Source: Planctomycetota bacterium (GTDB lineage Bacteria; Planctomycetota; UBA11346). From it: a DNA stretch of 64,000 nt. The stretch covers positions 64,001 to 128,000 of the forward strand of contig JBBRLJ010000004.1 of the NCBI GenBank assembly GCA_038231435.1, given 5' to 3'. Shown here piece by piece: positions 1 through 64,000 of this stretch. Both the position numbers and the translations under genes were made by a program. Each line of letters starts with the position of its first letter. The first letter of the stretch is position 1. The notes beneath the pieces were generated by a model. It was not told where the DNA came from. It did no database searches and saw only the letters and a program-made list of their open reading frames with translations.

Positions 1-351
1 GACCACCGCAGCCCCGTCCGGCAGGATGCGCCAGGCGACGGTGCAGCCGGTGAGCTCGTGCGCACCGTTGCGCGTCAACCAGGATCCGTCCATGCGCCAG
101 CGAGCGCCGCCAGCGATCAGCGTGCTTCCGTCGATCGACGCTCCAGGCGCCAGGTCGCGTCGCAGGCGGTCGCAGACCATGTCGAGGATGACACCGTGAT
201 CGCTCAGCGCGCTGCTCGGGCCGAGTTCGCGCACCATCATCATCAGCGCGCGTTGCGATAGGGCGAGGAACGCGGTGAGCACGAGGATCGAGCAGGCCAC
301 CTCGATGAGGGTGAATGCGGACCTGGAACGTGGAACCGACGCGTCGCTCAC
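1..351 (-). CDS. prepilin-type N-terminal cleavage/methylation domain protein (pseudopilin), 3' end outside window
   Basis: Not in ORF track; manual translation from GTG at 351 (GTGA overlap with upstream stop) gives MSDASVPRSRSA-FTLIEVACSILVLTAFLAL..., a class III signal (FTLIE) plus hydrophobic helix; open to window edge. Confidence 0.75.
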   Translation of the reverse strand, partial: MSDASVPRSRSAFTLIEVACSILVLTAFLALSQRALMMMVRELGPSSALSDHGVILDMVCDRLRRDLAPGASIDGSTLIAGGARWRMDGSWLTRNGAHELTGCTVAWRILPDGAAVV

Positions 352-713
352 GGCGGGGCCTGGCCAGGTGCGCCGTGACGATCTTCGGCGTGATTCCGTT
401 CGTCGGCGGCGATGCGGCGCAACGTCGCGAGCTGGATGCGCTGATGCGCGCGCGCGGGCCCGTGCACCGTCACCAGCTCGATGCCGTCGCCCGCGGCGGC
501 GCGCTCGATGCTCCAGCCGGCGGGAATTCCCGGTTCGTCACCATGGCGCAGCGAGTCGAGCAGGTTCTGCGCGGTCTCGAGCTCGGCCATCGCCCGCTCG
601 AGCGCGAGCACGTCCCGATGCTCGCGCGCGGCGAGCGCCACCATCCCAGCGATCATCGCGGCGCCGGCGAGCGCGGCCGCCATCTCGACCAGCAGCGAGG
701 CGCGCCGGCTCAT
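348..713 (-). CDS. small pseudopilin-like protein
   Basis: MSRRA-SLLVEMAAALAGAAMIAGMVALAA: degenerate prepilin motif with Glu at +5 and hydrophobic helix; 4-nt overlaps with both neighbours. Confidence 0.6.
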   Translation of the reverse strand: MSRRASLLVEMAAALAGAAMIAGMVALAAREHRDVLALERAMAELETAQNLLDSLRHGDEPGIPAGWSIERAAAGDGIELVTVHGPARAHQRIQLATLRRIAADERNHAEDRHGAPGQAPP

Positions 714-1807
714 GTCGACTGCTCAGCGAGGACCGCGATCAGGTCGATGAGCACTCCGAACAGAGCCGTGCAGATCCAGAAAACCGCGCCAGCCAGAGCG
801 AGCGGGACCAATACCGTGCGCGCGACCCGCCACGCCGACTCGACGCGCGCCTGCCGCCACCGATCGCTCTCCACGGCCGCCGTCAGCGCCGCGGGCGTCG
901 TGGCGATCCAGCCGCAGGCCCGGCAGAGCAGGGTGAAGTCCCCCGAGCGCGCAGCTTCCGCCAATGCCTGCGAGGTAGGCAAGGCCGGCTGGAGATCGTG
1001 CGCGAGAGCGGCCTCGGCGCGACCGCAGGCGATGCCCGCCAGGATCACGCGCGCGCGATCCTGGCGCTGCCGTCGACGCCAATGCCAGCGCGAGGCGAGC
1101 GCCAGCGACATCACCACCATCGGCAGCGCTACGAGCAGCACCAACCACCACCATGCATCGATGAAACCCACGACACTGACCAGGGCGTGGAAACGCGCAG
1201 GCTCCGGAATGCCCAAGTCCCGCATGATCGCTTCCCATTTCGGCACGATCAGCGCCGCGATCGCCCGCGCGATCAGCACCATCGCGATCACGATGCTGAT
1301 CGAGAAGGCACCGGTGCGGGTCCAGTCGGTGCTCTGGCGGCGTTCAGCCAGCCCAGCGAGCCAGCCCGCGAGCGCCGCGGGCCCGACCGCCTCGGCCGCG
1401 ATCCCGGTGCCTTGGCATGCCTCTGGCAATACCCGGTACTCGACCGCAGCGCGCACCAGGCTGGTGGCTTGTCCGCTCTCCAGGACGCGCGCGCAGGCGC
1501 GCAGGCGGAATGGATATGGCCAGCGCAAGCGCGACTGCATCGACAGCAGCGCCGCCGAGGTGGCTGCACCATCGCGCACCGCACGGGCGAGGGCGCCAGC
1601 CACCACCTGCACCGCCCCACGCGCAGCCTGGGGCAGGAAGATCAACCGGACGATCGCCCACGTCGCTTGGAGAGCCACCAACGCGAGCAACGCCACGCCG
1701 ACCAGCACGCCCAGCGGCGCCGCTCGTTCCGGCAGGCCATGCCCCCAGTCCTTTGCCACCGCGTAGACATCCGCGCACGCCTGCTCCAAGCCATCCATGT
1801 CGAACAT
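710..1807 (-). CDS. type II secretion system F family (GspF/PilC-like) inner membrane protein
   Basis: Start moved to ATG 1807 (TGATG overlap with upstream stop); LARAVRDG..., LESGQATSLVRA, IVPKWEAIMRDLGIPEP and three TM segments resemble PilC/GspF. Confidence 0.6.
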   Translation of the reverse strand: MFDMDGLEQACADVYAVAKDWGHGLPERAAPLGVLVGVALLALVALQATWAIVRLIFLPQAARGAVQVVAGALARAVRDGAATSAALLSMQSRLRWPYPFRLRACARVLESGQATSLVRAAVEYRVLPEACQGTGIAAEAVGPAALAGWLAGLAERRQSTDWTRTGAFSISIVIAMVLIARAIAALIVPKWEAIMRDLGIPEPARFHALVSVVGFIDAWWWLVLLVALPMVVMSLALASRWHWRRRQRQDRARVILAGIACGRAEAALAHDLQPALPTSQALAEAARSGDFTLLCRACGWIATTPAALTAAVESDRWRQARVESAWRVARTVLVPLALAGAVFWICTALFGVLIDLIAVLAEQST

Positions 1808-2823
1808 CAGATGCTCTGCCCGAACAAACGGAGGAGGGCGACCATGGGAAACAGGAACCACATGGTCCAGCCGAGGATCGCCACCACGAACAGCGTCACC
1901 AACACCAGCGGCCGGGCTGCCGCTAGTGCGCCAATGAATCGCTTCCTGGCTTCATCGTCTCCGTCGGGGGCATCCGGATCCCAACCCACCGCCAGCGAGC
2001 GCTGGCGCAGATCCGGCATCCTGCGCAGCAGGCGCCTATCGGCCGAGCGCAAGCGGAAGCGAGTGAGGAACATCCAGGTGCGCCAGTCCACGTCCCACGC
2101 GGGGCGGTGGGAGCGCACGCCTAGTCCCACCCACCACAATACCCAGCGTACCGGACTGATCGCGCGAGGCTCGTGCACGGCGATGCGCGCGGCGCGCGCC
2201 AGTCGCGCGGCCGCGGCGGCGCGATGGACTTCGGGACACCACAGGTGCAGCACATGGCGCAGCGGCCGGATCTCAGACAGCACCCACACCACGAGGATGC
2301 TCGCCAGCAGCACGCACGCGGCATCAGCCGGCATCTGCCACAGCGGCCTGAAGAACACATTCACGGTTTCGGGAACGGTGATGCCCATGTCCCTGAGGAT
2401 GGACTCCAGCGCGTGGCCCAGCGACACGCGCACCGCGAACGAGAACACGCATGCCGGCAGCAGCGCGGCCGCAGTCAGCCACACCGGCAGCCAGCGGACG
2501 AGGGCATAGCCAGGCGTGGGATCGTTCTCGCCGTCGGCTATGCGTGCGAGGATGTGTGCCATCTCGGCCGGATCGAGCGCCGTGTCGAGGTCTATGGCCT
2601 CGGACTTGCCGATCATCCGGCATGCTCGCAGCGCCGCACCCAAACGCTCTCCATTGCGCAGGCGCGGCGCCAGGACGCGCGCGCAGCGGCGCAGGGCAGG
2701 ATCGTCGGTGGCCAATCGCTCGATGCCCTCGGGCAGGGATTCACCAGCGTCGACCAGCATCGCCAGCGCGTGCAAGGCATCGCCGCGCCGCGCGCCGAGG
2801 ATGGCAGCGATTACGAAGACCAC
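1807..2823 (-). CDS. type II secretion system F family (GspF/PilC-like) protein
   Basis: LAMLVDAGESLPEGIERL, LRNGERLGAAL, LESILRDMGITVP and C-terminal LFPMVALL are GspF/PilC-like signatures. Confidence 0.7.
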   Translation of the reverse strand: MVFVIAAILGARRGDALHALAMLVDAGESLPEGIERLATDDPALRRCARVLAPRLRNGERLGAALRACRMIGKSEAIDLDTALDPAEMAHILARIADGENDPTPGYALVRWLPVWLTAAALLPACVFSFAVRVSLGHALESILRDMGITVPETVNVFFRPLWQMPADAACVLLASILVVWVLSEIRPLRHVLHLWCPEVHRAAAAARLARAARIAVHEPRAISPVRWVLWWVGLGVRSHRPAWDVDWRTWMFLTRFRLRSADRRLLRRMPDLRQRSLAVGWDPDAPDGDDEARKRFIGALAAARPLVLVTLFVVAILGWTMWFLFPMVALLRLFGQSI

Positions 2824-2848
2824 GGGCGAGCGATCAGGGATCGAGACA

Positions 2849-3229
2849 TCATCTTCCAGGGATACCCTGGCGCAGGATGTCGCGTTGCCTGGCCAGGCGG
2901 CCGTGAGCGTCGAAGCCGATGAGGTCGAAGCGCAGGCGGTAGCGCGCCAGTCCGTGAGCCCTCACCAAGGCGTTGGCCGCGGCGAGAGTGCGGTCGAGCT
3001 TGGCGCGGTCGATCGACAGCAGCGCATCCCCGGCCGCCGAGCGATGCCGGACCTCGACGATCAGCAGGGTACGCCAACGGCTGGCGACGATATCGAGCTC
3101 GCCGCCGCCGCCGATCCAGTTGCGAGCCACGATGCGCCAGCCGCGCAGCATGAGGTGGCGGCAGGCCCGGCGTTCTGCAGCGGCGCCCTCTTTTTGAGGA
3201 GCGCGGGGAGCGGTGGCGAAGCGCGGCAT
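2849..3229 (-). CDS. yraN: YraN (UPF0102) family PD-(D/E)XK nuclease
   Basis: GAAAERRA...GWRIVARNW...GELDIVA...VEVR...RFDLI motifs; typical position downstream of rplS. Confidence 0.9.
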   Translation of the reverse strand: MPRFATAPRAPQKEGAAAERRACRHLMLRGWRIVARNWIGGGGELDIVASRWRTLLIVEVRHRSAAGDALLSIDRAKLDRTLAAANALVRAHGLARYRLRFDLIGFDAHGRLARQRDILRQGIPGR

Positions 3230-3297
3230 GCCGGATCACGCCTGAACGCGCCACGCCTGCAAGCCATTTGCGGCTCGAGCACCTGCTGCCTGGAAAC

Positions 3298-3329
3298 GAA
3301 ACAACCGGGCCATGCGGCCCGGTTGTTTC
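3298..3329 (-). terminator. intrinsic terminator-like hairpin downstream of rplS
   Basis: Perfect 14-bp stem GAAACAACCGGGCC-ATGC-GGCCCGGTTGTTTC with U-rich tail on the minus strand. Confidence 0.7.
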
Positions 3330-3373
3330 CTTGATGCGGACGCCGTTTCCGGCTACGCGCAACTCAGCTCAGC

Positions 3374-3766
3374 TCACTTCTGGGTGGCTGGAGCGGTGGT
3401 CTCGACTTCGTCGTTGGCCAGCAGCTCCTTCACCTTGGTCGCCTTGCCCACGCGCTTGCGCAGGTAGAAGAGCTTGGCGCGGCGGACGCGGCCGCGGCGG
3501 ACGACCTCGACCTTGGTGATGCGCGGGCTGTGGACCGGGAAGGTACGTTCGACGCCTTCGCCCGAGACTACGCGGCGGACCACGAAGGTGGCATTGATCT
3601 CGCCGTTGCCGCGCGAGCGCGCCATCACCGTTCCGTTGAACAGCTGGATGCGCTCCTTGTCGCCTTCCTTGATGCGCGTGTGCACGTTGACCGTGTCGCC
3701 GACCTCGAAGTCGCCGAGGGATTCCTTGCGCAGGTGGGCTTTGGTGACGGACTTGAGCAGTTCCAT
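3374..3766 (-). CDS. rplS: 50S ribosomal protein L19
   Basis: F.VGDTV.V...[36 protein letters not shown]. Confidence 0.98.
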
Positions 3767-3906
3767 GACGCTTCTCTCGGTTGGGCTCGCGCGATGTGTG
3801 CGCGAGCGGCAGTTTCAGCCCGCTTCCGACGCGTGTCGCGCATGATGCCGAGGCACGATGCGAGGCGGCGCATGGTCGGGGGTCCGAGAGGATAGGAAGG
3901 TCGTGC

Positions 3907-4968
3907 TCAAGTCAACCCTGCGGCCGGTGCCACCACGGGCGTTGGGCGTGGCGGGGCATGCGTGCTGCCAGGCACTTGCGCCGCGGCGATGGCTGCCTCG
4001 GGGTGCCGCATGCGGTAGACGTGGACGAGCACGGCCACCACCACGGCGCCCACCGCGAGCTGCAGGCTGGTGGCCTGGCTGGTATCGATGTGGCCGTGGG
4101 GATCGGGCAGGCCGAGCAGGTTCGATGGAATCTTGTCGTCGCCGCGGAGGATCTCGTTGATGAAGCGCCAGATGCCATAGCCCATGGTTCCGAGGCACAG
4201 GACCTGGCCGTCGACGCGACGGTGCTTCCAGAATGCCCACAGGCCCACGCTCATCGTCACGCAGGCGATGGTCTCGTACAGCTGGGTCGGATGCACGTGC
4301 TCGACGCGGCCGTCGTGCTGGATGGTCACCGCCCAGGCCACGTCCGTCGGGTGGCCGTAGCAGCAGCCATTGAGGAAGCAGCCGATGCGGCCTACCCCGA
4401 GCCCGAGCAGCAAGGCCGGTGCCACGATGTCGCCCAGCGCGAGGATGCGCAGCCGCCGCCACCAGGCGTAGGCGAGGATGCCCAGGGTCGCGAGGACCAT
4501 GCCGCCATACCAGACCATGCCGCCGCGATCGAAATCGACCGCCAAGGCCACCACCGCCGACCAGGAGCGCTCGCCGCCCGCGGGATCGCGGGTGAATTCG
4601 TGCGGGCGTTCCCACACGTAGCGCGCGCGCGCGCCGATCATGCCGGCGACGATCGCGATCATGAACATGTCGAGCACGTAGCGTTCGGGGATGCCGATCG
4701 TGCGCGCGCGCCGGAACATCAGCCCATAGGCGGCCGTGAAGCCGAGCAGCAGCAGTACGCCGTAGGCGGCGAAATGCATCTCGCCCCGCCACTCGATGAA
4801 GCCCGCCAGGGCTCCCGCGGAGGCGACCGCAGCACCGATCGCGAGGCTCGCCCACAGGCGCCAACGTGCCCGTGGCAGAAACACCGAGGTCGCGATCGCC
4901 GCGATAGCTGCGACCACCAACCATTCGGTATGAACGAATGGGAAGACGAACGAGCCCGAGAGGTTCAT
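3907..4968 (-). CDS. lgt: prolipoprotein diacylglyceryl transferase
   Basis: IGAR..YV, GGMVWYGG, GRIGCFLNGCCYG, HPTQLYE, RFINEILRGD. Confidence 0.92.
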   Translation of the reverse strand: MNLSGSFVFPFVHTEWLVVAAIAAIATSVFLPRARWRLWASLAIGAAVASAGALAGFIEWRGEMHFAAYGVLLLLGFTAAYGLMFRRARTIGIPERYVLDMFMIAIVAGMIGARARYVWERPHEFTRDPAGGERSWSAVVALAVDFDRGGMVWYGGMVLATLGILAYAWWRRLRILALGDIVAPALLLGLGVGRIGCFLNGCCYGHPTDVAWAVTIQHDGRVEHVHPTQLYETIACVTMSVGLWAFWKHRRVDGQVLCLGTMGYGIWRFINEILRGDDKIPSNLLGLPDPHGHIDTSQATSLQLAVGAVVVAVLVHVYRMRHPEAAIAAAQVPGSTHAPPRPTPVVAPAAGLT

Positions 4969-4981
4969 CCGGGCGTGGTTC

Positions 4982-5893
4982 TCAGAACGGAGGTCCGGGA
5001 GGTGCGCCGAGATCGCCAGGCGCGCCGAGCGTCTGATTCATCACGTCGTTGGTGATCTGGGTGTCGATGCCGTGGGCGATCGAGTCCGCGACCTTGTCAG
5101 CGATGTCGTCGACCACCACGCCCGTGACCGGCCCGCCATCCGGTCCGCCGTTGAAGGCCAGGGCATCGATGTCCGCCTGCGCCTCATCGACGTCCCAGCC
5201 ACCACCGCCGGGGCCAGCGGGCGCGAGGCCCTTCTCCTGGATGGAGGACGTCGAGCCACCGAGCTGCGGCCGGCTCGACAGCGCGTCGATCGAACCGATG
5301 CCATTGGGGCCGCCGCCGACCCCCTGTCGGGCGACCAAGTCGGCATGATCGTTGGCGCCGGCGGCCATGGCCTCGGCCACCTCGTGGCGCAGGCCGACGC
5401 TGAGCTTGCCCTGCACGAGCGCGACGTAGTCGGTATCGCGCTTCACCCGCTCGACGACGAACAGGGTGCCGGTCACGCGTACGTCGAGGGCCGAGCCGAG
5501 GACGTGCACATCCTCGTAGCCGCCCTTGTTCCCGATCTTCACCTGCACCGCGCCCGCATCGAGGCAGATGACCAGGCTGGTGCCGCCGCCTGGCGCCGGA
5601 CGTCGCTGCAGGTGGACCTCGCTGTTGGGATTGAGGATGAGATTGCTGCCCGGCGCGTCCTCGAGCACGATCTGCGCGAGCCCAGAGCCCGAACGCACGT
5701 GCTGGTCGGCGACCAGGGCAACCGCGCCCTTGACGCCCTCACCAAAGCTTTCCGTCCCGAGGACATCCTTGGTCTCGACCGCGGCCGCGGTGGCGGCTGG
5801 CAGCACCGACAATGCGAGCAAGGCGAGCAGCGGCGACAGGAGTCGCGGTGGCGCGAACATCTGGACGGAGATGCGCATGGCGAATCCTTTCAT
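4982..5893 (-). CDS. secreted FecR-domain protein
   Basis: Likely start ATG 5893 or 5878 (each preceded by AAGGA); signal peptide, then SNLILNPNSEV, LDAGAVQV, VRVTGTLFVV, VALVQGKLSV typical of FecR; acidic low-complexity tail. Confidence 0.75.
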   Translation of the reverse strand: MKGFAMRISVQMFAPPRLLSPLLALLALSVLPAATAAAVETKDVLGTESFGEGVKGAVALVADQHVRSGSGLAQIVLEDAPGSNLILNPNSEVHLQRRPAPGGGTSLVICLDAGAVQVKIGNKGGYEDVHVLGSALDVRVTGTLFVVERVKRDTDYVALVQGKLSVGLRHEVAEAMAAGANDHADLVARQGVGGGPNGIGSIDALSSRPQLGGSTSSIQEKGLAPAGPGGGGWDVDEAQADIDALAFNGGPDGGPVTGVVVDDIADKVADSIAHGIDTQITNDVMNQTLGAPGDLGAPPGPPF

Positions 5894-5952
5894 GGCGTTC
5901 CTTCGCTCGACGTTCCCGACGTTCGCGATGGCCGCGATGGCCGAGGACGTGC

Positions 5953-7044
5953 TCACCACGTCGCACCCAGGCGCAGGCCGATCTGGTAGCGTGTGTATTC
6001 GTTGGCGGGCAGGTTGGAGCCACGGCGCGCCACGCCGGCGTAGATGCCGGCGGTCGCGTTCGCGCACACCCAGGCGTCGCATCCGCCGCTGATGCCCAGG
6101 ATGTCCTGCTTTTCCGTGATTCCGGAGAACGATTTGAACTGCCTGAACTCGTACTGCGCCGAGCCGCTCAGGTCGTAAGTGCCCAGGCGTTGGCCCGAGC
6201 CGATGCGCCACAGCGCGGCGACGCTGGGCGTGATCCCGCGGTAGCTCTCGAAATCGGCGTTCGCCGCATACGAGGACACGCCCAGTCCGGCCTCGATGCG
6301 GCGATGGATGTCGCGCCGCTCGATGAGGAACCAGTGCCGGTAGCCGAGCTCGAGCAACGTGCCGGTCTTGTTGTCGTCGAGCGGATAGACCAGCCGCTCC
6401 CCACCCAGGAGCACGACGTCGACGTGCTCGAAGGACGGCGCGATGCGCGATGCGAAGAGATCGAGGTTGATCGCGTCCGCGGCGTTGCGCCGGTCGAGGT
6501 CGTAGTGGTTGTAGCCGACGATGAAGCCTGGATCCCACGACTCGACGCGCTGGTGCCCCATCAACTGGGCTCCGATGCGCAGCAGTTCGGCCTCGGGATG
6601 GCCGGAGTACTCGTGGGCGCCGACCGAGACGGTCGCGCTCAGACGCCGGGCGTGGCCCGATGCCACGGTCAGCCCCTTGCCCTCGGCGTCGATCAGGCGC
6701 GCGGTGCCCTTCACGTCGAGGCCGAGCGAGGCGCCCTGCTTGTCGGAGCTCGAGGGATTGGTGTCAGGCTCGAGCAGGATGTTCGAGTCGTAGCCGATCG
6801 CGAGCGTGCCCGAGATCGAGTACCAGCGCGTGGCCGCGGGCGTTGCGCCCGGCGCGGCGGCTTGTCCCTGATCATGCCCCTGATCGGCTTGGACGCGGCT
6901 CTCGGCGGGAATGGTGGGATTGGTGGGCGGCGTCGCATCCTCGCCAGCGGCGAAGGGCGACAAGGCCAGCGCCCAGGCGAGCATCGGCAGGGATCGCCGT
7001 GCCGTTGCAGCGTTGCGGGGGCGGACGAGCGGATCGACAGTCAT
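5953..7044 (-). CDS. outer-membrane beta-barrel protein (DUF560/DUF2320-like)
   Basis: Signal peptide, GYDSNI motif, amphipathic beta strands, C-terminal YQIGLRLGATW (terminal aromatic). Confidence 0.7.
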   Translation of the reverse strand: MTVDPLVRPRNAATARRSLPMLAWALALSPFAAGEDATPPTNPTIPAESRVQADQGHDQGQAAAPGATPAATRWYSISGTLAIGYDSNILLEPDTNPSSSDKQGASLGLDVKGTARLIDAEGKGLTVASGHARRLSATVSVGAHEYSGHPEAELLRIGAQLMGHQRVESWDPGFIVGYNHYDLDRRNAADAINLDLFASRIAPSFEHVDVVLLGGERLVYPLDDNKTGTLLELGYRHWFLIERRDIHRRIEAGLGVSSYAANADFESYRGITPSVAALWRIGSGQRLGTYDLSGSAQYEFRQFKSFSGITEKQDILGISGGCDAWVCANATAGIYAGVARRGSNLPANEYTRYQIGLRLGATW

Positions 7045-10000
7045 CAGGGCAGCTCCACCAGGATTCGGAAGCCGATCATCTCGGCGCGGATGGCGTCGTC
7101 CACGCTCTCGCTGTAGGTGGAGCGGAACCAGTGCTCGTCATCGTCGGAATAGGCTCCGCCGGCGATCAGTGCGTGATGGGCGCCGGCCGCGCGTGGATCC
7201 TGGTTGGAGCGGCCATCGTCGCCCAGCCATTCGCGCACGTTGCCGGCCAGATCGAAGTGGCCGAATGGGCCGACGTCGTAGCTGACGCTGCCGACCTTGG
7301 CGGCGACCTCGACCAGCTTGGCGGCGGATGAGCAGGTGAAGTTGGCGTCGAAATGCCCTCCCCACGGGTACACGCGCTGGATGTCATCGCCGCAGGCGGC
7401 GAACTGCCACTCGCTCTTGAGCGGTAGCCGCGCCTTGACCCCGTTCTTCTTCGATAGCCACACGCAGAAATCGCGAGCGTCCTCGCGCGTGATCGAGATC
7501 ACTGGCGAATCCATCGGCACTCCGGGCATGACGCTGATGTCGCGGATCTCGGTCTCGTCCTTGGCGGTCTCGAACTTCACCTGCTTGGGGATGAATGCCT
7601 GGTTCATCGGCAGGTGGGGATACGGCGGGGGCTGTGGATTCTCGCCGTTGGCGTGGCTCTTGGCGAAGTCCTTGTAGATCTTCTTGATCGCGGGCAGCGA
7701 CTCCTCCTTCACGAAGGCCAGGTATTGGGCGATGGTGATCTCGTTCACGCCCAGCATGAACGGCTTGAGCGGCGGCTCGCCGCCGACCGGGACATGGAGG
7801 TTCCCCGGCACGAATCGCAGTGGGATGCCAGGGACCGACTTCAGGTTCTCGGGCCAGGCGAATACCGTCGGCTGGTCGCTGCGCAGGACCAGCGACACGA
7901 TGGTGTCGGCGGCCTGCAACTGCCAGGTGCCCGAGGCCAGATCGTAGTCCTTGCCGGGTTCGATCGGCATGGGCTCGCCGTCGGCTGCCAGGCGCGTGTC
8001 GGGCTGCACCACCACGCGGCGGGCCATCACCACCGCGCCGGGCTTGCCGGTGACCTTGAGGCGCGCGGTACCCGCCAACTCGGCGGCGTAGGTGTGATCG
8101 AGGCGGTCGGCGCGCGCGAGCAGGTTCCGGAAGGCTTCGATCTCGGGCAGATTGCGCGTCGCCTGAGCTTCGACCAGGCGGTTATGGTAGAGTTGGGCGA
8201 GAATGCTCAGGCCTTCGCGGTAGGCCTGGGGTTTCTTGTCCGCACCCGCGAACGGCTCGAGCGTGGCGACCACGTTGTTGGCCAAGCCTTCGCAGTTCGC
8301 CCACTCCTGCACCAGCGCCTTGCGCGCCTGTTCCGAGGCCTGGATGGCCGCGAACACCGGACTCTTGTCGGCGATCGGCTTGTCGGCCAGCTTCTTGCCG
8401 AGCACCTCGGCCTCTTGGCGCTTGCCGAGATAGATGTCGCGCTGGGCGTTCATCTCGGCCTGGGCCTTGCGCGCGCCTTCGAGCAGTTTCGCCGCGTTGG
8501 TTTCGGCCTCTTGCCGGCGCTTGACCTCACCGCGCTGGAACTCGATGCGCTGCTTCTCGAGCGTCGCACGCGCGTACATCGCCTTGGTATCCGCGTCGTC
8601 GGAGGCGAAGCCGATCGCCTGCTCGGCGGACTTCATGGCATCGTCCGGATCGGCCGCGTCGAGCGAGGCGGCAGCCTTCGCCGAGAGCTCGCGCGCGCGC
8701 TTGAGGTTGTCGGCAGCCTTGGCGGCGGCGGCGACGCGGGCGCGCCCCTCATCGAGCTTCTTCACCAGGCCGGCGACGCCGGGCAGCTTCACGTCGTGGT
8801 CCTGGTCCGCGAGCACCAGCTCGGCCTCGGCCTGCTTGAGCAGCTCGGTGGCCTGCGCATCGAGCGGATCCTTGGCGGCGGCGGCGGCAAGAGCCGTGCT
8901 GCTGGCGTCGAAATGCCCAGTCGCGACCCGGGTCTTCTCCTCGAGCTGCTTGTTCGACGCGATCTTCTGGGTCTCCATCACCGCGGCCTGGATCTCGGTG
9001 TCCTCGGGAGTCAGCTTGAGCGCCTGTTGCAGGGTGGCGAGGCCGGCGACGGCGTCCTTCTTGGCTTCGTCCTGCCCGCGGGTGAAGAGATCGTGCGCGG
9101 CCTGCCGGTTTCTACGGACGACCTCCTCGTCGTCGAAGCGCTTCTTCGCCAGCTTGGCGGCGCCCGAGACCTCACTGTCGAACGCCTGGATGGCGCGGTC
9201 GCTGGGCTCGAGATCCATCGCGCGTGAGACCAGCAGCGAGACCTTGACCAGATCGTCGGGCTGCGGCGTGGCTCCGAGCGCGGCGTAGGTGATCTTGGCC
9301 TCGTTGAAGAGCTGATCGGCCTTGGCGCGATGCTCCTTCGCCAGGTACCACCAGGTGCCGGCGATGGCGCCCGCGACCAGCACCACGCCCGCGGCGCCGA
9401 GCTGGAGCTTGAGCTTGTTCTGCGCGATCCACAGGCGGATGAGCTCGCCGATCGAGCGCTTGCGCGCCTCGACGGCCTGGCCGGCGAGATAGCGGCGCAG
9501 GTCCTCGGCGAACGCCTCGCAGCTGGCGTAGCGGCGCGAACGCTCGCGCGCCATCGAGCGGTGGATGATCGCCACCAGGTCTGGATGCAGGGTGGGATCG
9601 GCCTGGTCGAGCGGCACGATCTCGCCGTGAACGATCTTGACGATCATCTCAGGGATGCTGGTGCCATCGAGGCAGCGGCGCAGCGACAGCAGCTCGTAGA
9701 GCGTGGCGCCGAGCGCGTACACGTCGGAGGTGGCGTCGATATTCTGCAGCTCGCCCTGGGCCTGCTCGGGCGGCATGTAGAAGATGGTGCCCATCGCCGA
9801 TCCGGCCATGGTCGCCGAGACGCTCTGCTGGTCGCGGATCGAGACCACTTCCTTGACCAGCGCGCTGGCCTGGTCGGCGCTCGCGAGGACCTTGGCGATG
9901 CCCCAGTCGACGACCAGCACCTCGCCGTGGCCTCCGAGCATGATGTTGTCGGGCTTGATGTCGCGGTGGATGACGCCGCGGCTGTGCGCGAAACCGACAC

Positions 10001-11432
10001 CGTCGAGCACCTTGAGGAAGACGTGGATCTTCTCCTCGATCGTCCAGCGCTCGGCGGCGGCCTTGGATTCGGCGTCGGGAGGGACGTTCTTGCCCTCCTT
10101 CATCAGCTTGCCGGCCTGCTGCTGGAGCAGCTTCACGACCTTGCCGAGGCTCTGGCCCTCGATCATCTTCATGGTGAAATAGAGGGTTCCGTCCTCCATC
10201 ACGCCCATGTCGTGAATCGGCACGATGTTCGGGTGCTCGAGCTGGGCGGTGACCTGCGCCTCGGCGAGGAAGCGCTCCATCGCCTCGGGGCTGTTGGCGA
10301 AGCGTCCGAGGATGACCTTCATCGCCGCCTTGCGGCGGAAGTCGTGATCCGAGATATCGAGCACCGCGCCCATGCCGCCGTGCGCAAGTTCCCTGTTGAT
10401 GGCGTAGCGGCCTTCGGTGCCCTGCTCGTCGATCAGCTTCTGGATGCCACGCGGCAGGTTGCCCGCGCCCTTGGCGGCGGCCATGTCGGCGAGCACCGAT
10501 GGCCGCGACAGCTGCAGCTTGGTGTCGAGGTGCTGCTGCTCGGTGGGCAGGCTGGCGTTCAATTTGGTGCGGCCGATGCGCTGGGTGAAGCTGCCGGTAC
10601 GCGGACCCTGGCTGCCGCTCAGGCTCGGCGACGAGCCGGAGAACGCCGAGGCTTCACCCATCTTCATGGTCGCGAGCGTGGGCGCATCGCCGACGGGCCC
10701 CGCGGGCCTGTCGCCCATCTTCATGGTCGCGAGCGTGGCGGCTGTGGCGGAAGAGGCGGAGGAGGCGGCGTCGCCGCTCATGGGCACGGTTGCCAGGGTC
10801 GGCGCGTCGCCGAGCGCGGGAGGCTGCGACGTGGCGTGCGTCTGGGTGGCGACCGGAGCGCGCGGAGTGGCCTGCGCAGACGGCCCGCGATTCAGATCCA
10901 TCGCCAAGGTGCGATCGTCGGCCGCCTTGGCGCCTGGGGCGGCGCCGAAGATCGGCACGGTCTTGGCAAGCTCAGACGGAGCCGCCTTGCTGGCGGGGAC
11001 CGTCCCCTGGAGATCCTGGGCATCGCCACGCGTCGGAATGGTCGCCTGCAGATCCTGGCTGTCGCCCTTCACCGGTGATGGAGGCGATGCTGGGGATCCC
11101 GTCGCCGCAGCCCGCGGCGCCGCGGTGGGCCTGGTCTCATCCAGGGCGGTCGGATGGGTGACGTTGAGATTCATCGCCACCGTGGCGCCAGCAAGGGGAT
11201 CCGCGTCGCCGTGCCCGGCATTCAGGTTCATCGGCAGCGTCGCCGCGTGGTCGCTGGTGTTCAGATTCATGGGCAGCGTCGAGGCCTGATCACCGGTGTT
11301 CAGGTTCATCGGCAGCGTCGAGGCCTGATCGGACGTCGGTTTCGCGGATGCGGGCACCGTGGCCTTGAGATCCTCGGCGTCGCCAGCGGGGGCTGGCATC
11401 GGGGCGCCGGTCGGTGGGGTGTCGTCGCTCAT
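7044..11432 (-). CDS. membrane Ser/Thr protein kinase with disordered N-terminus, TPR/coiled-coil region and C-terminal SUMF1/FGE-sulfatase-type domain
   Basis: LAHGGMGAV, AMK, HRDIKPDN, DWG, GTIFYMPPE, DVYALG; TM helix LGAAGVVLVAGAIAGTWWYL; RLP...EWQFAA, YPWG, DLAGNVREW, GFR; start placed at ATG 11432 (MSDDTPP). Confidence 0.9.
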   Translation of the reverse strand: MSDDTPPTGAPMPAPAGDAEDLKATVPASAKPTSDQASTLPMNLNTGDQASTLPMNLNTSDHAATLPMNLNAGHGDADPLAGATVAMNLNVTHPTALDETRPTAAPRAAATGSPASPPSPVKGDSQDLQATIPTRGDAQDLQGTVPASKAAPSELAKTVPIFGAAPGAKAADDRTLAMDLNRGPSAQATPRAPVATQTHATSQPPALGDAPTLATVPMSGDAASSASSATAATLATMKMGDRPAGPVGDAPTLATMKMGEASAFSGSSPSLSGSQGPRTGSFTQRIGRTKLNASLPTEQQHLDTKLQLSRPSVLADMAAAKGAGNLPRGIQKLIDEQGTEGRYAINRELAHGGMGAVLDISDHDFRRKAAMKVILGRFANSPEAMERFLAEAQVTAQLEHPNIVPIHDMGVMEDGTLYFTMKMIEGQSLGKVVKLLQQQAGKLMKEGKNVPPDAESKAAAERWTIEEKIHVFLKVLDGVGFAHSRGVIHRDIKPDNIMLGGHGEVLVVDWGIAKVLASADQASALVKEVVSIRDQQSVSATMAGSAMGTIFYMPPEQAQGELQNIDATSDVYALGATLYELLSLRRCLDGTSIPEMIVKIVHGEIVPLDQADPTLHPDLVAIIHRSMARERSRRYASCEAFAEDLRRYLAGQAVEARKRSIGELIRLWIAQNKLKLQLGAAGVVLVAGAIAGTWWYLAKEHRAKADQLFNEAKITYAALGATPQPDDLVKVSLLVSRAMDLEPSDRAIQAFDSEVSGAAKLAKKRFDDEEVVRRNRQAAHDLFTRGQDEAKKDAVAGLATLQQALKLTPEDTEIQAAVMETQKIASNKQLEEKTRVATGHFDASSTALAAAAAKDPLDAQATELLKQAEAELVLADQDHDVKLPGVAGLVKKLDEGRARVAAAAKAADNLKRARELSAKAAASLDAADPDDAMKSAEQAIGFASDDADTKAMYARATLEKQRIEFQRGEVKRRQEAETNAAKLLEGARKAQAEMNAQRDIYLGKRQEAEVLGKKLADKPIADKSPVFAAIQASEQARKALVQEWANCEGLANNVVATLEPFAGADKKPQAYREGLSILAQLYHNRLVEAQATRNLPEIEAFRNLLARADRLDHTYAAELAGTARLKVTGKPGAVVMARRVVVQPDTRLAADGEPMPIEPGKDYDLASGTWQLQAADTIVSLVLRSDQPTVFAWPENLKSVPGIPLRFVPGNLHVPVGGEPPLKPFMLGVNEITIAQYLAFVKEESLPAIKKIYKDFAKSHANGENPQPPPYPHLPMNQAFIPKQVKFETAKDETEIRDISVMPGVPMDSPVISITREDARDFCVWLSKKNGVKARLPLKSEWQFAACGDDIQRVYPWGGHFDANFTCSSAAKLVEVAAKVGSVSYDVGPFGHFDLAGNVREWLGDDGRSNQDPRAAGAHHALIAGGAYSDDDEHWFRSTYSESVDDAIRAEMIGFRILVELP
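11221..11337. repeat. 3 x 39-bp tandem repeat in kinase N-terminus
   Basis: Units at 11221, 11260, 11299 encode DHAATLPMNLN / DQASTLPMNLN / DQASTLPMNLN. Confidence 0.9.
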
Positions 11433-11604
11433 GTCGCTCGATCCGATGCGGAAAGCCGTTGCGAGTCCCCGATGCGGAAGCTGGCGAGTGCGCGCATGCA
11501 CATGCGCGGAGTCACCCGGAGACTGGACGTCACAAGGTCGGGGAAACACGGCAAAGTCAAGGTATGACGGGGTTTTATGTCCGCCCAGGGCAGCGCCGCG
11601 CCCC

Positions 11605-13416
11605 TCACCCGAGGCGCTGCCGGCGCTGACGTAGCCCAAGCACGGCGAGCAGACCGATCATGACCGCCGCGCCGCCGCCAGCTCCGCACCCATGCTGCGG
11701 CTGGATGTCGGCGAACGCGGGGAAGGGAGGCGGAAGGAGACCAGGAGATGACGACGCAGGGGTCGGAGTGGCACCGTTGGAGGATTCTCGGTCGGAGAGG
11801 AAGACGACGCCGCCGGTTTGATCGTTTACCCTACTCAACGTCAGATCCATTGTGGTGTTATTGTAAATCCAATATGCTAGCCCGGAATTCAAAGTTGTCA
11901 CATTTTGGTAAGCTTGGCCATCCCAATAATATACAAATGATCCGATCGCAGCCATTCTGGCCAAACCGGTTACTGCCGCTCCATTTCCATCAAAAACAGA
12001 AAATTGATCCATCCTATGATTGGTTAATGTTCTGGGCCCCTCAGTTAATGGCGGTATGCCGAAAAGATTCCATCCTGGATGAACTACAATATCGAACGGA
12101 GCGGGCTGCCCTGTACCGCTAAAATTTAAAGAGAGCGGAACTCGTGTCGCTATAAATATTCCTGTATCAACGCGAATTCCGCCTGATGGCGCGCGATCTG
12201 GCAATTCACAAAAAACCTTGTTGATAGCATCAAAAGCAAACGCACGCATCATGGATCTAGGGCCATACTGCCTTAAAGCCGTGATTAAATTAGCAATGCC
12301 TTGTGGGGTCGATGGGCAGATGGCAGAATATACAGGTGTTGAATTACTCATGGGAATTGGCGGAGACGAAATACCAACCGTCACTGGCAGCGCCTGGATG
12401 TCAATTACACCAATATCACTCTGCACCGAGGCCATGTACTCGCCGAACCAAATATTTCGGTCCGGGCCCATACATATTCCAAGCGGCGGGTATGTTGACA
12501 GGTATTCAGATACAGTTTGTGTATTTCCTGGATTGGTTGTGATGGCACCCACCCTACCCCCGCTAACCATTGAAAACCAAAGCCTTCCATCCGGCCCAGC
12601 AGTCATCTTGCCTAGACTTGTACTCGTTAACGGCCCTGGGAATTCGGTAATTGTTCCGTAGGCTAAGCCAGCCGATAAATTTAATCTTGCGATTTTATTT
12701 AAGCTGCTTTCTACGAACCAGATATTTCCGTCCGGACCCACGGTAATTCCATTTGGGGAGGCTGAAGGGGAGATCCCAACGGAGAACATAGTCATCGTTC
12801 CGTTGGTCGAGACCCTCCCCAGTCGATTATTCGCGGTATCCGTAAACCACAAATTTCCATCCGGTCCAGCCGCAATTGATGAGGGTCTTGATGTAAACAT
12901 CGCGGCGGGGATAGGGTATTCGAAAACCGCACTTGTTCCAAAATCATATTTACCGATATTTCCCAAAGAAGACTCCCCAAACCATATATTCCCATCTTGT
13001 CCTACCGAAATACCGAGGGGTCCTCTAGCAGACAGTGTATTTAATTGAATTTCGGTAACAAATCCGACCGGAGTAATTTTTCCGATCTTATTTCCAAACT
13101 GTTCGGTAAACCACATGTTGCCGTCGGGCCCTAGTGTTATTGAATAAACGCCAGAGCTAATTCCCGTAGTATATTCTGTTATCAAGCCACTAGATGAGAT
13201 TTTTCCGATCTTCGAACTTCCCTCTCCAAACCACACATTTCCATCGCGTCCAGCAGCCATTTCCTGCGGATCTCCGTACATGCTGCTAGGTATCGGATAC
13301 TCCGCCGACGGCGGAGTTGCCGGAATCGGCAGAGTGAACCCATTCCCCCGTCCTTCCGATCCAACCCATCCAAGAATCGCCATCAGGATCCAGATCCCAC
13401 GTACGTGCATGCGCAT
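11605..13416 (-). CDS. exported Vgb (virginiamycin B lyase)-like beta-propeller repeat protein with C-terminal Cys/Gly-TM-basic sorting tail; AT-rich core
   Basis: Seven repeats of (P)xxIxxGxDGNxWFxExxxNKIGKI; HPGWNL and GLAYWI motifs; tail GCGAGGGAAVMIGLLAVLGLRQRRQR; markedly lower GC about 11815-13260. Confidence 0.85.
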   Translation of the reverse strand: MRMHVRGIWILMAILGWVGSEGRGNGFTLPIPATPPSAEYPIPSSMYGDPQEMAAGRDGNVWFGEGSSKIGKISSSGLITEYTTGISSGVYSITLGPDGNMWFTEQFGNKIGKITPVGFVTEIQLNTLSARGPLGISVGQDGNIWFGESSLGNIGKYDFGTSAVFEYPIPAAMFTSRPSSIAAGPDGNLWFTDTANNRLGRVSTNGTMTMFSVGISPSASPNGITVGPDGNIWFVESSLNKIARLNLSAGLAYGTITEFPGPLTSTSLGKMTAGPDGRLWFSMVSGGRVGAITTNPGNTQTVSEYLSTYPPLGICMGPDRNIWFGEYMASVQSDIGVIDIQALPVTVGISSPPIPMSNSTPVYSAICPSTPQGIANLITALRQYGPRSMMRAFAFDAINKVFCELPDRAPSGGIRVDTGIFIATRVPLSLNFSGTGQPAPFDIVVHPGWNLFGIPPLTEGPRTLTNHRMDQFSVFDGNGAAVTGLARMAAIGSFVYYWDGQAYQNVTTLNSGLAYWIYNNTTMDLTLSRVNDQTGGVVFLSDRESSNGATPTPASSSPGLLPPPFPAFADIQPQHGCGAGGGAAVMIGLLAVLGLRQRRQRLG

Positions 13417-13628
13417 CTCCCTCGGTCTGGAACCATAGCTCTAGCGACAACAGCGCAAATGCCCTGCAGAGGCGTCCGGGCCCCGCAAGCATCGCACCTA
13501 TAACCAAAGGACATCGATAACCGGTCACGCCCGTCTATTCGTTCATGGTGCCTTGACTGATGGGTCCACCTCATAAGGTGCGCCGCGCCCGACCGGGCAC
13601 CCCGATAATGATGGCGCTGACAGCTCAT

Positions 13629-13874
13629 ATGGATGATGACGACGACCTGCCGAAGGCGACTCCGCGCATGGCGGCCGAGGAGAACCGGCAGCTGAACTCG
13701 CTGTCGCGTTCCCTGGTCGCGGCCTACGTGGCAGTCGGAGCCGGGCTGATTGGAGCTGGCATCGGCTGGGCCATCGATCGTGCCAACGACTCGTCTCCGC
13801 GCTGGACCCTCATCGTGGCCGCGGTTCTGCTGGGTGGCGGCATCTACAACCTCGTCCGCGAGGTGCGCAAGTGA
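13629..13874 (+). CDS. atpZ: AtpZ/AtpI family ATP synthase accessory protein
   Basis: GAGIGWAIDR...SPRWTLI...GGGIYNL motif; first gene of atp operon; start uncertain. Confidence 0.75.
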   Translation: MDDDDDLPKATPRMAAEENRQLNSLSRSLVAAYVAVGAGLIGAGIGWAIDRANDSSPRWTLIVAAVLLGGGIYNLVREVRK

Positions 13875-14251
13875 TGCTGACCTCGACCTCCAAGCTGCTG
13901 GCGCTCGCCGTGGCCCCCTCGGCTCTCGCGCTGCTGATCGCCGCGATCCCTGGAACGCCTCCGGGCATCTTCCTGGGCGGCCTGCTGACTCTGCCCCTGG
14001 CGGCTGCTGGCGCGTTGATGCTGTCGCTGCGCACCACGTCGCTGGGCATGTCCGCCGTTGGCGCCGCGGGCGCCTTCGTCATCCGCATCGGCGGCGCCGG
14101 CGCCGCCGCGCTGCTGGTCCAGGGCGATGCGCACGCCCCAGCCATCCTCGCCACCATCGCCGCCTGCCTGTTCGCCAGCCTGGCGGCAGAAATGGCCAGC
14201 TGGTTCATCGCCATGCGCTCGCAGCTCGCCGGGAATGCCACCGATGCCTGA
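13871..14251 (+). CDS. atpI: ATP synthase subunit I-like 4-TM protein
   Basis: Four hydrophobic segments, GAFVIRIG motif, between atpZ and atpB with overlaps. Confidence 0.6.
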   Translation: MMLTSTSKLLALAVAPSALALLIAAIPGTPPGIFLGGLLTLPLAAAGALMLSLRTTSLGMSAVGAAGAFVIRIGGAGAAALLVQGDAHAPAILATIAACLFASLAAEMASWFIAMRSQLAGNATDA

Positions 14252-15413
14252 GACCACCGCGCCCGATACCGCCACGATCCCGCCTGAGCATCCCGCCGGC
14301 GCGACGCCCGAGGCTGCCACCGCCGAGCACGGCGAGCACCAGGGCGCCGCCGCGCACGCCGGCCACCATTTCGATTTCCAGGCGCTGAACTACAGCCACA
14401 CCATGCCGTATCCGGCGGTCGAGCCGATCCACGGCCACCCGCTGCTGATCCTGAACCTCGCCGAATACGCCGATCTCAATTACGGCGCGCTCAGCGCGAA
14501 GCCCAATTTCTCAGGCATCTCGACCGGCGGCAACGAGGCGTGGGCGGTGCAGTACGTCGCCAAGCGCGAGTCCTACATCGACGACGCGACCGGCAAGCAC
14601 AAGGTCTTCCAGGCCTCGCCAGAGAACCTCGCCAAGGCGATGACCATCGCCCGGCAAGAGGCCTGGGCGACGTTCCCGAAGCAGCTGTCGTTCATCAACC
14701 ATCAGACCTTCTGGTCGACCATCGCGCTGACCCTGTTCGCCGCGGTGCTGCTGATCTTCGCCCGCCGCACCAAGGACCAGCTCAAGCCGACGGGGCGCTT
14801 CCAGCATGTCATGGAGTCGCTCGTGCTGTTCGTGCGCGACGACATCGTGCGCCCCAACATCAAGCACCACCCCGACTGGTGGACGCCGTACTTCGCCAGC
14901 TTCTTCATCGTCATCCTGGTCTGCAACCTGTTCGGGCTGATCCCGATCTTCGCCACCGCCACCGGCAACATCGCCGTGACCGTGGCCTTCTCGCTGACCA
15001 CCGCCCTCCTGATGCTGTGGATGGGCCTTAAGGAGAACGGTCCGGTGAAGTTCTGGATCCGCCTTGTGCCGGTGCACTGGTCGTGGAACCCCCTCGCGAT
15101 CCTGCTGTGGCTATTCCTGTTCGTGCTCGAGGTGGCGCAGCTGGCGATTCGTCCGACGGTGCTGGCCGTGCGACTGTTCGTGAACATGTTCGCCGGCCAC
15201 AGCGTCCTGCTCGTGTTCGCCAGCCTCGGCTTCATTATCTTCGCCGAAGATCATCACGCCTATGCGACCAGCACCGGATTCGGTACCGGTGGCTGGATCC
15301 TCACCACTTTCTTCCTCTATCCGCTCGAGCTGCTCATCGCCGTGCTCCAGGCCTTCATCTTCACGCTGCTCAGCGCCGTGTTCATCGGCCTCTGCGCGCA
15401 TCCCGAACACTGA
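14244..15413 (+). CDS. atpB: F0F1 ATP synthase subunit a (long N-terminal extension)
   Basis: NLFGLIP, TATGNI, LAVRLFVNMFAGH (essential Arg), LELLIAVLQAFIFTLLS; start ATG 14244. Confidence 0.96.
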   Translation: MPETTAPDTATIPPEHPAGATPEAATAEHGEHQGAAAHAGHHFDFQALNYSHTMPYPAVEPIHGHPLLILNLAEYADLNYGALSAKPNFSGISTGGNEAWAVQYVAKRESYIDDATGKHKVFQASPENLAKAMTIARQEAWATFPKQLSFINHQTFWSTIALTLFAAVLLIFARRTKDQLKPTGRFQHVMESLVLFVRDDIVRPNIKHHPDWWTPYFASFFIVILVCNLFGLIPIFATATGNIAVTVAFSLTTALLMLWMGLKENGPVKFWIRLVPVHWSWNPLAILLWLFLFVLEVAQLAIRPTVLAVRLFVNMFAGHSVLLVFASLGFIIFAEDHHAYATSTGFGTGGWILTTFFLYPLELLIAVLQAFIFTLLSAVFIGLCAHPEH

Positions 15414-15475
15414 TCCCGCTCAATCTTACCACTTCCCGCACCATCAGCACCCCTCCGCATTCAGAAGGACAGCCC

Positions 15476-15787
15476 ATGTCAGACCTCGCCACCATCGCCA
15501 TGAGCGTGATGAACGCCCTACCCGCCGCGGACGCCACCGTGGACACCACCATGGAGGCCGCCCGTGCCACCACTCACGGCCTCCTGACGATCGGCCGAGG
15601 CGCGGCGTACGGCGCGGCAGCCGGCGGCGCCAGCGTCGGCATCGGCTTGGTGGTCGCCGCCACCATCAGCGGCATCGCCCGCCAGCCCGAGCAGGGCGGC
15701 GCGCTGCGCACCCTGATGTTTATCGGCATCGGCTTCATCGAGGTGTTCGCGCTCATCGGCTTCGCCTACCTCTTCATCTTGACCTGA
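15476..15787 (+). CDS. atpE: F0F1 ATP synthase subunit c
   Basis: GGASVGIG, ARQPE loop, FIE carboxylate; GAAGGA RBS before ATG 15476. Confidence 0.96.
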   Translation: MSDLATIAMSVMNALPAADATVDTTMEAARATTHGLLTIGRGAAYGAAAGGASVGIGLVVAATISGIARQPEQGGALRTLMFIGIGFIEVFALIGFAYLFILT

Positions 15788-15857
15788 GCCCGACCGATAC
15801 ACGCCCGCGGCCCCGCCGCAGGCTGACGCCTGCACCCCATCTCCCATCGGGACCACC

Positions 15858-16367
15858 ATGGAAGAGTTCTTCGAGTCCAACGTCGCCAACTTCTTCTGGG
15901 GAGTCGCCGCGTTCATCGTGTTCGTGATGATCTTCTACCGCCTGGCGGTGAAGCACATCCTGGCCGCGATCGACGCGCGCGAGGCCAAGATCTCGCAGCA
16001 GATGAAGGAGGCCGAGGACGCCTACGTGCGCGCCAAGCGCGTGCAGGCCGATGTCGACGCCAAGTTCGCCGCCGCCGAGACCAAGATCTCGGCGATGATG
16101 ACCGAGGCCCGTAAGGACGCCGAATCCTTCAAGGCGGACCTGGTCGACAAGGGCAAGACCGAGATCGAAGCCGGCCGCCAGCGCTCGCTGCGCGACATCG
16201 ACGCCGCCCGCCACGCCGCGGTCATCACCCTGCGGCAGGAGATCGCCGTGGTCGCGACCCAGGTCGCCGAGAAGATCGTGCGCGAAAAGATCGACGCCGC
16301 AAAGCACGAGGACCTGGTCGGCCAGGCCATCGACGCGTACGAAGCCAGCCAGGGCGGGAAGAAGTAG
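15858..16367 (+). CDS. atpF: F0F1 ATP synthase subunit b
   Basis: N-terminal TM, IDAREAKI, long coiled coil, VAEKIV. Confidence 0.95.
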   Translation: MEEFFESNVANFFWGVAAFIVFVMIFYRLAVKHILAAIDAREAKISQQMKEAEDAYVRAKRVQADVDAKFAAAETKISAMMTEARKDAESFKADLVDKGKTEIEAGRQRSLRDIDAARHAAVITLRQEIAVVATQVAEKIVREKIDAAKHEDLVGQAIDAYEASQGGKK

Positions 16368-16368
16368 C

Positions 16369-16947
16369 ATGGCCGCGGGAACGGTAGCCGGAGTCTACGC
16401 GCAAGCGCTGCTCGAGCTCAGTGACGAGCGCGGCAAGCGCGCCGGCGTGGTCGAGTCGTGCCGCGGCCTCGCTGGCACCAGTGAGCGCGACACCGCGCTC
16501 ACCCAGGGGCTCATCGCCCAGCTCGACGATCCGCGCCTCGGCAAGGACAAGGCCAAGGCGGCGCTCAAGGCCTCGCTCGCGGGCAAGGTCGAGCCCGAGG
16601 TCTCGGACCTGCTGCTGCTGCTGGTCGATCGCAACCGCCTGGGCGACGCCCAGGCGATCCTGCGCGAGGTCGTGCGCATCGCCGACGCCCAGGCCGGAAC
16701 CGTACGCGTCGACGTGGTCACCGCGCAGCCCCTGTCCGCCGGCGCCAGCACGCGTCTGGCCGACGGCCTCAAGCGCACCCTCGGCCCCGGCGCGTTCGTC
16801 AGCGCCAGCGTCGATGCCAAGCTCATCGGCGGCATGACCGTCCGCGTGGGCGACGTCTACGTCGACGGCAGCGTCAAGCGCCAGCTCGCCGAGATGAAAG
16901 CCAAGATCCTCGAAGCGCCCATAAGCGAAAACCTGTGGAACGCCTGA
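16369..16947 (+). CDS. atpH: F0F1 ATP synthase subunit delta
   Basis: [24 protein letters not shown]...VGD..VDGSV. Confidence 0.95.
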
Positions 16948-16987
16948 AGCCTCTCTCCGCCGTTATTTTCCAGATGAAGGAGTTTCC

Positions 16988-18592
16988 GTGAAGATCCGCG
17001 CCGATGAAATGACCGCCGTCATCAAGGACCAGCTGAAGAACTACGGTTCTCAGGTGGCCGTGGACGAAGTGGGCACGGTCGTGCAGGTGGGTGACGGCAT
17101 CGCCCGCATCACCGGCCTCGCCGGGGCCATGGCCGGCGAGATGATCGAGTTCGAGAACGGCTCGTACGGCCTCGCGCTCAACCTCGAAGAGGGCATCATC
17201 GGCTCGGTGGTCATGGGCGACTACACCACCATCAAGGAAGGCGGCCTCGCCAAGCGCACCAAGCGCGTGCTCGAGGTGCCGGTCGGCCAGGCCCTGCTCG
17301 GCCGCGTGGTCGATCCGCTCGGCCGCCCGATGGACGGCAAGGGTCCGATCGCGAACGAAGCCACCCGCAAGGTCGAGAGCCCGGCGCCCGGCTTGGCCGA
17401 TCGCAAGAGCGTGCACGAGCCGCTGCAGACCGGCCTCAAGTCGATCGACGCGATGATCCCCGTTGGCCGTGGCCAGCGCGAGCTGATCATCGGCGACCGC
17501 AAGACCGGCAAGACCGCCATCTGCATCGACACCATCATCAACCAGAAGGGCAAGGGCGTCGTCTGCGTCTACGTCGCCATCGGCCAGAAGGAGTCGACGG
17601 TCTCGGCGATCGTGAAGCAGCTCGAAGAGACCGGCGCGATGGCCTACACCATCGTGGTCAGCGCCTCGGCCTCGCAGCCCGCCTCGTTGCAGTACCTGGC
17701 CCCCTACGCCGGCGCGGCGATGGCCGAGTACTTCATGTACAACACCTGGGCGACCGACGCCAAGGGCCTGCCGACCCTCACCGGCGGCAAGTTCACCATG
17801 AAGGGCGTCAAAGAAGGCGGCCGCGGCATCGCAACGTTCTGCGCCTACGACGACCTCACCAAGCAGGCCGCCGCGTACCGCGAGATGTCGCTGCTGCTGC
17901 GCCGCCCGCCCGGCCGCGAAGCCTTCCCCGGCGACGTGTTCTATCTACACAGCCGCCTGCTCGAGCGCGCGGCCAAGCTCAGCGACAAGCTCGGCGGCGG
18001 ATCGATGACCTCGTTCCCGGTGATCGAGACGCAGGAGGGCGAGGTCTCGGCCTACATCCCGACCAACGTAATCTCGATCACCGACGGTCAGATCTACCTG
18101 CAGGGCGACCTGTTCAACGCCGGCCAGCGCCCAGCGGTCGACGTCGGCATCTCGGTGTCGCGCGTGGGTGGCAACGCCCAGATCAAGGGCATGAAGAAGG
18201 TTGCCGGCACGTTGCGCCTCGATCTTGCGGCCTACCGCGAGCTCGAAGCCTTCGCGCAGCTCGGCACCGAGCTCGATCCGGCCACGCAGAAGCAGCTGGA
18301 TCGCGGCGCGCGCATGGTCGAGCTGCTCAAGCAGGGCCAGGCCCAGCCGCTGCAGGTCGAGGACCAGGTGTTCATGATCAAGGGCGCCGGCATGGGCATG
18401 CTCGATGAGGTGCCGGTGGCGCAGGTCGGCCTGTTCGAGAAGGAATTCCTCGGCTTCATGAACTCGGAATACACCGAGCTGGTGAAGGAACTCTCTGAGA
18501 AGAAGGCGTTCTCGGACGAGGGTGAGAAGAAGTTCGCCGAGGCCATCGGGCGCTTCAAGACCAACTTCAAGAACAAGCACAAGGCCGCCTGA
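16988..18592 (+). CDS. atpA: F0F1 ATP synthase subunit alpha
   Basis: [51 protein letters not shown]. Confidence 0.99.
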
Positions 18593-18640
18593 GCGCTCCG
18601 GTCCCCACGCACCCCAGCACCACGCACCGAGCAACGTCCC

Positions 18641-19540
18641 ATGGCCAACCTCAGAGATCTCCGCAAGCGCCGCAAGAGCACCGCGAACACGCGTAAGATC
18701 ACGCGTACGATGGAGCTGGTGGCGTCGGCGAAGCTCAAGAAGGCCCAGGACGCCGCGGCCGCCTCGCGGCCGTACGCCGAAGGCCTGCGCGAGCTGGTCG
18801 CGCAGATCTCGGCCGCCGCGGGCAGCGGTTCGGCGCACGCGTTGATGAAGGCGCGCCCCGAGGGCAAGAAGGTGGCGATCCTGCTCGCGTCCTCCGATCG
18901 CGGCCTCGCCGGCGCGTTCAACGCCAACCTGGTGATGAAGGCCATCCAGCGCGCCAAGGTCCACCAGGCCGCCGGCCGCACCGTCGAGTTCGTCGCGCTC
19001 GGCAAGAAGGGCGGCAGCACGCTCGGCTTCTTCGGCTACACCCCCACCGAGACCCACACCGGCATCGTCGGGGCCACGCAGTACCATCACGCCGACAAGG
19101 TCGCCGGCCCGGTGATCCAGCGCTTCCTCAAGGGCCAGGTCGACATCGTCGAAGTCGTCTACGCGCGCTTCATCAGCGCCGCTCGCCAGGTGCCCGACAG
19201 CTATGTGATGCTGCCGGTTGGCGCCGATGCGCCGGCCGATGCCTCGGCCAAGGACTCGCCGAAGAAAGTCGCCAAGCCGAACTTCGACTACATCTACATC
19301 CCCGAGCCCGAAGAGCTGCTCGCGGCGATCATCCCGCTGACGGTCACCACCGCGCTGTTCTCGGCGCTCCTGCAGACCACCGCCGCCGAGCACGCCGCTC
19401 GCCGCGTGGCGATGAAGAACGCCACCGACGCCGCCGCCGACATGGTCAAGGCCATCTCCGGCGCCTATAACCGTGGCCGCCAGGGCAAGATCACCCAAGA
19501 GATCGCCGAGATCGTCGGCGCGGTCGAGGCGATGGCGTGA
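18641..19540 (+). CDS. atpG: F0F1 ATP synthase subunit gamma
   Basis: KITRTMELVASAK, SDRGLAGAFN, EHAARRVAMKNATD, RQGKITQEIAEI. Confidence 0.98.
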   Translation: MANLRDLRKRRKSTANTRKITRTMELVASAKLKKAQDAAAASRPYAEGLRELVAQISAAAGSGSAHALMKARPEGKKVAILLASSDRGLAGAFNANLVMKAIQRAKVHQAAGRTVEFVALGKKGGSTLGFFGYTPTETHTGIVGATQYHHADKVAGPVIQRFLKGQVDIVEVVYARFISAARQVPDSYVMLPVGADAPADASAKDSPKKVAKPNFDYIYIPEPEELLAAIIPLTVTTALFSALLQTTAAEHAARRVAMKNATDAAADMVKAISGAYNRGRQGKITQEIAEIVGAVEAMA

Positions 19541-19602
19541 TTGTCCACCGCTCCACCATCAGCATCCACTTCCGCGCATTCCTCGACGCCAGTCTCGGCT
19601 AA

Positions 19603-21141
<1,539 letters not shown>

Positions 21142-21194
21142 CTGTCGGTTGGGGGGCTACGCCCCCCAACATCGCCCTCCGGGCTGCCCCCCAG
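21142..21194 (+). repeat. REP-like double-hairpin element, copy A
   Basis: CTGTCG GTTGGGGGGC-TAC-GCCCCCCAAC ATC GCCC-TCC-GGGC TGCCCCCCAG; homologous to copies at 30082-30136 and 58851-58898. Confidence 0.85.
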
Positions 21195-21254
21195 ACGGCA
21201 AGAGGGGTTGGGATTCAGGAATCGGAACCGACGAACTCGTAAGGTGCGCGACCC

Positions 21255-21644
21255 ATGACCTTCAAGGTGCACATCATCACGCCCGAGAAGGCGCTGCCCG
21301 AGCTGGACGCCGACCATGTGACCATCGTGGCCGTCGACGGCCAAGTGGGCATCCGCACCGATCACGCGCCCCTGGTGGCGCTGATCGCCGAGAAGGACGG
21401 CTACGCGATGATCAAGACCTTCGGCAAGGAGGGCTACCGCGCCTTCGCGCTGAAGGGCGGCGTCGCGCAGATGTTGAACAACCAGCTCAAGATCCTCTCG
21501 CCGCGTGCGGTGGATGTGCATCAGCTCGATACCGCCGCGACGTCGAAGAAGGCCGAGGCCGCGAAGGATGACGGCGAGCGCGCGTGGCTGCAGCATCAGC
21601 TGGCGGTGGCGGCGATCTGGCCGGCGCCTACTGCGCACGTTTGA
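21255..21644 (+). CDS. atpC: F0F1 ATP synthase subunit epsilon
   Basis: FKVHIITPEK, GQVGI..DHAPL, GGVAQM. Confidence 0.93.
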   Translation: MTFKVHIITPEKALPELDADHVTIVAVDGQVGIRTDHAPLVALIAEKDGYAMIKTFGKEGYRAFALKGGVAQMLNNQLKILSPRAVDVHQLDTAATSKKAEAAKDDGERAWLQHQLAVAAIWPAPTAHV

Positions 21645-21651
21645 AGGCAGA

Positions 21652-21739
21652 GAAGACGGAAGTCTGAAGATCGAAGACCGGACACGTTTTCCGGCGTTCA
21701 CGTGCGTCTTGGCTCTCTCCTCTTCCGTCTTCCGTCTTC
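21652..21739. repeat. inverted heptamer array element 1 (GAAG arm then CTTC arm)
   Basis: GAAGACG GAAGTCT GAAGATC GAAGACC ... CCTCTTC CGTCTTC CGTCTTC between convergent atpC and transglutaminase gene. Confidence 0.85.
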
Positions 21740-21760
21740 TCCGCTGTCCCCTGTCCAGCC

Positions 21761-23269
21761 TTACGGCAACGTCTCGATGTCCTTGCCCATCACCGAGGCG
21801 AGGTTCTTGAGCATGACCGCGGGGGTGGATTCGTCGTCCTTGCCGGTGGTCGAGGCGAGTTTGATGTAGCAGCTGCGGGCCATGCCCGGATAGGCACTGT
21901 CGAGATGGGCCCAGTGGCCGTCGACGTAGGCGCTGTTCCAGGCGTGGCCGACCCAGCCGCCATGGTCGGCCGAGAATACCATGCCTACCTCGATACGCGC
22001 GGGGATGCCGGCGATGCGCAGCGCGGCACACAGCAGCGCCGCGTGCTCGGTGCAGTCGCCATGGCGCGAACGGAAGGTCGCCAGCGCCGAACCATCGCCG
22101 ACGCTCAGGTCGCGCTTGAGGTAGGCACGCACCGCCAAGCGCAGATCCTCGGCCACGTCCGCCTGCGTCACCGCATCGGCCGGCGAGACCGCGCGCGCCT
22201 GGGGCGCTGAGGTCACGTCATCCACCCACTGGCGCATCGCGGGATCGTCGATCTCGAGGTGCGGCTCGGCCTTCAGGTACTCCTCGCGCTCGGCGAGCGC
22301 GCTGGGGACCGCTTCCGAGACCACGGTGAGCACGCCCTCATCCAGATGCTGGAACTCGTCCTCGGCGGCGATCCCGCCTTCCGGCAAGCGGTAGCGGTTC
22401 ACGGCGGCCGGCTTCGGTGCCGGACCCGTGGCGGTCACCAGGCCGGTGGCGGCCATGTCGGCCCCGAGCAGCGAGACCGGGCCGTCGGACGGCTTCAGCT
22501 CGAGCTTGAAGATCGCCAGGTTCATCGTCATCCCGAGCAGGTCGCCCTTGGGCGAGAGCAGCATGCGCATGGGGATGGGCATCACGTCGGTGACCAGGTC
22601 GAAGGCCCGTCCGCCGACAGCGTCGACGCCCGAGTAGGTCGCGGTGCTGGTCACGATCATCACACGATCGTTAACCAGGCCGACCGAGACGAAGCTCTGC
22701 GCCTCGCCGGCCTTGAGGTCGGCCCGGCACAACAGCTCCTGGCTGCGGCGATCGCCGACCAGCTCGGTGCCGGCAGACAGCGGCAGATCGAAGTCGGTCT
22801 TGCGTCCGAGGCGATGCAGGGTCGCGATCACGTGGCGGGCATCGCCTGACGCATCGCCTGACTTCTCGACCCGGCCCGAGGCGCTCGATCGCGTGCCGCT
22901 CTCTTCATGGTCGAAGCGGAAGGAGGTGATGTTGCCGGCGGCGCCTTCCTCGAACACCTGCGAATCGCGCACCTCGAGGCGGGTGTCGGCTTCGGCCGGC
23001 GCTTTCTTCTCGGGCTTCTTCTTGGCGGGATCATCGAGGTTGCGCTTGATCACCAGCGCCATGTCGGTCGAGGTGGTGCGCGTACCGTCGGCGTGGCGCG
23101 TACACACCTCGTGCAGCGATACCGCCGGATGGCCATTGAGCTCGCCGACGAACCATTGGTCGGTCTCAAGCTGATCGCCTCCCGAGGGTGCTTCCTGGGA
23201 TGAGGCCGTAGTGGCGAGCACGACGACCGAGAGCACGGCGAGGACGGTGGAGAACAGGATTCGGCGCAT
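21761..23269 (-). CDS. exported transglutaminase-like domain protein
   Basis: Signal peptide; GDCTEHA..LRIAGIPAR, GHAW, W..LD catalytic Cys-His-Asp pattern. Confidence 0.88.
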   Translation of the reverse strand: MRRILFSTVLAVLSVVVLATTASSQEAPSGGDQLETDQWFVGELNGHPAVSLHEVCTRHADGTRTTSTDMALVIKRNLDDPAKKKPEKKAPAEADTRLEVRDSQVFEEGAAGNITSFRFDHEESGTRSSASGRVEKSGDASGDARHVIATLHRLGRKTDFDLPLSAGTELVGDRRSQELLCRADLKAGEAQSFVSVGLVNDRVMIVTSTATYSGVDAVGGRAFDLVTDVMPIPMRMLLSPKGDLLGMTMNLAIFKLELKPSDGPVSLLGADMAATGLVTATGPAPKPAAVNRYRLPEGGIAAEDEFQHLDEGVLTVVSEAVPSALAEREEYLKAEPHLEIDDPAMRQWVDDVTSAPQARAVSPADAVTQADVAEDLRLAVRAYLKRDLSVGDGSALATFRSRHGDCTEHAALLCAALRIAGIPARIEVGMVFSADHGGWVGHAWNSAYVDGHWAHLDSAYPGMARSCYIKLASTTGKDDESTPAVMLKNLASVMGKDIETLP

Positions 23270-23275
23270 GCCACG

Positions 23276-23281
23276 AGGCTA
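23276..23281 (-). promoter_or_regulatory. putative -10 box (TAGCCT, extended TGn) of a leaderless transcript
   Basis: TGCTAGCCT, 6 nt, then ATG 23269; no SD. Confidence 0.55.
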
Positions 23282-23311
23282 GCACCGAGGCCGGCAAGGA
23301 AAGGGATGGGG

Positions 23312-23333
23312 CCGAGGATCCAGGGATCCTCGG
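23312..23333. terminator. hairpin between rnhA and transglutaminase gene
   Basis: CCGAGGATC-CAGG-GATCCTCGG inverted repeat; weak U-tract. Confidence 0.4.
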
Positions 23334-23403
23334 TGTTTCTACGCGCCTAGCGTCTCGCGACTCGACGTCTGTTCGCGGCTCTGCGTCTGGCCCGCTGCTG
23401 CCG

Positions 23404-23895
23404 TCACCCCGTCCACATCACCCGTTTCTCGTAGCTGGGGTGCTCGCCCCTGGCGATCGCATCCATGGCCTGGTTCGCCAAGGCATCGACGCGTTCGTTG
23501 CCGGGATTGCCGTCGTGCCCACGCACCCACTGCCACGCGATGCGGTGACCCGCGAGCAGACGATCGAGCTCCTGCAGGAGCTCGACGTTCTTGAGCGGGC
23601 CCTCCTTGCGCTTCCACCCCCGCGCCTTCCAGCCGGGAATCCATTCGCTCGCGGACTTGATCACGTACTGGCTGTCGCTGTGGATGAGCGCCGAGGTGCC
23701 GGGCTTCTTCAGCGAGCGGATCGCCATGATGGCGCCCATCAGCTCCATCTTGTTGTTGGTGGTCTCAGACTCACCACCGCAGCGCTCGAGCGCCTCGCCG
23801 GTCTTGGGATTGATGATCAGACACGCCCATGCGCCCGGCCCGGGATTGCCCCGGCAACCGCCGTCGGAGTACGCGATGACTTCGTGAGCGCTCAC
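23404..23895 (-). CDS. rnhA: ribonuclease HI
   Basis: YSDGGCRGNPGPG, TTNNKMEL, SDSQYV, WVRGH.G..GNERVD.LA. Confidence 0.97.
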   Translation of the reverse strand: MSAHEVIAYSDGGCRGNPGPGAWACLIINPKTGEALERCGGESETTNNKMELMGAIMAIRSLKKPGTSALIHSDSQYVIKSASEWIPGWKARGWKRKEGPLKNVELLQELDRLLAGHRIAWQWVRGHDGNPGNERVDALANQAMDAIARGEHPSYEKRVMWTG

Positions 23896-23902
23896 GGGCG
23901 CG

Positions 23903-23908
23903 ACGCTA
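23903..23908 (-). promoter_or_regulatory. putative -10 box (TAGCGT) of leaderless rnhA
   Basis: TAGCGT, 7 nt, then GTG 23895; TTGCCA lies 15 nt upstream of the -10. Confidence 0.5.
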
Positions 23909-23956
23909 CCCGCGGCCCGGGCGTGGCAAGCCCGAGCGCGCTCCGATCACGCGATC

Positions 23957-25132
23957 TCACTCCGGCCCGCGCCGGTCGGGAGCAGGTGCGTCCTCGCCAT
24001 CGGCGACGTCGTCGCGGTAGCCCGCGCGGAAGGCGTCGGCGAACGCGGCGAAGCGGTCCTGGCGGATCGCCGCACGGCAGCGCGCCATCAGCTGGCGGTA
24101 GTAGGCGAGGTTGTGCAGCGACAGCAGCGTGCCGCCGAGGTGCTCGCCGCTGCGTAGCAGGTGGTGGAGGTAGCCGCGGCTGTGGCGGCTGGCCGCGCTC
24201 GGGGTCTGCGCATCGATCGGACTGGTGTCGCGAGCGCTCTCGGCGCGCTTGATGCGCTGCGGGCCGGCATCGGTGTAGGCGGTGCCATGGCGGCCCATGC
24301 GTGTGGGCAGCACGCAGTCGAATTGATCGATGCCGCGCGCGATCGCCTCGACCAGGTCGAGCGGCGTGCCGACGCCCATCAGGTAGCGCGGTTTGCCCGC
24401 CGGCAGCACCGGCGCGATCCAGTCGATCACGCGCATCCGCTCCTGGGCGCTCTCGCCCACCGCTAGCCCGCCGAGCGCGTAGCCGGGGAGATCGTGGCGC
24501 AGCGCATCCTCGGCCGATCGTTCGCGCAGATCACGGTGCAGGCCGCCCTGGACGATGCCGTAGAGCGCCTGCGACCCCGCGCCGCCATGTTCGCCGGCGG
24601 CACGCCACGCGGCCACCGAACGCTCGAGCCACAGTGCGGTGCGGCGCGTCGCCTGATCCACCTGCGCGCGCTCCGCCGACGAGGGCGGGCATTCATCGAA
24701 GGCCATGATCATGTCGGCGCCGAGCGTGCGTTGGATGCCCACGCTCTCCTCGGGGCCGAGCATCAGCGCGGCGCCGTCGAGATGGCTGCGGAACGACACG
24801 CCCTGGTCGGTGATGATGCGATTCGCGGCCAGGCTGAACACCTGGTAGCCGCCCGAATCGGTGAGCATCGGGCCGCGCCAGCCGGCGAAGGCGTGCAATC
24901 CGCCGAGTGCTCGCACCGTCGCCGCGCCTGGACGCAGCGCGAGATGATAGGTGTTCGCGAGCATCACCCCCTGCCCGAGCGCCTCGGCCTGCTCGGCGGT
25001 GACCCCCTTCAGACCGCCGAGCGTCGCCACCGCCATGAAGCACGGCGTCGGCACGCTGCCATGCGGCGTGGTCAGGATCCCGGCCCGGGCCGAGCCGGAG
25101 ACGGCGGAGATGGTGAAGGTAAGGGAGTTCAC
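23957..25132 (-). CDS. tgt: tRNA-guanine transglycosylase
   Basis: NTYHL..RPG, TDSGGYQVFSL, MAFDECP, GIVQGG, GLAVGE, RYLMGVG, FDCVLPTR, HNL. Confidence 0.96.
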   Translation of the reverse strand: MNSLTFTISAVSGSARAGILTTPHGSVPTPCFMAVATLGGLKGVTAEQAEALGQGVMLANTYHLALRPGAATVRALGGLHAFAGWRGPMLTDSGGYQVFSLAANRIITDQGVSFRSHLDGAALMLGPEESVGIQRTLGADMIMAFDECPPSSAERAQVDQATRRTALWLERSVAAWRAAGEHGGAGSQALYGIVQGGLHRDLRERSAEDALRHDLPGYALGGLAVGESAQERMRVIDWIAPVLPAGKPRYLMGVGTPLDLVEAIARGIDQFDCVLPTRMGRHGTAYTDAGPQRIKRAESARDTSPIDAQTPSAASRHSRGYLHHLLRSGEHLGGTLLSLHNLAYYRQLMARCRAAIRQDRFAAFADAFRAGYRDDVADGEDAPAPDRRGPE

Positions 25133-25142
25133 GGCGGGAGTG

Positions 25143-25314
25143 GATGTCGGTCGTCGGTTGTCGGGCTTCAGTCTGCGATCTTCGGTCTTCAGTCTTCGAT
25201 CTTCGATTGTCGAACTTCTAGCCTTCGCACGTTCCCTGCATCTCGAAGCACGTGGAGAAAGCAGGAGAAGAGGGAAGATGGAAGACCGAAGACGGAAGAT
25301 CGAAGAGGAAGACA
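25143..25314. repeat. inverted heptamer array element 2 (CTTC arm then GAAG arm)
   Basis: About 11 units with 7-bp period 25143-25219 (GTTGTCG GGCTTCA ... ATCTTCG GTCTTCA GTCTTCG ATCTTCG) and 7 units GAAGAGG GAAGATG GAAGACC GAAGACG GAAGATC GAAGAG GAAGACA at 25267-25314. Confidence 0.9.
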
Positions 25315-25339
25315 GCTGTCGTGAATCCCCAGGATCTCT

Positions 25340-26818
25340 TCACCACTTCGTGACCAGCTGGATGTCCTGGTAGAACGCCTTCAGTATTTCCGGCGCGAGA
25401 TACTTCTCGTTCGCCATCTCCCAGGCGCTGATCTGGCTCATGCCCACGCCATGGCCGAAGCCGATGGAGGTGATCTGGTAGGTGATGGTGCGCTTGCCTT
25501 CGCTGGATTCGATGCGCTTGGGGCTGTCGGCGCTCCACAGCGTCGAGCGCAGCTGATTGGGGCCGACCAGCATGCGGAAGCTATGGGCGGGGATCTCGAT
25601 GGGATCAGCGGACAGGGTATGATCGACGAGCACGGTCTCGACGCGGTTCGAGCGCTTGTCGCGCCGGCCGACGCGCAGGTTGTGGATGTAGCCGACGTGC
25701 TTGCCTTCGGCCTCGAGCAGCTTCGACAGCTTGAGCTGCAGGTCGCTGGGCTTGATCACCGTGGTGTACGTCCAGTGGGATCCCATGTAGCCCAGGCCCT
25801 CGGCGCCGAGCTGGCAGAAGCGATCCGGATGCGCGGTCATCACCAGCCCGAGCGGCACGCGGCCGAAGACGTCGCGCGAGTTTGGCAGGACGTTGTCGAT
25901 CGACTCGGTGTAGCCGCCGGAACTCGCGCAGAACAGCGGGGCGAAGGGATTGGTATGGTCCACCATGGTGACGACGCCGCGCGTCTCGCGAACCGCGCCG
26001 CGCACCGCGGCGTTGCCATTGCCGGTGCCGCGGTACTCCTGGTCGTCGGCGGTATCCATGACGTCATATTCGACGCGCGCATTGCGCGCGAGCGACTGGT
26101 GGGCGAAGGCGTAGCCGCGGCTGGCGATGGCCTGCGCCTTGAGCGCCTCGAGCGGATAGCTCGGCGACATCTCGACCGAGATGACGCCCTCGATGTAGGA
26201 TTCCATCGGCAAGCAGTTGATGGCCTCGATATCCTTCGCGCTGTGCCAGATCACCTCGAGCGAACCGCGGTAGCGGCCACCGGGAAGGGCGAACACCGCG
26301 TCGCGGTCTGCGGCCTCGAAGAGCGTCGGATCGCGCCGGGCCGGGTTGCTGGCCTGGGCGTTCGCCTCGGCGGTGGCCGTGGTGCTCGTCACCACCTCGG
26401 GCACGGTGCGGCTGGGTTGGACGCGCAGCGACGACACCGCCCAGGTGTAATCCTTGCCCCATTCCTTGCTGCCGAGCATCAGCCCGTCCTTGGTGTCGGA
26501 TTGGATGCGCAACGTGGAGCCAGCGTGCAGGGTGAGATGGAGCTGCGGGTCGTCGGGATTGTACGGCGTCACCACGTCGACGGTCTGCAGGATCGCGACG
26601 TCGAGCTTGTCGTAGGTGCGGATGGGATCCGGCGGTTGGCGGTTCAGCAGCAGCACGCGCACGCCCGGATCCTGGCCGGTGCCCGTGGCCAGCGGACCGC
26701 GCCCGTCGCGCGACGGGTCATCGATCAGGCCGCGCGTCAGGCTGATGCTGAAATACGCGAGCAGGCCGAGCAGGACCACCACCCGCACGATCTGGTTCAG
26801 CAAATCCCCGGACAACAT
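25340..26818 (-). CDS. SpoIID/LytB domain protein (peptidoglycan lytic transglycosylase)
   Basis: YRG.L, IN.LPMESY..GV..VEM, EALKAQAIASR, DQEYRG, FCASSGG.TE, GFGHGVGMSQ; N-terminal TM. Confidence 0.92.
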   Translation of the reverse strand: MLSGDLLNQIVRVVVLLGLLAYFSISLTRGLIDDPSRDGRGPLATGTGQDPGVRVLLLNRQPPDPIRTYDKLDVAILQTVDVVTPYNPDDPQLHLTLHAGSTLRIQSDTKDGLMLGSKEWGKDYTWAVSSLRVQPSRTVPEVVTSTTATAEANAQASNPARRDPTLFEAADRDAVFALPGGRYRGSLEVIWHSAKDIEAINCLPMESYIEGVISVEMSPSYPLEALKAQAIASRGYAFAHQSLARNARVEYDVMDTADDQEYRGTGNGNAAVRGAVRETRGVVTMVDHTNPFAPLFCASSGGYTESIDNVLPNSRDVFGRVPLGLVMTAHPDRFCQLGAEGLGYMGSHWTYTTVIKPSDLQLKLSKLLEAEGKHVGYIHNLRVGRRDKRSNRVETVLVDHTLSADPIEIPAHSFRMLVGPNQLRSTLWSADSPKRIESSEGKRTITYQITSIGFGHGVGMSQISAWEMANEKYLAPEILKAFYQDIQLVTKW

Positions 26819-26825
26819 CGTCGGA

Positions 26826-26831
26826 AAGGTA
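26826..26831 (-). promoter_or_regulatory. putative -10 box (TACCTT) of a leaderless transcript
   Basis: TACCTT, 7 nt, then ATG 26818. Confidence 0.45.
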
Positions 26832-26890
26832 TCGCGCTATGCCCCGCGCGCCAGCGGGCGGGGCGGGGCGTCGCACGCGACCGCAGCCGC

Positions 26891-27853
26891 CTACAGAGCG
26901 GACATGAACGCGCTGATGCGGTCCGACAGCCCCGGCAGGCCCTCGTGGCCGAAGTCGGGGAAGATGGCCAGCTCCTTGGGCGAAGTGATCTTGTTATAGG
27001 CCGCGAACTGGGTGGAGGGCGGGCAGATGGTGTCCATCAGGCCCACGCCCATCAGCACCGTTGCGCGGATGCGCTTGGCCAGGTGCTGGCAATCGATGTA
27101 GCCGAGGCGGGAGAAGATCGCGTCCTCGCGCTCGTGGTTGGGATCGAACTGCCGGAAATACGTCTTCAGTTCGTCGTAAGCGTCCTTGGCCAGATCCATC
27201 TCCCAGACCCGGCGGTAGTCGCACAGGAACGGATACACCGGCGCGGCCATGCGCACGCCCGGCTCGAGCGCCGCGCAGGCCAGGGTCAACGCCCCGCCCT
27301 GTGAGCCGCCGGTGGCCCCGACGCGCGCTGGATCCACCTCGGGAAAGCCCATGACGACGCGCGCGAGCTGCGCGGTGTCGAGGAAGATGTCGCGGAACAG
27401 CAGCTTGGCCGGGCTCGCGTCGTCGAGGCCGCGCACGATGTGGCCGCGCAGCGTGGTGCCATGCACGCCGCCGACATCCTCGGAGCGGCCGCCCTGGCCG
27501 CGGCAGTCGAGCACCGCGACGCAGTAGCCCTGGGCCACCCACGCGAGCTTGTCGAACCAGTCGCCGCTGTTGCCGCTGTAGCCGTGGAAGATCAGCATCG
27601 CCGGACAGCGCCCCGTCCGCTGGCGCGGCCGCAGGTACTTCGCGTGCACGCGCGCGCCGCCCATGCCGGTGAAGAAGAGGTCGAAGCATTCCGCCTCGCG
27701 AGGCGCGAACGGCGCGGGCCGCAGCTCGACCTTGGCGTCGAGCGCGCGCATCGCCGCGATCGACGAGTCCCAGAACGCGTCCATGTCCGGCGGGCACGGG
27801 TTGCGCCCGGCATAGGTCATCAGTTGGGCCAAGGGCATGTCGATCGCGGGCAT
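26891..27853 (-). CDS. acetylxylan esterase / cephalosporin-C deacetylase (CE7)
   Basis: FHGY, DCRGQ, GGSQGG nucleophile elbow, D..CPPSTQFAAYN, FGHE; start ATG 27853 with AGGAG RBS. Confidence 0.93.
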   Translation of the reverse strand: MPAIDMPLAQLMTYAGRNPCPPDMDAFWDSSIAAMRALDAKVELRPAPFAPREAECFDLFFTGMGGARVHAKYLRPRQRTGRCPAMLIFHGYSGNSGDWFDKLAWVAQGYCVAVLDCRGQGGRSEDVGGVHGTTLRGHIVRGLDDASPAKLLFRDIFLDTAQLARVVMGFPEVDPARVGATGGSQGGALTLACAALEPGVRMAAPVYPFLCDYRRVWEMDLAKDAYDELKTYFRQFDPNHEREDAIFSRLGYIDCQHLAKRIRATVLMGVGLMDTICPPSTQFAAYNKITSPKELAIFPDFGHEGLPGLSDRISAFMSAL

Positions 27854-27923
27854 GGGGACTCCTGGGCCGGGCTTATAGCCGAGGGCGGGGGAAGGAGAAG
27901 TTGGAAGGGGGAAAGGGGGGAAA

Positions 27924-28101
27924 GGGGAAGACAGAAGATGGAAGACGGAAGAACGAAGACCGGAAGACGCGACAGCATAGTCGGATGCGTCAGGCGGGAG
28001 CAGGAACCTCGCATGACGAAAACCTCCGACCAACCGTCTGGTCTCGTCTCTCTTCGATCTTCCATCTTCCATCTTCCCGTCCTCTGCCTTCTGTCTTCCC
28101 C
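27924..28101. repeat. inverted heptamer array element 3 (GAAG arm then CTTC arm)
   Basis: GAAGACA GAAGATG GAAGACG GAAGAAC GAAGACC ... GATCTTC CATCTTC CATCTTC ... TGCCTTC TGTCTTC; perfect outer 14-bp IR GGGGAAGACAGAAG / CTTCTGTCTTCCCC. Confidence 0.9.
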
Positions 28102-28116
28102 CTCCCCCTCCGCAGC

Positions 28117-28122
28117 TACCCT
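28117..28122 (+). promoter_or_regulatory. putative -10 box (TACCCT) of leaderless rnz
   Basis: TACCCT, 6 nt, then GTG 28129. Confidence 0.55.
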
Positions 28123-28128
28123 GTTTTC

Positions 28129-29121
28129 GTGCACATCACCTTCCTCGGCACCTCCGCCGGCGTGCCCACGCTCGGACGCAACGTCACCAGCCAGGCGGTG
28201 ACCTTCGATCATGGCGGGATTTGGCTGCTCGACTGCGGCGAGGCCACGCAGCACCAGCTGATGCGCGCGGGCCTCAGGCCGATGAAGATCGAGCGCATCC
28301 TGATCACGCACCTGCACGGCGATCACTGCTTCGGCTTGCCCGGCGTGCTCTCGACCATGGCGATCAATGGCCGCACCGAACCGGTGCGGTTGATCGGCCC
28401 GCGCGGCGTGCGCGAACTGATCGAGACCACCCTGCGCATCTCGGATTCGTTCATGCCCTTCTCGCTCGACATCACCGAGCTCGATCCGTTGAGCACTGGC
28501 CGCGAGCTCGGTACCTGGGATGGATGGACGGTCTCGTCGCACCCGCTGCCGCACCGCGTGCCGTGCTTCGGCTACTGCCTGACTGAAGGCGTGCGCCCCG
28601 GGCGCTTCCATCCGGATCGCGCCGAAGCGCTCGGCGTGCCTGCGGGGCGGCTCTTCGGCGAACTGCAGCGCGGGCGCGCGGTGACGCTCGCCGATGGCCG
28701 CGCCGTCCAGCCCAACCAGGTCGCCGATCCGCCGCGTCCGGGGCGCAAGTTGGTGCTGCTCGGCGACACCTCGGACCCGAGCGCGCTGCTCGAAGCGGGG
28801 AGCGACTGCGATCTGCTGGTCTGCGAGACCACCTATGATCGCGCCCGCGAGGACAAGGCCCGCCAATGGGGCCACAGCACCACGCGCATGACCGCGGACT
28901 TCGCCCACCGCCTGCGCGCGCGCGCGCTGATCATCACCCATTTCAGCAGCCGCTACACCGAAGGCGACGCCAGCGACGCGGCGCAGGGCGATGACGAGGA
29001 TGGCGTAGCGCCCACCCTGAGCGTCGATGACCTGCTCGCTGAAGCCGCCGAAGCCTGTCCGGGAACCACGGTCCTCGCCGCCCGCGATCTGTGGAAATAT
29101 ACGATCTCTGCGAAGGACTGA
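28129..29121 (+). CDS. rnz: ribonuclease Z
   Basis: FLGTSAGVP..GRN, DCGEATQ, THLHGDH, exosite GVP.G, GDT, GHST, THFSSRY; start GTG 28129. Confidence 0.95.
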   Translation: MHITFLGTSAGVPTLGRNVTSQAVTFDHGGIWLLDCGEATQHQLMRAGLRPMKIERILITHLHGDHCFGLPGVLSTMAINGRTEPVRLIGPRGVRELIETTLRISDSFMPFSLDITELDPLSTGRELGTWDGWTVSSHPLPHRVPCFGYCLTEGVRPGRFHPDRAEALGVPAGRLFGELQRGRAVTLADGRAVQPNQVADPPRPGRKLVLLGDTSDPSALLEAGSDCDLLVCETTYDRAREDKARQWGHSTTRMTADFAHRLRARALIITHFSSRYTEGDASDAAQGDDEDGVAPTLSVDDLLAEAAEACPGTTVLAARDLWKYTISAKD

Positions 29122-29158
29122 GGACGACGGAGCGTCGGTTTCTCGGCTGTCGGCTGAC

Positions 29159-29269
29159 CGGCTTCAAACTTCAATCTTCAGACTTCAATCTTCGGTCTTC
29201 CATCTTCCGTCTTCTGTATCCGTGCCACGGAGACGGCAGGAGAAGACGGAAGACCGAAGACCGAAGACT
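29159..29269. repeat. inverted heptamer array element 4 (CTTC arm then GAAG arm)
   Basis: 8 units CGGCTTC AAACTTC AATCTTC AGACTTC AATCTTC GGTCTTC CATCTTC CGTCTTC, spacer, then GAAGACG GAAGACC GAAGACC GAAGACT. Confidence 0.9.
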
Positions 29270-29289
29270 CGAGACCGGAGAGCGATTCC

Positions 29290-29922
29290 CTACTCCACCC
29301 GTGTCTTCGTCTTGTTGTCCTTCCACCACGCTTCCCACGCGTCGTGCAGCACCTTCTTGTTCTCCTGGTGCCACTGCGCCCAGATGCGCGCCTCGGCGTC
29401 GAGCGGCAGGTCGTGCTTGTCGCGCACCGGGACCGGGGTCAGGCCGTTCGCGCCGGCAGGCTGCGCCGCGGCGGGGATCTCGCGGTGCTTGGTCAGCTCC
29501 TGGAGCGTCTTGTCGGCATGGAAGGCGACCAGCGGCTGATCGTCGACCAGCGCGGCGATCAGGTGTTCGACGCAGGTCTTGGTGCCGATCGATTGCAGGA
29601 CCTCGACGCAGCCCATGCGCACGCCCCAGTCGGTATCGGTGCGCATGGCATCAATGACCTTGGTCTCGATCGCCGAGCCGCGGCGGGTGAGTTTGCCCAC
29701 CGCCTCGTCGTAGAGCGCCGAGCCTTCGATGTCCTTGACGTCCTTGCCGCGCGCGAGCTGAGCGAGCTCGGCCTTGATGTCCTGTTCGGTGGTGTCCACC
29801 TTGGGCTGGGCATCGGCGTGGAAGATCGGATCGCGGTCCTCGCAACCGACGACGAACACCGCGCACGCGACCGCGGCCACCAGCCAACCCGTTATACCCA
29901 GACCGCTCGTGCGTCGACGCAT
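29290..29922 (-). CDS. HEAT-repeat lipoprotein
   Basis: Start ATG 29922 with GGAGG; lipobox VVGC; DTDWGVRM...LIAALVDDQPLVA HEAT-like repeats. Confidence 0.75.
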   Translation of the reverse strand: MRRRTSGLGITGWLVAAVACAVFVVGCEDRDPIFHADAQPKVDTTEQDIKAELAQLARGKDVKDIEGSALYDEAVGKLTRRGSAIETKVIDAMRTDTDWGVRMGCVEVLQSIGTKTCVEHLIAALVDDQPLVAFHADKTLQELTKHREIPAAAQPAGANGLTPVPVRDKHDLPLDAEARIWAQWHQENKKVLHDAWEAWWKDNKTKTRVE

Positions 29923-30064
29923 GGTGCCTCCGGCCGCGGATCCTCCCCCACCGGACGGTGAAGTCCAACCGCCGGCCCGAGCCCCGTTTCCTGGTGCACC
30001 ACGCGCCCGATGCACTCTGGCATCGTCTTTGTGTCCAGACGCGCCGCAGGCCGCGTCTCCAGAC

Positions 30065-31405
30065 CTACCTGCCCGTTTCTTCCTGGGGGGCAGGCCGAAG
30101 GCCGATGTTGGGGGGCCGTAGTCCCCCAACTGACAGCACCTCGAGCATGCTTCGCGCCTGCGTATCCGCGGGATCCGCCGAGAGCTCCTCGCGCAGCACC
30201 ACGCGCGCCTCGTCGAGCCGATCGTGCCGGACGAGCAGATCGGCGAGATGCAGCCGCGCCGCGCCCGTGCCTTGGCCGGCGGCTGCCACCGCCTGGCGGT
30301 AGAGCGCTTCGGCGCGTTCCCACGCCCCGGACTTGTCGGCGATCGCGCCGGCCCACACCAGCACGCCGGGGTCGAGCTCGCCCGCCGCCAGCAGCGGCTC
30401 GAGCGCATTCGCCGCCGCCGCGGTGTCGCCAGCGCGCAGCGCGATACGCGCTGCGAAGAGGCGTGCGTGACGGGTGCGGCTCTCCTCGGGCACGCGATCC
30501 AGCCATGCCAGCGCCTGCGGGGTATCGCCCGCCTCGGCGGCCGCGCGCGCCGCGGCGAGCAGCAGCGGCGGATCGATGGACTTGGCGTCGAGCGAGGCGG
30601 TGGCCAGCACGCGGAAGTTCACCAGCGCCGCCTGGGGCTGGCCGCTGCCCAGCTGGGCGTCGGCGAGCCGGCGTCGGTCGAAAGGTTCCTGGGACACCAG
30701 CCACGCCGCCTCGAGCGCGGCGAGCGCGGCCTGCTGATCGCCGCGGTCCTGCTCGGCCCAAGCGAGCTGGCGCCACAGGTCGGCGTTCTGGGGATCGTGC
30801 GCAAGCGCGCCACGCGCGGCGACCGCGGCCTCCGCCGAACGGCCCGAGCGCGTCAGCACCGCCACGTCGAGGCGGCGCACGCCCTGATCCGCCGGGAATC
30901 GCGCGAGCGCCTGCTGGTCGAGCACGGTGGCGAGACGCAGGTCATTCATCCCGAGCGCGGCCTGGGCGTAGAGCATCAGCGCCGGCGCGTCGGCGGTCGC
31001 CGGATCGCAATGCGCGGCCAGTAGCTGGATCGCCTCCGCCCACGCTTCATGCGCCGCCGATTGGCGCGCCAGCGCGAGCGCGGCCTCATGCAGCGACGGA
31101 TCGAGGCGCAGCGCGTCGCGGTATTCCTGAGTCGCTTCCGGCTCGTGGCCGAGGATCGACTGGGCGTGGCCGCGCGCCAACGCCACCAATGCGTGCGGCT
31201 TGCCCTGGTACGCCGCCAGGATCGCCCACTGCTCTGCGGGGTTGGTCGAGGCCTGGACCGCGCGCAGCACCCGCGCGACCTCCTCGGGCACGGTGCGCGC
31301 CTCGCTCGCGTGGGCGGGCGGCGCGGCGAGCACCACGAACACGACAACCAGGACCATCAGCCTCGACAGCCCCGATACCGATCCGTAGACGATGCGCGCG
31401 CTCAC
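30065..31405 (-). CDS. exported tetratricopeptide repeat protein (TtpD-like)
   Basis: Signal peptide and many TPR units (YRDALRLDP, ALARFPAD, ALAHDPQN); last gene of the TonB cluster. Confidence 0.85.
   Translation of the reverse strand: MSARIVYGSVSGLSRLMVLVVVFVVLAAPPAHASEARTVPEEVARVLRAVQASTNPAEQWAILAAYQGKPHALVALARGHAQSILGHEPEATQEYRDALRLDPSLHEAALALARQSAAHEAWAEAIQLLAAHCDPATADAPALMLYAQAALGMNDLRLATVLDQQALARFPADQGVRRLDVAVLTRSGRSAEAAVAARGALAHDPQNADLWRQLAWAEQDRGDQQAALAALEAAWLVSQEPFDRRRLADAQLGSGQPQAALVNFRVLATASLDAKSIDPPLLLAAARAAAEAGDTPQALAWLDRVPEESRTRHARLFAARIALRAGDTAAAANALEPLLAAGELDPGVLVWAGAIADKSGAWERAEALYRQAVAAAGQGTGAARLHLADLLVRHDRLDEARVVLREELSADPADTQARSMLEVLSVGGLRPPNIGLRPAPQEETGR
30082..30136 (-). 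repeat. REP-like double-hairpin element, copy B (inside TPR gene 3' end)
   Basis: Minus strand CTGTCA GTTGGGGGAC-TACG-GCCCCCCAAC ATC GGCC-TTC-GGCC TGCCCCCCAGG. Confidence 0.85.
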
Positions 31406-32115
31406 GGCGGGCTCCAGTGGACGGGATGCACCACCACCGACGGCACCGCCTGGCCACTACGCCGCTCGGGGCGGAAACGCAGACTCATGCCGAGCTTGCG
31501 CGCCTGCTCCTCGAATTCGCCCGGCGGATCGCTCGACAGCACCGCGCAATCGAGCACGCGGCCGTCGGCATCGATGGTCAAGCGCAGGCGCGTGTCGCCG
31601 GCGATGCCGCGGCGCAGCGCCGAGCGCGGATAGAAGCGCTCGAGATTGATGGGGCTCACCAGCTCGGGCATCGCATCGCCTGGGCCAAGCGCCGCCATCG
31701 CCGGAAGGCGGTCGTCGCTATCGGGGCCCGCGGCGCCGGCGGCGTCGCTGACGAATTCGGGAAGCGCCAGCGGCAGCACCGGCAACGCCGGCGCGGCGAG
31801 CTCGGAGGGCGCGCGTGGAAGCGTCGGACCCTGGTCGAGATCGGGCAGCTCGAGCGCCTGTGGCGGCACCGCCACCTGCGCCTCGGCGGCTGGAGCGCGC
31901 GCGGGCGCGGTGGGTTGCGGCGCCTCGACGGCGGGGTCGGCGAAGGTAATGCGCTGGATCGGCGGCAGCGCGATCGTCTCGAGCACCGGTTGAGCGCGCG
32001 AGATCCATGCCAGCGTCAAGACCAGGGCCGCGTTGGTCGCGACCGCCGCGGCGATCGCGATGACTGCCACACGCGTCGGGCGCTGCCGTGATCGCGAGAT
32101 GGGGCGCTGGATCAT
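31402..32115 (-). CDS. tonB: energy transducer TonB
   Basis: N-terminal TM, Pro-rich linker, YPRSALRRGIAG..RL.IDADGRV, F.P...G..V; ATGA overlap gives start 32115. Confidence 0.9.
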   Translation of the reverse strand: MIQRPISRSRQRPTRVAVIAIAAAVATNAALVLTLAWISRAQPVLETIALPPIQRITFADPAVEAPQPTAPARAPAAEAQVAVPPQALELPDLDQGPTLPRAPSELAAPALPVLPLALPEFVSDAAGAAGPDSDDRLPAMAALGPGDAMPELVSPINLERFYPRSALRRGIAGDTRLRLTIDADGRVLDCAVLSSDPPGEFEEQARKLGMSLRFRPERRSGQAVPSVVVHPVHWSPP

Positions 32116-32537
32116 TGCGACCCTCCGCGCTGGGCGGCGAGATCGACGCGCGCGGCGCCGCCGTCGCGGCACAGGTCCATGACGTGCAGAGTCAGGCCGA
32201 CCGGCGCCTCGCGGTCTGAGAGCACCACCACGCGCGTCGCGCCGCGGTCGCGCAGCACCCGCGAGACCTCCTCGGGCAGCGCTTCCGGCGAGACCTCGCG
32301 CCCGCCGCAGTGCACCGAACCCGAACCGGTGATCGCCACCGTGACGTAGCTGTCCGCGGCGTCCTCGGCGCGATCGGAGCGCGGGCGATCGACGCTCACC
32401 GCCGATTCGGTGACGAACGTCGACGTGGCGATCAGGAAGATCAGCAGGATGAGCACGATGTCAATGAAGTTGGTGACATCGATGCGCGCCGCCGGGCGTT
32501 CACCAGCGCTGCGACTGAGCACGCGCAGGCCCCTCAT
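32112..32537 (-). CDS. exbD: biopolymer transporter ExbD
   Basis: IDVTNFIDIVLILLIFLI (conserved TM Asp), V.RP, SDREAP.G..VMD. Confidence 0.92.
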   Translation of the reverse strand: MRGLRVLSRSAGERPAARIDVTNFIDIVLILLIFLIATSTFVTESAVSVDRPRSDRAEDAADSYVTVAITGSGSVHCGGREVSPEALPEEVSRVLRDRGATRVVVLSDREAPVGLTLHVMDLCRDGGAARVDLAAQRGGSQ

Positions 32538-32983
32538 GAGCGATCTCCCCGCGCGAGGCGGGCCCGGCGCACGAGCCACCAGTGCAGTACGATGCCCGGC
32601 ACGGCCGCGGCGAGGCCGAACTCGGTGGTGATGAGCGCCTCACCGACGCCCTTGGCCGCGGCATGGCCGCGCACGCCGAAGGCGGCGAGATCGAAGGTGC
32701 GCATGATCCCCCCGACGCTGCCGAGCAGGCCGAGCAGCGGCAGGATCGACACCAGCGCGTGGATCAGCGACAGGCCCGCGCTGGGATCGCCGTAGGTCTC
32801 GGCACCGCGATCGTCTTCACCTCCCTGGGGAGTGCGGCGGGGAGAGCGCCGGAAGGTCAGCATGCGGTGCACGATCAGCGCGTAGAGCGACAGCGACACC
32901 GCCAGGATCGCCGGCATCAGCGGGCCCCCGGCCGCGAACCATGCCGCCGTCTGCGACCCCAGTTGTGACATCAGGGCATTCAT
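32534..32983 (-). CDS. exbB: MotA/TolQ/ExbB proton channel protein (short)
   Basis: GGPLM, LPLLGLLGSVGGIM.TF, GVGEALITTEFGL; start ATG 32983 by ATGA overlap. Confidence 0.88.
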   Translation of the reverse strand: MNALMSQLGSQTAAWFAAGGPLMPAILAVSLSLYALIVHRMLTFRRSPRRTPQGGEDDRGAETYGDPSAGLSLIHALVSILPLLGLLGSVGGIMRTFDLAAFGVRGHAAAKGVGEALITTEFGLAAAVPGIVLHWWLVRRARLARGDRS

Positions 32984-34365
32984 GGCCGGATGCGTTCGAT
33001 CTCGGTGTCGTAGCGGCCGGGGATCGGCGCTGGGCGATCGCGCCCGACCATCGCCGCCGCCGCCTCCTCGAGCGCCAGGGCGCGGCGTTCGCGCAGGCGC
33101 GAACACCATGCGTGCCCGACCAGCAGCGGCACCGCCACCATCAGTCCGAACTGGGTCGTCACCAGCGCCACTGAGATGTGGCCCGAGAGCAGCCGCGGAT
33201 TGCCCGAACCGTGTTCGGCGATGGTGGCGAACATGCCAATCATCCCCGAGACCGTGCCGAGCAGGCCGAGCAGCGGCGCGCACGCAGCGAGCGCGGCGAG
33301 CAGCGACAGGCCGCGGTCGAGCGCAGGCTCCTCGGCAAGGAGCGCGCGCCCGAGCGCGGCCTCGCGCGCTTCGCGACCATCGCCCGAGGACGCCACGCCG
33401 GCCGCGAGCACGCGTTCGAGCGGCAGGGCCGGGATGGCGAGGATATCCTCGGGAGCGCCTTTATCGAGCTTTGCGCGCGCGGCAGCGATCGCCGCGGCGG
33501 GATCGCCGGAGCGCGTGCGCGCGTACCACCAGGCTCGCTCGATCATGATCGCGAATCCGCACAGGCCGGTGGCCAAGATCGGCCACATGAAGAATCCGCC
33601 CGAGGCGAACCATTCCGAGAACCCGAGGGACTCGCCGTGGTGGGCGCGTGCGATGGAACCGTCGAGGTCGAGCGGCACGCCCACCAATCCCCCGCGAGAA
33701 CCTCCCGCGGCGCCGCTGGCGAGCCGCGCGCGATCGATCAGCGCGGAGCTGGGCAGCTCTGGACCCGACACCATGCCCCGTCCGCTGGTGGTGGAGGCGA
33801 GCAATCCCCGGGCGCGCGCGGTGGCGCCGTAGGCGATCATCGCGGCGTTGCCGAGCCGCAGCACCTGGGCGTGCGTCGGCACGCCGTCGCGGTCGAGGAT
33901 CTCCTCGTCCCCCAGGCGGCAGCCGAGGCCGTCGGCGATGCGCGCGGCGCGCACAGAAATGGCGTCGAGTACCCTTGGCATGGCCGCGACGTCGGGCACG
34001 CCCAGTGGCGGGGTCAACCGCGCAGCGGCGTAGAGCTGGATCACCGCGCCGCGCAGTGCTTGCTCGTCCTGGCCCGCGGTGGCTCCGGCGCGGCGCAGCT
34101 GGTCCTCGGCGGTGGCGCGCGCGCGCGCGCTGGCTGCGGCCTCGGTGCGCGCGTCCTCGAGATGCTGATAGGCGTCCGCGAGCTGACGCGCGAGCTCGGC
34201 CCGTTCGCCCAGGATGCGTGTGCGCCCTTCCTTCAACAGCTGCTCGGCGGATGCGCGCGTCTCGGTCGCGTCGCTGGCGACATCCGCCCCCGGTACCGCG
34301 ACACGCAACGTCGACAGCAGAGCCATCGCCAGGAGCAGCGTGCCGCCGCGCGGAAGCCCGCTCAT
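32980..34365 (-). CDS. large MotA/TolQ/ExbB protein with periplasmic N-terminal domain (TtpC-like)
   Basis: Signal peptide, coiled coil, then GGFFMWPI, APLLGLLGTVSGMI.MF, GNPRLLSG.ISVALVTTQFGL; start ATG 34365. Confidence 0.85.
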   Translation of the reverse strand: MSGLPRGGTLLLAMALLSTLRVAVPGADVASDATETRASAEQLLKEGRTRILGERAELARQLADAYQHLEDARTEAAASARARATAEDQLRRAGATAGQDEQALRGAVIQLYAAARLTPPLGVPDVAAMPRVLDAISVRAARIADGLGCRLGDEEILDRDGVPTHAQVLRLGNAAMIAYGATARARGLLASTTSGRGMVSGPELPSSALIDRARLASGAAGGSRGGLVGVPLDLDGSIARAHHGESLGFSEWFASGGFFMWPILATGLCGFAIMIERAWWYARTRSGDPAAAIAAARAKLDKGAPEDILAIPALPLERVLAAGVASSGDGREAREAALGRALLAEEPALDRGLSLLAALAACAPLLGLLGTVSGMIGMFATIAEHGSGNPRLLSGHISVALVTTQFGLMVAVPLLVGHAWCSRLRERRALALEEAAAAMVGRDRPAPIPGRYDTEIERIRP

Positions 34366-35243
34366 CGCCGGTCGCCCGAGGGACCAACGAGGGCGGGTCC
34401 GACGACGGGATCGGAGGCGGAATCGGAGGCGGGAAGCGCGTCCTTCTTCGCGCCAGGCGCGACCGGAGCGCTCGGACCCGACGCTGGTGCGTCCAGGGAG
34501 ATCGCGGATGCGCGCAGCGGCAGCACGAACAACTCGGGTGGGCGTGAGCCCTGGGTGGTGGCGATGGCGTGGCGGATCGCCTGGGCGAACGCCGGATCCG
34601 ACACCACCTCGAGCGTCGGAGGCGCGTCGGCCCCCGCCGGCGTGGCGACGCCCGAGCGCGGTCCGTCGATCTCCGACCACCATCCGAGCCCAGCGACGCG
34701 CAGCAGGGTCACGGCGCGGCGCTGACCATCGAGCATCCCCTCGGCGATCTCGACCGCCGATGTGGACGCCGAGCGCTCGGCGGCCTCAAGCGCGCGGATC
34801 GCGGCGGCGAACGCGGCGCGCGGCTCACCCTCGCCCGATGGCACAGATACCGCGCCGGGTGCACTCGCCGATTTCGCGCGCGCCAGCGCGGCATCGATGG
34901 CACGCGCCTGCGCGGAGAAGACCTCGTCGAGCGCGTCGAGCCGGCGCCGCGATGCACCAGCCGTCGCCACTTCCTGGGCGAGCGTGGCGGTGGCCTCGCG
35001 CGCATTCGCGGCATCCGCGCGCAGCCGCGACACCTGGCTCTGCACGGTATCGAGCAACGCGTAGGTGCGCTCGCTCTCTGCCTGCCACTCCTGCCATTCA
35101 CGAGCGAGACCAGCGCGCGCGACGTTCGCGGCGCGCAGATCCTCGAGCGCCGCCGCGGCGCCATCGACCGCGGGAGCGGGCTCGGCACCGATCAGCGCGG
35201 CCGCGAACAGCAACGAAGCCAGAGAGCGGATGAGGTCAGTCAT
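34362..35243 (-). CDS. DUF3450-like exported coiled-coil protein (TtpB-like)
   Basis: Signal peptide, coiled coil, VTLLRVAGLGWW and PELFVLP motifs; first gene of the TonB cluster. Confidence 0.65.
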   Translation of the reverse strand: MTDLIRSLASLLFAAALIGAEPAPAVDGAAAALEDLRAANVARAGLAREWQEWQAESERTYALLDTVQSQVSRLRADAANAREATATLAQEVATAGASRRRLDALDEVFSAQARAIDAALARAKSASAPGAVSVPSGEGEPRAAFAAAIRALEAAERSASTSAVEIAEGMLDGQRRAVTLLRVAGLGWWSEIDGPRSGVATPAGADAPPTLEVVSDPAFAQAIRHAIATTQGSRPPELFVLPLRASAISLDAPASGPSAPVAPGAKKDALPASDSASDPVVGPALVGPSGDRR

Positions 35244-35266
35244 GGAGGCAGGGAGCAGTGGTTGGT

Positions 35267-35390
35267 GGTTGTCGGGCTTCCGTCTTCGATCTTCGATCTT
35301 CCGTCTTCCCTCTTCGATCTCCGTCTCTCCAGCACAGCTGGCGAATGACGAGGGAGACCGGAGAAGATGGAAGACGGAAGACTGAAGAGC
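35267..35390. repeat. inverted heptamer array element 5 (CTTC arm then GAAG arm)
   Basis: GGTTGTC GGGCTTC CGTCTTC GATCTTC GATCTTC CGTCTTC CCTCTTC GATCTCC ... GAAGATG GAAGACG GAAGACT GAAGAGC. Confidence 0.9.
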
Positions 35391-35402
35391 ATTCTCCTCT
35401 CC

Positions 35403-36926
35403 TCACGGCCACGATGGGACGATCGCCACGCCGGGATAGAAGCGGGCGAGGATGGCTTCGGCTTGATCGCCGTCGGTGGCCATCTTCCACGCGCTGACCT
35501 GGGACAGGCCGACGCCGTGGCCGAAACCGCGGCCGGCGAGCACCAGTGTCCCGCCGGTGGCGCCCTTGCCGGCGGCCATCACGCAGCGGTCCCACCAGGT
35601 CGAACGCACCAGGCCCGGTCCGACGGCCATGCGGAAATCCGCGGCCGACAGCAGCGTGGTGAATTCCTTCTTTCCGATGCGATGGCGGATGGAGACGGTG
35701 GCGACCCGGCCCGAATCGGCGAAGCGCTGGCCGGGCTTGACCTCGAGCACCGTGCCGAAGGTCAGCCGCGATTCGGGATGCTCGCGTGTCCAATCGGCGA
35801 GTCCGCTGGTGATGTCCGCCAACGGCACGTTGACCTTCCATTGCCAGTGCGTCTCGAGCATGCGCAGCGCAGCGGCGCCGCCGCGTGCGGACGGATCGTC
35901 GACCACCGGCATCGCCGGCGTCGCGCTGCCACCGTCGGCGCCGCGTAGTTCTGGCCACAGGTTCGCGGCCGACTCGGTGCGCCCGCCCGAGCAGGCGTGG
36001 AACAGAGCCGGCACCGGCGAGCCGTGATACTCGAGCACCCTGCCGCGCGTGGCGTCGAGCGCCTGGTGGACTCCGGCATAGCGTTTCGCCGGACAGCCGC
36101 CGTAGGCCATGTCCACGCTGTAGTGCCAATGCAGCTGCCAGGCCGAGGCGGCACGATCGAGGTAATGCGCCGAGGCGTAGCTGCGCGCCGCGACCGCCTG
36201 GGCCTTGAGCGCTTCGAGCGGCCAACTCGGCACCATCTCGGTCGGCAGCACGCCGGCCAGGTAGGTCTCCATCGGTACCAGTTCGATCAGCTGGACGCGT
36301 CCGGTACGATCGAGGTGCAGGACCGGGCTGCCCGAGAAGCGCAGGCTCTGCGGCTTGCCGATCGGCGGAGTCAGCCGCGCGGCGAAGCGCGCGCCATCGG
36401 ATCCCGGCGCCGCATCGAGCGCGAGGGTGATGTCGGCAGCGCAGGCGACGCCATTGATGCTGATCCCTCGTCCATCCGAGGATGGTTGCGCCACGTAGAT
36501 CCCGGGCGAGACGGGCGTGGATCCGAGATGACCCGACGCGAGCAGCGTGAATTCGACGCTGGAGCCTGATTGCAGCAGCACGCGGATGATCGGCTCGGTG
36601 GCGATCGACGCGCGCGGCGCCATCGGCCGCGAGCCTTGCGGCGCTGACGGGAGTGGATCGGGAGCCGGAACCGCGCTCTGGGCACCCGCCGGAGGCGCCA
36701 CCTGGTACGGCGCCTCGACGCTGTCGGATGGCTCGCCATGCTTACCGCGCGACGCGCACGCCACCGGAGACAGCATGGCCAACGCCATGAACGTGAACGC
36801 GATTGCCGGGGGCAGCCACAGGCGGCGGTCCGCGAACACGCCGCGCGCCTCGCCCACTATTCTTCCCAGGACCCTGCCGAGGTTCCTGCCGAGGTCTCCG
36901 ATCACCTGCCGCGCGCCGCTGGACAT
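35403..36926 (-). CDS. SpoIID/LytB domain protein (second paralog)
   Basis: METYLAGVLPTEM, EALKAQAVAARSY, FHACSGGRTE, GRGFGHGVGLSQ, ILARFYPG. Confidence 0.92.
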   Translation of the reverse strand: MSSGARQVIGDLGRNLGRVLGRIVGEARGVFADRRLWLPPAIAFTFMALAMLSPVACASRGKHGEPSDSVEAPYQVAPPAGAQSAVPAPDPLPSAPQGSRPMAPRASIATEPIIRVLLQSGSSVEFTLLASGHLGSTPVSPGIYVAQPSSDGRGISINGVACAADITLALDAAPGSDGARFAARLTPPIGKPQSLRFSGSPVLHLDRTGRVQLIELVPMETYLAGVLPTEMVPSWPLEALKAQAVAARSYASAHYLDRAASAWQLHWHYSVDMAYGGCPAKRYAGVHQALDATRGRVLEYHGSPVPALFHACSGGRTESAANLWPELRGADGGSATPAMPVVDDPSARGGAAALRMLETHWQWKVNVPLADITSGLADWTREHPESRLTFGTVLEVKPGQRFADSGRVATVSIRHRIGKKEFTTLLSAADFRMAVGPGLVRSTWWDRCVMAAGKGATGGTLVLAGRGFGHGVGLSQVSAWKMATDGDQAEAILARFYPGVAIVPSWP

Positions 36927-36953
36927 GCGGGAAGCATGCCGCGAAAAGACCGT

Positions 36954-37799
36954 TCAGCCATGATTGATCGTGGCGGGCGCGGTGAAAACCCCGCTCCAGC
37001 CGTCCCAGGCCATGACCACGTCCGGGGGCAGGCGACGAGCCCACTCGGCGTGGCGCACCTCGTGGCCCATGTGGGTGAGCACCGTGTGCTTCGGCGCGAG
37101 CCGGCGGATGACCGCCTCGGCCTCGGCCCAGCACAGGTGGGTGGGGTGCGGCTCCTCGCGCAGCATGTCGAGGACCAGCAGATCGAGCCCGCGCAGATGG
37201 CGGTCCGCCGAGGACGGCAGCTCCTTCAGGTCGGTGAGGTAGGCGAGCGTGCCGCAGCGGAAGCCGGTGGTGCGCCCCCCAGGGCCATGGCTCATCGCGA
37301 AGGGAATGGTCTCGAGCCCGCAGATGCCGGTAGGAACGTCGTCCGAGAGTTCGCGCGCCACCAGCGATGGCGAGCCCATGTGGTAGAGCTCGTCGCGCGA
37401 TCCGAAGCAGAACGGGAACATCGCCACCAGCCGCTCGAGATGGTCGGGATGGCCGTACACCGGGATGCTCTGGCCCTTCATCAGGCGGTTGAGATGGCGC
37501 AGGTCGTTGATGCCGTGGGAATGGTCGGCGTGGTCGTGGGTGAGCAGCACCCCGTCGCAACGGGTGATGCAGCGCGCGGGATAGCCGAGTCCGTCCCAAT
37601 CGCGATGCGGGTCGCGCATCTGATGCATGAGGTCAGGACCGCAATCGATCAGCAGGGTCTGGCCCTTGGGGCCGATCAGGACCGCTCCGGAACGGCGGCG
37701 GAGATCCTTCGGATCGGAGGACCACATCGCCGGGTAGCCCCAGGGTGGGTTGCCGTGGCTGGTGCCGCAGCCGGTGATGACGATCTGCCAGGAGGGCAT
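36954..37799 (-). CDS. MBL-fold metallo-hydrolase (PhnP-like phosphodiesterase)
   Basis: GCGTSHG.P, IDCGPD, THDHADHSHG..DLR, AYLTD, HPTH, THMGH. Confidence 0.9.
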   Translation of the reverse strand: MPSWQIVITGCGTSHGNPPWGYPAMWSSDPKDLRRRSGAVLIGPKGQTLLIDCGPDLMHQMRDPHRDWDGLGYPARCITRCDGVLLTHDHADHSHGINDLRHLNRLMKGQSIPVYGHPDHLERLVAMFPFCFGSRDELYHMGSPSLVARELSDDVPTGICGLETIPFAMSHGPGGRTTGFRCGTLAYLTDLKELPSSADRHLRGLDLLVLDMLREEPHPTHLCWAEAEAVIRRLAPKHTVLTHMGHEVRHAEWARRLPPDVVMAWDGWSGVFTAPATINHG

Positions 37800-37805
37800 G
37801 GCGGG

Positions 37806-37811
37806 AGCTTA
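37806..37811 (-). promoter_or_regulatory. putative -10 box (TAAGCT) of a leaderless transcript
   Basis: TAAGCT, 6 nt, then ATG 37799. Confidence 0.55.
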
Positions 37812-37868
37812 GTTCGGGGGACGGGGGGAAGCTAGATGGGAGGGGTGGATGGCTGACAGGGGTGGGAT

Positions 37869-37936
37869 GGGGGGGGGGGGGGGAATTGGGAAGGGAAGAC
37901 GGAAGACGGAAGAGTGAAGAGTGAAGACTGAAGACC
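37869..37936 (+). repeat. heptamer array element 6 (solo GAAG arm) preceded by G15 run
   Basis: G15 at 37869-37883, then GAAGACG GAAGACG GAAGAGT GAAGAGT GAAGACT GAAGACC at 37895-37936. Confidence 0.85.
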
Positions 37937-37980
37937 GGAGACAAGACGGAGCGAGACTCAGAAGCTCCCCTGCGTCCTCC

Positions 37981-39813
37981 TCACGTTGACTCCGCCGCCG
38001 TGGCGAACTGCCTATACAAATTCATATACACCCCCCCGCGATCCAGCAGCTCCTCGTGCCTCCCCCTCTCCACCACCTTCCCGTGGTCGAGCACCAGCAC
38101 CTGGTCCGCGTGCCTGATGGTGCTCAGGCGATGCGCGACCACGAAGCTGGTCCGTCCGGCGAGCAGCGTCTCGAGCGCGCGCTGCAGTCGCGCCTCGGTC
38201 ATGCCGTCCACCGAGCTGGTGGCCTCGTCGAGGATGAGGATGCGCGGGTCGGCGAGCAGGGCGCGGGCGAAGCACACCAGTTGGCGCTGGCCGAGCGAGA
38301 TGCCGCTGCCGCGCTCGCCGACGACGGTGGCGAAGCCGTTGGGCAGCGCCTCGATCAGATCGAGGCAGTTCAGGCGACGCGCGGCCTCGACGATCTCGGC
38401 GTCCGTCGCCTCGGGACGACCGACGCGGATGTTGTCGTAGATCGTGCCGCTGAAGAGGAAGTTGTTCTGGGCCACCAGGCCCATCTGCCGGTGCAGCGAA
38501 TGGCTGGTGACGCTACGCAGGTCGTGGCCGTCGACGAGGATCTCGCCGGAAGTCGGCAGGTAGAATTTCGCAATCAGGTTGATGATCGAGCTCTTCCCGG
38601 ACCCGGTGTGGCCGACCAACGCGACGGTCTGCCCGGGTTCGACGACCAGATCGACATCCAGGAGCACCGGCCTGCCGGCATCGTAGGCGAAGCCGACGCG
38701 CCTGAGTTCGACGCGGCCGCGGATGGGCGGCAGATCCGTGGCGCCTGGCGGATCCTGCCAGGCCGGCTTGGTGTCGAGCAGCTTGAAGATGCGTTCGGCC
38801 CCGGCCATGGCGGTGAGCGCCTGGTTGTAGAGGTTGCCCAGAGTCGGGATCGGGCCGAAGAACAGATTGGCGAGAACGAAGAACTGAAGGAGCGTCTCGA
38901 CGTGCATCTCGCCGCCCAGGACCCAGGTGCCGCCGATGATCAGCAGCAGCGCGGTGAACAGCTGGCCGTTGAATTCGAGCAGCGGCAGGAACACCGCCGA
39001 CAGCTGCGCGACGCCCATGCTGTAGCGTGAATGGTCGAGGATCAGCGAGCGGAAGAGACCGCCGTTGACGTCCTGGCGCACGAAGCCCTGGGTGACGCGG
39101 ATGCCGTTGACCGATTCGGCGAGCGTGGCGGTCACGCGGCTGAAGCTCTCCTGCACCTCGCGATTGGCGCGGCTGAGCTTGAAGCGGAATTTGCGGTTGA
39201 TGGTCCACAGCACCGGCACCATCGCCAGCACCACCATGAACAGCTTCCAGTCCATCCACACCATGCACGCCGCCGCGCCCAGCATCTGGCCGAACTGCAC
39301 CACGCTGACGAAGGCGACATCCTGCACGCCGGCGCGCACCACGTCGACGTCCGAGGTGATGCGGCTGATGATGCGCCCGAGCCTGGTCTTGTGGTAGAAC
39401 TCCATCGGCAGGGTCTGCAGGTGCCGGTAGATAGCGTCGCGTAGATCGTGGACCACCGCCTCGCCCAGCTCCAGCGCAAGCCGCTGGCGGAAGTGCAGGC
39501 AGATGTTGGTGAACAGCGCCAGCGCGAGGTACCCGCCGACCGCCGATAGGATGACCTGGAAATCGCGCTGATCCTGCGGCAGCTTGTGCTGGCGCACGAT
39601 CAGGCCCAGCACCCAGCCCATGGCCATGCCCAGGGCCGGCAGCTGCAGCGAGCGCAGGATGACGAAGGCGTAGAGCACATTGCGCTTGAGCGCGTACGGC
39701 CTGGTGAACGAGAACATGCGCACGATCAACGCGTATTCGAGCGGACGCTGCTCGATCTCGCGCTCGCGCGCGGGCTGGATCTGCACGATGCCACCGAGCG
39801 GCTTGCCGGTCAT
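37981..39813 (-). CDS. ABC exporter ATP-binding/permease subunit
   Basis: TMD plus NBD: GHTGSGKS, ISLGQRQ, ILDEATS, AHRLST. Confidence 0.95.
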   Translation of the reverse strand: MTGKPLGGIVQIQPAREREIEQRPLEYALIVRMFSFTRPYALKRNVLYAFVILRSLQLPALGMAMGWVLGLIVRQHKLPQDQRDFQVILSAVGGYLALALFTNICLHFRQRLALELGEAVVHDLRDAIYRHLQTLPMEFYHKTRLGRIISRITSDVDVVRAGVQDVAFVSVVQFGQMLGAAACMVWMDWKLFMVVLAMVPVLWTINRKFRFKLSRANREVQESFSRVTATLAESVNGIRVTQGFVRQDVNGGLFRSLILDHSRYSMGVAQLSAVFLPLLEFNGQLFTALLLIIGGTWVLGGEMHVETLLQFFVLANLFFGPIPTLGNLYNQALTAMAGAERIFKLLDTKPAWQDPPGATDLPPIRGRVELRRVGFAYDAGRPVLLDVDLVVEPGQTVALVGHTGSGKSSIINLIAKFYLPTSGEILVDGHDLRSVTSHSLHRQMGLVAQNNFLFSGTIYDNIRVGRPEATDAEIVEAARRLNCLDLIEALPNGFATVVGERGSGISLGQRQLVCFARALLADPRILILDEATSSVDGMTEARLQRALETLLAGRTSFVVAHRLSTIRHADQVLVLDHGKVVERGRHEELLDRGGVYMNLYRQFATAAEST

Positions 39814-41678
39814 GGCTGATCCGCCTCGCGCAGGCGGCGACGCGTGTCGTCGTCCATCAGCTGCATCTCGGCGGCACGGAAATAGTGACCGCCGGCGCGC
39901 ATCAGTTCGTCATGACCGCCACGCTCGACGATGCGGCCGCCATCGAGCACCAGGATGGTGTCAGCGCGTTTGAGCGTGCTCAGGCGGTGGGCGACCACGA
40001 AGGTGGTGCGGCCCTTGATCGCCTTGTCCATGGCCTCGAGGATCTCGTGCTCGGTCTGCGCGTCGATCGCGGCGGTGGGATCGTCGAGCAGCATGATCGA
40101 TGGCTCGAGCAGCACCGCGCGGGCGATCGCCAGGCGCTGGCGCTGGCCGCCCGAGAGGTTCACACCGGATTCGCCGAGTATGGTCTGGTAGCCGTGGGCC
40201 AGTCCGACGATGAACTCATGCGCGCTCGCCACCCTGGCGGCGCGTTCGATCTGCTCCTGCGTGGCCTCGGGATGGCCGAAGGCGATGTTCGCCGCCACAG
40301 TGTGGCTGAACAGGAAGCTCTCCTGGAAGACCAGGCCAATGCGCCGACGGAGCGTATCCACGTCCATGCGCCTGATGTCGGTGCCATCGATGAGGATCTG
40401 CCCGCGCGTCGGGTCGTAGAAGCGCGGGATCAGGCTCATCAGCGTGCTCTTGCCGGATCCGGTTGCGCCGAGGATCGCCACGCATTCCCCTGGTTTCACC
40501 GCGAAATCGATATCGGTGAGTACCGGATCGCCGGCCTGGTAGTGGAACGATACCTGCTGGAAGGTGACCGCGCCCGAGATCGCCACGGGTTTGACCGCCT
40601 CCTTGGGGCTCTGGACCTCGATCGGGGTGTCGAGCACCTCGAACACCCGCTTGGCGCCGACCAGGCTCTGCTGCGCGGTGTTGGTGATGTTGGCGATCGA
40701 CGACACCTGCGCCGAGAACTGCGAGAGCAGGCCGACGAACACCATCAGTCCGGTGCCGAATTCCAGCTGATCGTCGAGCACCAGCCAGCCGCCGTACGAC
40801 AGCAGAACGGTCAGGCTGACCAGCGGCAGCATTTCCACCGTCGGGTTGTAGAAGCTCAGGCGCCAAAAGATGCGGCGCTGCTGATCGCGGACCTCGGCGT
40901 TGGCGGTCGCGAACTTGGCGTGCTGCTCACGCTCGCGCGCGAAGCCCTTGGTCACCTGGATGCCCTGCATGCTCTCCGTGAAGCCGAGGATCATGGTGTC
41001 CACCAGATCGCGGTTCTTCGCGTACTCGGGTCGCACCCAGCGCGAGAACAGGGTGGTGATGATCCACAGCACCGGGACGGTGAGCAGGCAGACCACGGTG
41101 AGACGCACGTGCAGCGACAGCATGTAGCCGAGGTAGATCGCCAGCGACAACACCATGATCACGCTCTGCATGAGCACGCCGTCCACGAACGCACGCACCG
41201 ACTGCACGTCACCGGTCACGCGATTGATGATCGAGCCGCTCGCGTTGGCGTCGAAGAAGCGGAAGCTCAAGCGCTGGAGCTTGTCGTAGACCTGCCCGCG
41301 CAGGTGGACCACGATCTCTTGCTGCACCAGGCGGGTGAGGGCCATGGTGTAGAAATAGTTGAGCACCGCGCGGGCCGCGGCCATGCCCAGCACCAACAGA
41401 CCGATCAGTCCGATCTCGGCGGTCGGCTTCCAGGTCGCTGGCGGATGCAGGCCGAAGGGCCAATGCGCGGGCTTGCCGTTATCGGCGTGCTCCTTGATGA
41501 CATCGAAGCCGAGTCCAATGAGCCCGAGGCCGGCGACGCCCAGCAACAGCAGCACCACCTGGTAGCTCAAGACCGCCAGGCATTGCCGTCGGTACTGCCA
41601 GCTGAGCGCGAGCAGACGACGGATGAGCCGACCGTTGTCGTAGGGGTCGGGCAGGACTGGACGCGGTGAGTCGGTCAT
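39810..41678 (-). CDS. ABC exporter ATP-binding/permease subunit
   Basis: TMD plus NBD: GATGSGKS, LSGGQRQR, LLDDPT, AHRLST; start ATG 41678 preferred. Confidence 0.95.
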   Translation of the reverse strand: MTDSPRPVLPDPYDNGRLIRRLLALSWQYRRQCLAVLSYQVVLLLLGVAGLGLIGLGFDVIKEHADNGKPAHWPFGLHPPATWKPTAEIGLIGLLVLGMAAARAVLNYFYTMALTRLVQQEIVVHLRGQVYDKLQRLSFRFFDANASGSIINRVTGDVQSVRAFVDGVLMQSVIMVLSLAIYLGYMLSLHVRLTVVCLLTVPVLWIITTLFSRWVRPEYAKNRDLVDTMILGFTESMQGIQVTKGFAREREQHAKFATANAEVRDQQRRIFWRLSFYNPTVEMLPLVSLTVLLSYGGWLVLDDQLEFGTGLMVFVGLLSQFSAQVSSIANITNTAQQSLVGAKRVFEVLDTPIEVQSPKEAVKPVAISGAVTFQQVSFHYQAGDPVLTDIDFAVKPGECVAILGATGSGKSTLMSLIPRFYDPTRGQILIDGTDIRRMDVDTLRRRIGLVFQESFLFSHTVAANIAFGHPEATQEQIERAARVASAHEFIVGLAHGYQTILGESGVNLSGGQRQRLAIARAVLLEPSIMLLDDPTAAIDAQTEHEILEAMDKAIKGRTTFVVAHRLSTLKRADTILVLDGGRIVERGGHDELMRAGGHYFRAAEMQLMDDDTRRRLREADQP

Positions 41679-41931
41679 GTGGCGGACGAGCCGTGGCGGC
41701 TGCGTGCGAGACCAGGGAGTGTAGACAGCGTCGAGCGAACGATAGGCCGGCTCCAGAAGCATCGGCCATGCCATTGCTTGCGGGGCTTTGAGCTCACCGG
41801 CGCTGGTATTTTCCACTCCCCGGTGGTCGATCCGTCGAAGAGCACCCTCGTACAACGTTTCGGGCTCGGCGATTGGAGGATGAAGGAGGAGCCGCTCCGA
41901 TGCTGCCTCACACGAAGGAGCCATACATCAC

Positions 41932-42606
41932 ATGCGCTGCACCACTGCCATCTCCGCCCTCACCGCCACCCTCGCACTCATGGCCATCCCCATGCCCAGC
42001 GCCGTCGCCATGGACCGCGACAACCAGGCGACCGTCAACCGCGCGACCGGAAATACCCGCCCGTCGCTCGGTCACGAAAATGCGCGCAGCGGCAACAGCT
42101 ACGAGATCAATGATCTGCGCGGCGAGATCGGCCTGCTGCCGAACCACGCCTCGAATGGCGTGCAATGGGATTCCAACATCCGCGTCGGCATCCAGGCGAT
42201 GCGTTCTACCGAGCGCATGGGGGACTATGGCGGCCTGATCTATGGCGGCGAGTTCTCAGTGAACTTCGCCAACGACCCGAGGGTCGACATGAACAGTGAA
42301 GTCTTCACCGGCATGGTCGGATGGGGCTACAAGCTGCAGCAGGTCGAGGGCCTGCATTTCGAGGGCACGCCGTTCCTCGGGCTCGGCTTCGCCCAGCTCA
42401 AGGCGTCGGGCGGCAACAGCGCCGATTCCCTCTATTACGAGTACGGTCTGCGCGTGGCCGCCATCTATACGTTCGAGAACCTCTGGCAGATCGGCGGCGA
42501 TCTGCGTCTGCTACGCAACCACGTCTCGCCCGATTTCGGCGGTGGCAACGTCGACATCAACACCAGCGGTCCGGCCCTGCTGTTCGTGGTCGGCAAGCGT
42601 TTCTGA
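41932..42606 (+). CDS. outer-membrane beta-barrel protein (about 8 strands)
   Basis: GAAGGAG upstream, signal peptide, alternating beta strands, C-terminal VVGKRF. Confidence 0.75.
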   Translation: MRCTTAISALTATLALMAIPMPSAVAMDRDNQATVNRATGNTRPSLGHENARSGNSYEINDLRGEIGLLPNHASNGVQWDSNIRVGIQAMRSTERMGDYGGLIYGGEFSVNFANDPRVDMNSEVFTGMVGWGYKLQQVEGLHFEGTPFLGLGFAQLKASGGNSADSLYYEYGLRVAAIYTFENLWQIGGDLRLLRNHVSPDFGGGNVDINTSGPALLFVVGKRF

Positions 42607-42650
42607 GTGCACGGCGGCGGGCGGCCCGCCATCCGTCGATCGTGATCTCC

Positions 42651-42685
42651 GCTCCCCGCGGCACCAGCCGCGGGGAGCTTCGTTT
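42651..42685 (+). terminator. intrinsic terminator
   Basis: 12-bp stem GCTCCCCGCGGC-ACCA-GCCGCGGGGAGC followed by TTCGTTT. Confidence 0.7.
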
Positions 42686-42744
42686 CGCCCAGGAGGGACT
42701 GGTCCGGGGTTGCGCCCGATGGGGATGCGGGAATCGTCAGCGCG

Positions 42745-43548
42745 ATGCGTCCGACGCTCGTCGCCCTGGATCTCGACGGTACCCTGCTGACCGAGGATTC
42801 GCGCCTGCCCGAGGGCCATGCCCGCGCAGTGCGCGAACTCACCAGCCTCGGTGCGACCGTGGCCATCGTCACCGGCAGGCCGCTCCTGACCACGGACTGG
42901 GTATGGCGCGCGCTCGGCCTGCCCGTGCCCGTGGTCTGCTTCAATGGATCGTGGGTCGGCACGCCAGGACGGACGCCGCTCGCCTGCGCCGCGCTGAGTG
43001 AGTCCGAAGCCCGCGCCATCATCGCCGAATTGCGCGCCTTCGATGGCGCGATCTGCGCCTATCCTGACGTGCACAGCTGGGTGATGGACCACGAGATCGC
43101 GCATACTCGCCGCTGGCGCGAGTATTATGGCGTGCCCATAACCATCGAACCCGCGCGGTTCGACGCCTGGCAAGGATCCACGCTCAAGCTGATGTTCGTC
43201 GCGCCGCCAGCCGCGATGGCCTCGATCGCGCCGCTTCTGCATGCATCCCTCGGCAAGCGCTTCTACGTGGTGCTCAGCCAGGAGGACCGCATCGAGATCC
43301 TGCCGCGCGGCATCACCAAGGCCTGGGGCCTCGAGCGCCTCGCGCGGCACGTCGGTGTCGCCCGTGACGACGTGTGGGCTGTGGGCGATGCCGACAACGA
43401 CCGCGAGATGGTGGCGTGGGCCGGCCACGGCTGCGCCATGGGCCAGGCGCCGCCAGGGCTCAAGCGCCTCGCCCGTCACGTGCTGCCGTCGATCCAGGCC
43501 CGCGGGCTGTGTGCCCTGCCGACGCTGATCGAACGCGAGTCGCGATGA
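42745..43548 (+). CDS. Cof-type HAD-IIB family hydrolase
   Basis: DLDGTLL, TGR, NGS, TKAWGL, GDADND..M. Confidence 0.93.
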   Translation: MRPTLVALDLDGTLLTEDSRLPEGHARAVRELTSLGATVAIVTGRPLLTTDWVWRALGLPVPVVCFNGSWVGTPGRTPLACAALSESEARAIIAELRAFDGAICAYPDVHSWVMDHEIAHTRRWREYYGVPITIEPARFDAWQGSTLKLMFVAPPAAMASIAPLLHASLGKRFYVVLSQEDRIEILPRGITKAWGLERLARHVGVARDDVWAVGDADNDREMVAWAGHGCAMGQAPPGLKRLARHVLPSIQARGLCALPTLIERESR

Positions 43549-44087
43549 CCAGCCAGACGGCCGACGACGGGACCTGGGCCTATCAATGGCCAGCGGGCGC
43601 CCGCCTGGCGCGCGACTTCGCCACGATCGTCAGCTGCGTCGGCCTGGCGGTGTGCGATCTGGGCTGCGGAGCCGGTGCGCTCGGCCGCGCCGCGCTCGCC
43701 GGCGGAGCGCGGTCGGTGACCTTCGCCGACGGCAATCCCGCTGCGCTCGCGTCGGTACACGCGGCCCTGGGCGCGATGGCTGACGACGCGCGCATCGAAT
43801 TCCATCCCCACCGCTGGGGCGAGCCGCTGCCGGGAGCACCGTACGACCTCATCCTCGGCGGCGATATCCTCTACCGCCCCGAATGTTTCGCCGACCTGCT
43901 CACCTCGATCGCCCATGGCTTAGGCGAACATGGACGATGCCTGCTGTCCGACCCGCGCAAGGTCCTGGAGCCCGAGTTGCCGATGTTCGCCGAGGAACGG
44001 GCGTTGACGTGGACGACCAGGAGGATGAAGGATTATACGTTGGTGGGGATAGCCAAGAAGATGGGAGAAGAGAAGACTGAAGGCTGA
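43545..44087 (+). CDS. class I SAM-dependent methyltransferase (Methyltransf_16-like)
   Basis: WPAG..LA, DLGCGAG, FADG, WG, DLILGGDILY; ATGA overlap start 43545. Confidence 0.85.
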   Translation: MTSQTADDGTWAYQWPAGARLARDFATIVSCVGLAVCDLGCGAGALGRAALAGGARSVTFADGNPAALASVHAALGAMADDARIEFHPHRWGEPLPGAPYDLILGGDILYRPECFADLLTSIAHGLGEHGRCLLSDPRKVLEPELPMFAEERALTWTTRRMKDYTLVGIAKKMGEEKTEG

Positions 44088-44175
44088 AGGCTGAAGGCTG
44101 AAGGCTGAAGACTGAAGCATCTGCCCCCTCTTTCATCTTCCATCTTCTATCTTCTATCTTCTATCTTCAGTCTTC
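44072..44175. repeat. inverted heptamer array element 7 (GAAG arm then CTTC arm), overlapping both convergent gene ends
   Basis: GAAGACT (GAAGGCT)4 GAAGACT GAAGCAT ... (CATCTTC)2 (TATCTTC)3 AGTCTTC; outer IR GAAGACTGAAG / CTTCAGTCTTC. Confidence 0.92.
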
Positions 44176-45158
44176 CCTTTTCCCGCCTTCTCCCTCTCCC
44201 TGACCCGTTCCAAAACCTCCTCCATCCGTGGCGTCCGCACCCCGAGGACCTTCGCCCTCCTCACCGGCTCCGCGAACATCGCCTCGGTCTCCATCGGCTC
44301 CCCCGCACGCCAATCCAGTAACGTGCTGGTGAGGTACGGCCCCATGCTCTCGGTGCGCGCAATCATCTCGCGCACCCAGTCATCACCGATGTGCGCGGCC
44401 GAACCGGCGGCCGACAGGTCCGCGTTCGCCACCGCTACCACCTCGCGCATGAGCTCCTCGAGCAGTGCGCGGCTCGCGGGATCGCGCATGATCTCCTCGG
44501 TCGACGAGCCCTGCTCGCCGAGGGCGACGCTCAGACCGTTGTAGGGGAAGTTCCAGACCAGCTTGCGCCAGCGCGCTTCCAGCAGGCAGGCGACGCCGTG
44601 GTGGGCGATGCCGGCCAAGTCGAGCAGCCCGGTAAGCTCGGCGACACGCTCGGGGCGATCCCGGAAATGCCCGACCAGCACTTTGCCATGTGCTTGATGA
44701 TGGATGCTACCATCTGCGCGGCGACGCACGCACACGTGGGCCACGGCGCCGAACACGCGCTCGGGATCGCACCACGACGCGAGCGCTTCTTCAACGCCCA
44801 AGCCGTTGCACATCGCGACGATGCGCGTGGATGCGCCGAGCATCGGATCGAGCAGCGCGCGCGCCGCCGGTAGGGCCGTGGTCTTCAGCGCCAGCAGCAC
44901 CCAATCGGGAGCGCCGCCTCGCGCGCATTCGGCGGGAGCGAGGCAGGCGTGGAATGCGCCCGGAGACAGGTGCAGCGACGCTCCGTCGCGCGCGCGCGCG
45001 ATCTCGGGAGTCGGGGTGGTGTCGATGCGGATGCCGTCGGCGCTGATGCGCGCATGATCGCGCCTGAGCAGGAAACGCAGATCCAGCCCCGCGAGCGCGA
45101 ACTGCGCGCCGTAGAACAGCCCGATCGCGCCGCTGCCGACCACCGCCATCGAGGCCAT
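44154..45158 (-). CDS. panE: 2-dehydropantoate 2-reductase (ketopantoate reductase)
   Basis: GSGAIG, LKTT, NGLG.E, W.KL.WN..YNGL, TSTLLD...G...E. Confidence 0.88.
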   Translation of the reverse strand: MASMAVVGSGAIGLFYGAQFALAGLDLRFLLRRDHARISADGIRIDTTPTPEIARARDGASLHLSPGAFHACLAPAECARGGAPDWVLLALKTTALPAARALLDPMLGASTRIVAMCNGLGVEEALASWCDPERVFGAVAHVCVRRRADGSIHHQAHGKVLVGHFRDRPERVAELTGLLDLAGIAHHGVACLLEARWRKLVWNFPYNGLSVALGEQGSSTEEIMRDPASRALLEELMREVVAVANADLSAAGSAAHIGDDWVREMIARTESMGPYLTSTLLDWRAGEPMETEAMFAEPVRRAKVLGVRTPRMEEVLERVREREKAGKGKTEDRR

Positions 45159-45164
45159 GCCGAC

Positions 45165-45170
45165 ATCCTA
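45165..45170 (-). promoter_or_regulatory. putative -10 box (TAGGAT) of leaderless panE
   Basis: TAGGAT, 6 nt, then ATG 45158. Confidence 0.55.
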
Positions 45171-45342
45171 CGCCGCAAACCAGCGCGCGCACCGGCGAGC
45201 GCCAGGCGGGGCTCCAGGAGGGTTGCCGCGCATGGATGCAACCACGGTCGTGCGAACGGTTTCTACGCGGAAAAACGCGGTATTGTATGCTCTCCTTGGG
45301 GGTTGTCTTGGTCACCTCGGATCACAAACTGCCGCATTCCCC

Positions 45343-48216
45343 ATGAACGTGCTCGCACCGCTGACCCACATCGCCGCCGGCTTCTACGTGCTCGCGGTGT
45401 TCCTGCTCGCCATCTATGGCGTTCACAGCGTGTGGCTGCTGCGCCTGTTCCTCAAGCACCGCCACGTCGCGAGCGCGCAGGAGCGCCTCGAGGCGGCGAC
45501 GCCACTGCCGGATGACGCCGACCTGCCGCACATCCTGGTGCAGCTGCCGGTGTTCAACGAACGCGACGTGGTCGAGCGCCTGGTAGAGGCCGTTGGCCGC
45601 CTCGACTGGCCGCTCGACCGCCTGCACATCCAGCTGCTCGACGACAGCACCGACGACAGCGTCGATATCGGCAGCGCGGCGTGCGAACGCCTACGAGCGC
45701 GCGGCCTCGACGCGCACAGCCTGCACCGCATCGATCGGCGCGGCTTCAAGGCCGGGGCGCTCACCGCGGGCATGCGCGACGACGAGTCTCCGTTCATCGC
45801 CATCTTCGACGCCGACTTCGTGCCCGAGAGCGACTTCCTGAAGAAGGCGATCAAGCCACTGCTCGCTGATCCGGATCTCGCGCTGGTTCAGGGACGCTGG
45901 GAACATCTGAACCGGCACGCCAACCTCCTGACCTCGGCGCAGTCGCTCGGCATCGATGGGCATTTCGCCATCGAGCAGGGAGCCCGCGCGTGGTCGGGCC
46001 TGGCGATGAACTTCAATGGCACCTGCGGGCTATGGCGGCGATGCGCGATCGTCGCCGCCGGCGGCTGGGAGCACGACACGCTGACCGAGGACATGGACCT
46101 CAGCTACCGCGCCCAGCTCAAGGGCTGGAAGTGCACGTACCGCACCGGACTGGCCGTGCCGGGCGAGGTGCCCGCGACGGTGAGCGCGTGGCGCGGCCAG
46201 CAGTTCCGCTGGGCCAAGGGATCGATCCAGACGGCGATGAAGCTGCTGCCGTCGGTGTGGCGTTCGCGCTGGAGCCTGCACGCCAAGCTCGCCGCGACGC
46301 TGCACATGACCCACTACCTGGTGCATCCGCTGATCCTGACGAGCCTGTTCTGTGCGCCGCTGACCCTGCTGCTGATCAATCATCTGCCGATCTGGATGCT
46401 GATGCTCGGGCTGTGCGGATTCCTGGTCGGCGCGGCGTCGCCGCTCACCGTCTACACGATCAGCCAGTTCGTGCTCTACGGCCGGCAAGGTTGGCGGAAC
46501 CTGCGCCATCTGCCGGCGCTCGCGGCCCTGGGAACCGGCATCGCCGTGTCGAATTCGACCGCGGTGTGGCAAGCCCTACGCGGCAAGCAGTCAGCCTTCG
46601 TGCGCACGCCCAAGCAGGGCTCGGTGGGCTCCAGCAGGCCCACCGGCAGCTATCGCGCGCGGCCGGCGAGCGGCATGGCCGAGCTGTTCTGCTCGTGCTG
46701 GGCGGCGCTCGGACTGGCGATCGGCTGCACCGGCGCGCACACCTGGATCACCCCGCTGCTCGGGCTCTACCTGTCGGGCTTCGCGTGGATGGCTTACTAC
46801 AGCATGCGCGAGCGCCAGGCTTTCGACCGCCATGCCGCTCGTGCCGACGCGCCCAGCGGTCCCTCGCCGATGCCGTGGCTCGTTCCCACCGGCATCCTGC
46901 TGATGGCGGGCTACGTCGCCCTCGGCCTCCTGCCCGGCTCGTGGCGTTCGTCGCCCGCATCGTTCGCCGGCATCGCGCTGGCGCTCGGTGGAGTCTATCT
47001 GGTTGCAGCGCGGGCCGTGCGCAAGCTCAACGGCGGTGGACCGACACTCGCCTGGATCGTGGTCGTCGCCGTGGCCATCCGCGTCGCCAGCCTGGGCATC
47101 GAGATGTCGGACGACCTCAACCGCTACGTGCTCGAAGGCCGGCAGATCGCGGTCGGGCAGAATCCGTACCTGATAAGCCCACTGGATCCGGCGGCGCGCG
47201 CGCTCGGCGACACCAAGTTCCCTGGCAGCGTGCTGCTCGCCGTGAACCATCAGGACTGGACCTGCATCTACCCGCCGATGACTCTCGGTTACGAGGCGCT
47301 GGTCACCTCGCTGTCGGTGCAGCCGTTCGCGTTCAAGCTCGCCGGGATGACCTGCGAGCTCGCCGCGCTCGGCCTCGTGCTCGCGCTGCTCGCGCGCCTG
47401 CGCATGGCGCCGTCGCTGCTGCTGCTCGCGGCGTGGAATCCGGTCGGTCCGATCTTCCTCTGCGGCGAGGGCCACAACGACGCGGCCATGGTGCTGTTGC
47501 TCGCGCTCGGGCTCTACCTGTCATCGGGCAACCATCATCGCCGCGGCATCATCGCCATCAGCCTGGCCGCGCTCGCCAAGCCGTTCGCGGTCATCGCTCT
47601 GCTGCCCATGCTGCTGACCCGCGGTTGGGCGTGGTGGCTGCTGCCGCCCGCCATCGCCGCGGTGGTGTACCTGCCGTTCCTGGATGCCGGCAAGCACCTG
47701 TTCTCGACCATGGGCCACTTCGGCTCGGCGCTGCACTTCCACGGCGCGCTCGAACCCTTCGCGCGCATGACACTCAGTCAGATCGTCGCCACCGACTCCG
47801 TCCAGACAGCGGTGGTGTGCGCGTTGGCCGCAGCCTGGATCGGCGGATCGCTGGTGATCCTCGCGCGCCATCGCCGCTCCCCCGACGCCCAGCCGCTCGA
47901 GCTCACGGTGCGCCTGCTGGCGATGCTCCTGGTGTGTCTGCCGACGCTGCACGCGTGGTACCTCGCCCCCCTAGCCCTGCTGCTGCCGTTCACGCGCTCG
48001 TGGGGACTGACGCTGTGGGTGGCGATGGCTCCGGTGTACTGGCTGCACGCCCTCGCCAACACCCAGCCCACGGACTTCCTCGAGATCCCCTGGGTCACGG
48101 CGCTCGCCCACCTGCCCGCGCTCGCCCTGCTGGCGTACGAGGCGTTCGGGCGACCTGATCCCCGTCGCGACGCGGACACCGCCGAGGACATCGTCCCCGG
48201 CACCCAGCCCGTCTGA
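45343..48216 (+). CDS. fused processive GT2 (cellulose-synthase-like) + GT-C (GT87/DUF2029-like) glycosyltransferase
   Basis: QLPVFNE, DDSTD, GFKAGAL, DADF, TEDMD, QQFRW; second half SDDLNRY..EGR..GQNPY, YPP, AWNP, GHND, KP with many TM helices; start ATG 45343. Confidence 0.85.
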   Translation: MNVLAPLTHIAAGFYVLAVFLLAIYGVHSVWLLRLFLKHRHVASAQERLEAATPLPDDADLPHILVQLPVFNERDVVERLVEAVGRLDWPLDRLHIQLLDDSTDDSVDIGSAACERLRARGLDAHSLHRIDRRGFKAGALTAGMRDDESPFIAIFDADFVPESDFLKKAIKPLLADPDLALVQGRWEHLNRHANLLTSAQSLGIDGHFAIEQGARAWSGLAMNFNGTCGLWRRCAIVAAGGWEHDTLTEDMDLSYRAQLKGWKCTYRTGLAVPGEVPATVSAWRGQQFRWAKGSIQTAMKLLPSVWRSRWSLHAKLAATLHMTHYLVHPLILTSLFCAPLTLLLINHLPIWMLMLGLCGFLVGAASPLTVYTISQFVLYGRQGWRNLRHLPALAALGTGIAVSNSTAVWQALRGKQSAFVRTPKQGSVGSSRPTGSYRARPASGMAELFCSCWAALGLAIGCTGAHTWITPLLGLYLSGFAWMAYYSMRERQAFDRHAARADAPSGPSPMPWLVPTGILLMAGYVALGLLPGSWRSSPASFAGIALALGGVYLVAARAVRKLNGGGPTLAWIVVVAVAIRVASLGIEMSDDLNRYVLEGRQIAVGQNPYLISPLDPAARALGDTKFPGSVLLAVNHQDWTCIYPPMTLGYEALVTSLSVQPFAFKLAGMTCELAALGLVLALLARLRMAPSLLLLAAWNPVGPIFLCGEGHNDAAMVLLLALGLYLSSGNHHRRGIIAISLAALAKPFAVIALLPMLLTRGWAWWLLPPAIAAVVYLPFLDAGKHLFSTMGHFGSALHFHGALEPFARMTLSQIVATDSVQTAVVCALAAAWIGGSLVILARHRRSPDAQPLELTVRLLAMLLVCLPTLHAWYLAPLALLLPFTRSWGLTLWVAMAPVYWLHALANTQPTDFLEIPWVTALAHLPALALLAYEAFGRPDPRRDADTAEDIVPGTQPV

Positions 48217-48219
48217 CCG

Positions 48220-48864
48220 ATGTCGCCGACGCTGCTGGTCTTCGCCAAGCCCCCGGTGCTCGGCCAGGTGAAGACCCGCCTCGCGCATGCACTGGGAGAC
48301 GCCAGCGCCCTCGCCGTGTATCGGTGCTTGTTGGAAGTCACCGCGCGCGCGATCGCCACCTGGCCAGGCCCGATACGGGTGCTGACTGCCGGAGACATGG
48401 CGGCCTTCGCCGGGACGCCGCTCGCGTCATTCCCCTCGCGTCCCCAGTCTGACGGCGGGCTCGGCGCACGCTTGGCCGCCGGATTCCGCGCGGTACCGGG
48501 CCCGGCGCTGGCCATCGGCACCGACTGCCCCGGGCTCGCCCCAGACCATCTACGCCGGCTGGCGGCCGCCCTGGAGCGGCATCCCGCGGTCTTCGGCCCC
48601 GCCCACGACGGCGGATATTGGGGCGTCGCCGTCGGGGATGCTCGCTGCATCCCGGTCTGCTTTGCCGACGACCTGCCATGGTCGCGTCCGTCGCTGCTCG
48701 CGGAAACGATGGCGCGGCTGGCCGGGAACGGCATCGTCGCGGGGATGACCGACACGCTCGCCGATCTGGACGACGCCGAGGATCTCGCCTCTGCCGAACG
48801 CCATGGGTTCGTCTGGCGCGTCACGCCTGGCTCCGCGGAACGCTCGAACGAAGGATCGCCATGA
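48220..48864 (+). CDS. TIGR04282/DUF2064 family glycosyltransferase-like (CofC-like fold) protein
   Basis: FAKPP..GQVKTRL, Q..GGLGARL, IGTDCP, GPAHDGGYW, PWS, LADLD..EDL. Confidence 0.9.
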   Translation: MSPTLLVFAKPPVLGQVKTRLAHALGDASALAVYRCLLEVTARAIATWPGPIRVLTAGDMAAFAGTPLASFPSRPQSDGGLGARLAAGFRAVPGPALAIGTDCPGLAPDHLRRLAAALERHPAVFGPAHDGGYWGVAVGDARCIPVCFADDLPWSRPSLLAETMARLAGNGIVAGMTDTLADLDDAEDLASAERHGFVWRVTPGSAERSNEGSP

Positions 48865-49406
48865 ATCGTACCGTCAAGCTGGTGATCTCCGGAGCTCTCG
48901 GCCTCGCGGTGGGACTGGCCTGGGGCTTCACCCGCAAGCCGATCGTCCCGCCGCTGAGCCTGCCGAGCCAGCCATCCGCGCCGATGGCTCCGACGCACTC
49001 GCCTGCCGCGGGCGTCTCAAGCACTGGAGCCGGCGCGAGCGCGCTCGCCACCGCCACCACCGCGCAGGACCTCGAGCGCCTGCTCGTCGGACATCCAGGA
49101 ACCGCGCTCCTCGATTTCCACGCGGAGTGGTGCAAGCCCTGCAAGGAACTCGAACCACGGCTGGTCGAGCTCGCCGCCAAGCGCCCCGATCTGCTGGTGA
49201 TCTCGATTGACGTGATGGCGGCCGAGGAGCTCGCCAAGGCGTACAACGCCGACCTGCTGCCACTGCTGGTGCGCATGGAAGGTGGCAAGGAGACCGCGCG
49301 CCAGAGCGGCGCCCCGAGCCTCGATGATCTCACGCGCTGGCTGGTACAGCCGACTCCGTCCGTTCCCCAGCCATCTCCCCAGCCATCTCCCCAGTTGAAG
49401 CCCTGA
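48861..49406 (+). CDS. membrane-anchored thioredoxin family protein
   Basis: N-terminal TM, DFHAEWCKPC, LLP; ATGA overlap start 48861. Confidence 0.88.
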   Translation: MNRTVKLVISGALGLAVGLAWGFTRKPIVPPLSLPSQPSAPMAPTHSPAAGVSSTGAGASALATATTAQDLERLLVGHPGTALLDFHAEWCKPCKELEPRLVELAAKRPDLLVISIDVMAAEELAKAYNADLLPLLVRMEGGKETARQSGAPSLDDLTRWLVQPTPSVPQPSPQPSPQLKP

Positions 49407-49458
49407 GCCAAACCGCCCGCGTCAACGCTGCGTATACATCGGGAACCGCGGAGGGAAC

Positions 49459-51711
49459 ATGAGCAACGTCCTGGCCGCATACGCGCACTGGCTGCACCTG
49501 CGCTGGCCGGCTGGCCGCGTCGAGCACTTGCCGATGGTCGGCGAACGCGGCGACACGCGTCTCGAGGGCGTCTACGTGGTCGGTGACCTGGCCGGCGTGC
49601 CGCTGCTGAAATTCGCGCTCGATACCGGCGCCAAGGCGGCCAAGCGCTGCGCGCAGGAGCTGCGCGGGTCGCAGAGCGGAGCGCCGGATGGAGATCAGAA
49701 GCGCGCGTCAGGAGCCGCGATGGAGGGCCTGCTGGATGTCGCCATCATCGGTGCTGGCGTCGCCGGCATGGCGGCGGCGATCGAGTGCGCGAAGCAGGGC
49801 CTGCGCTTCGCCGTCCTCGAATCGGCGAAGCCGTTCGCCACCATCGCCAATTTTCCCGCCGGCAAGCCGATCTTCACCTATCCCCGGCGCATGACGCCAG
49901 ACGGGCACCTGCAGGTCGGCGCGGACGTGAAGGAAGCCCTGATCGCTGAACTCGAGCGCCAAGTGGCGGGTTTCGACATCCCCGTCACCACCGCGGTCTT
50001 CGAACGCATCGAGCGCCGTGGGTCGGCGCTGGCGGTGATTGGCACGGGTAGCGAACCGCTGCTCGCGCGTCGCGTGATCGTCGCGATCGGACGCAGTGGA
50101 AACTTCCGCCGACTCGGCGTGGCCGGAGAGGATCTCCATCAGGTCTCGAACCGCCTGCACGATCCGAAGGTCCATGCCGGAGAGGACGTGGTCGTCGTCG
50201 GCGGTGGCGACAGCGCGCTCGAGGCGGCCATCGCGCTGTGCACAGCCGGCGCCAAGGTCACGCTGTCCTACCGCGGCGCCGAGTTCAGCCGCCCCAAACC
50301 CGAGAACGCCGAGGCCATCGCGCGCCTCGCCACCGCGAGCACGCCGGGCCTGACACTGAAGCTCGGCAGCACGGTGACGAGGATCTCCGCGGGCTCGGTC
50401 GAGCTCAGCGCCAAGGGCGGCCCTCCCGAGACGGTGCCGGCCGCGGCGGTGTATGTGCTGATCGGACGCGAGCCGCCGCTCGACTTCTTCCGCAAGAGCG
50501 GCCTGGCCATTCGTGGCGAGACAGGTTGGAGCGGCATCCTCGGGCTGGTGCTCTTCGCCACCTTCGCCTGCCTGCTCTATGGCTGGAAGAGCCTCGGGTG
50601 GGCGAACCACGCGGTGGAACCCACGCGCTGGGTGAAGGCCCTGGATCCGCTGGTGGCAAGCGAACGCAATCCGCTGCATTGGGCGGTGAGCTCGGCGCAC
50701 AATCCATCGTTCTGGGTCACGCTGCTCTACACCTCGGTGGTGGTCGGCTTCGGTATCGCGCGCATCCGCCGGCGCAGGACGCCGTATGTGACCGCACAGA
50801 CCATCTCGCTGATGGCGTTCCAATGCCTGCCGCTGTTCCTGCTGCCCGAGATCATCCTGCCGTGGATGAACGCCTGCGGATGGATCCCGCACGCGATGGT
50901 GGCGAATCTCTTCCCCGACGGTTCGTGGTGGCGTGCCTACGGCTTCATCCTCGCCTGGCCGCTGATGGCCTGGAACCTGTTCACCGATCAGCCGATGTGG
51001 TGGTGGCTGGGGATCAGCATCGCCCAGACCCTGGTGATCATCCCACTGATCGTCTGGAAATGGGGCAAGGGCGCGTACTGCGGCTGGATCTGCTCGTGCG
51101 GTGCGTTGGCCGAAACCCTCGGCGACACACAGCGCGAGAAGATGCCGCACGGCCCCGGTTGGAACAAGGTCGACCTCGTCGGCCAGGGCGTGCTCGCGAT
51201 CGCCGTGATCATCTTGGGGGTGCACGTGTCCCACTGGATCTGGCCGCAGGTGCCGTCGCTCACCAGCTTCATGAGCGGCTGGCTACGTCCGGCCTGGCAC
51301 ATCGGCGTCGACTATGTCCTCGCCGGCGCGCTGGGTGTGGGTCTGTACTTCCACATGTCCGGCCGCGTGTGGTGCCGCTTCGCCTGCCCGCTCGCGGCGC
51401 TGATGCACATCTACGCCCGCTTCTCGAAGTTCCGCATCGTCCCGGACAAGAAGAAGTGCATCTCGTGCAACGCCTGCACCACCGCCTGTCACCAGGGCAT
51501 CGACGTGATGAACTTCGCCAACAAGGGCGCGCCGATGGCGGATCCCGAATGCGTGCGCTGCTCGGCCTGCGTGCAGGTGTGTCCGACCGGCGTGCTGCAG
51601 TTCGGCGAGGTCGACCGTCAGGGCCGCGTACTGAAACTCGATGCGCTGCCCGCGAGCCCGGTGCTGATGCGCGAAGCCCGGGACCAGCCGCTGGAGTCGA
51701 TGAAGTCGTGA
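49459..51711 (+). CDS. FAD/NAD(P)H oxidoreductase fused to membrane polyferredoxin (NapH/MauN-like) domain
   Basis: GVYVVGD, IIGAGVAG, VVGGGDSA, CGWICSCG, CRFACP, CISCNACTTAC, CVRCSACVQVCP; GGAGG RBS. Confidence 0.88.
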   Translation: MSNVLAAYAHWLHLRWPAGRVEHLPMVGERGDTRLEGVYVVGDLAGVPLLKFALDTGAKAAKRCAQELRGSQSGAPDGDQKRASGAAMEGLLDVAIIGAGVAGMAAAIECAKQGLRFAVLESAKPFATIANFPAGKPIFTYPRRMTPDGHLQVGADVKEALIAELERQVAGFDIPVTTAVFERIERRGSALAVIGTGSEPLLARRVIVAIGRSGNFRRLGVAGEDLHQVSNRLHDPKVHAGEDVVVVGGGDSALEAAIALCTAGAKVTLSYRGAEFSRPKPENAEAIARLATASTPGLTLKLGSTVTRISAGSVELSAKGGPPETVPAAAVYVLIGREPPLDFFRKSGLAIRGETGWSGILGLVLFATFACLLYGWKSLGWANHAVEPTRWVKALDPLVASERNPLHWAVSSAHNPSFWVTLLYTSVVVGFGIARIRRRRTPYVTAQTISLMAFQCLPLFLLPEIILPWMNACGWIPHAMVANLFPDGSWWRAYGFILAWPLMAWNLFTDQPMWWWLGISIAQTLVIIPLIVWKWGKGAYCGWICSCGALAETLGDTQREKMPHGPGWNKVDLVGQGVLAIAVIILGVHVSHWIWPQVPSLTSFMSGWLRPAWHIGVDYVLAGALGVGLYFHMSGRVWCRFACPLAALMHIYARFSKFRIVPDKKKCISCNACTTACHQGIDVMNFANKGAPMADPECVRCSACVQVCPTGVLQFGEVDRQGRVLKLDALPASPVLMREARDQPLESMKS

Positions 51712-52424
51712 GCCTCGGCTCCGGCAGCGGCGACAACGGCTGCGGTGGAAGCGGCGAATGCGGTGGAAGCAGGGCGGCCCGGGTGAGCGTCATCATCCCG
51801 ACACGCGACGAAGAACGCCTGCTGCCGGGCCTGCTCGACCGCCTCGCCATCCTCGGCGGCTGGCACGAGGTGATCGTCGCTGACGGAGGCTCGCGCGACC
51901 GCACCCGCGAGATCGCGCAGGCCCATTCCATCGTCACGCGCCTGGTCGCGGGCCGTGACCGCCACGAGCAGTTGAACGCCGCGCTGCGCTCCGCCACCGG
52001 CGATATCGTCCTGCTCATCGGAGCCGATCTTCGACCCGGTCGCGGCACCCTCGCACGCCTGCGCGCGACCCGCGCCCCCGCCGGCTGCCTCGCCCTGCGT
52101 CACGCGCGGCGCGCCTGGATCTACCGCTGGGGCGACGCGTTCGCCCGCCTGCGCGCCCGCTGGACCCGCGGCGCCTACCTCGACCAAGCCCCCTTCTTCG
52201 CCCGCACCAAGGCCATCGCCGCCGGCGGTTTCCCCGCGCACGGAACCTACGACACCAGCGCCCTTGGACGTCAGCTCACCGGACGGAAGTCGTTCGCCAT
52301 CCTGCCCGCGCCAGTGGTGGTGTCGTGCCGAGCGTGGAGCACCCCCGTTCGCACGTTCGCGCGGTATCAGGGGAAGCGGCTGCGGTATCTGATGCAGGGG
52401 GATGGGCGAGAGGCGAGAGGCTAG
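51708..52424 (+). CDS. GT2 family glycosyltransferase (TIGR04283-like)
   Basis: VSVIIPTRDE, EVIVADGGS.D.T, QLN, GDIVLL.GAD, YLDQ..F, GGFP, SCRAW; GTGA overlap start 51708 (alternative GTG 51783). Confidence 0.8.
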   Translation: MSLGSGSGDNGCGGSGECGGSRAARVSVIIPTRDEERLLPGLLDRLAILGGWHEVIVADGGSRDRTREIAQAHSIVTRLVAGRDRHEQLNAALRSATGDIVLLIGADLRPGRGTLARLRATRAPAGCLALRHARRAWIYRWGDAFARLRARWTRGAYLDQAPFFARTKAIAAGGFPAHGTYDTSALGRQLTGRKSFAILPAPVVVSCRAWSTPVRTFARYQGKRLRYLMQGDGREARG

Positions 52425-52467
52425 AGGCAGGAGAAGATGGACGACGGAAGTTCGAAGAGGGAAGAGC
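52405..52467 (+). repeat. heptamer array element 8 (solo arm) overlapping GT2 stop codon
   Basis: Continuous 7-bp period: GGCGAGA GGCGAGA GGCTAGA GGCAGGA GAAGATG GACGACG GAAGTTC GAAGAGG GAAGAGC. Confidence 0.75.
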
Positions 52468-52648
52468 CGCACTCCGCCCAAAACATCTCAAGCGCAAATG
52501 GGGGCAAGGGGCAAAGCCCCCGCCCGCACGTAGGACGGACGGCGAGGACCGTTATCGCTGGAGAGGCCAAGGCGCCGATCCCGAAGCGGTAGTCATCTAC
52601 CGCGAGCGGTGAGGCAACGCCGGCATCTCCAGCGAGAACGGCCGCAGC

Positions 52649-53221
52649 CTAGAGGATCTTGTCGATGATGCCGTAGGCCTTGGCCTCTTCGGCATCCAGC
52701 CAGTAGTCGCGATCGCAATCCTCGATCAGCTTCTCGTACGGGTGGCCGGTGTTCTTGGCCAAGAGCTGGAGCAGGCGGCGCTTCATCTTGAGGATGCGGT
52801 TGGCGCTGATCTCGACGTCGGTGGCCTGGCCACGCGCGCCGCCGAGGGGTTGGTGCAGCAGCACTTCGCCGTGCGGCAGGATGGCGCGCTCGCCCTTGGT
52901 GCAGCCACTGAGGATCACCGCGCCCATGCTCGCCGCCATGCCCGCGACCACGGCGTGCACCGGGCACGGAGAACGCTGGATCATGTCGTAGATGGCCATG
53001 CCGTCGACGATCGAGCCGCCGGGGCTGTTGATGTAGAGGATGATCGGCTTCTTCGCGTCCTCGAGCTGCAGGCAGATGAACTGCTGCACGATGCTATTGG
53101 CGAAGGTGTTGTCGATCTCCTGGCCGAGGTAGATCGTGCGGTCGAGCAGCAGGCGCGAGACCAGGTCGACTTCGCGCGCGTCCTTGGCCTTGGCGACGAG
53201 GACCTTGGGGGACTTGGACAT
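52649..53221 (-). CDS. clpP: ATP-dependent Clp protease proteolytic subunit
   Basis: SRLL.DR.I.L, YINSPGGS, AASMG (Ser), LLHQP (His), DRDYWL.AEEAK.YGIID; start 53221 (GAGGA RBS) or 53266 (would add a 15-aa propeptide). Confidence 0.96.
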   Translation of the reverse strand: MSKSPKVLVAKAKDAREVDLVSRLLLDRTIYLGQEIDNTFANSIVQQFICLQLEDAKKPIILYINSPGGSIVDGMAIYDMIQRSPCPVHAVVAGMAASMGAVILSGCTKGERAILPHGEVLLHQPLGGARGQATDVEISANRILKMKRRLLQLLAKNTGHPYEKLIEDCDRDYWLDAEEAKAYGIIDKIL

Positions 53222-53350
53222 GGGAACGGATTCCTCGTCGTCTTGATCGGCTCGTGGGTACGGCATGCCCCGACTCTGGTCGGGCGGATGGCCCTGTAAA
53301 GACTGGTTGCGAACAACCCCACGCAGCCTGGGCGGCCGTCCTGCGCCTTT

Positions 53351-53400
53351 CCCGCTGTGGTCCGCTGTGGTCCGCCGTAGTCAGCAGTTGTCAGCCGTTA
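53351..53400. repeat. 5 x 10-bp degenerate tandem repeat
   Basis: CCCGCTGTGG TCCGCTGTGG TCCGCCGTAG TCAGCAGTTG TCAGCCGTTA. Confidence 0.7.
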
Positions 53401-53430
53401 CCGCCAGGTGCCAGCCGACGAGGAGCGGCA

Positions 53431-54165
53431 TCAGTTGCGCCGGCCCCCGAGCAGCCCCGCCTGCCAGGCCCAGTAGGCGAGCAGCATCAGCGAGTTCGCC
53501 GCGGCAGCGACGTAGGTCAGTCCGGCCGCGGTCAGCACGCCGCGCACTGCGGCGGTCTCGGCGCCGGGCCGGATCAGGCCCAGCGCGCTGAGCCGCTCCC
53601 TGGCGCGCGACGAGGCGTCGAATTCCACGGGGACGGTTACCAGAGTGAAGAGCGCGGCCATCGCGAACAGCGCCACGCCGCCGACCGCGACCCAGTAGCC
53701 CGCGCCGTGGATGCCATGCGTCGCCTGCTTCGCCGCGCCCATGAAGATGCCGGCGATGATGACGTAGGGCCCGAGCATGCTGCCGATGTTCGCCACCGGC
53801 ACGAGCAGGCTGCGCATCCACAACGGCGCGTATCCGCGCGCGTGCTGGACCGCGTGACCGACTTCATGGGCCGCCACGCCTGCCGCCGCCGCATCGGTGC
53901 CATGGTAGACCTCGGCGCTGAGCGCGAGCGTCTTGGTCGCTGGATTGTAGTGGTCGGAAAGCATGCCCTGGTGTTCGACGATCGACACGTCGACGATGTC
54001 CGCGTCGCGCAGGATGGCCGCGGCGATATCGCGCCCGCTCATGCCGTTGGCCAGGGGCACGCGCCGACCGCGCGCGAACTGGGTGCGCACCAGTAGGGCG
54101 GCCCCGCCAGAAAGCACCATGCCCACGACCATGATGATGAGATAGATGGGGTCGAAGAACAACAT
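53431..54165 (-). CDS. YugP-like putative neutral zinc metallopeptidase
   Basis: G.LSDHYNP, VAAHEVGHAVQH, TVPVEFDAS.RA, VLTAAGLTYVA; start ATG 54165. Confidence 0.92.
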   Translation of the reverse strand: MLFFDPIYLIIMVVGMVLSGGAALLVRTQFARGRRVPLANGMSGRDIAAAILRDADIVDVSIVEHQGMLSDHYNPATKTLALSAEVYHGTDAAAAGVAAHEVGHAVQHARGYAPLWMRSLLVPVANIGSMLGPYVIIAGIFMGAAKQATHGIHGAGYWVAVGGVALFAMAALFTLVTVPVEFDASSRARERLSALGLIRPGAETAAVRGVLTAAGLTYVAAAANSLMLLAYWAWQAGLLGGRRN

Positions 54166-54374
54166 GGCGATTCCCCCTCGGATGTTGGGACGGCCGACAC
54201 GGTCCAAAGGCAATACTGACGATGATCAGCAATTAGAATACCAACCCGGATGGGTCACAATGGGCCATTCCGGTGCAGGATTCCGGTGCAGGAAGGCCTC
54301 CAGGGTGATTGCGCCCCCTGACCCAGGACCATACTTCCCGGCCATCCCGTCCGTACGCACTCGCAAGGAATACC

Positions 54375-55304
54375 ATGCGCCGCATCGCCCTGACCGCCCT
54401 CGCCGCCGCTACGATGGCCTTCTCCTCCGTTTACGCCGCCACCGCAGAAGCCCCGGTGGCCGCCGCCGCGGTCGACCCGTCGTCGCCCGAGGCGCCCATC
54501 CTGCTGACCGCAAAGGCGCTCAAGGATAACGACTTCAAGCAGTTCTTCCTGTCGTTGCCCGCTGCTGATCAGGCGCAGGCCGAGAAGAGCTGGAAGGACG
54601 CGCAGACGAATCCAGCCGCCAAGGACGGCAAGGAATTCGACGATGCCATGGCCAAGCTGCTGGCCCCGGACGCTGTCGACCAGCTGATGACGCAGGTCGA
54701 GCCGCAGCTGAAGGCCTTCGATCCGCAGCAGACCAGCCAGATGATGATGATGATGAGCGGCTTCCTGCCGATGCTGCTGCAGAACGGCCCCGACGGCAAG
54801 CCGAAGGCGCTGACGCCGGAGCTGAAGCACACCATCACCATGCTGCAGAGCATCATCACCGACGCGGCGCAGTGGATCCCCACCGCAAATGTCAATGACC
54901 CCGAGAAGCTCCGCTCGGCGTTCGGGCACATCGTCGCCGCGGCCAAGGCCCTCGACATCAAGGACACCAAGGCGCTGCGCGCGCTGCCCTTGACCGAGGT
55001 CCTCGGCCGGGTCGGCCCGCTGGTCAAGGAGCTCAAGCAGGCGCTGGCGGTCTATGATCTGCAAGCCGATGATTTCCTCGGCTCGATCACCGCCAAGAGC
55101 GCTGGAGAGGGCGACACGCGCACGCTGACGGTGGGCTTCAAGGCATTCGGCCGCGGCTACGAAACCCCAATCACGGTCGAGCGCCAGGGCACCAAGTGGG
55201 TGCTGAGCAAGGACAACGCCAGCGGCTTTGACGCCTTCGGCAAGATGTTCAACCAGGGTGGCGGCGCGCCGGCCCCGGCCGCGGGCGAAGACACCATCCG
55301 CTAG
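54375..55304 (+). CDS. exported hypothetical protein
   Basis: AAGGA RBS, signal peptide MRRIALTALAAATMAFSSVYA, host-like codon usage. Confidence 0.8.
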   Translation: MRRIALTALAAATMAFSSVYAATAEAPVAAAAVDPSSPEAPILLTAKALKDNDFKQFFLSLPAADQAQAEKSWKDAQTNPAAKDGKEFDDAMAKLLAPDAVDQLMTQVEPQLKAFDPQQTSQMMMMMSGFLPMLLQNGPDGKPKALTPELKHTITMLQSIITDAAQWIPTANVNDPEKLRSAFGHIVAAAKALDIKDTKALRALPLTEVLGRVGPLVKELKQALAVYDLQADDFLGSITAKSAGEGDTRTLTVGFKAFGRGYETPITVERQGTKWVLSKDNASGFDAFGKMFNQGGGAPAPAAGEDTIR

Positions 55305-55359
55305 TTCCGCTCGCTGCCCGGCCTCCACGCCTGGCCGTCTGGCGGCATGGCGAGGGCGA

Positions 55360-56313
55360 TCAACCGATGGCCACGGGCAGTGCATGCCCATTCAGGTATT
55401 CGCGCGCATCCATCGGCCGTTTGTTCGGCGGCTGCAGCCGCGTGATCGCGACTGCGCCATCCGCGCAGCCGACGGCGATGAGGTCGCGATGCCGCGCCAA
55501 CGCGCCAGGCGCCAGGCCAAGAAGACCCCCTCCCGGATCTACCGCGTCGACGGCATCGATGATGCGCAGCGCATGCACGCGCACGCGCTCACCCGACAGC
55601 ATCGTCCAGCATCCTGGCGCCGGAGTGTACGCCCGCACCCAGCGCTCGAGCGCCACCGCGCCGAGGGTGAAATCGAGCCGACCGTCCTCGCTGGTGAGCT
55701 TGCGGCAGAGGGTCACGCGCGACTCGTCCTGCGGCTCTGGCGTCTGCGGCGGCCACGCCGCCAGGAACCGCTCCAGCGCCGCCGCCGCGGCCGCGGCCAT
55801 GGCGTCGTGCAGCACGGGCAGCGTGGTGCCGGCCGCGAGCGGCAGCTCGTCGGCGGAATAGATCGGCCCGGCATCGAGCCCGCGCACCATGCGCATGACC
55901 GTGACGCCGGTGCGCGCATCGCCCGCGCGCAGCGCGGCCTGGAGCGGACTCGCCCCGCGCCAGCGCGGCAGGAGCGAGGCGTGGAGATTGATGCAGCCGT
56001 GCAGCGGACGATCGAGCACGTCCTGGCGCAGCAGTTCGCCATAGGCCATCACCACCGCCAGGTCGCATGCCAGCCGCGGATCGCCGCCCTGGCCCTTCAG
56101 CGTTTCAGGCTGCCACAGCGGCAGCCCCAGCTCGCGAGCGGCCACCTTGACCGCGGATTCATGCAGATGGTGCCCGCGTCCGGCGGGGCGATCGGGCTGG
56201 GTGATGACGCAGCTCACGATGGCCGAGCGCGCGAGCGAGCGCAGCGCTGGCACCGCGATCTCGGGCGTGCCCATGAAGACCGCGCGCAGGCGCTCGCCCG
56301 GCCGATCCGTCAC
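55360..56313 (-). CDS. fmt: methionyl-tRNA formyltransferase
   Basis: FMGTP, TQPDRPAGRG, INLHASLLPRWRGASP, GLDAGP. Confidence 0.96.
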   Translation of the reverse strand: MTDRPGERLRAVFMGTPEIAVPALRSLARSAIVSCVITQPDRPAGRGHHLHESAVKVAARELGLPLWQPETLKGQGGDPRLACDLAVVMAYGELLRQDVLDRPLHGCINLHASLLPRWRGASPLQAALRAGDARTGVTVMRMVRGLDAGPIYSADELPLAAGTTLPVLHDAMAAAAAAALERFLAAWPPQTPEPQDESRVTLCRKLTSEDGRLDFTLGAVALERWVRAYTPAPGCWTMLSGERVRVHALRIIDAVDAVDPGGGLLGLAPGALARHRDLIAVGCADGAVAITRLQPPNKRPMDAREYLNGHALPVAIG

Positions 56314-57416
56314 TCATCGACTCCTTCATCAACCGGCACGTCGACCGGAGCGTCCAGCGGATGCTCCGCTGGCGCGCCCGAGGGAGCCGCCCGCCCGGGA
56401 GGTGGCGCCTTCACCACCTCGTCGAGCAGCACGGTGATGTACGCATCGGTGGGCAGTTCGCAGGTGATGAGCACGTCGTCGCCATCGAGGTCCACCAGCA
56501 CGCTGGTGGGCTGAACGCGGATGGCGCGCCGAGCGCCGCGCAGCTTGGCGATCTCGGCATCGGCGGCGCCAGCATCGACGAGCACCGCGCGCTCACGCTC
56601 GGCGGCCTCGCTCGCGCACGGCGGCATGCCGGAACCGTACAGCGGCCCGAGCGGCACCACCTCCCAGCTGTCCATGCGCTTCTGCACGTGGTCGCGGAAG
56701 GCGACCGGCGATACCTCGCCGAGACGATTGGCGACCAGCTCGCCCTCGAGGCAGGTGCCGAGCGCGCCGTCCTCGACGCGCTTAGCGAGGTACCGATCGA
56801 AGAGCGATTCCTGGAACGCGCGCAGGCAGCGGCCCTCGTCCACGCCGGTGGCCATGACCTGGCCAGGTAGGCGCCTGCCCTGGACGAGCATGCGCCCCCA
56901 CTTCACGAACGAGCCTTCCTTGCCGAAGCGCGACAACGGCACGAAGTTCGGCACGCCGCCGCGGCGCAGGCGATCCACCACCGCCTTGGCGCGATGGTAG
57001 CCGCCATCGAGATTCCCCCCACGCACACGCACGCGCCAGCGCAGGCGCGCCACCGTCTCCTCGGTGACCGGCTTGTGCGAGGCGGTGAGCTCGAGCACAC
57101 GCATCTTGCCTTGGGTCCCGGCGCGGCGCAGGGCGCCGGGGTTCTCGACCAGCGCGGCGGGCACGCTGAACCACTGCACGCTGATGCCCACGCGATCCCG
57201 GCTGCCCGCGCAGGAGATCAGGTCGACCGACACCGCGGCGGCCCGCGCCACCGCCGCGCGCGCTTGTTGGGTGCCGAGATCCTTCTTGGAGACCTTGAGC
57301 CACAGGTGCTCGCCGGTATCAGCCGGCTTCTTGGCGAGGACCTCCTCACAGGATCGATCGCCGGCATCGACGACGCCTCCGGTGCCAGGAAGATCCGAAG
57401 TTACCAGCGGGAGCAT
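56310..57416 (-). CDS. truD: tRNA pseudouridine(13) synthase TruD, divergent
   Basis: GEHLWL.V.K, AGSRDR...QWFS, GVPNF...RFG, AFQ..LF, GPLYG, GARR, ELP...Y.T.LL.E; start ATG 57416. Confidence 0.82.
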   Translation of the reverse strand: MLPLVTSDLPGTGGVVDAGDRSCEEVLAKKPADTGEHLWLKVSKKDLGTQQARAAVARAAAVSVDLISCAGSRDRVGISVQWFSVPAALVENPGALRRAGTQGKMRVLELTASHKPVTEETVARLRWRVRVRGGNLDGGYHRAKAVVDRLRRGGVPNFVPLSRFGKEGSFVKWGRMLVQGRRLPGQVMATGVDEGRCLRAFQESLFDRYLAKRVEDGALGTCLEGELVANRLGEVSPVAFRDHVQKRMDSWEVVPLGPLYGSGMPPCASEAAERERAVLVDAGAADAEIAKLRGARRAIRVQPTSVLVDLDGDDVLITCELPTDAYITVLLDEVVKAPPPGRAAPSGAPAEHPLDAPVDVPVDEGVDE

Positions 57417-57647
57417 GCGCGGAGCATGCGTGGCCAGGGGCGATGGGCCAGGGGCTAAGGCCGTATCCAGGCCCCTGCCTGGATCCTCGCATCCCCCGAA
57501 AGCGGTCCCGACCAGGCCCCGAGGCATCAACACCGGGATGGTCAGCAGGGTAGAAGATCATGCGGTGTCGGACCGCCCTGGCCGGAGGCTGGCCTCTGGC
57601 CGGTTGCGGCCTAGCCTGAAGGCAGATTTCGACACCGGAGCCCGTGC

Positions 57648-58850
57648 ATGCTGCGCATCGTGATGCTATCCTGCTCGCTTGGCGCCTTGATTGCCGCCGA
57701 TCCTACCCGGGTCGCCCCGGCGTCGGCGCCAGTGGCAGCCCCCTCGGTGGGCGTCCCCGGTGCCGACCCTCTCGGCGGACGCGACCTCATCATCCTCGAC
57801 AACAAGCAGAGCATCGTCGGCACCATCGCCGAGCATACACGCGACGACGGCTTCGTGGTCATCAACACCGGCTCCGGCACCATGCGCATCCGCAAGGAGC
57901 GCATCGCGACCATCGTGCTCGGGCTCGAGGGCCAGCTCAGGCACCTCGACACCAGCGACCTGCCGTCGCTCGTCGCCCTGGCCAAGTGGTGCCTCGCGCG
58001 CGGCCACGAGCAGGAAGCCCTCGCGGCACTCGACAGGGCCGTGACCATGCCGGGCGTCGACCTCGAGACGCGCGGTCTGCATGCCACGCTGGTCGACGGC
58101 AGTCCGCGCGGACCGAAGGCCGCGCTGCCCCTCTACCGGCGGTACAAGGCCGATGGTGGCAACGACGTCAAGATCCTCGCCCGCCTGCAAGAGCTCGAGG
58201 ACGCGCTCTCGGCGCACAACGACGAGCTCAAGAAGCTCGGCATGCCGCCGGAGTCGGTCCTGGCCGAGCAGCCGCTGGACACCACCCCGAAAGCGGAACC
58301 CGCCACGGCCAATTCCAGCGCCAAGCCAGCTGCGAGCGGGCTCGAGGCCAAGGGTTGGCAGGCCGAGGACGCCGCCTACTCCAATCCCGTCGACGCCAAG
58401 CTCGAGAGCCTCCCGCCCGAGGAAGGCGGTAGCAAAGTACTGTCGGTTGCCTCGGCGGCCGGCGGCAAGAAGGACAAGGCCGCGGTTCGGAAGCTGATGA
58501 CCTACGCGGTGGACGAGAACTCGGTGATGTCGATGTCGGTCCGCGATCGCAGCGAACATCCGGTCAAGATGGCACTCGCGATCAAGACCGTGAACACCGT
58601 GAACGGCAAGGAGGTGTGGAACTACTTCGAGAGCCCAGTGCAGAGCGTGGCGCCGAGCGACAGCTTCAAGGAGCTTCGCTTCGATCTCAAAGCCAACACC
58701 TTCAAGAGCGCCGCGACCGCCTGGGAGAATCGCGATTCGATCTCCAACCTCGATGCGATCCGCGAGATCCAGGTGCTGATCTACAACGGCGCCGAGGATG
58801 CGGTGGTGCAGATCAGGGGCATGGGGTTCGTGAAGAATACCGAACTCTAA
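57648..58850 (+). CDS. exported multidomain hypothetical protein (helical/TPR-like middle, carbohydrate-binding-like C-terminus)
   Basis: GGAG RBS, signal peptide, LAKWC..G...EA helix, C-terminal beta-rich YFES...LRFDL...W...I..IQVLIY segment. Confidence 0.75.
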   Translation: MLRIVMLSCSLGALIAADPTRVAPASAPVAAPSVGVPGADPLGGRDLIILDNKQSIVGTIAEHTRDDGFVVINTGSGTMRIRKERIATIVLGLEGQLRHLDTSDLPSLVALAKWCLARGHEQEALAALDRAVTMPGVDLETRGLHATLVDGSPRGPKAALPLYRRYKADGGNDVKILARLQELEDALSAHNDELKKLGMPPESVLAEQPLDTTPKAEPATANSSAKPAASGLEAKGWQAEDAAYSNPVDAKLESLPPEEGGSKVLSVASAAGGKKDKAAVRKLMTYAVDENSVMSMSVRDRSEHPVKMALAIKTVNTVNGKEVWNYFESPVQSVAPSDSFKELRFDLKANTFKSAATAWENRDSISNLDAIREIQVLIYNGAEDAVVQIRGMGFVKNTEL

Positions 58851-58898
58851 GTTGGGGGGCTGCGGCCCCCCAACATCGCGCTCCGCGCTGCCCCCAGG
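58851..58898 (+). repeat. REP-like double-hairpin element, copy C
   Basis: Starts immediately after TAA: GTTGGGGGGC-TGCG-GCCCCCCAAC ATC GCGC-TCC-GCGC TGCCCCCAGG. Confidence 0.85.
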
Positions 58899-59002
58899 AG
58901 GCAGGGAACAGAATGGTTTGGGAACGAGCCGGGGCGGCCGTTCATAATGCGCCGCGAGATTCTCTGTTCTGGGCCTCGTGGCGGTTCAATCCTGCCTTGG
59001 GG

Positions 59003-60088
59003 TCACTTCGGCTTCGGGGATTCGTGGATGGCGAAGACCAGGACGGTGAGGCGGGCGCCGGATTTGGGCTTGGCGATGGTGGTCGGCAGGGGCGTGGGGC
59101 CGGCGTTCTCTTCGATCATCAGGCGGGTGCCGTCGTGGTTCCAGGCGGGGTGGCGGCCTTCGGCGATCTCGACGCGGTGGGCGCCGTCGCGAGAGACCAG
59201 GGCGATCTTGCCGTCGCTGGTGGTGACGGCGACGACCGGCTGGATGGGATGCGGCGCGGGGTCGCGGGCGTCGTGGGCGATGATCACCGGGGCCTTGCCG
59301 CGGCCCGGGATCAGCACCACGTCGGTGCCGGCATCCCACCACGCGTGCTGTAGCTGCGGGTCGCCGCGCAGCACCGTCGCGGTGAGCGCGCCATCGCTGG
59401 TCCAGCGTGGTTGGACCGCGCCGGGGATCTGATCGATCTGACCGGGGCGCCAGCGGATCACCAGGTTCGAGCGCACCGGCTTGCCGGTCCAGAAATCCTC
59501 CTCGTATACCGGGGTCTCTTGCCACGCCATGCCCGGACCGGCGGCCTCGGGCTCGGCGAAGAAGCCGATGCCGAACTCCCTGGCGTCGCCGAGCTCGTCG
59601 ATGCCCACGATCTTGTCGCCGACCTGGGCGAAGACGTGCTTCTGGCCCACCCGGGGTCGATAGCCGAACTTCGCGAGCTGCTTCTGCAGCGGGTTCTTCC
59701 CGAGCGTCACCACCGTGAGCCCTTCCGGCGATGAGATCACCCGTCCGTCGGACAGCTTCTCGGCGTTCTTGCCCGGGCCGAACACCACCTGGTCTTCGTT
59801 GATCCACGCCGGGAAGCGGGTCTCGCGGTTCTCGTTCGAGGTGAATTTCTGCTGTGCGTGCGAACCGGTGTCCTCGGAGAGCACCAGGAACCCGCCCTGG
59901 GCGCGGGACACCACGCGATCGCTCACGGGACTCCACGCGGCCTCGGGTTCGCCCACCGGTACATCCCATCCGTATTGACGGATGGACTCGAAGGCCTCGG
60001 GCCCGGCGCTCGGCCGCTCGCTGCACGAGCTCGCGGCGAGAGCCAGCGCGACGACGGCGATGAGGCTGGAACGACGATGCATGGGCAC
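59003..60088 (-). CDS. lipoprotein with TolB-like (PD40) beta-propeller repeats
   Basis: Lipobox ASSC; AWSPV, PAWI, PRWTSDG, PAWNHDG repeats. Confidence 0.75.
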   Translation of the reverse strand: MPMHRRSSLIAVVALALAASSCSERPSAGPEAFESIRQYGWDVPVGEPEAAWSPVSDRVVSRAQGGFLVLSEDTGSHAQQKFTSNENRETRFPAWINEDQVVFGPGKNAEKLSDGRVISSPEGLTVVTLGKNPLQKQLAKFGYRPRVGQKHVFAQVGDKIVGIDELGDAREFGIGFFAEPEAAGPGMAWQETPVYEEDFWTGKPVRSNLVIRWRPGQIDQIPGAVQPRWTSDGALTATVLRGDPQLQHAWWDAGTDVVLIPGRGKAPVIIAHDARDPAPHPIQPVVAVTTSDGKIALVSRDGAHRVEIAEGRHPAWNHDGTRLMIEENAGPTPLPTTIAKPKSGARLTVLVFAIHESPKPK

Positions 60089-60192
60089 TCCGGATGACGA
60101 CGATTGGCGGGAGATGGATGGGACCAGAGGCGAGACGGGACGATGGCTGAACGAGGACAGGATAGGCGCCGCGCCAGGCGCACGACCCCTGG

Positions 60193-60894
60193 TCAGGGTG
60201 TGGCGGCGGCAGGCGTCTCAACGACCTCGACGCGGGTCGATCCGGTCTCATCGACCAGACGCTGGAACGCTCCCGCCTTGTCTGGGACCACGATGAAGTG
60301 CTTCCCGGCGATATCGACCTGGTCGCCCTGCCACGAACAGGACAGCGGCGCCGCCGAGGCAGGCCCGAAGAAGTCGACGACCCGCACCGAGGCTGGCACG
60401 GCCGCGGACCAGGAGATCGCGGTCAGGAGCGGCGCCAGATGGACGTCCCAGGCGTGCGCGCCGGGAATCTTGACGCCCTGGGCGATGATCTTGGCGGTCT
60501 CGCCCTCGCCTTCGACGATCTCGCGGCTCACCTGGTAGCCGGCAGGAGCGCCTGGGACCACCGAGGACAATCCGTCGCGACCATTCCAGGCGAGGATGCG
60601 CGCGTGCTCGTCGAGCAGGATGAAGGGGCAGTCGACCAGATGCGCTCCGCCGAGTGCCTCTGGTGTGGGCGGCGTGTACACCAGTTGCATCACCCGGTGA
60701 TTACCGAATTGCGCGTCCGGAGGCAGGATGCGCGCCCAGAACGGTTGTCCGTCGAGCGTGCCATGCAGCTCGATGCGCGGCCGGTCGGGCAGGGTCGGTA
60801 GCGCCGGTTCGGCTGCGGCCGAGGCCGAGGTCGCGCTGATCGCCAGCAGCGGGAACAGGATCAACATGCGCAGGTGGGCGGGAATCGGCAGCAT
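60193..60894 (-). CDS. exported hypothetical protein
   Basis: Signal peptide; tight coupling to upstream gene; host-like codon usage. Confidence 0.7.
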   Translation of the reverse strand: MLPIPAHLRMLILFPLLAISATSASAAAEPALPTLPDRPRIELHGTLDGQPFWARILPPDAQFGNHRVMQLVYTPPTPEALGGAHLVDCPFILLDEHARILAWNGRDGLSSVVPGAPAGYQVSREIVEGEGETAKIIAQGVKIPGAHAWDVHLAPLLTAISWSAAVPASVRVVDFFGPASAAPLSCSWQGDQVDIAGKHFIVVPDKAGAFQRLVDETGSTRVEVVETPAAATP

Positions 60895-60896
60895 GG

Positions 60897-61382
60897 CTAC
60901 ACCGTCTCCTTGAGCGGACGCGAAAACATCACGGTCAGCAATCCCGCAGCGACCATCGCCAAGCCGATCTCGTAGCGCCGCGACGGCGCGCCCGCCGCTT
61001 CGGAGACGATGAAGGCGGTACCCGGAGGATCCTCGGCCTCGAAGTAGACGATTCGGGCGCGGCGGAACCGCGGGTCGTCACCGAGCAGAGCGCGCCGCAT
61101 CGCGGCCGCGGTGGCCTTGTCGACGATCGGATCCTCGATCACGTGGTAGTGCCCATCGGCCTGGTTGGCGCCGAAGTAGGTCGTGCGCACGCCCTTGACG
61201 TCGAGCGTGAATTCAAACACCACGTGGAGGCGGATCCGGTCGGAGCCCAGTGGTTCCTCGAACACGTCCTTGATGTCGCCGGTCGCGTGCGAATAGCGCC
61301 AGTAGACGCTCGCCGACGGCAGCACCACCAGGGCCCCGGCCAAGGCCAGGAGGAATCCGAGCAGCGCCCTGACTCTTCTCAT
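60897..61382 (-). CDS. membrane protein with two terminal TM helices (DUF3592-like)
   Basis: N- and C-terminal TM, ATG.I, FEF, VYF..EDP pattern. Confidence 0.65.
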   Translation of the reverse strand: MRRVRALLGFLLALAGALVVLPSASVYWRYSHATGDIKDVFEEPLGSDRIRLHVVFEFTLDVKGVRTTYFGANQADGHYHVIEDPIVDKATAAAMRRALLGDDPRFRRARIVYFEAEDPPGTAFIVSEAAGAPSRRYEIGLAMVAAGLLTVMFSRPLKETV

Positions 61383-61400
61383 GGGAGGCTCATGGGAGGC

Positions 61401-62348
61401 TCACGTGCGGCTCGCCTCGGCGCCGCCGACCTGCGCGCGACCGGCGAGCACGCGGTTGCGCAGCGTCCCGAGCCCGGAGATCGCGCACTCGACCACGTCG
61501 CCCACCGCCAGGAAGCGCGGCGGGGTGCGCCAGCAACCCACGCCGGCCGGGGTGCCGGTGGAAATGATGTCGCCAGGTTCGAGCGTGATGTCGCGGCTGA
61601 TGTACGCGATCAGCTGGGCCACCGGATGGATGAGCTCGGCGGCGAACGCGTCCTGCAGGACTTGGCCGCCGATGGTGGTGGTCAGGCGCATCGTCGCGAC
61701 CTCGCCCGCCTGATCCGGCGTCACCAGCCATGGTCCACACGGGAAGAAGGTATCGCTGCTCTTGGCGCGGAACCACTGGCCATCGTCGTGCTGCCAGCGG
61801 CGCGCGGAGACGTCGTTGGCGACCATGTAGCCGGCGACCGCGTCCATGGCGTTGGCGGCGGTCGCCGCGCACACGCGCCGACCGATCACCACCGCGAGCT
61901 CGACCTCGTAGTCCGGCCGGCAATCGCCTTCGGGCAGCAGGATGTCGTCGGCGCAGCCCGCGAGCGTGTTGGGAGTCTTGGCGAAGAGCAGCGGCACTTC
62001 GGGCCAGGGCTTCTTCTGCTCCTCGGCATGCCCTTTGTAGTTCAAGCCGACGCAGATGATCTTGCGTGGATCGACGATCGGCGGGCCGAGCCGCAGTGAC
62101 GCCAGGGGCATGCCACCGGCGCCACCCGCGAGTCCAGGTGAGAGTCCCCGTGCGAGTCCCCGTGCGAGATAGGCGCGAACCGCGGCAGCCAGGCGTTCGA
62201 GGCCCCCCTGCTCATCGAGCAGCTGGCGCACGCTGTCGGGCGCGGCCGGGTCCAGATCGCGCACCGGCACGATGGCATCCGCTCCCTGGACATCGACGAC
62301 GACGCCCGCACGTTCACGGCCGCGCGGACCGAAACTCACCAAGCGCAT
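61401..62348 (-). CDS. fumarylacetoacetate hydrolase family protein
   Basis: KIICVGLNY..H, F.K, DYEVELAVVIG, NDVSAR, KSSDTF.P.GP, LEPGDII.TGTPAGVG; start ATG 62348. Confidence 0.95.
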   Translation of the reverse strand: MRLVSFGPRGRERAGVVVDVQGADAIVPVRDLDPAAPDSVRQLLDEQGGLERLAAAVRAYLARGLARGLSPGLAGGAGGMPLASLRLGPPIVDPRKIICVGLNYKGHAEEQKKPWPEVPLLFAKTPNTLAGCADDILLPEGDCRPDYEVELAVVIGRRVCAATAANAMDAVAGYMVANDVSARRWQHDDGQWFRAKSSDTFFPCGPWLVTPDQAGEVATMRLTTTIGGQVLQDAFAAELIHPVAQLIAYISRDITLEPGDIISTGTPAGVGCWRTPPRFLAVGDVVECAISGLGTLRNRVLAGRAQVGGAEASRT

Positions 62349-62478
62349 GACCGACCCGCTCCGCTGGACATCGTGGCGGAGTGTGGGCGCCCAGGCATCC
62401 GGTTCAATCCCGGCCGGGACGCCCAATCCCTCGTGGGAGTCACGCCAAGGCCGCCGGCCCAGGCCAGAGCCCGACGCC

Positions 62479-62961
62479 TCATGGACTGGTGTGCACGGGA
62501 GCGCGACGGCGCCAGCTGTCGACATCGAGCTCCTCGACCCGCAGTGACACCGTCACCACGTACGAGACTGGGGGATGCTCGGCGGTGGCGACCTCGCCAC
62601 GGCCGCCCCACGGCTCGCCGATCCTGGCTCCGGCGTGGGCGATCTCGCTCCACATCACCACGTAGTCCGCCGGCGCGTCAGCGGGCGGCTCACGGTACAG
62701 GTAGGTCCCGCCGCCCCGCACCAGGTTGGATCCGAAGCGCAGGTGCTGGTCCTTCATCAGCGAGAACAGCGAATCCGGCCAGGCCGCGTGCTGTTGCCGA
62801 TACGCGGTCAGCGCGTCGCTGAACTGGCGCAGGCGCCGTTGGCTTTCGAGGCGCTGCACCGCCGGTCGCGCGGCGGCCTCGCGGAATTCCCGATTCACCA
62901 GCAGCGTACCCAGGCCGAGCACTAGCAGCAGCGCGATGGTGAGCATGGATGCTTTGGACAT
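62479..62961 (-). CDS. N-terminally anchored protein with GspG/pilin-like helix
   Basis: TM then RLRQFSDALTAYRQQHAAWPDSL..L and YLY; no cleavage motif. Confidence 0.55.
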   Translation of the reverse strand: MSKASMLTIALLLVLGLGTLLVNREFREAAARPAVQRLESQRRLRQFSDALTAYRQQHAAWPDSLFSLMKDQHLRFGSNLVRGGGTYLYREPPADAPADYVVMWSEIAHAGARIGEPWGGRGEVATAEHPPVSYVVTVSLRVEELDVDSWRRRAPVHTSP

Positions 62962-63027
62962 GGGAGGATCCGAGACAGAGCGCCAACGATTCAGCGCCGT
63001 GCTGTGCTTCGATGTCTACTTCAACGT

Positions 63028-63774
63028 CTACTTGAGCCCGGTCTTCCCGGTCTCATCGCTCAGCGGGCAGCGCTCGAGGATGTCCTTGCCGAAGATCTCG
63101 CCGAATTCCAGGCGCAGGCGCAGCCCGGCTTGGACGTGTCCCGGCTGTGGATGATGCTGATGGTCGAGCAGGCATTTGCGATGCACGCCACCCCACAGGT
63201 CGGTCACGCCCTTGTCGGCCTTCACCAGACCGAGATTGCGCGTCCAGCCATGCTCGAGCATGCCGTGGCGCATGATCGCGAGCGTCCGCGGCTCGATCGA
63301 GACCTTGCGCCAATCGTGCTCGAGAGGGCGCTGGCAGACGAACCAGGTGAGCAGGCGGCCGATGTGCGCGTCGCTCAATCCGCCCCAGTAGGCGGTCTCG
63401 TTGTCGACCACCTCGACCCATGGCTGCTGGTGGCTCTCGGCCCATGCCGACAACGGACGGTCCGAGGGCGGCGGCTGCGAGGTCTTAGGAGCGGCGGCGA
63501 ACATCAACCGGCCGCTGGCGAGGCCCTCGGTCTTGACCACGCGGCGCTCCGAGAAGAGCTCGGGCAGGCCCACCCAGGTCGCCGAACCGGCGCGCACGCG
63601 CTCGAGCTGAGGCTGCGAGCCCTCGGCCAGCAGCCAGCCGCTGACGATGCCGATGTCCTCGAGGAAGCGCATGACCACGAAGGTGCTCATGTGCGAAACC
63701 CCGATCACCCGCGATCCGCTGCGCGCGTGCGCCGGATATCCGATGATCGACATGGACCAGTTCAGCAGGGCCAT
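63028..63774 (-). CDS. hypothetical protein
   Basis: 248-aa ORF with globular composition and a TAGAGT -10 box 7 nt before ATG. Confidence 0.7.
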   Translation of the reverse strand: MALLNWSMSIIGYPAHARSGSRVIGVSHMSTFVVMRFLEDIGIVSGWLLAEGSQPQLERVRAGSATWVGLPELFSERRVVKTEGLASGRLMFAAAPKTSQPPPSDRPLSAWAESHQQPWVEVVDNETAYWGGLSDAHIGRLLTWFVCQRPLEHDWRKVSIEPRTLAIMRHGMLEHGWTRNLGLVKADKGVTDLWGGVHRKCLLDHQHHPQPGHVQAGLRLRLEFGEIFGKDILERCPLSDETGKTGLK

Positions 63775-63781
63775 TTCCAGG

Positions 63782-63787
63782 ACTCTA
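63782..63787 (-). promoter_or_regulatory. putative -10 box (TAGAGT) of a leaderless transcript
   Basis: TAGAGT, 7 nt, then ATG 63774. Confidence 0.5.
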
Positions 63788-63882
63788 TGCGGCCCAGTTC
63801 ATATGAAAGAGCAGTAAACCGCCGCCCGGCGACGCGCGTGACGTCCCACGCGCACGCACACTGGCGGGGGTCGCCCCGCGGG

Positions 63883-63888
63883 TAGGAT
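63883..63888 (+). promoter_or_regulatory. putative -10 box (TAGGAT) of leaderless hemW
   Basis: TAGGAT, 6 nt, then GTG 63895. Confidence 0.55.
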
Positions 63889-63894
63889 GCGGCG

Positions 63895-64000
63895 GTGCAC
63901 CTGTATCTGCATGTCCCCTACTGCGCGGCGAAATGCCCCTATTGCGATTTCAACTCGATCGCTGGACGCGATGCCGAGCACGCAGCCTACGTCGAGGCGC
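63895..64000 (+). CDS. hemW: radical SAM heme chaperone HemW (HemN-like), 5' part
   Basis: Manual translation MHLYLHVPYCAAKCPYCDFNS: CxxxCxxC with YxHxPxC...YCDFN signature; truncated by window end. Confidence 0.88.
   Translation, partial: MHLYLHVPYCAAKCPYCDFNSIAGRDAEHAAYVEA

Follow-up and report, generated by a model that had tools for sequence, protein, structure and literature searches.

Inverted heptamer arrays at eight gene junctions of a Planctomycetota bacterium: probable gene-less members of a four-helix-bundle cassette family

Introduction

Eight gene junctions in a 64-kb stretch of Planctomycetota DNA (the window) carry arrays of a degenerate GAAG-type heptamer. We consider it fairly probable that they belong, as gene-less members, to a small selfish insert found between genes, which in its complete form is a cassette encoding a four-helix-bundle (4HB) protein. 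That the array-bearing loci belong to the 4HB cassette family is held with high confidence, and for the mechanism proposed below, taken as a whole, the chances appear about even. Loss of cargo is a possible origin of the eight loci, and arm-only copies that never had a gene fit equally well.

Tandem heptamer repeats are familiar from cyanobacteria, in which they are called STRR. Relevant passages of PMC4692102 cite these STRR repeats and report an excess of intergenic heptamers in many bacteria, for which there is no accepted cause.

Heptamer arrays in the window

Strict searches of the 64-kb window recovered 14 arrays, eight of the form (GAAGNNN)≥3 and six of the form (NNNCTTC)≥3, all at the eight loci; no further array with at least three units was found outside them. 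Window simulations gave a chance expectation of 0.02 (Markov order 3) or 0.07 (order 5) arrays per 64 kb, and a 5.2-Mb simulation trained on half of the genome yielded none, compared with 100 observed. Genome-wide, 100 GAAG-core arrays had period 7, and each of the remaining periods between 5 and 12 had 0 to 26. Of the 70 strict units in the window, 59 had A at position 5 and 58 had C or T at position 6; position 7 was free. The phases at which unit changes concentrate are the same across units, a pattern that cannot tell selection from slippage. Arms range from 3 to 23 units and are homogenised internally.

Contigs from X2 and X3, runs on different samples of the same study, matched loci 1, 2, 4, 5 and most of 3 with zero letter differences, loci 7 and 8 lying outside the compared stretch, and an X5 contig from a separate study that overlaps locus 4 had 25 differing letters and 15 gaps. 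Because contigs from other runs reproduce the arrays, they are not an assembly artefact. An initial annotation, made from the letters alone, had reported the eight loci, and all of them were recovered far above simulated expectation; the assembly artefact that it had named as a danger did not materialise.

The annotation's six inverted pairs and their polarities also held up: GAAG comes first at loci 1, 3 and 7 and CTTC at loci 2, 4 and 5, loci 6 and 8 are single arms, and the spacers between strict arrays measure 13–87 nt. No significant match of the window spacers was found elsewhere in the genome. Gene calls made in this analysis place loci 1, 4, 7 and 8 at convergent, 2, 5 and 6 at tandem, and 3 at divergent junctions, in agreement with the earlier description. 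RNA folding, which the annotation had proposed as a check, predicted stable structures at all six paired loci (z −3.0 to −8.3, both strands) and none at single-arm loci 6 and 8. Specific pairing between two coding flanks was absent (true −38.7 versus permuted −38.8 kcal/mol).

The eight loci

The paired loci are given without strand, and the two z values are those of the two strands. Locus 1 (21652..21739) consists of a GAAG arm of 4 units, a 39-nt spacer and a CTTC arm of 3 units between the convergent atpC and a transglutaminase-like gene; its predicted fold has z −3.6/−3.5, and the X2 and X3 contigs span it without change. At locus 2 (25143..25314), between a tandem spoIID-like gene and tgt, outer GGTTGTC-type units precede a CTTC arm, a spacer and a GAAG arm (z −3.4/−3.1), and the homologous junction is short and array-free in both same-genus genomes. 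Locus 3 (27924..28101) separates divergent acetyl-xylan-esterase and metallo-beta-lactamase (MBL)-fold genes and comprises a G-rich flank, a GAAG arm, an 87-nt spacer, a CTTC arm and a C-rich flank (z −4.4/−8.3). Its junction is array-free in the same-genus genome G001 and, at a contig end in G002, the other same-genus genome, carries a different word upstream of the second gene. Locus 4 (29159..29269) has a CTTC arm of 8 units, a 27-nt spacer and a GAAG arm of 4 units between convergent genes (z −4.9/−4.7); gene order differs in G001 and G002, where no array follows the MBL-fold gene.

Locus 5 (35267..35390), downstream of a second spoIID-like gene, has outer GGTTGGT/GGTTGTC units, a CTTC arm, a 47-nt spacer and a GAAG arm (z −3.5/−3.0), and its left arm, as read from the sequence, begins with a word run identical to that of locus 2. 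Locus 6 (37895..37936, + strand) is a lone GAAG arm of 6 units after a long G-rich tract at a tandem junction; in G001 this junction holds an inverted pair built from another word. At locus 7 (44072..44175), a GAAG arm of 7 units, a 13-nt spacer and a CTTC arm of 6 units (z −4.7/−3.8) contain the stops of both flanking genes (44087 on +, 44154 on −), and the ApbA tail, encoded by the purine-rich flank, differs from that of the G002 orthologue. Locus 8 (52405..52467, + strand) is a degenerate lone purine arm whose units grade from GGCGAGA to GAAGAGG. It contains the stop (52424) of a glycosyltransferase gene and separates this gene from the convergent clpP. Next to clpP, G001 carries an inverted pair of another word and G002 a different palindromic repeat.

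Genome-wide distribution and local dialects

Arrays were found at 164 junctions of the genome, 157 of them gene-less and 7 leader-bearing (see below). They occupy 26 of 582 divergent, 34 of 549 convergent and 104 of 2156 tandem junctions, with no orientation bias (p 0.34); this, together with the missing terminator signal discussed below, bears out the earlier view of a dispersed element that is not simply a terminator. Where a locus has two arms (43 cases), one arm is an inverted copy of the other (similarity 0.097 inverted versus 0.002 direct). Array junctions cluster, 60% having another within 10 kb as against 44%.

Gene-less arrays are about threefold denser where a cassette or leader lies no more than 10 kb away (20/108 junctions versus 125/2151 elsewhere; p 9e-6), and those near cassettes share words with that cassette (p 0.011), the signal coming mostly from one contig, C25. 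Word similarity between array loci declines from 0.102 below 5 kb to 0.071 at 5–15 kb and 0.057 at 15–50 kb, compared with background values of 0.027 beyond 50 kb and 0.025 between contigs; for pairs closer than 15 kb it was 0.083, compared with at most 0.052 in 2000 permutations. Neighbouring copies thus share repeat "dialects", and therefore the insert probably spreads over short ranges along the chromosome. Locus-2 words recur in the cassette arms of this genome at 39% and in those of nine other genomes at 8% at most. Across ten genomes, locus-2 arrays matched own-genome cassette words better than those of others (0.20 versus 0.055, p 0.002), with a zero score in 5 of the 10.

As a separate observation, the G-rich lead-in and C-rich lead-out of the arrays extend into the adjacent genes, whose fourfold-site C is 0.31 versus 0.43 over the last 30 nt. 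This C-to-G shift in genes beside arrays is significant genome-wide and weakens with distance from the array; nine comparisons with orthologues, covering six genes of the window, did not show it (12 changes to G, 15 to C). It stems in part from gene tails that the element encodes.

Four-helix-bundle cassettes

The genome has 17 matches to the PF05635/TIGR02436 4HB family, and 11 places outside the window hold the complete form of the insert. Period-7/8 arrays lie within 400 nt upstream of 12 of the 16 scorable 4HB genes (75%), compared with 189 of 3923 genes (5%). A complete cassette is laid out as repeat arm, conserved hairpin leader of about 140 nt, 4HB gene or genes, and inverted arm, and most 4HB genes form convergent pairs behind such a leader. 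The initial annotation had suggested small four-helix-bundle genes as possible cargo between paired arms elsewhere, and these were the sole cargo found; the remaining small genes flanked by arrays at either end resemble, by eye, ordinary host genes in dense neighbourhoods.

The cassettes form a deletion series, all members of which carry arrays: six loci have two leaders and two convergent genes, one of these loci running off a contig; C6 and C47 have both leaders and a single gene; C28:36485-36721 has both leaders and no gene; C14 has fused leaders, and C25:46384 a truncated one. GAAG-core arms are present at the C25, C6 and C34 cassettes, CTTC-first pairs such as those of loci 2, 4 and 5 are also the outer modules of the leader-bearing cassettes C25 and C6, and some arms are long and nearly perfect. 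Cassettes seen in this genome are all leader-bearing, and leaderless ones in other genomes have arms as well. Protein identity and word similarity rise together, across genera, in the 25 leaderless cassettes (rho 0.21, p 0.001), which may be plain co-inheritance; in 60 leader-bearing cassettes, word and protein are uncorrelated (rho 0.02). A quick tree had 47 of 109 forks open and serves as the basis of no claim.

The 4HB protein has 115 residues, of which Q34, R37, S41, N45, E48, S68 and E71 are invariant in 32 of 32 aligned sequences, and its model superposes on the pentameric Xcc0516 with a TM score of 0.92. In 55 of 57 leaders, [T/G]AnnnT stands 14 nt from a TTGAC box; host promoters peak at spacers of 15–17, and an outward promoter in the leader is therefore unproven. 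Rfam gave no match in the window or on the leader and a single tRNA across the 11 cassette loci. A leader covariance model, built from this genome and scored on 19 candidates per genome, matched two of six genomes of the family and none of 144 others, a sampling that gives no proof of absence.

Relatives and the spoIID-tgt junction

The spoIID-tgt junction (locus 2) is a family-wide hot spot for heptamer arrays: 14 of 30 family genomes (13 besides this one) have them there, made of words specific to the lineage. Arms of differing words fill it in five genera, and none of the 14 occupied junctions has a gene. The filled blocks measure 100–200 nt where the empty junction measures 0–90 nt. In G174 and G170, near-identical arms enclose a visibly diverged spacer. 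Each same-genus genome has a 4HB cassette in its region syntenic with the window. That of G002 stands between rnhA and tgt, where this genome has no array and where G001, too, lacks the cassette; that of G001 follows the esterase gene. As the initial annotation had anticipated, presence varies between relatives, same-genus junctions being array-free or holding other words.

In 24 family genomes, which as relatives are non-independent samples, at least 2 arrays per 100 kb were found in 9 of 14 with a 4HB match and in 2 of 10 without. G015 and G005 have arrays and no 4HB match (completeness 79% and 78%), and G019 has 13 4HB matches and zero arrays in the 100 kb sampled. In relatives, the empty sites have diverged too far for an alignment that would reveal target-site duplications. 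A metagenome scan with the MBL-fold protein returned only distant relatives at 29–43% identity, which were left aside, and a contig scan with a 4HB query returned three distant loci, one of which was used.

Traces of cargo and of enzymes

The annotation had proposed remnants of a mobile cassette whose cargo was lost. Its dispersed nature and linked cargo type are supported; a cargo trace in the spacers and shared termini are not. This 143-kb contig has no 4HB gene, and the window has no leader (best leader matches on the contig, E 5.8 and 10). Gene-less spacers matched 4HB DNA no more often than controls (4/157 versus 12/800), none of ten locus-2 spacers beat all its own shuffles against the 4HB profile, and a leader-proximal stub motif was not enriched (1.04 versus 1.00 per kb). 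Apparent 4HB peptide stubs in G177 and G023 spacers scored no better than shuffles. Although a deletion series exists that would allow descent of gene-less from gene-bearing copies, the window spacers keep no gene or leader trace. Copies share no termini, a result that the annotation itself had listed as counting against its proposal: the longest common strings are repeat words of 14–27 nt, and no conserved terminal inverted repeats of MITE or IS type were found, the repeat words alone being shared.

No mobilising enzyme was found at the cassettes. Reverse transcriptase (PF00078), the gene that would mark a diversity-generating retroelement (DGR), had no match in this genome (88% complete). 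GxxExxY (PF13366) and DUF559 cargo had no genome match, and one weak Y1_Tnp match (E 6e-5, C28:23259) lies away from any array cassette; the GxxExxY and HUH/Y1 cargo options of the annotation are thus unsupported, with no such gene between arms. No conserved palindrome occurs among the spacers, and no REPIN-RAYT combination of conserved palindrome and linked Y1 was found. None of seven tyrosine recombinase matches lies in a cassette, the nearest being about 2.6 kb from that of C17.

Proposed mechanism and alternative explanations

We propose that the paired arms, which are predicted to fold into a long hairpin, would loop the insert out of the host transcript. An insert folded away in this manner would do an operon almost no harm, and RNase III may cut the hairpin as it does the intervening sequences of 23S rRNA; an RNase III gene is present in the genome. 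The 4HB ring, acting near its own gene, would bind tandem GAAG-type cores at roughly one unit for each subunit. Units bounded by arms, whether or not they hold the gene, would be copied at the DNA level into nearby junctions. The gene could be lost by recombination between inverted leaders or arms, after which slippage would edit each arm. Spread would take place over short distances, with the 4HB protein probably helping. It is decidedly unlikely, in our estimate, that the 115-residue ring itself drives a novel class of mobile DNA by means of its invariant polar residues; such a ring would recognise tandem 4-base cores, cut or re-join nucleic acid near its own gene, and seed repeat hairpins junction by junction to give neighbourhood dialects.

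The arrays might instead have grown in place, by slippage at permissive junctions under selection for binding sites or mRNA-processing hairpins of a host or 4HB factor, with nothing mobile and with 4HB genes flanked solely because of self-regulation. Differing words at one junction in five genera (and, likewise, at loci 6 and 8 in G001), the arms of G174 and G170 around their diverged spacer, the unique spacers without termini, and the G-rich and C-rich tracts that reach neighbouring genes all suit growth in place. However, it does not predict words common to neighbours that fade over 50 kb, the array density near cassettes, the whole cassette that G002 has at a junction where this genome and G001 have none, or 100–200 nt blocks as against 0–90 nt empty junctions, and the missing orientation bias also counts against it; we regard it as unlikely. 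A quite improbable account holds that the repeats are neutral, arising from lineage-specific slippage or repair bias and paired into hairpins by template switching, with an incidental 4HB tie. The self-homogenised arms of 3 to 23 units, the insertions and deletions that a related strain shows across locus 4, the two array-bearing genomes that have no 4HB match and the slippage-like fixed phases of change would fit it, but the excess of period 7 over all other periods, upstream arrays at 75% of 4HB genes versus 5% of all genes, and fewer than 2 arrays per 100 kb in 8 of 10 sampled genomes without 4HB would not.

Repeat-adding synthesis, an option of the initial annotation, would have an enzyme add units from an RNA template, as telomerase does, with leader RNA as template and the 4HB protein as an Avd-like helper. 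The Avd fold of the protein, the conserved structured leader and the long, nearly perfect arms are in its favour. Nevertheless, PF00078 had no match in this genome (G000) or in G002, G013 and G020, all 4HB-rich and 71–88% complete, leaderless cassettes are armed too, and the leader holds no word template: an apparent signal was significant across genomes and null when permuted within genomes, the word being no commoner in its own leader than in same-genome leaders (5.07 versus 5.11). Templated writing seems very improbable. We give least credence of all to the view that the arrays serve the flanking genes as intrinsic terminators or attenuator hairpins, which is extremely improbable even though six loci fold stably on both strands and four of the eight are at convergent junctions. 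A scan covering loci 1–6 found no terminator-like site (a short GC stem with a T run after a gene end), orientation is unbiased, orthologous junctions lack arrays, and single arms do not fold.

Significance and comparison with known systems

PF05635 is a widespread protein family without assigned function, which this genome ties to heptamer repeats. Dialects that fade over about 50 kb and arrays that are densest near surviving 4HB cassettes point to short-range spread; together with the spoIID-tgt junction, filled in five genera with differing words and never with the gene, they make the question testable. If the 4HB ring were itself the driver, few known mobilisers would be as small, and the heptamer excess long noted in bacterial genomes would have an explanation. 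We found no description in the literature of heptamer-armed 4HB cassettes as a class.

REPINs/BIMEs and MITEs are likewise non-autonomous intergenic hairpins in many copies, clustered and patchy between relatives. In contrast to them, the inserts described here have no conserved 20–40 nt unit or terminal repeat, their arms being degenerate tandem heptamers, and no linked transposase, the weak Y1 match not being at an array cassette. Avd, the RNA-binding protein of DGRs, has the same four-helix-bundle fold (PDB 4DWL; TM 0.77) at 9% identity; no reverse transcriptase was found in this genome. Homology of PF05635 to Avd is noted in a passage of PMC10053308.

In the pertinent passages of PMC4692102, Xanthomonas GGGAATC and Nostoc GGGGA(C/T)T repeats are intergenic heptamers, often in close inverted pairs, with no IS link and no assigned function, and no 4HB-gene link is stated there. 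Here, in place of a G-tract unit able to form a quadruplex, the core is GAAG with position 5 mostly A, the flanks are G-rich, and many words per genome form local dialects; 83% of the Xanthomonas repeats are kept between two species in that account, whereas our arrays are patchy between species. Abundant, mostly intergenic sets of few, variant units are described in parts of the accounts of Beggiatoaceae TAACTGA (PMC4679880) and Geobacter metallireducens heptanucleotides (PMC2700814). In Beggiatoa almost every set is direct, with a preference for positions immediately ahead of start codons, unlike the arrays here, in which inverted pairs are common and orientation bias is absent.

Closest in content are the S23p-type intervening sequences of 23S rRNA, for which passages of PMC4990558 describe the same PF05635/TIGR02436 ORF looped by a terminal inverted-repeat stem, decay of that ORF and, as here, variable-number tandem heptamers adjoining it. 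The eight loci share a long predicted end stem with them at six of eight, and are neither inside an rRNA gene nor in possession of a PF05635 ORF. The inserts of this genome differ in that they lie between protein genes, at well over a hundred places and mostly without an ORF, and in that their full forms add a hairpin leader of about 140 nt and often two convergent ORFs.

Heptamer arrays at gene junctions of the window

Tandem GAAGNNN arrays of at least three units were found 14 times in the window, every one at the eight gene junctions described by the initial annotation (loci 1-8, at 21652-21739, 25143-25314, 27924-28101, 29159-29269, 35267-35390, 37895-37936, 44072-44175 and 52405-52467), compared with 0.02-0.07 arrays expected per 64 kb in Markov simulations of the window. 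The described pairing of arms around spacers was confirmed: six of the eight loci form inverted pairs, with predicted folds on both strands (z -3.0 to -8.3), and no stable fold was predicted for the two single-arm loci. Assembly artefact, a concern raised previously, does not explain loci 1, 2, 4, 5 and most of locus 3, which recur unchanged in the contigs of two additional samples sequenced in the same study; contig comparison with a related strain from a separate study revealed indels in locus 4. Loci 2 and 5 open with an identical run of words (repeat units), as read from the sequence. The window was searched for both the four-helix-bundle (4HB) gene and the hairpin leader of the armed cassettes considered below, and neither was found. 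The eight loci are real and non-random, and are best filed as gene-less forms of a heptamer-armed 4HB insert.

Other features of the window were also observed. Two distant SpoIID-domain paralogues (25340-26803 and 35403-36926) are each followed by a CTTC-first array pair. At locus 7, the purine-rich flank and arm encode the E/R/K-rich C-terminal tail of ApbA (44154-44215, minus strand), which is unlike that of the orthologue in the same-genus genome G002; neither G002 nor the second same-genus genome, G001, has apbA at this junction. A short GC-rich palindrome next to locus 8 (52499-52535) resembles, by eye, a REP-like repeat family in several junctions of G002 and of another genome, G188. An ORF of 1531 amino acids (7044-11639, minus strand) combines a Ser/Thr kinase domain with a C-terminal FGE-sulfatase-like domain. 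One gene run (45343-52424), adjoining a methyltransferase-like gene, encodes a glycosyltransferase, DUF2064, a flavin/Fe-S oxidoreductase and a TIGR04283-like glycosyltransferase (under the family cut-off), and we take it to be reminiscent of arsenosugar gene clusters.

Arrays across the genome

In the whole genome (5.2 Mb in 108 contigs, 67% GC, 88% complete), strict GAAGNNN arrays of at least three units number 100, in 74 loci, and 96 of them are intergenic according to our own gene caller, whose calls cover 87% of the DNA. A word-independent detector yielded 246 period-7 arrays with many words, 204 of them intergenic. Array-bearing junctions (164 of 3287) show no orientation bias, with arrays at 26 of 582 divergent, 34 of 549 convergent and 104 of 2156 tandem junctions, and a scan of loci 1-6 found no terminator-like site, which supports the earlier view that the arrays are not simply terminators. 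These junctions cluster, having a neighbor within 10 kb in 60% of cases (44% expected), and their left edge is rich in G and their right edge in C, regardless of gene orientation. In the final 60 nt of genes that abut an array, fourfold sites show a C-to-G shift that weakens away from the array; orthologue comparisons of six window genes did not reveal this shift. In two-arm loci (n = 43), the arms are inverted copies of each other. CTTC-first polarity occurs three times among the 74 strict loci, always within the window, and a looser census of pairs counted 8 CTTC-first versus 23 of opposite polarity.

Four-helix-bundle genes and their leader

The genome contains 17 matches to PF05635, and all four tested passed TIGR02436. 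A structure model of one 4HB protein matched Xcc0516 (2GSC; TM 0.92), Avd (4DWL; TM 0.77) and BT_0352. Arrays lie within 400 nt upstream of 12 of the 16 scorable 4HB genes, versus 189 of 3923 genes. Among the types of cargo that had been suggested, 4HB genes were recovered and the others were not: GxxExxY, as well as DUF559, had no match in the genome, one weak Y1 match and seven tyrosine recombinases all lie outside cassettes, and no reverse transcriptase was found in this genome or in G002, G013 and G020. Twelve of the 17 genes form six convergent pairs of unlike 4HB genes, with a leader per gene (contigs C13:113860-114831, C25:14412-15392, C28:44833-45877, C34, C50 and C62); convergent pairs were also seen in G189, G173 and G019.

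Each of these 4HB genes stands behind a conserved leader sequence roughly 140 nt long, which has no match in Rfam and, among the genomes searched, was found only within the host family. Both leader anchors are present in 58 of 63 4HB loci with sufficient upstream DNA in nine family genomes (57 distinct copies), a set in which at least one anchor is misplaced. The 57 distinct copies share a fold, a single long hairpin in which compensatory changes occur. In 53 of them the Shine-Dalgarno sequence is predicted to be paired, and the segment it pairs with co-varies (7.5 complementary bases versus 5.7 permuted). On the outward strand of these copies, a conserved TTGAC-like box and a (T/G)AnnnT box are separated by 14 nt, and the pair points from the gene into the array at a spacing one base under that of host promoters; genome-wide, host TTG...TAnnnT promoter-like pairs upstream of genes most often have a spacer of 15 nt (99), followed by 16 nt (66) and 17 nt (62), the last being the usual length. 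Leader copies lacking one or both genes form a deletion series: single loci on C6 and C47 have lost one gene and one on C28 both, a locus on C14 has fused leaders and one on C25 a truncated leader, and each member still has arrays. The leader as a template for the array word was not supported by word-leader comparison.

Relatives

The region syntenic with the window holds a 4HB cassette in both same-genus genomes. In G002 it lies between rnhA and tgt and consists of a G-rich flank, arm, leader, gene, inverted arm and C-rich flank, at a site that is a short plain junction in the present genome and G001; in G001 the cassette follows an esterase gene. Host DNA beside the G002 cassette (L079:1376-1420) appears homologous to the empty G001 junction (L081), but most of its C residues have been lost from the strand that runs into the cassette.

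Presence of arrays at orthologous junctions, a proposed comparison, was found to vary. At locus 2, both G001 and G002 have a short junction without arrays. In G001, locus 3 likewise carries no array, and loci 6 and 8 have inverted pairs of different words. At the post-spoIID junction of 30 family genomes, read by eye, arrays occur in 14 (10 confirmed by the detector; one of the 14 is degenerate, and another lacks tgt on its contig), another palindromic repeat in 1, a cut junction in 1 and a plain junction in 14. None of the 14 occupied junctions contains a gene, and their words are lineage-specific across five genera. In ten genomes with cassette data, these words scored 0.20 against cassettes of their own genome versus 0.055 against others (p 0.002), with a zero score in five of the ten.

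Array density rises with the number of 4HB matches (rho 0.51, p 0.011) in 24 family genomes that are incomplete, related to one another and sampled at 11-100 kb each; at least two arrays per 100 kb were found in 9 of 14 genomes with a 4HB match versus 2 of 10 without. Exceptions are G015 and G005, with arrays and no match, and G019, with 13 matches and no array sampled. In G015 (79% complete), stretches L159, L160 and L162 carry long single-arm heptamer arrays that lack G-rich flanks. G032, of the same phylum, has 52 PF05635 matches, many with internal stops, and no period 6-11 array lies upstream of the single locus inspected (L067).

Origin of the gene-less arrays

Of the 108 junctions that lie less than 10 kb from a cassette or leader, 20 carry gene-less arrays; among the remaining junctions the figure is 125 of 2151 (p 9e-6). 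These arrays also have words in common with the cassette close by (p 0.011), a result that comes mostly from contig C25. Word similarity between array loci decreases with distance, from 0.102 below 5 kb to 0.071, 0.057 and finally 0.027 beyond 50 kb, against a between-contig background of 0.025. CTTC-first pairs recur at C25 and C6 as outer cassette modules. Protein identity and word show a weak cross-genus link in leaderless cassettes (25 loci; rho 0.21, p 0.001) and are uncorrelated in leader-bearing ones (60 loci; rho 0.02). Spacers are unique, without a significant match elsewhere in the genome, and 4HB sequence is no commoner in them than in control DNA, which speaks against reading these loci purely as remnants whose cargo was lost; shared termini, also anticipated, were looked for genome-wide and none was found.

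As the reading that fits best, we propose a selfish insert that sits just past gene ends, would be transcribed along with host mRNA and would be looped out of the transcript by its arms, as suggested by the predicted folding and by intervening-sequence precedent in the part of PMC4990558 consulted; an RNase III gene is present in the genome. The putative 4HB ring probably binds tandem cores and acts close to its own gene. Units delimited by arms, whether or not they contain the gene, would be copied into nearby junctions, the gene might be removed by recombination between inverted leaders or arms, and the arms might be edited by slippage. The main rival explanation is that arrays grow in place under selection, which is favored because the same junctions are used repeatedly and because arms persist longer than the spacers between them. 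A short-range DNA-level copying step is favored by the decay with distance, by the higher array density around cassettes and by the failure to find a reverse transcriptase in the genomes searched. In an alignment of 32 4HB proteins, seven of the eight invariant columns are polar, which is compatible with the less likely idea that the protein itself catalyzes this step.

Comparison with known systems

No paper describing the cassette as a class was found in the full-text literature, chiefly main texts available without subscription. The window arrays resemble heptamer repeats of other bacteria, namely the inverted pairs in Xanthomonas (PMC4692102) and the sets found in Beggiatoaceae (PMC4679880) and in Geobacter (PMC2700814), as far as the available portions of these papers describe them; those portions contain no link to PF05635, and that of PMC4679880 nowhere mentions four-helix, S23 or intervening. 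Membership in the S23p-type rRNA intervening sequences failed, since the eight loci lie outside rRNA and hold no ORF. By analogy with the portion of PMC4990558 available, the gene-less insert would act as if such an intervening sequence had moved into mRNA junctions.

Follow-up and report, generated by a model that had tools for sequence, protein, structure and literature searches.

Strand-polar cytosine loss beside heptamer arrays in a Planctomycetota genome: a possible footprint of error-prone rewriting at element edges

The intervening sequences of 23S rRNA, as described in Coxiella, carry an S23p (PF05635) open reading frame within an insert bounded by inverted repeats, and the abstract of that work does not mention changed flanking DNA (PMC4990558). 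The elements described here involve the same protein family; they lie, however, between protein genes, mostly without the PF05635 gene, and have heptamer arrays as their boundaries. In Xanthomonas and Nostoc, simple repeats of heptamer units are likewise intergenic, often form convergent inverted pairs and keep their positions while varying in length and sequence (Rehm et al. 2015, PMC4692102). They are treated there as G-quadruplex candidates, whereas our units are mostly not G-tract units; the word “skew” is absent from that paper, and its accessible text mentions neither a four-helix-bundle gene nor a codon shift in the flanks. Diversity-generating retroelements, which combine Avd with a reverse transcriptase, share a base-specific local mutagenesis with the present elements, and PF05635 resembles Avd as described in the available part of PMC10053308. 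In our case, the base lost is C, the targets are arbitrary gene ends, and no reverse transcriptase match was found in this genome or in the relative G002. Mutagenesis by these retroelements is A-specific. A pair of template and variable repeats was not noticed here, without a systematic search. In yeast and tumours, resected single-stranded DNA carries strand-coordinated mutation clusters whose C changes are confined to the strand ending 3' at the site (PMC10164571), and APOBEC enzymes convert C to T or G (PMC11230362). In contrast to such clusters, the range here is 50-100 nt rather than kilobases, there is no sharp motif, and the sites are fixed and recurring. The polarity of mutation clusters switches across the site, as strand polarity does at our arrays, many sites in this genome being one-sided. 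Our search, largely of open-access literature, returned no description of C depletion in the sequence flanking heptamer arrays.

The window, a 64,000-nt stretch of contig JBBRLJ010000004.1 from a Planctomycetota bacterium (genome G000), holds elements 1 to 8, which are flanked by protein genes (coordinates without a sign are unstranded). Element 1 (21721..21739, +) is a short TCTTCCG array between convergent genes. Element 2 (25146..25313; hairpin z -6.8) nests GTCGGTC, TCTTCNN and then GAAGANN arrays, and TCTTC-type followed by GAAGA-type arrays make up elements 4 (29162..29285, between convergent genes) and 5 (35277..35388). Element 3 (27860..28128) lies between two divergent genes, with inverted arrays at 27926-27969 and 28051-28077; C-depleted flanks, here called halos, adjoin it to the left and right, and neither involves the 3' end of a gene. 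Element 7 (44072..44176) consists of inward-pointing inverted arrays of GAAGGCT type (44072-44117) and TCTTCNA type (44129-44176), and is predicted to form a hairpin (z -8.6), as are elements 2, 3, 4 and 5. Hairpins were not predicted for element 6 (37894..37950, +), a GAAGACN-type array of about eight copies that has no inverted partner and folds no better than shuffles, or for element 8 (52405..52460, +), a degenerate array of GGCGAGA and then GAAG-type units. Nothing in Rfam matched positions 24000-54000 of the window.

The codons that the sequence-only reading had quoted from gene ends running into elements 6, 7 and 8 are present in the DNA. Synonymous C falls to 7/28 in the last 40 codons of the ABC transporter gene (37981-39813, -; gene body 0.63), to 6/20 in those of the methyltransferase gene (43545-44087, +; body 0.60) and to 4/21 in those of panE (44154-45158, -; body 0.55), while the last 20 codons of the GT2 glycosyltransferase gene (51783-52424, +) retain 1/14. 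The corresponding 3'-end halos are found at 37981..38090 (-, right of element 6, in the ABC gene), 44000..44071 (+, left of element 7, in the methyltransferase gene), 44177..44270 (-, right of element 7, in panE, whose last codons are array-derived) and 52355..52404 (+, beside element 8, in the GT2 gene). The left halo of element 6 (37805..37893, +) occupies the spacer 5' of a metallo-beta-lactamase gene, with 6 C in 89 nt and a run of 15 G inside it. As claimed, the paralogous ABC gene (39810-41678, -) keeps its C: its array-free 3' end (39813..39912, -) has a normal 33 C in 100 nt, compared with 15 in 100 at the array-facing ABC end. A local skew inversion centred on elements 3, 6 and 7 was also borne out, since C on the inward strand is below the expected 0.337 (p 1e-9 to 3e-4) to the left and right of element 3 (8/66 and 6/51), element 6 (6/89 and 15/100) and element 7 (8/72 and 14/94). 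The accompanying claim that the protein is kept holds for ABC and panE, which align with orthologs through the halo; the final panE and methyltransferase codons, however, lie in or beside the array and are not conserved protein. Some array-facing ends lack the halo, as shown by synonymous C of 24/30 in gene 21761-23269, 24/33 in 35403-36857 and 18/35 in 28129-29121.

Genome-wide, the check proposed on synonymous C gave a 4-fold C:G of 330:562 at array-facing 3' ends (n=90) as compared to 7842:6849 at array-free ends (n=1403; p 1.6e-21), and 31% of the former but 4.4% of the latter were C-poor. The expected dependence on distance was found as well, with the depletion decaying within about 30 codons and fading by 50-100 nt. 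Array-facing gene starts show the mirror shift (OR 1.27, p 8e-4), which indicates that the effect tracks the strand running into the array and not the gene. Within 50 nt, sense-inward and antisense-inward genes are equally affected (4-fold C 0.23 vs 0.52 and 0.20 vs 0.41, respectively). The loss extends to all 16 codon classes, with no single neighbour rule or sharp motif. Period-7 arrays are intergenic in 186 of 236 cases, the figures for other periods among 4-13 being 6-52, and gene-less arrays occupy 157 gaps. Many halos are one-sided, both sides being skewed in only 10/41 multi-array gaps and 10/116 single-array gaps.

Seventeen PF05635 (four-helix-bundle) genes in this genome stand beside arrays of the same unit types as in the window, with the same halos. 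No such gene was found in the window or its contig, and we infer that the window's elements are gene-less members of the PF05635 cassette family. One family member matches PDB 2gsc (E 1e-20). In cassette flanks C is lower in 145/173 and 49/57 cases, whatever the G/C content of the repeat unit; a dependence on unit composition is absent over these 230 flanks and present within G000, and A-rich units have no T depletion in their flanks. C is also low at the 3' end of the four-helix-bundle gene itself in this family (0.25), which does not hold for Gemmatimonadales (0.45). Nostoc PCC 7120 carries the gene too. A four-helix-bundle match was found in 30 plasmid records, among which close strains are few, and in none of the phage collection; in the accessible text of PMC5524665, such genes are only listed in tables.

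The proposed comparison with orthologs was informative, as eight relatives keep C codons in the same protein (19-28 of 37-40, compared with 10/32 here). The C loss in the halo is derived. At the site of element 6, the relative G001 has a different array pair. In G002, neither the ABC end nor the panE end carries these arrays. The left halo of element 7 is also present in a relative about 10% diverged. Against a relative at that distance (one contig, depth 5), divergence in the halo was not raised, with 5 differences per 52 nt as compared to 11 per 116 nt. A metagenome scan with panE found no relative. Generally raised dS near arrays, which had been anticipated, is not supported, since 4-fold divergence is lower inside established halos (34/169 vs 0.35-0.43). 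This genome is contained in sediment sequencing runs. No variant was seen in three runs of the same study, these runs being contigs, which drop rare variants, and among 40 listed of about 1900 differences against sequencing runs most came from other organisms.

Strand-polar C loss beside heptamer arrays occurs in at least two phyla: the halo replicates in the Gemmatimonadales genome G061, including the mirror shift at gene starts (OR 1.63, p 2e-7). Outside this family and Gemmatimonadales the signal is small (dC -0.05 to -0.08 vs -0.03 at array-free gene ends). At fixed Gemmatimonadales sites, different species hold different repeat units (8 of 9 site sides) as well as flipped cassettes. This turnover indicates that the sites are active rather than inert, as the sequence-only reading had supposed. 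Five sites were scored as empty in G061, the direction of change being assumed rather than rooted, and filled and empty versions align base by base. When a single species represented each site side (10 sides), C changed at 50/137 positions within 60 nt but at 241/1209 in the comparison set; on these sides C was lost 50 times and gained 24 times, and T was unchanged. Within 45 nt of the insertion, 4-fold C was kept at 5/39 positions, compared with 316/525 farther away, and C stood where the empty site has G at 4/51 compared with 189/547. This low retention together with the few G-to-C changes indicates that the ancestral state has been forgotten within 45 nt. The lost 4-fold C became G in 23 cases, A in 7 and T in 4; changes of A were not significantly raised at these sites (OR 1.5, p 0.12).

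Selection on RNA might produce an adaptive halo at normal mutation rates, either by favouring a C-rich, G-poor outward strand on which Rho would load and halt read-out transcription, or by disfavouring C upstream so as to avoid mispairing with the array. We regard this explanation as possible but on balance unlikely. It predicts the same equilibrium composition as a mutator, 4-fold divergence is lower and G is conserved in halos, this genome has Rho, and the composition of the outward strand fits such a tract. The 50-100 nt range resembles a Rho footprint. The cyanobacterial hosts are not known to have Rho (Synechococcus was not among the control matches of our Rho search), and cyanobacterial plasmids have a weak halo only (C 24/157 vs 649/3092, p 0.09), as selection of this kind would have it, although their C:G still shifts in the same direction (p 0.035). 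However, selection matched to the standing C (S ~2) predicts that 30% of C is kept, as opposed to an observed 5/39 (p 0.011); restricting each site to a single species gives 2/17 (p 0.08). The halo is also independent of unit composition, with A-rich units sparing T, and is found between divergent genes at element 3; left and right halos hardly pair beyond what composition gives (mean z -0.58 over 21 elements). Biased repair or conversion, in which heteroduplexes from cassette exchange or flipping are resolved against inward-strand C, would look like selection without a benefit. The frequent rewriting of the sites and the irrelevance of gene orientation speak for it, but it meets the same rate limit as selection and fits more poorly, and bacterial mismatch repair is not known to have a bias of this sign and range; we consider it improbable.

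The remaining explanations carry much less weight. Array creep, whereby halos are decayed repeats that replaced gene tails, is very unlikely as a general account: the last codons of panE and methyltransferase are array-derived, and intergenic halos such as those of element 3 can be degenerate repeats, but orthologs of ABC and panE can be aligned to these proteins across the halo, filled and empty sites align base by base, and unit composition is irrelevant. It is refuted for the coding part and holds for terminal tails only. Plain deamination of single-stranded cytosine, C to T only, would explain the excess of T at 2-fold pyrimidine sites (34% vs 26% in G000; 52-54% vs 27-35% within 40 nt). 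It requires, however, T at 20-40% of 4-fold sites, whereas T reaches 5-6% in G000 and Gemmatimonadales, is 11-14% in other sets compared with 9-14% far away, and replaced only 4 of the 34 lost C. The simple cytosine damage suggested earlier is thus contradicted, except in a version where uracil is removed and the gap filled by translesion synthesis, which amounts to the explanation we prefer; by itself we find it scarcely credible. We give equally little credence to an ordinary gene-end effect unrelated to arrays. Array-free ends are themselves somewhat depleted of C (0.45 vs 0.52), the 3242 ends with no array detected include 141 C-poor ones where 38 were expected, and of 318 very C-poor windows 224 lie away from any detected array. 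Yet visual inspection revealed degenerate arrays at about 12 of the 28 control ends poorest in C, C-poor ends are far commoner among array-facing than control ends, and the halo is absent at empty orthologous sites; the comparison of filled and empty sites refutes this effect as the main cause.

We consider the halo a likely footprint of recurrent rewriting of element edges accompanied by C-specific error-prone repair, a reading to which we give about even credence. The element edges would be opened and rewritten repeatedly, leaving the 3'-ended inward strand briefly single-stranded or newly made, and C on it would be replaced by any base at about 6 times the normal rate. The putative route is either loss of the base followed by translesion fill-in, or misinsertion opposite a template G. 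The protein would be kept by purifying selection, and G would be the commonest outcome given the GC preference of the genome. The four-helix-bundle protein may act in trans on arrays that lack a gene, those of the window included. The fates of lost C agree with this reading, since G, A and T all take its place and changes at other bases are normal. All three statistics are fitted by a single mutator parameter (m ~6), with a gain of 1.8-4.1 log units over a single selection parameter; without the standing-composition term the two differ by 0.1-0.4 log units and are inseparable. In these models, a mutator turning C into any base about sixfold faster thus fits slightly better than selection against C, the two being weakly resolved with small numbers. 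Several observations count against the preferred reading: C and G change equally at second codon positions near the edge (10/47 vs 10/52), many halos in G000 are one-sided and follow the skew of the outer array (rho 0.53), unlike a symmetric break, divergence in the halo is not raised against the 10%-diverged relative, the four-helix-bundle gene's 3' end is not C-poor in Gemmatimonadales, and the signal beyond the two groups is small. Of the localized, strand-asymmetric mutational process originally proposed, what stands is that the effect is local, strand-polar, distance-dependent, derived and arrives with the element; simple cytosine damage and raised dS do not. Among candidate enzymes, a reverse transcriptase partner was set aside: PF00078 had no match in G000 (88% complete) or in G002, and matched in 33/48 family genomes. 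A DnaE2-like second polymerase is present in G000 and many relatives; the halo-bearing genomes G049 (89% complete) and G018 (72% complete) have only one DnaE match each, so this polymerase is not tied to the halo. Ku is present in the genome.

PF05635 is a large family without a function, and a strand-polar, base-specific footprint gives a measurable read-out of element activity. If the halo is mutational, it reflects a local mutator of a kind that we did not find described for bacteria; if it is selective, more than 100 gene-less arrays per genome matter enough to recode neighbouring genes. Tentatively, PF05635 cassettes and gene-less arrays may together form a widespread DNA-rewriting system free of reverse transcriptase, in which an Avd-like pentamer would recruit a host polymerase or repair pathway, and this would write fresh heptamer arrays from a free 3' end while substituting any base for C in the 50-100 nt before it. 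Heptamer repeats are known to be over-represented in bacteria, an excess that has lacked an explanation (PMC4692102). Such a system, if real, would be a site-directed bacterial hypermutator that accounts for both the excess of heptamer repeats and the recoding of neighbouring genes.

Eight intergenic clusters of 7-base tandem repeats (heptamer arrays; elements 1–8) lie in the window, and C-poor codons are present, as the sequence-only reading had quoted them, at the facing ends of the ABC gene (37981-39813, minus strand; element 6), the methyltransferase gene (43545-44087, plus strand) and panE (44154-45158, minus strand) at element 7, and the GT2 gene (51783-52424, plus strand; element 8). 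Synonymous C is 7/28, 6/20 and 4/21 in the last 40 codons of the first three (gene bodies, 0.55–0.63) and 1/14 in the last 20 codons of the GT2 gene; the end of the paralogous ABC gene has normal C, as that reading had also held. Two SpoIID-family genes (25340-26818 and 35403-36857, both minus strand) have their 3' ends at the TCTTC/GAAGA-type elements 2 and 5, where this C depletion, the halo, is slight or absent. A 957-aa reading frame (45343-48216) begins with a GT2 glycosyltransferase domain, its remainder being long, hydrophobic and unannotated, and is followed by DUF2064, thioredoxin, a flavoprotein-ferredoxin fusion and a second GT2.

The host assembly (5.2 Mb, 67% GC; present in sediment and soil sequencing runs) yielded 3943 genes, 86% coding, with a purpose-built codon model and names from Pfam. 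Period-7 arrays are intergenic in 186 of 236 cases and unevenly spread, with 8–11 per 100 kb on contigs C4 (the window's) and C25 as compared to a genome-wide 3 per 100 kb. Over the final 20 codons, C was far scarcer relative to G in 90 genes that face purine-type arrays than at 1403 array-free ends (4-fold C:G 330:562 vs 7842:6849, p = 1.6e-21). AGG made up 24% of Arg codons as against 7%, TTG 23% of Leu codons as against 11%, and T 34% of 2-fold pyrimidine sites as against 26%, while 2-fold purine sites showed no change between the same sets. This control is conservative, because inspection by eye shows degenerate arrays at about 12 of the 28 “array-free” ends poorest in C. Among 3242 ends with no detected array, 141 were C-poor (38 expected), 224 of 318 very C-poor windows lie away from any detected array, and the halo is absent at several array-facing ends.

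The affected strand is the one running 5'-to-3' into the array. Pooled before 77 single arrays, C on this inward strand recovers with distance, as had been expected, rising in 25-nt steps from 0.16 to 0.21, 0.27 and 0.31 (baseline 0.34), with little C loss on the opposite side. Since C is lost on the inward strand whichever way the gene points, a mirror shift appears at gene starts (75 ends, OR 1.27, p = 8e-4); within 50 nt, 4-fold C drops from 0.52 to 0.23 in genes pointing into the array, and from 0.41 to 0.20 in genes pointing away. On the same strand, 88 of the 318 C-poor windows lie upstream of an element and 2 only downstream. Many halos in this genome are one-sided and track outer-array skew (rho 0.53).

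Comparison with orthologs, proposed earlier for polarizing the changes, shows that the C loss is derived: the C-terminal ABC protein is the same in eight orthologs, which keep synonymous C at 19–28 of 37–40 positions vs 10/32 here. In the same-genus genome (G001), the spacer downstream of the ABC ortholog (L002), which here holds element 6, contains a different, C-free heptamer pair, and panE has an array of its own, with synonymous C at 10/31 vs 121/204 in the body. The terminal codons of panE and the methyltransferase gene are array-derived tails. The methyltransferase halo recurs in a 10%-diverged relative (one contig), where, of 17 listed differences, seven have C in the relative as opposed to another base here, and two show the reverse; divergence inside this halo was not raised.

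In ten Gemmatimonadales genomes of one genus, about 88% alike, several species have the same intergenic sites occupied by cassettes, PF05635 four-helix-bundle genes bounded by arrays, in opposite orientations (loci L246/L251/L290/L307; L262/L277/L289; L254/L267/L280). Heptamer units differ between species on 8 of the 9 site sides. Inspection by eye revealed no clear target-site duplication at these shared sites, and at one of them about 35 nt present in the empty allele are missing. Around elements common to all species, 4-fold sites up to 40 nt away are G 75, A 4 and C 1, and divergence (34/169) is lower than elsewhere (0.35–0.43), so raised dS is not seen. Among 54 flanks from other species, 31 map to the fetched part of the Gemmatimonadales genome G061, and 18 of these (5 sites, 10 sides) face an empty site, scored by eye. 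When each side was represented by one species, C had changed at 50/137 positions within 60 nt vs 241/1209 (OR 2.3, p = 2.5e-5). Here 50 C were lost and 24 were gained, G was conserved better and T showed no difference. In the 13 flanks facing an array or remnant in G061, C change was not in excess (OR 1.09). Among 4-fold sites up to 45 nt away, C was kept at 5/39 vs 316/525 far away, and G became C at 4/51 vs 189/547, the lost C going to G (23), A (7) and T (4). There was no effect at 4-fold sites 45–90 nt from the edge, and no C excess at second codon positions.

In G061 itself (1.97 Mb of 3.3 Mb tested), array-facing 3' ends (n = 101) gave an OR of 0.62 (p = 3e-11), and 5' ends (n = 48) the mirror value of 1.63 (p = 2e-7). 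In nine other genomes of the host's family, C was 0.14–0.27 within 50 nt of cassette edges as compared to 0.22–0.38 farther out. Across 230 cassette flanks, C was lower in 145/173 with a G-rich outer unit and 49/57 without, with G, A and T all sharing in the replacement. The C drop in a mixed-phyla set (-0.05 to -0.08) was only partly above control, because array-free ends in the same loci already drop by 0.03–0.045. On cyanobacterial plasmids the halo was weak (C, p = 0.09; C:G, p = 0.035) in the 17 of 18 loci scored, one with transposases on its flanks being excluded. Array-flanked four-helix-bundle genes on these plasmids (L413-L430) are found in CRISPR-cas operons, either between cas6 and cas4 or following cas10, as well as between ribonucleotide reductase subunits and amid conjugation genes.

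The host genome has 17 PF05635 genes, none on the window's contig, and 12 of them form six convergent pairs (C28:44800-46100, C25:14350-15600, C13:113600-114900, C34, C50 and C62). PF05635 is present in 30 of 48 family genomes. The five host loci inspected have arrays and halos at their boundaries resembling those of the window, whose elements we infer to be gene-less members of this cassette family. C is scarce at the 3' end of the PF05635 gene itself in the host's family, and not in Gemmatimonadales. A conserved leader, about 150 nt long and containing an inverted repeat, precedes each gene in three pairs and two single loci inspected; it may be a structured RNA or binding site, and a similar leader occurs in other family genomes. 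Two single loci carry an inverted leader and lack a second gene. The gene at C47:9906-10214 has an in-frame stop close to its start. The protein family matches the Xanthomonas pentamer 2gsc, which resembles Avd (PMC10053308), and S23p inserts in 23S rRNA are described in PMC4990558.

Cytosine damage on single-stranded DNA, as suggested earlier, was rejected in its plain C-to-T form, which would leave T at 20–40% of 4-fold sites. We then weighed a multiplier on all C-to-N rates against selection against C, which reach an identical equilibrium at different speeds. A roughly 6-fold mutator accounts jointly for kept, gained and standing C (35/289), whereas selection set to the standing level predicts 30% C kept; on data that are few, non-independent and unrooted, the mutator is favoured by 4.1 log units, falling to 1.8 on thinned data, and by only 0.1–0.4 without the standing term. 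A repair-linked, C-specific mutator has about an even chance of being the cause. In such a process, the element edge would open, the inward strand would be exposed or newly made, and C would be replaced through base loss or misinsertion, possibly with participation of the four-helix-bundle protein. The host genome gave no reverse transcriptase match; it encodes Ku, Rho and a second DnaE, none of them tied to the halo. The second DnaE-family polymerase gene (L312, C1:165119-168877) is divergent, with an unusual N-terminal part.

Heptamer arrays, including inverted pairs, have been published for Xanthomonas and Nostoc (PMC4692102), and strand-coordinated mutation clusters on resected DNA for yeast and tumours (PMC10164571); no description of a C-depletion halo was found in the literature searched. 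While its cause is putative, the halo is a solid, unexpected and replicated footprint.
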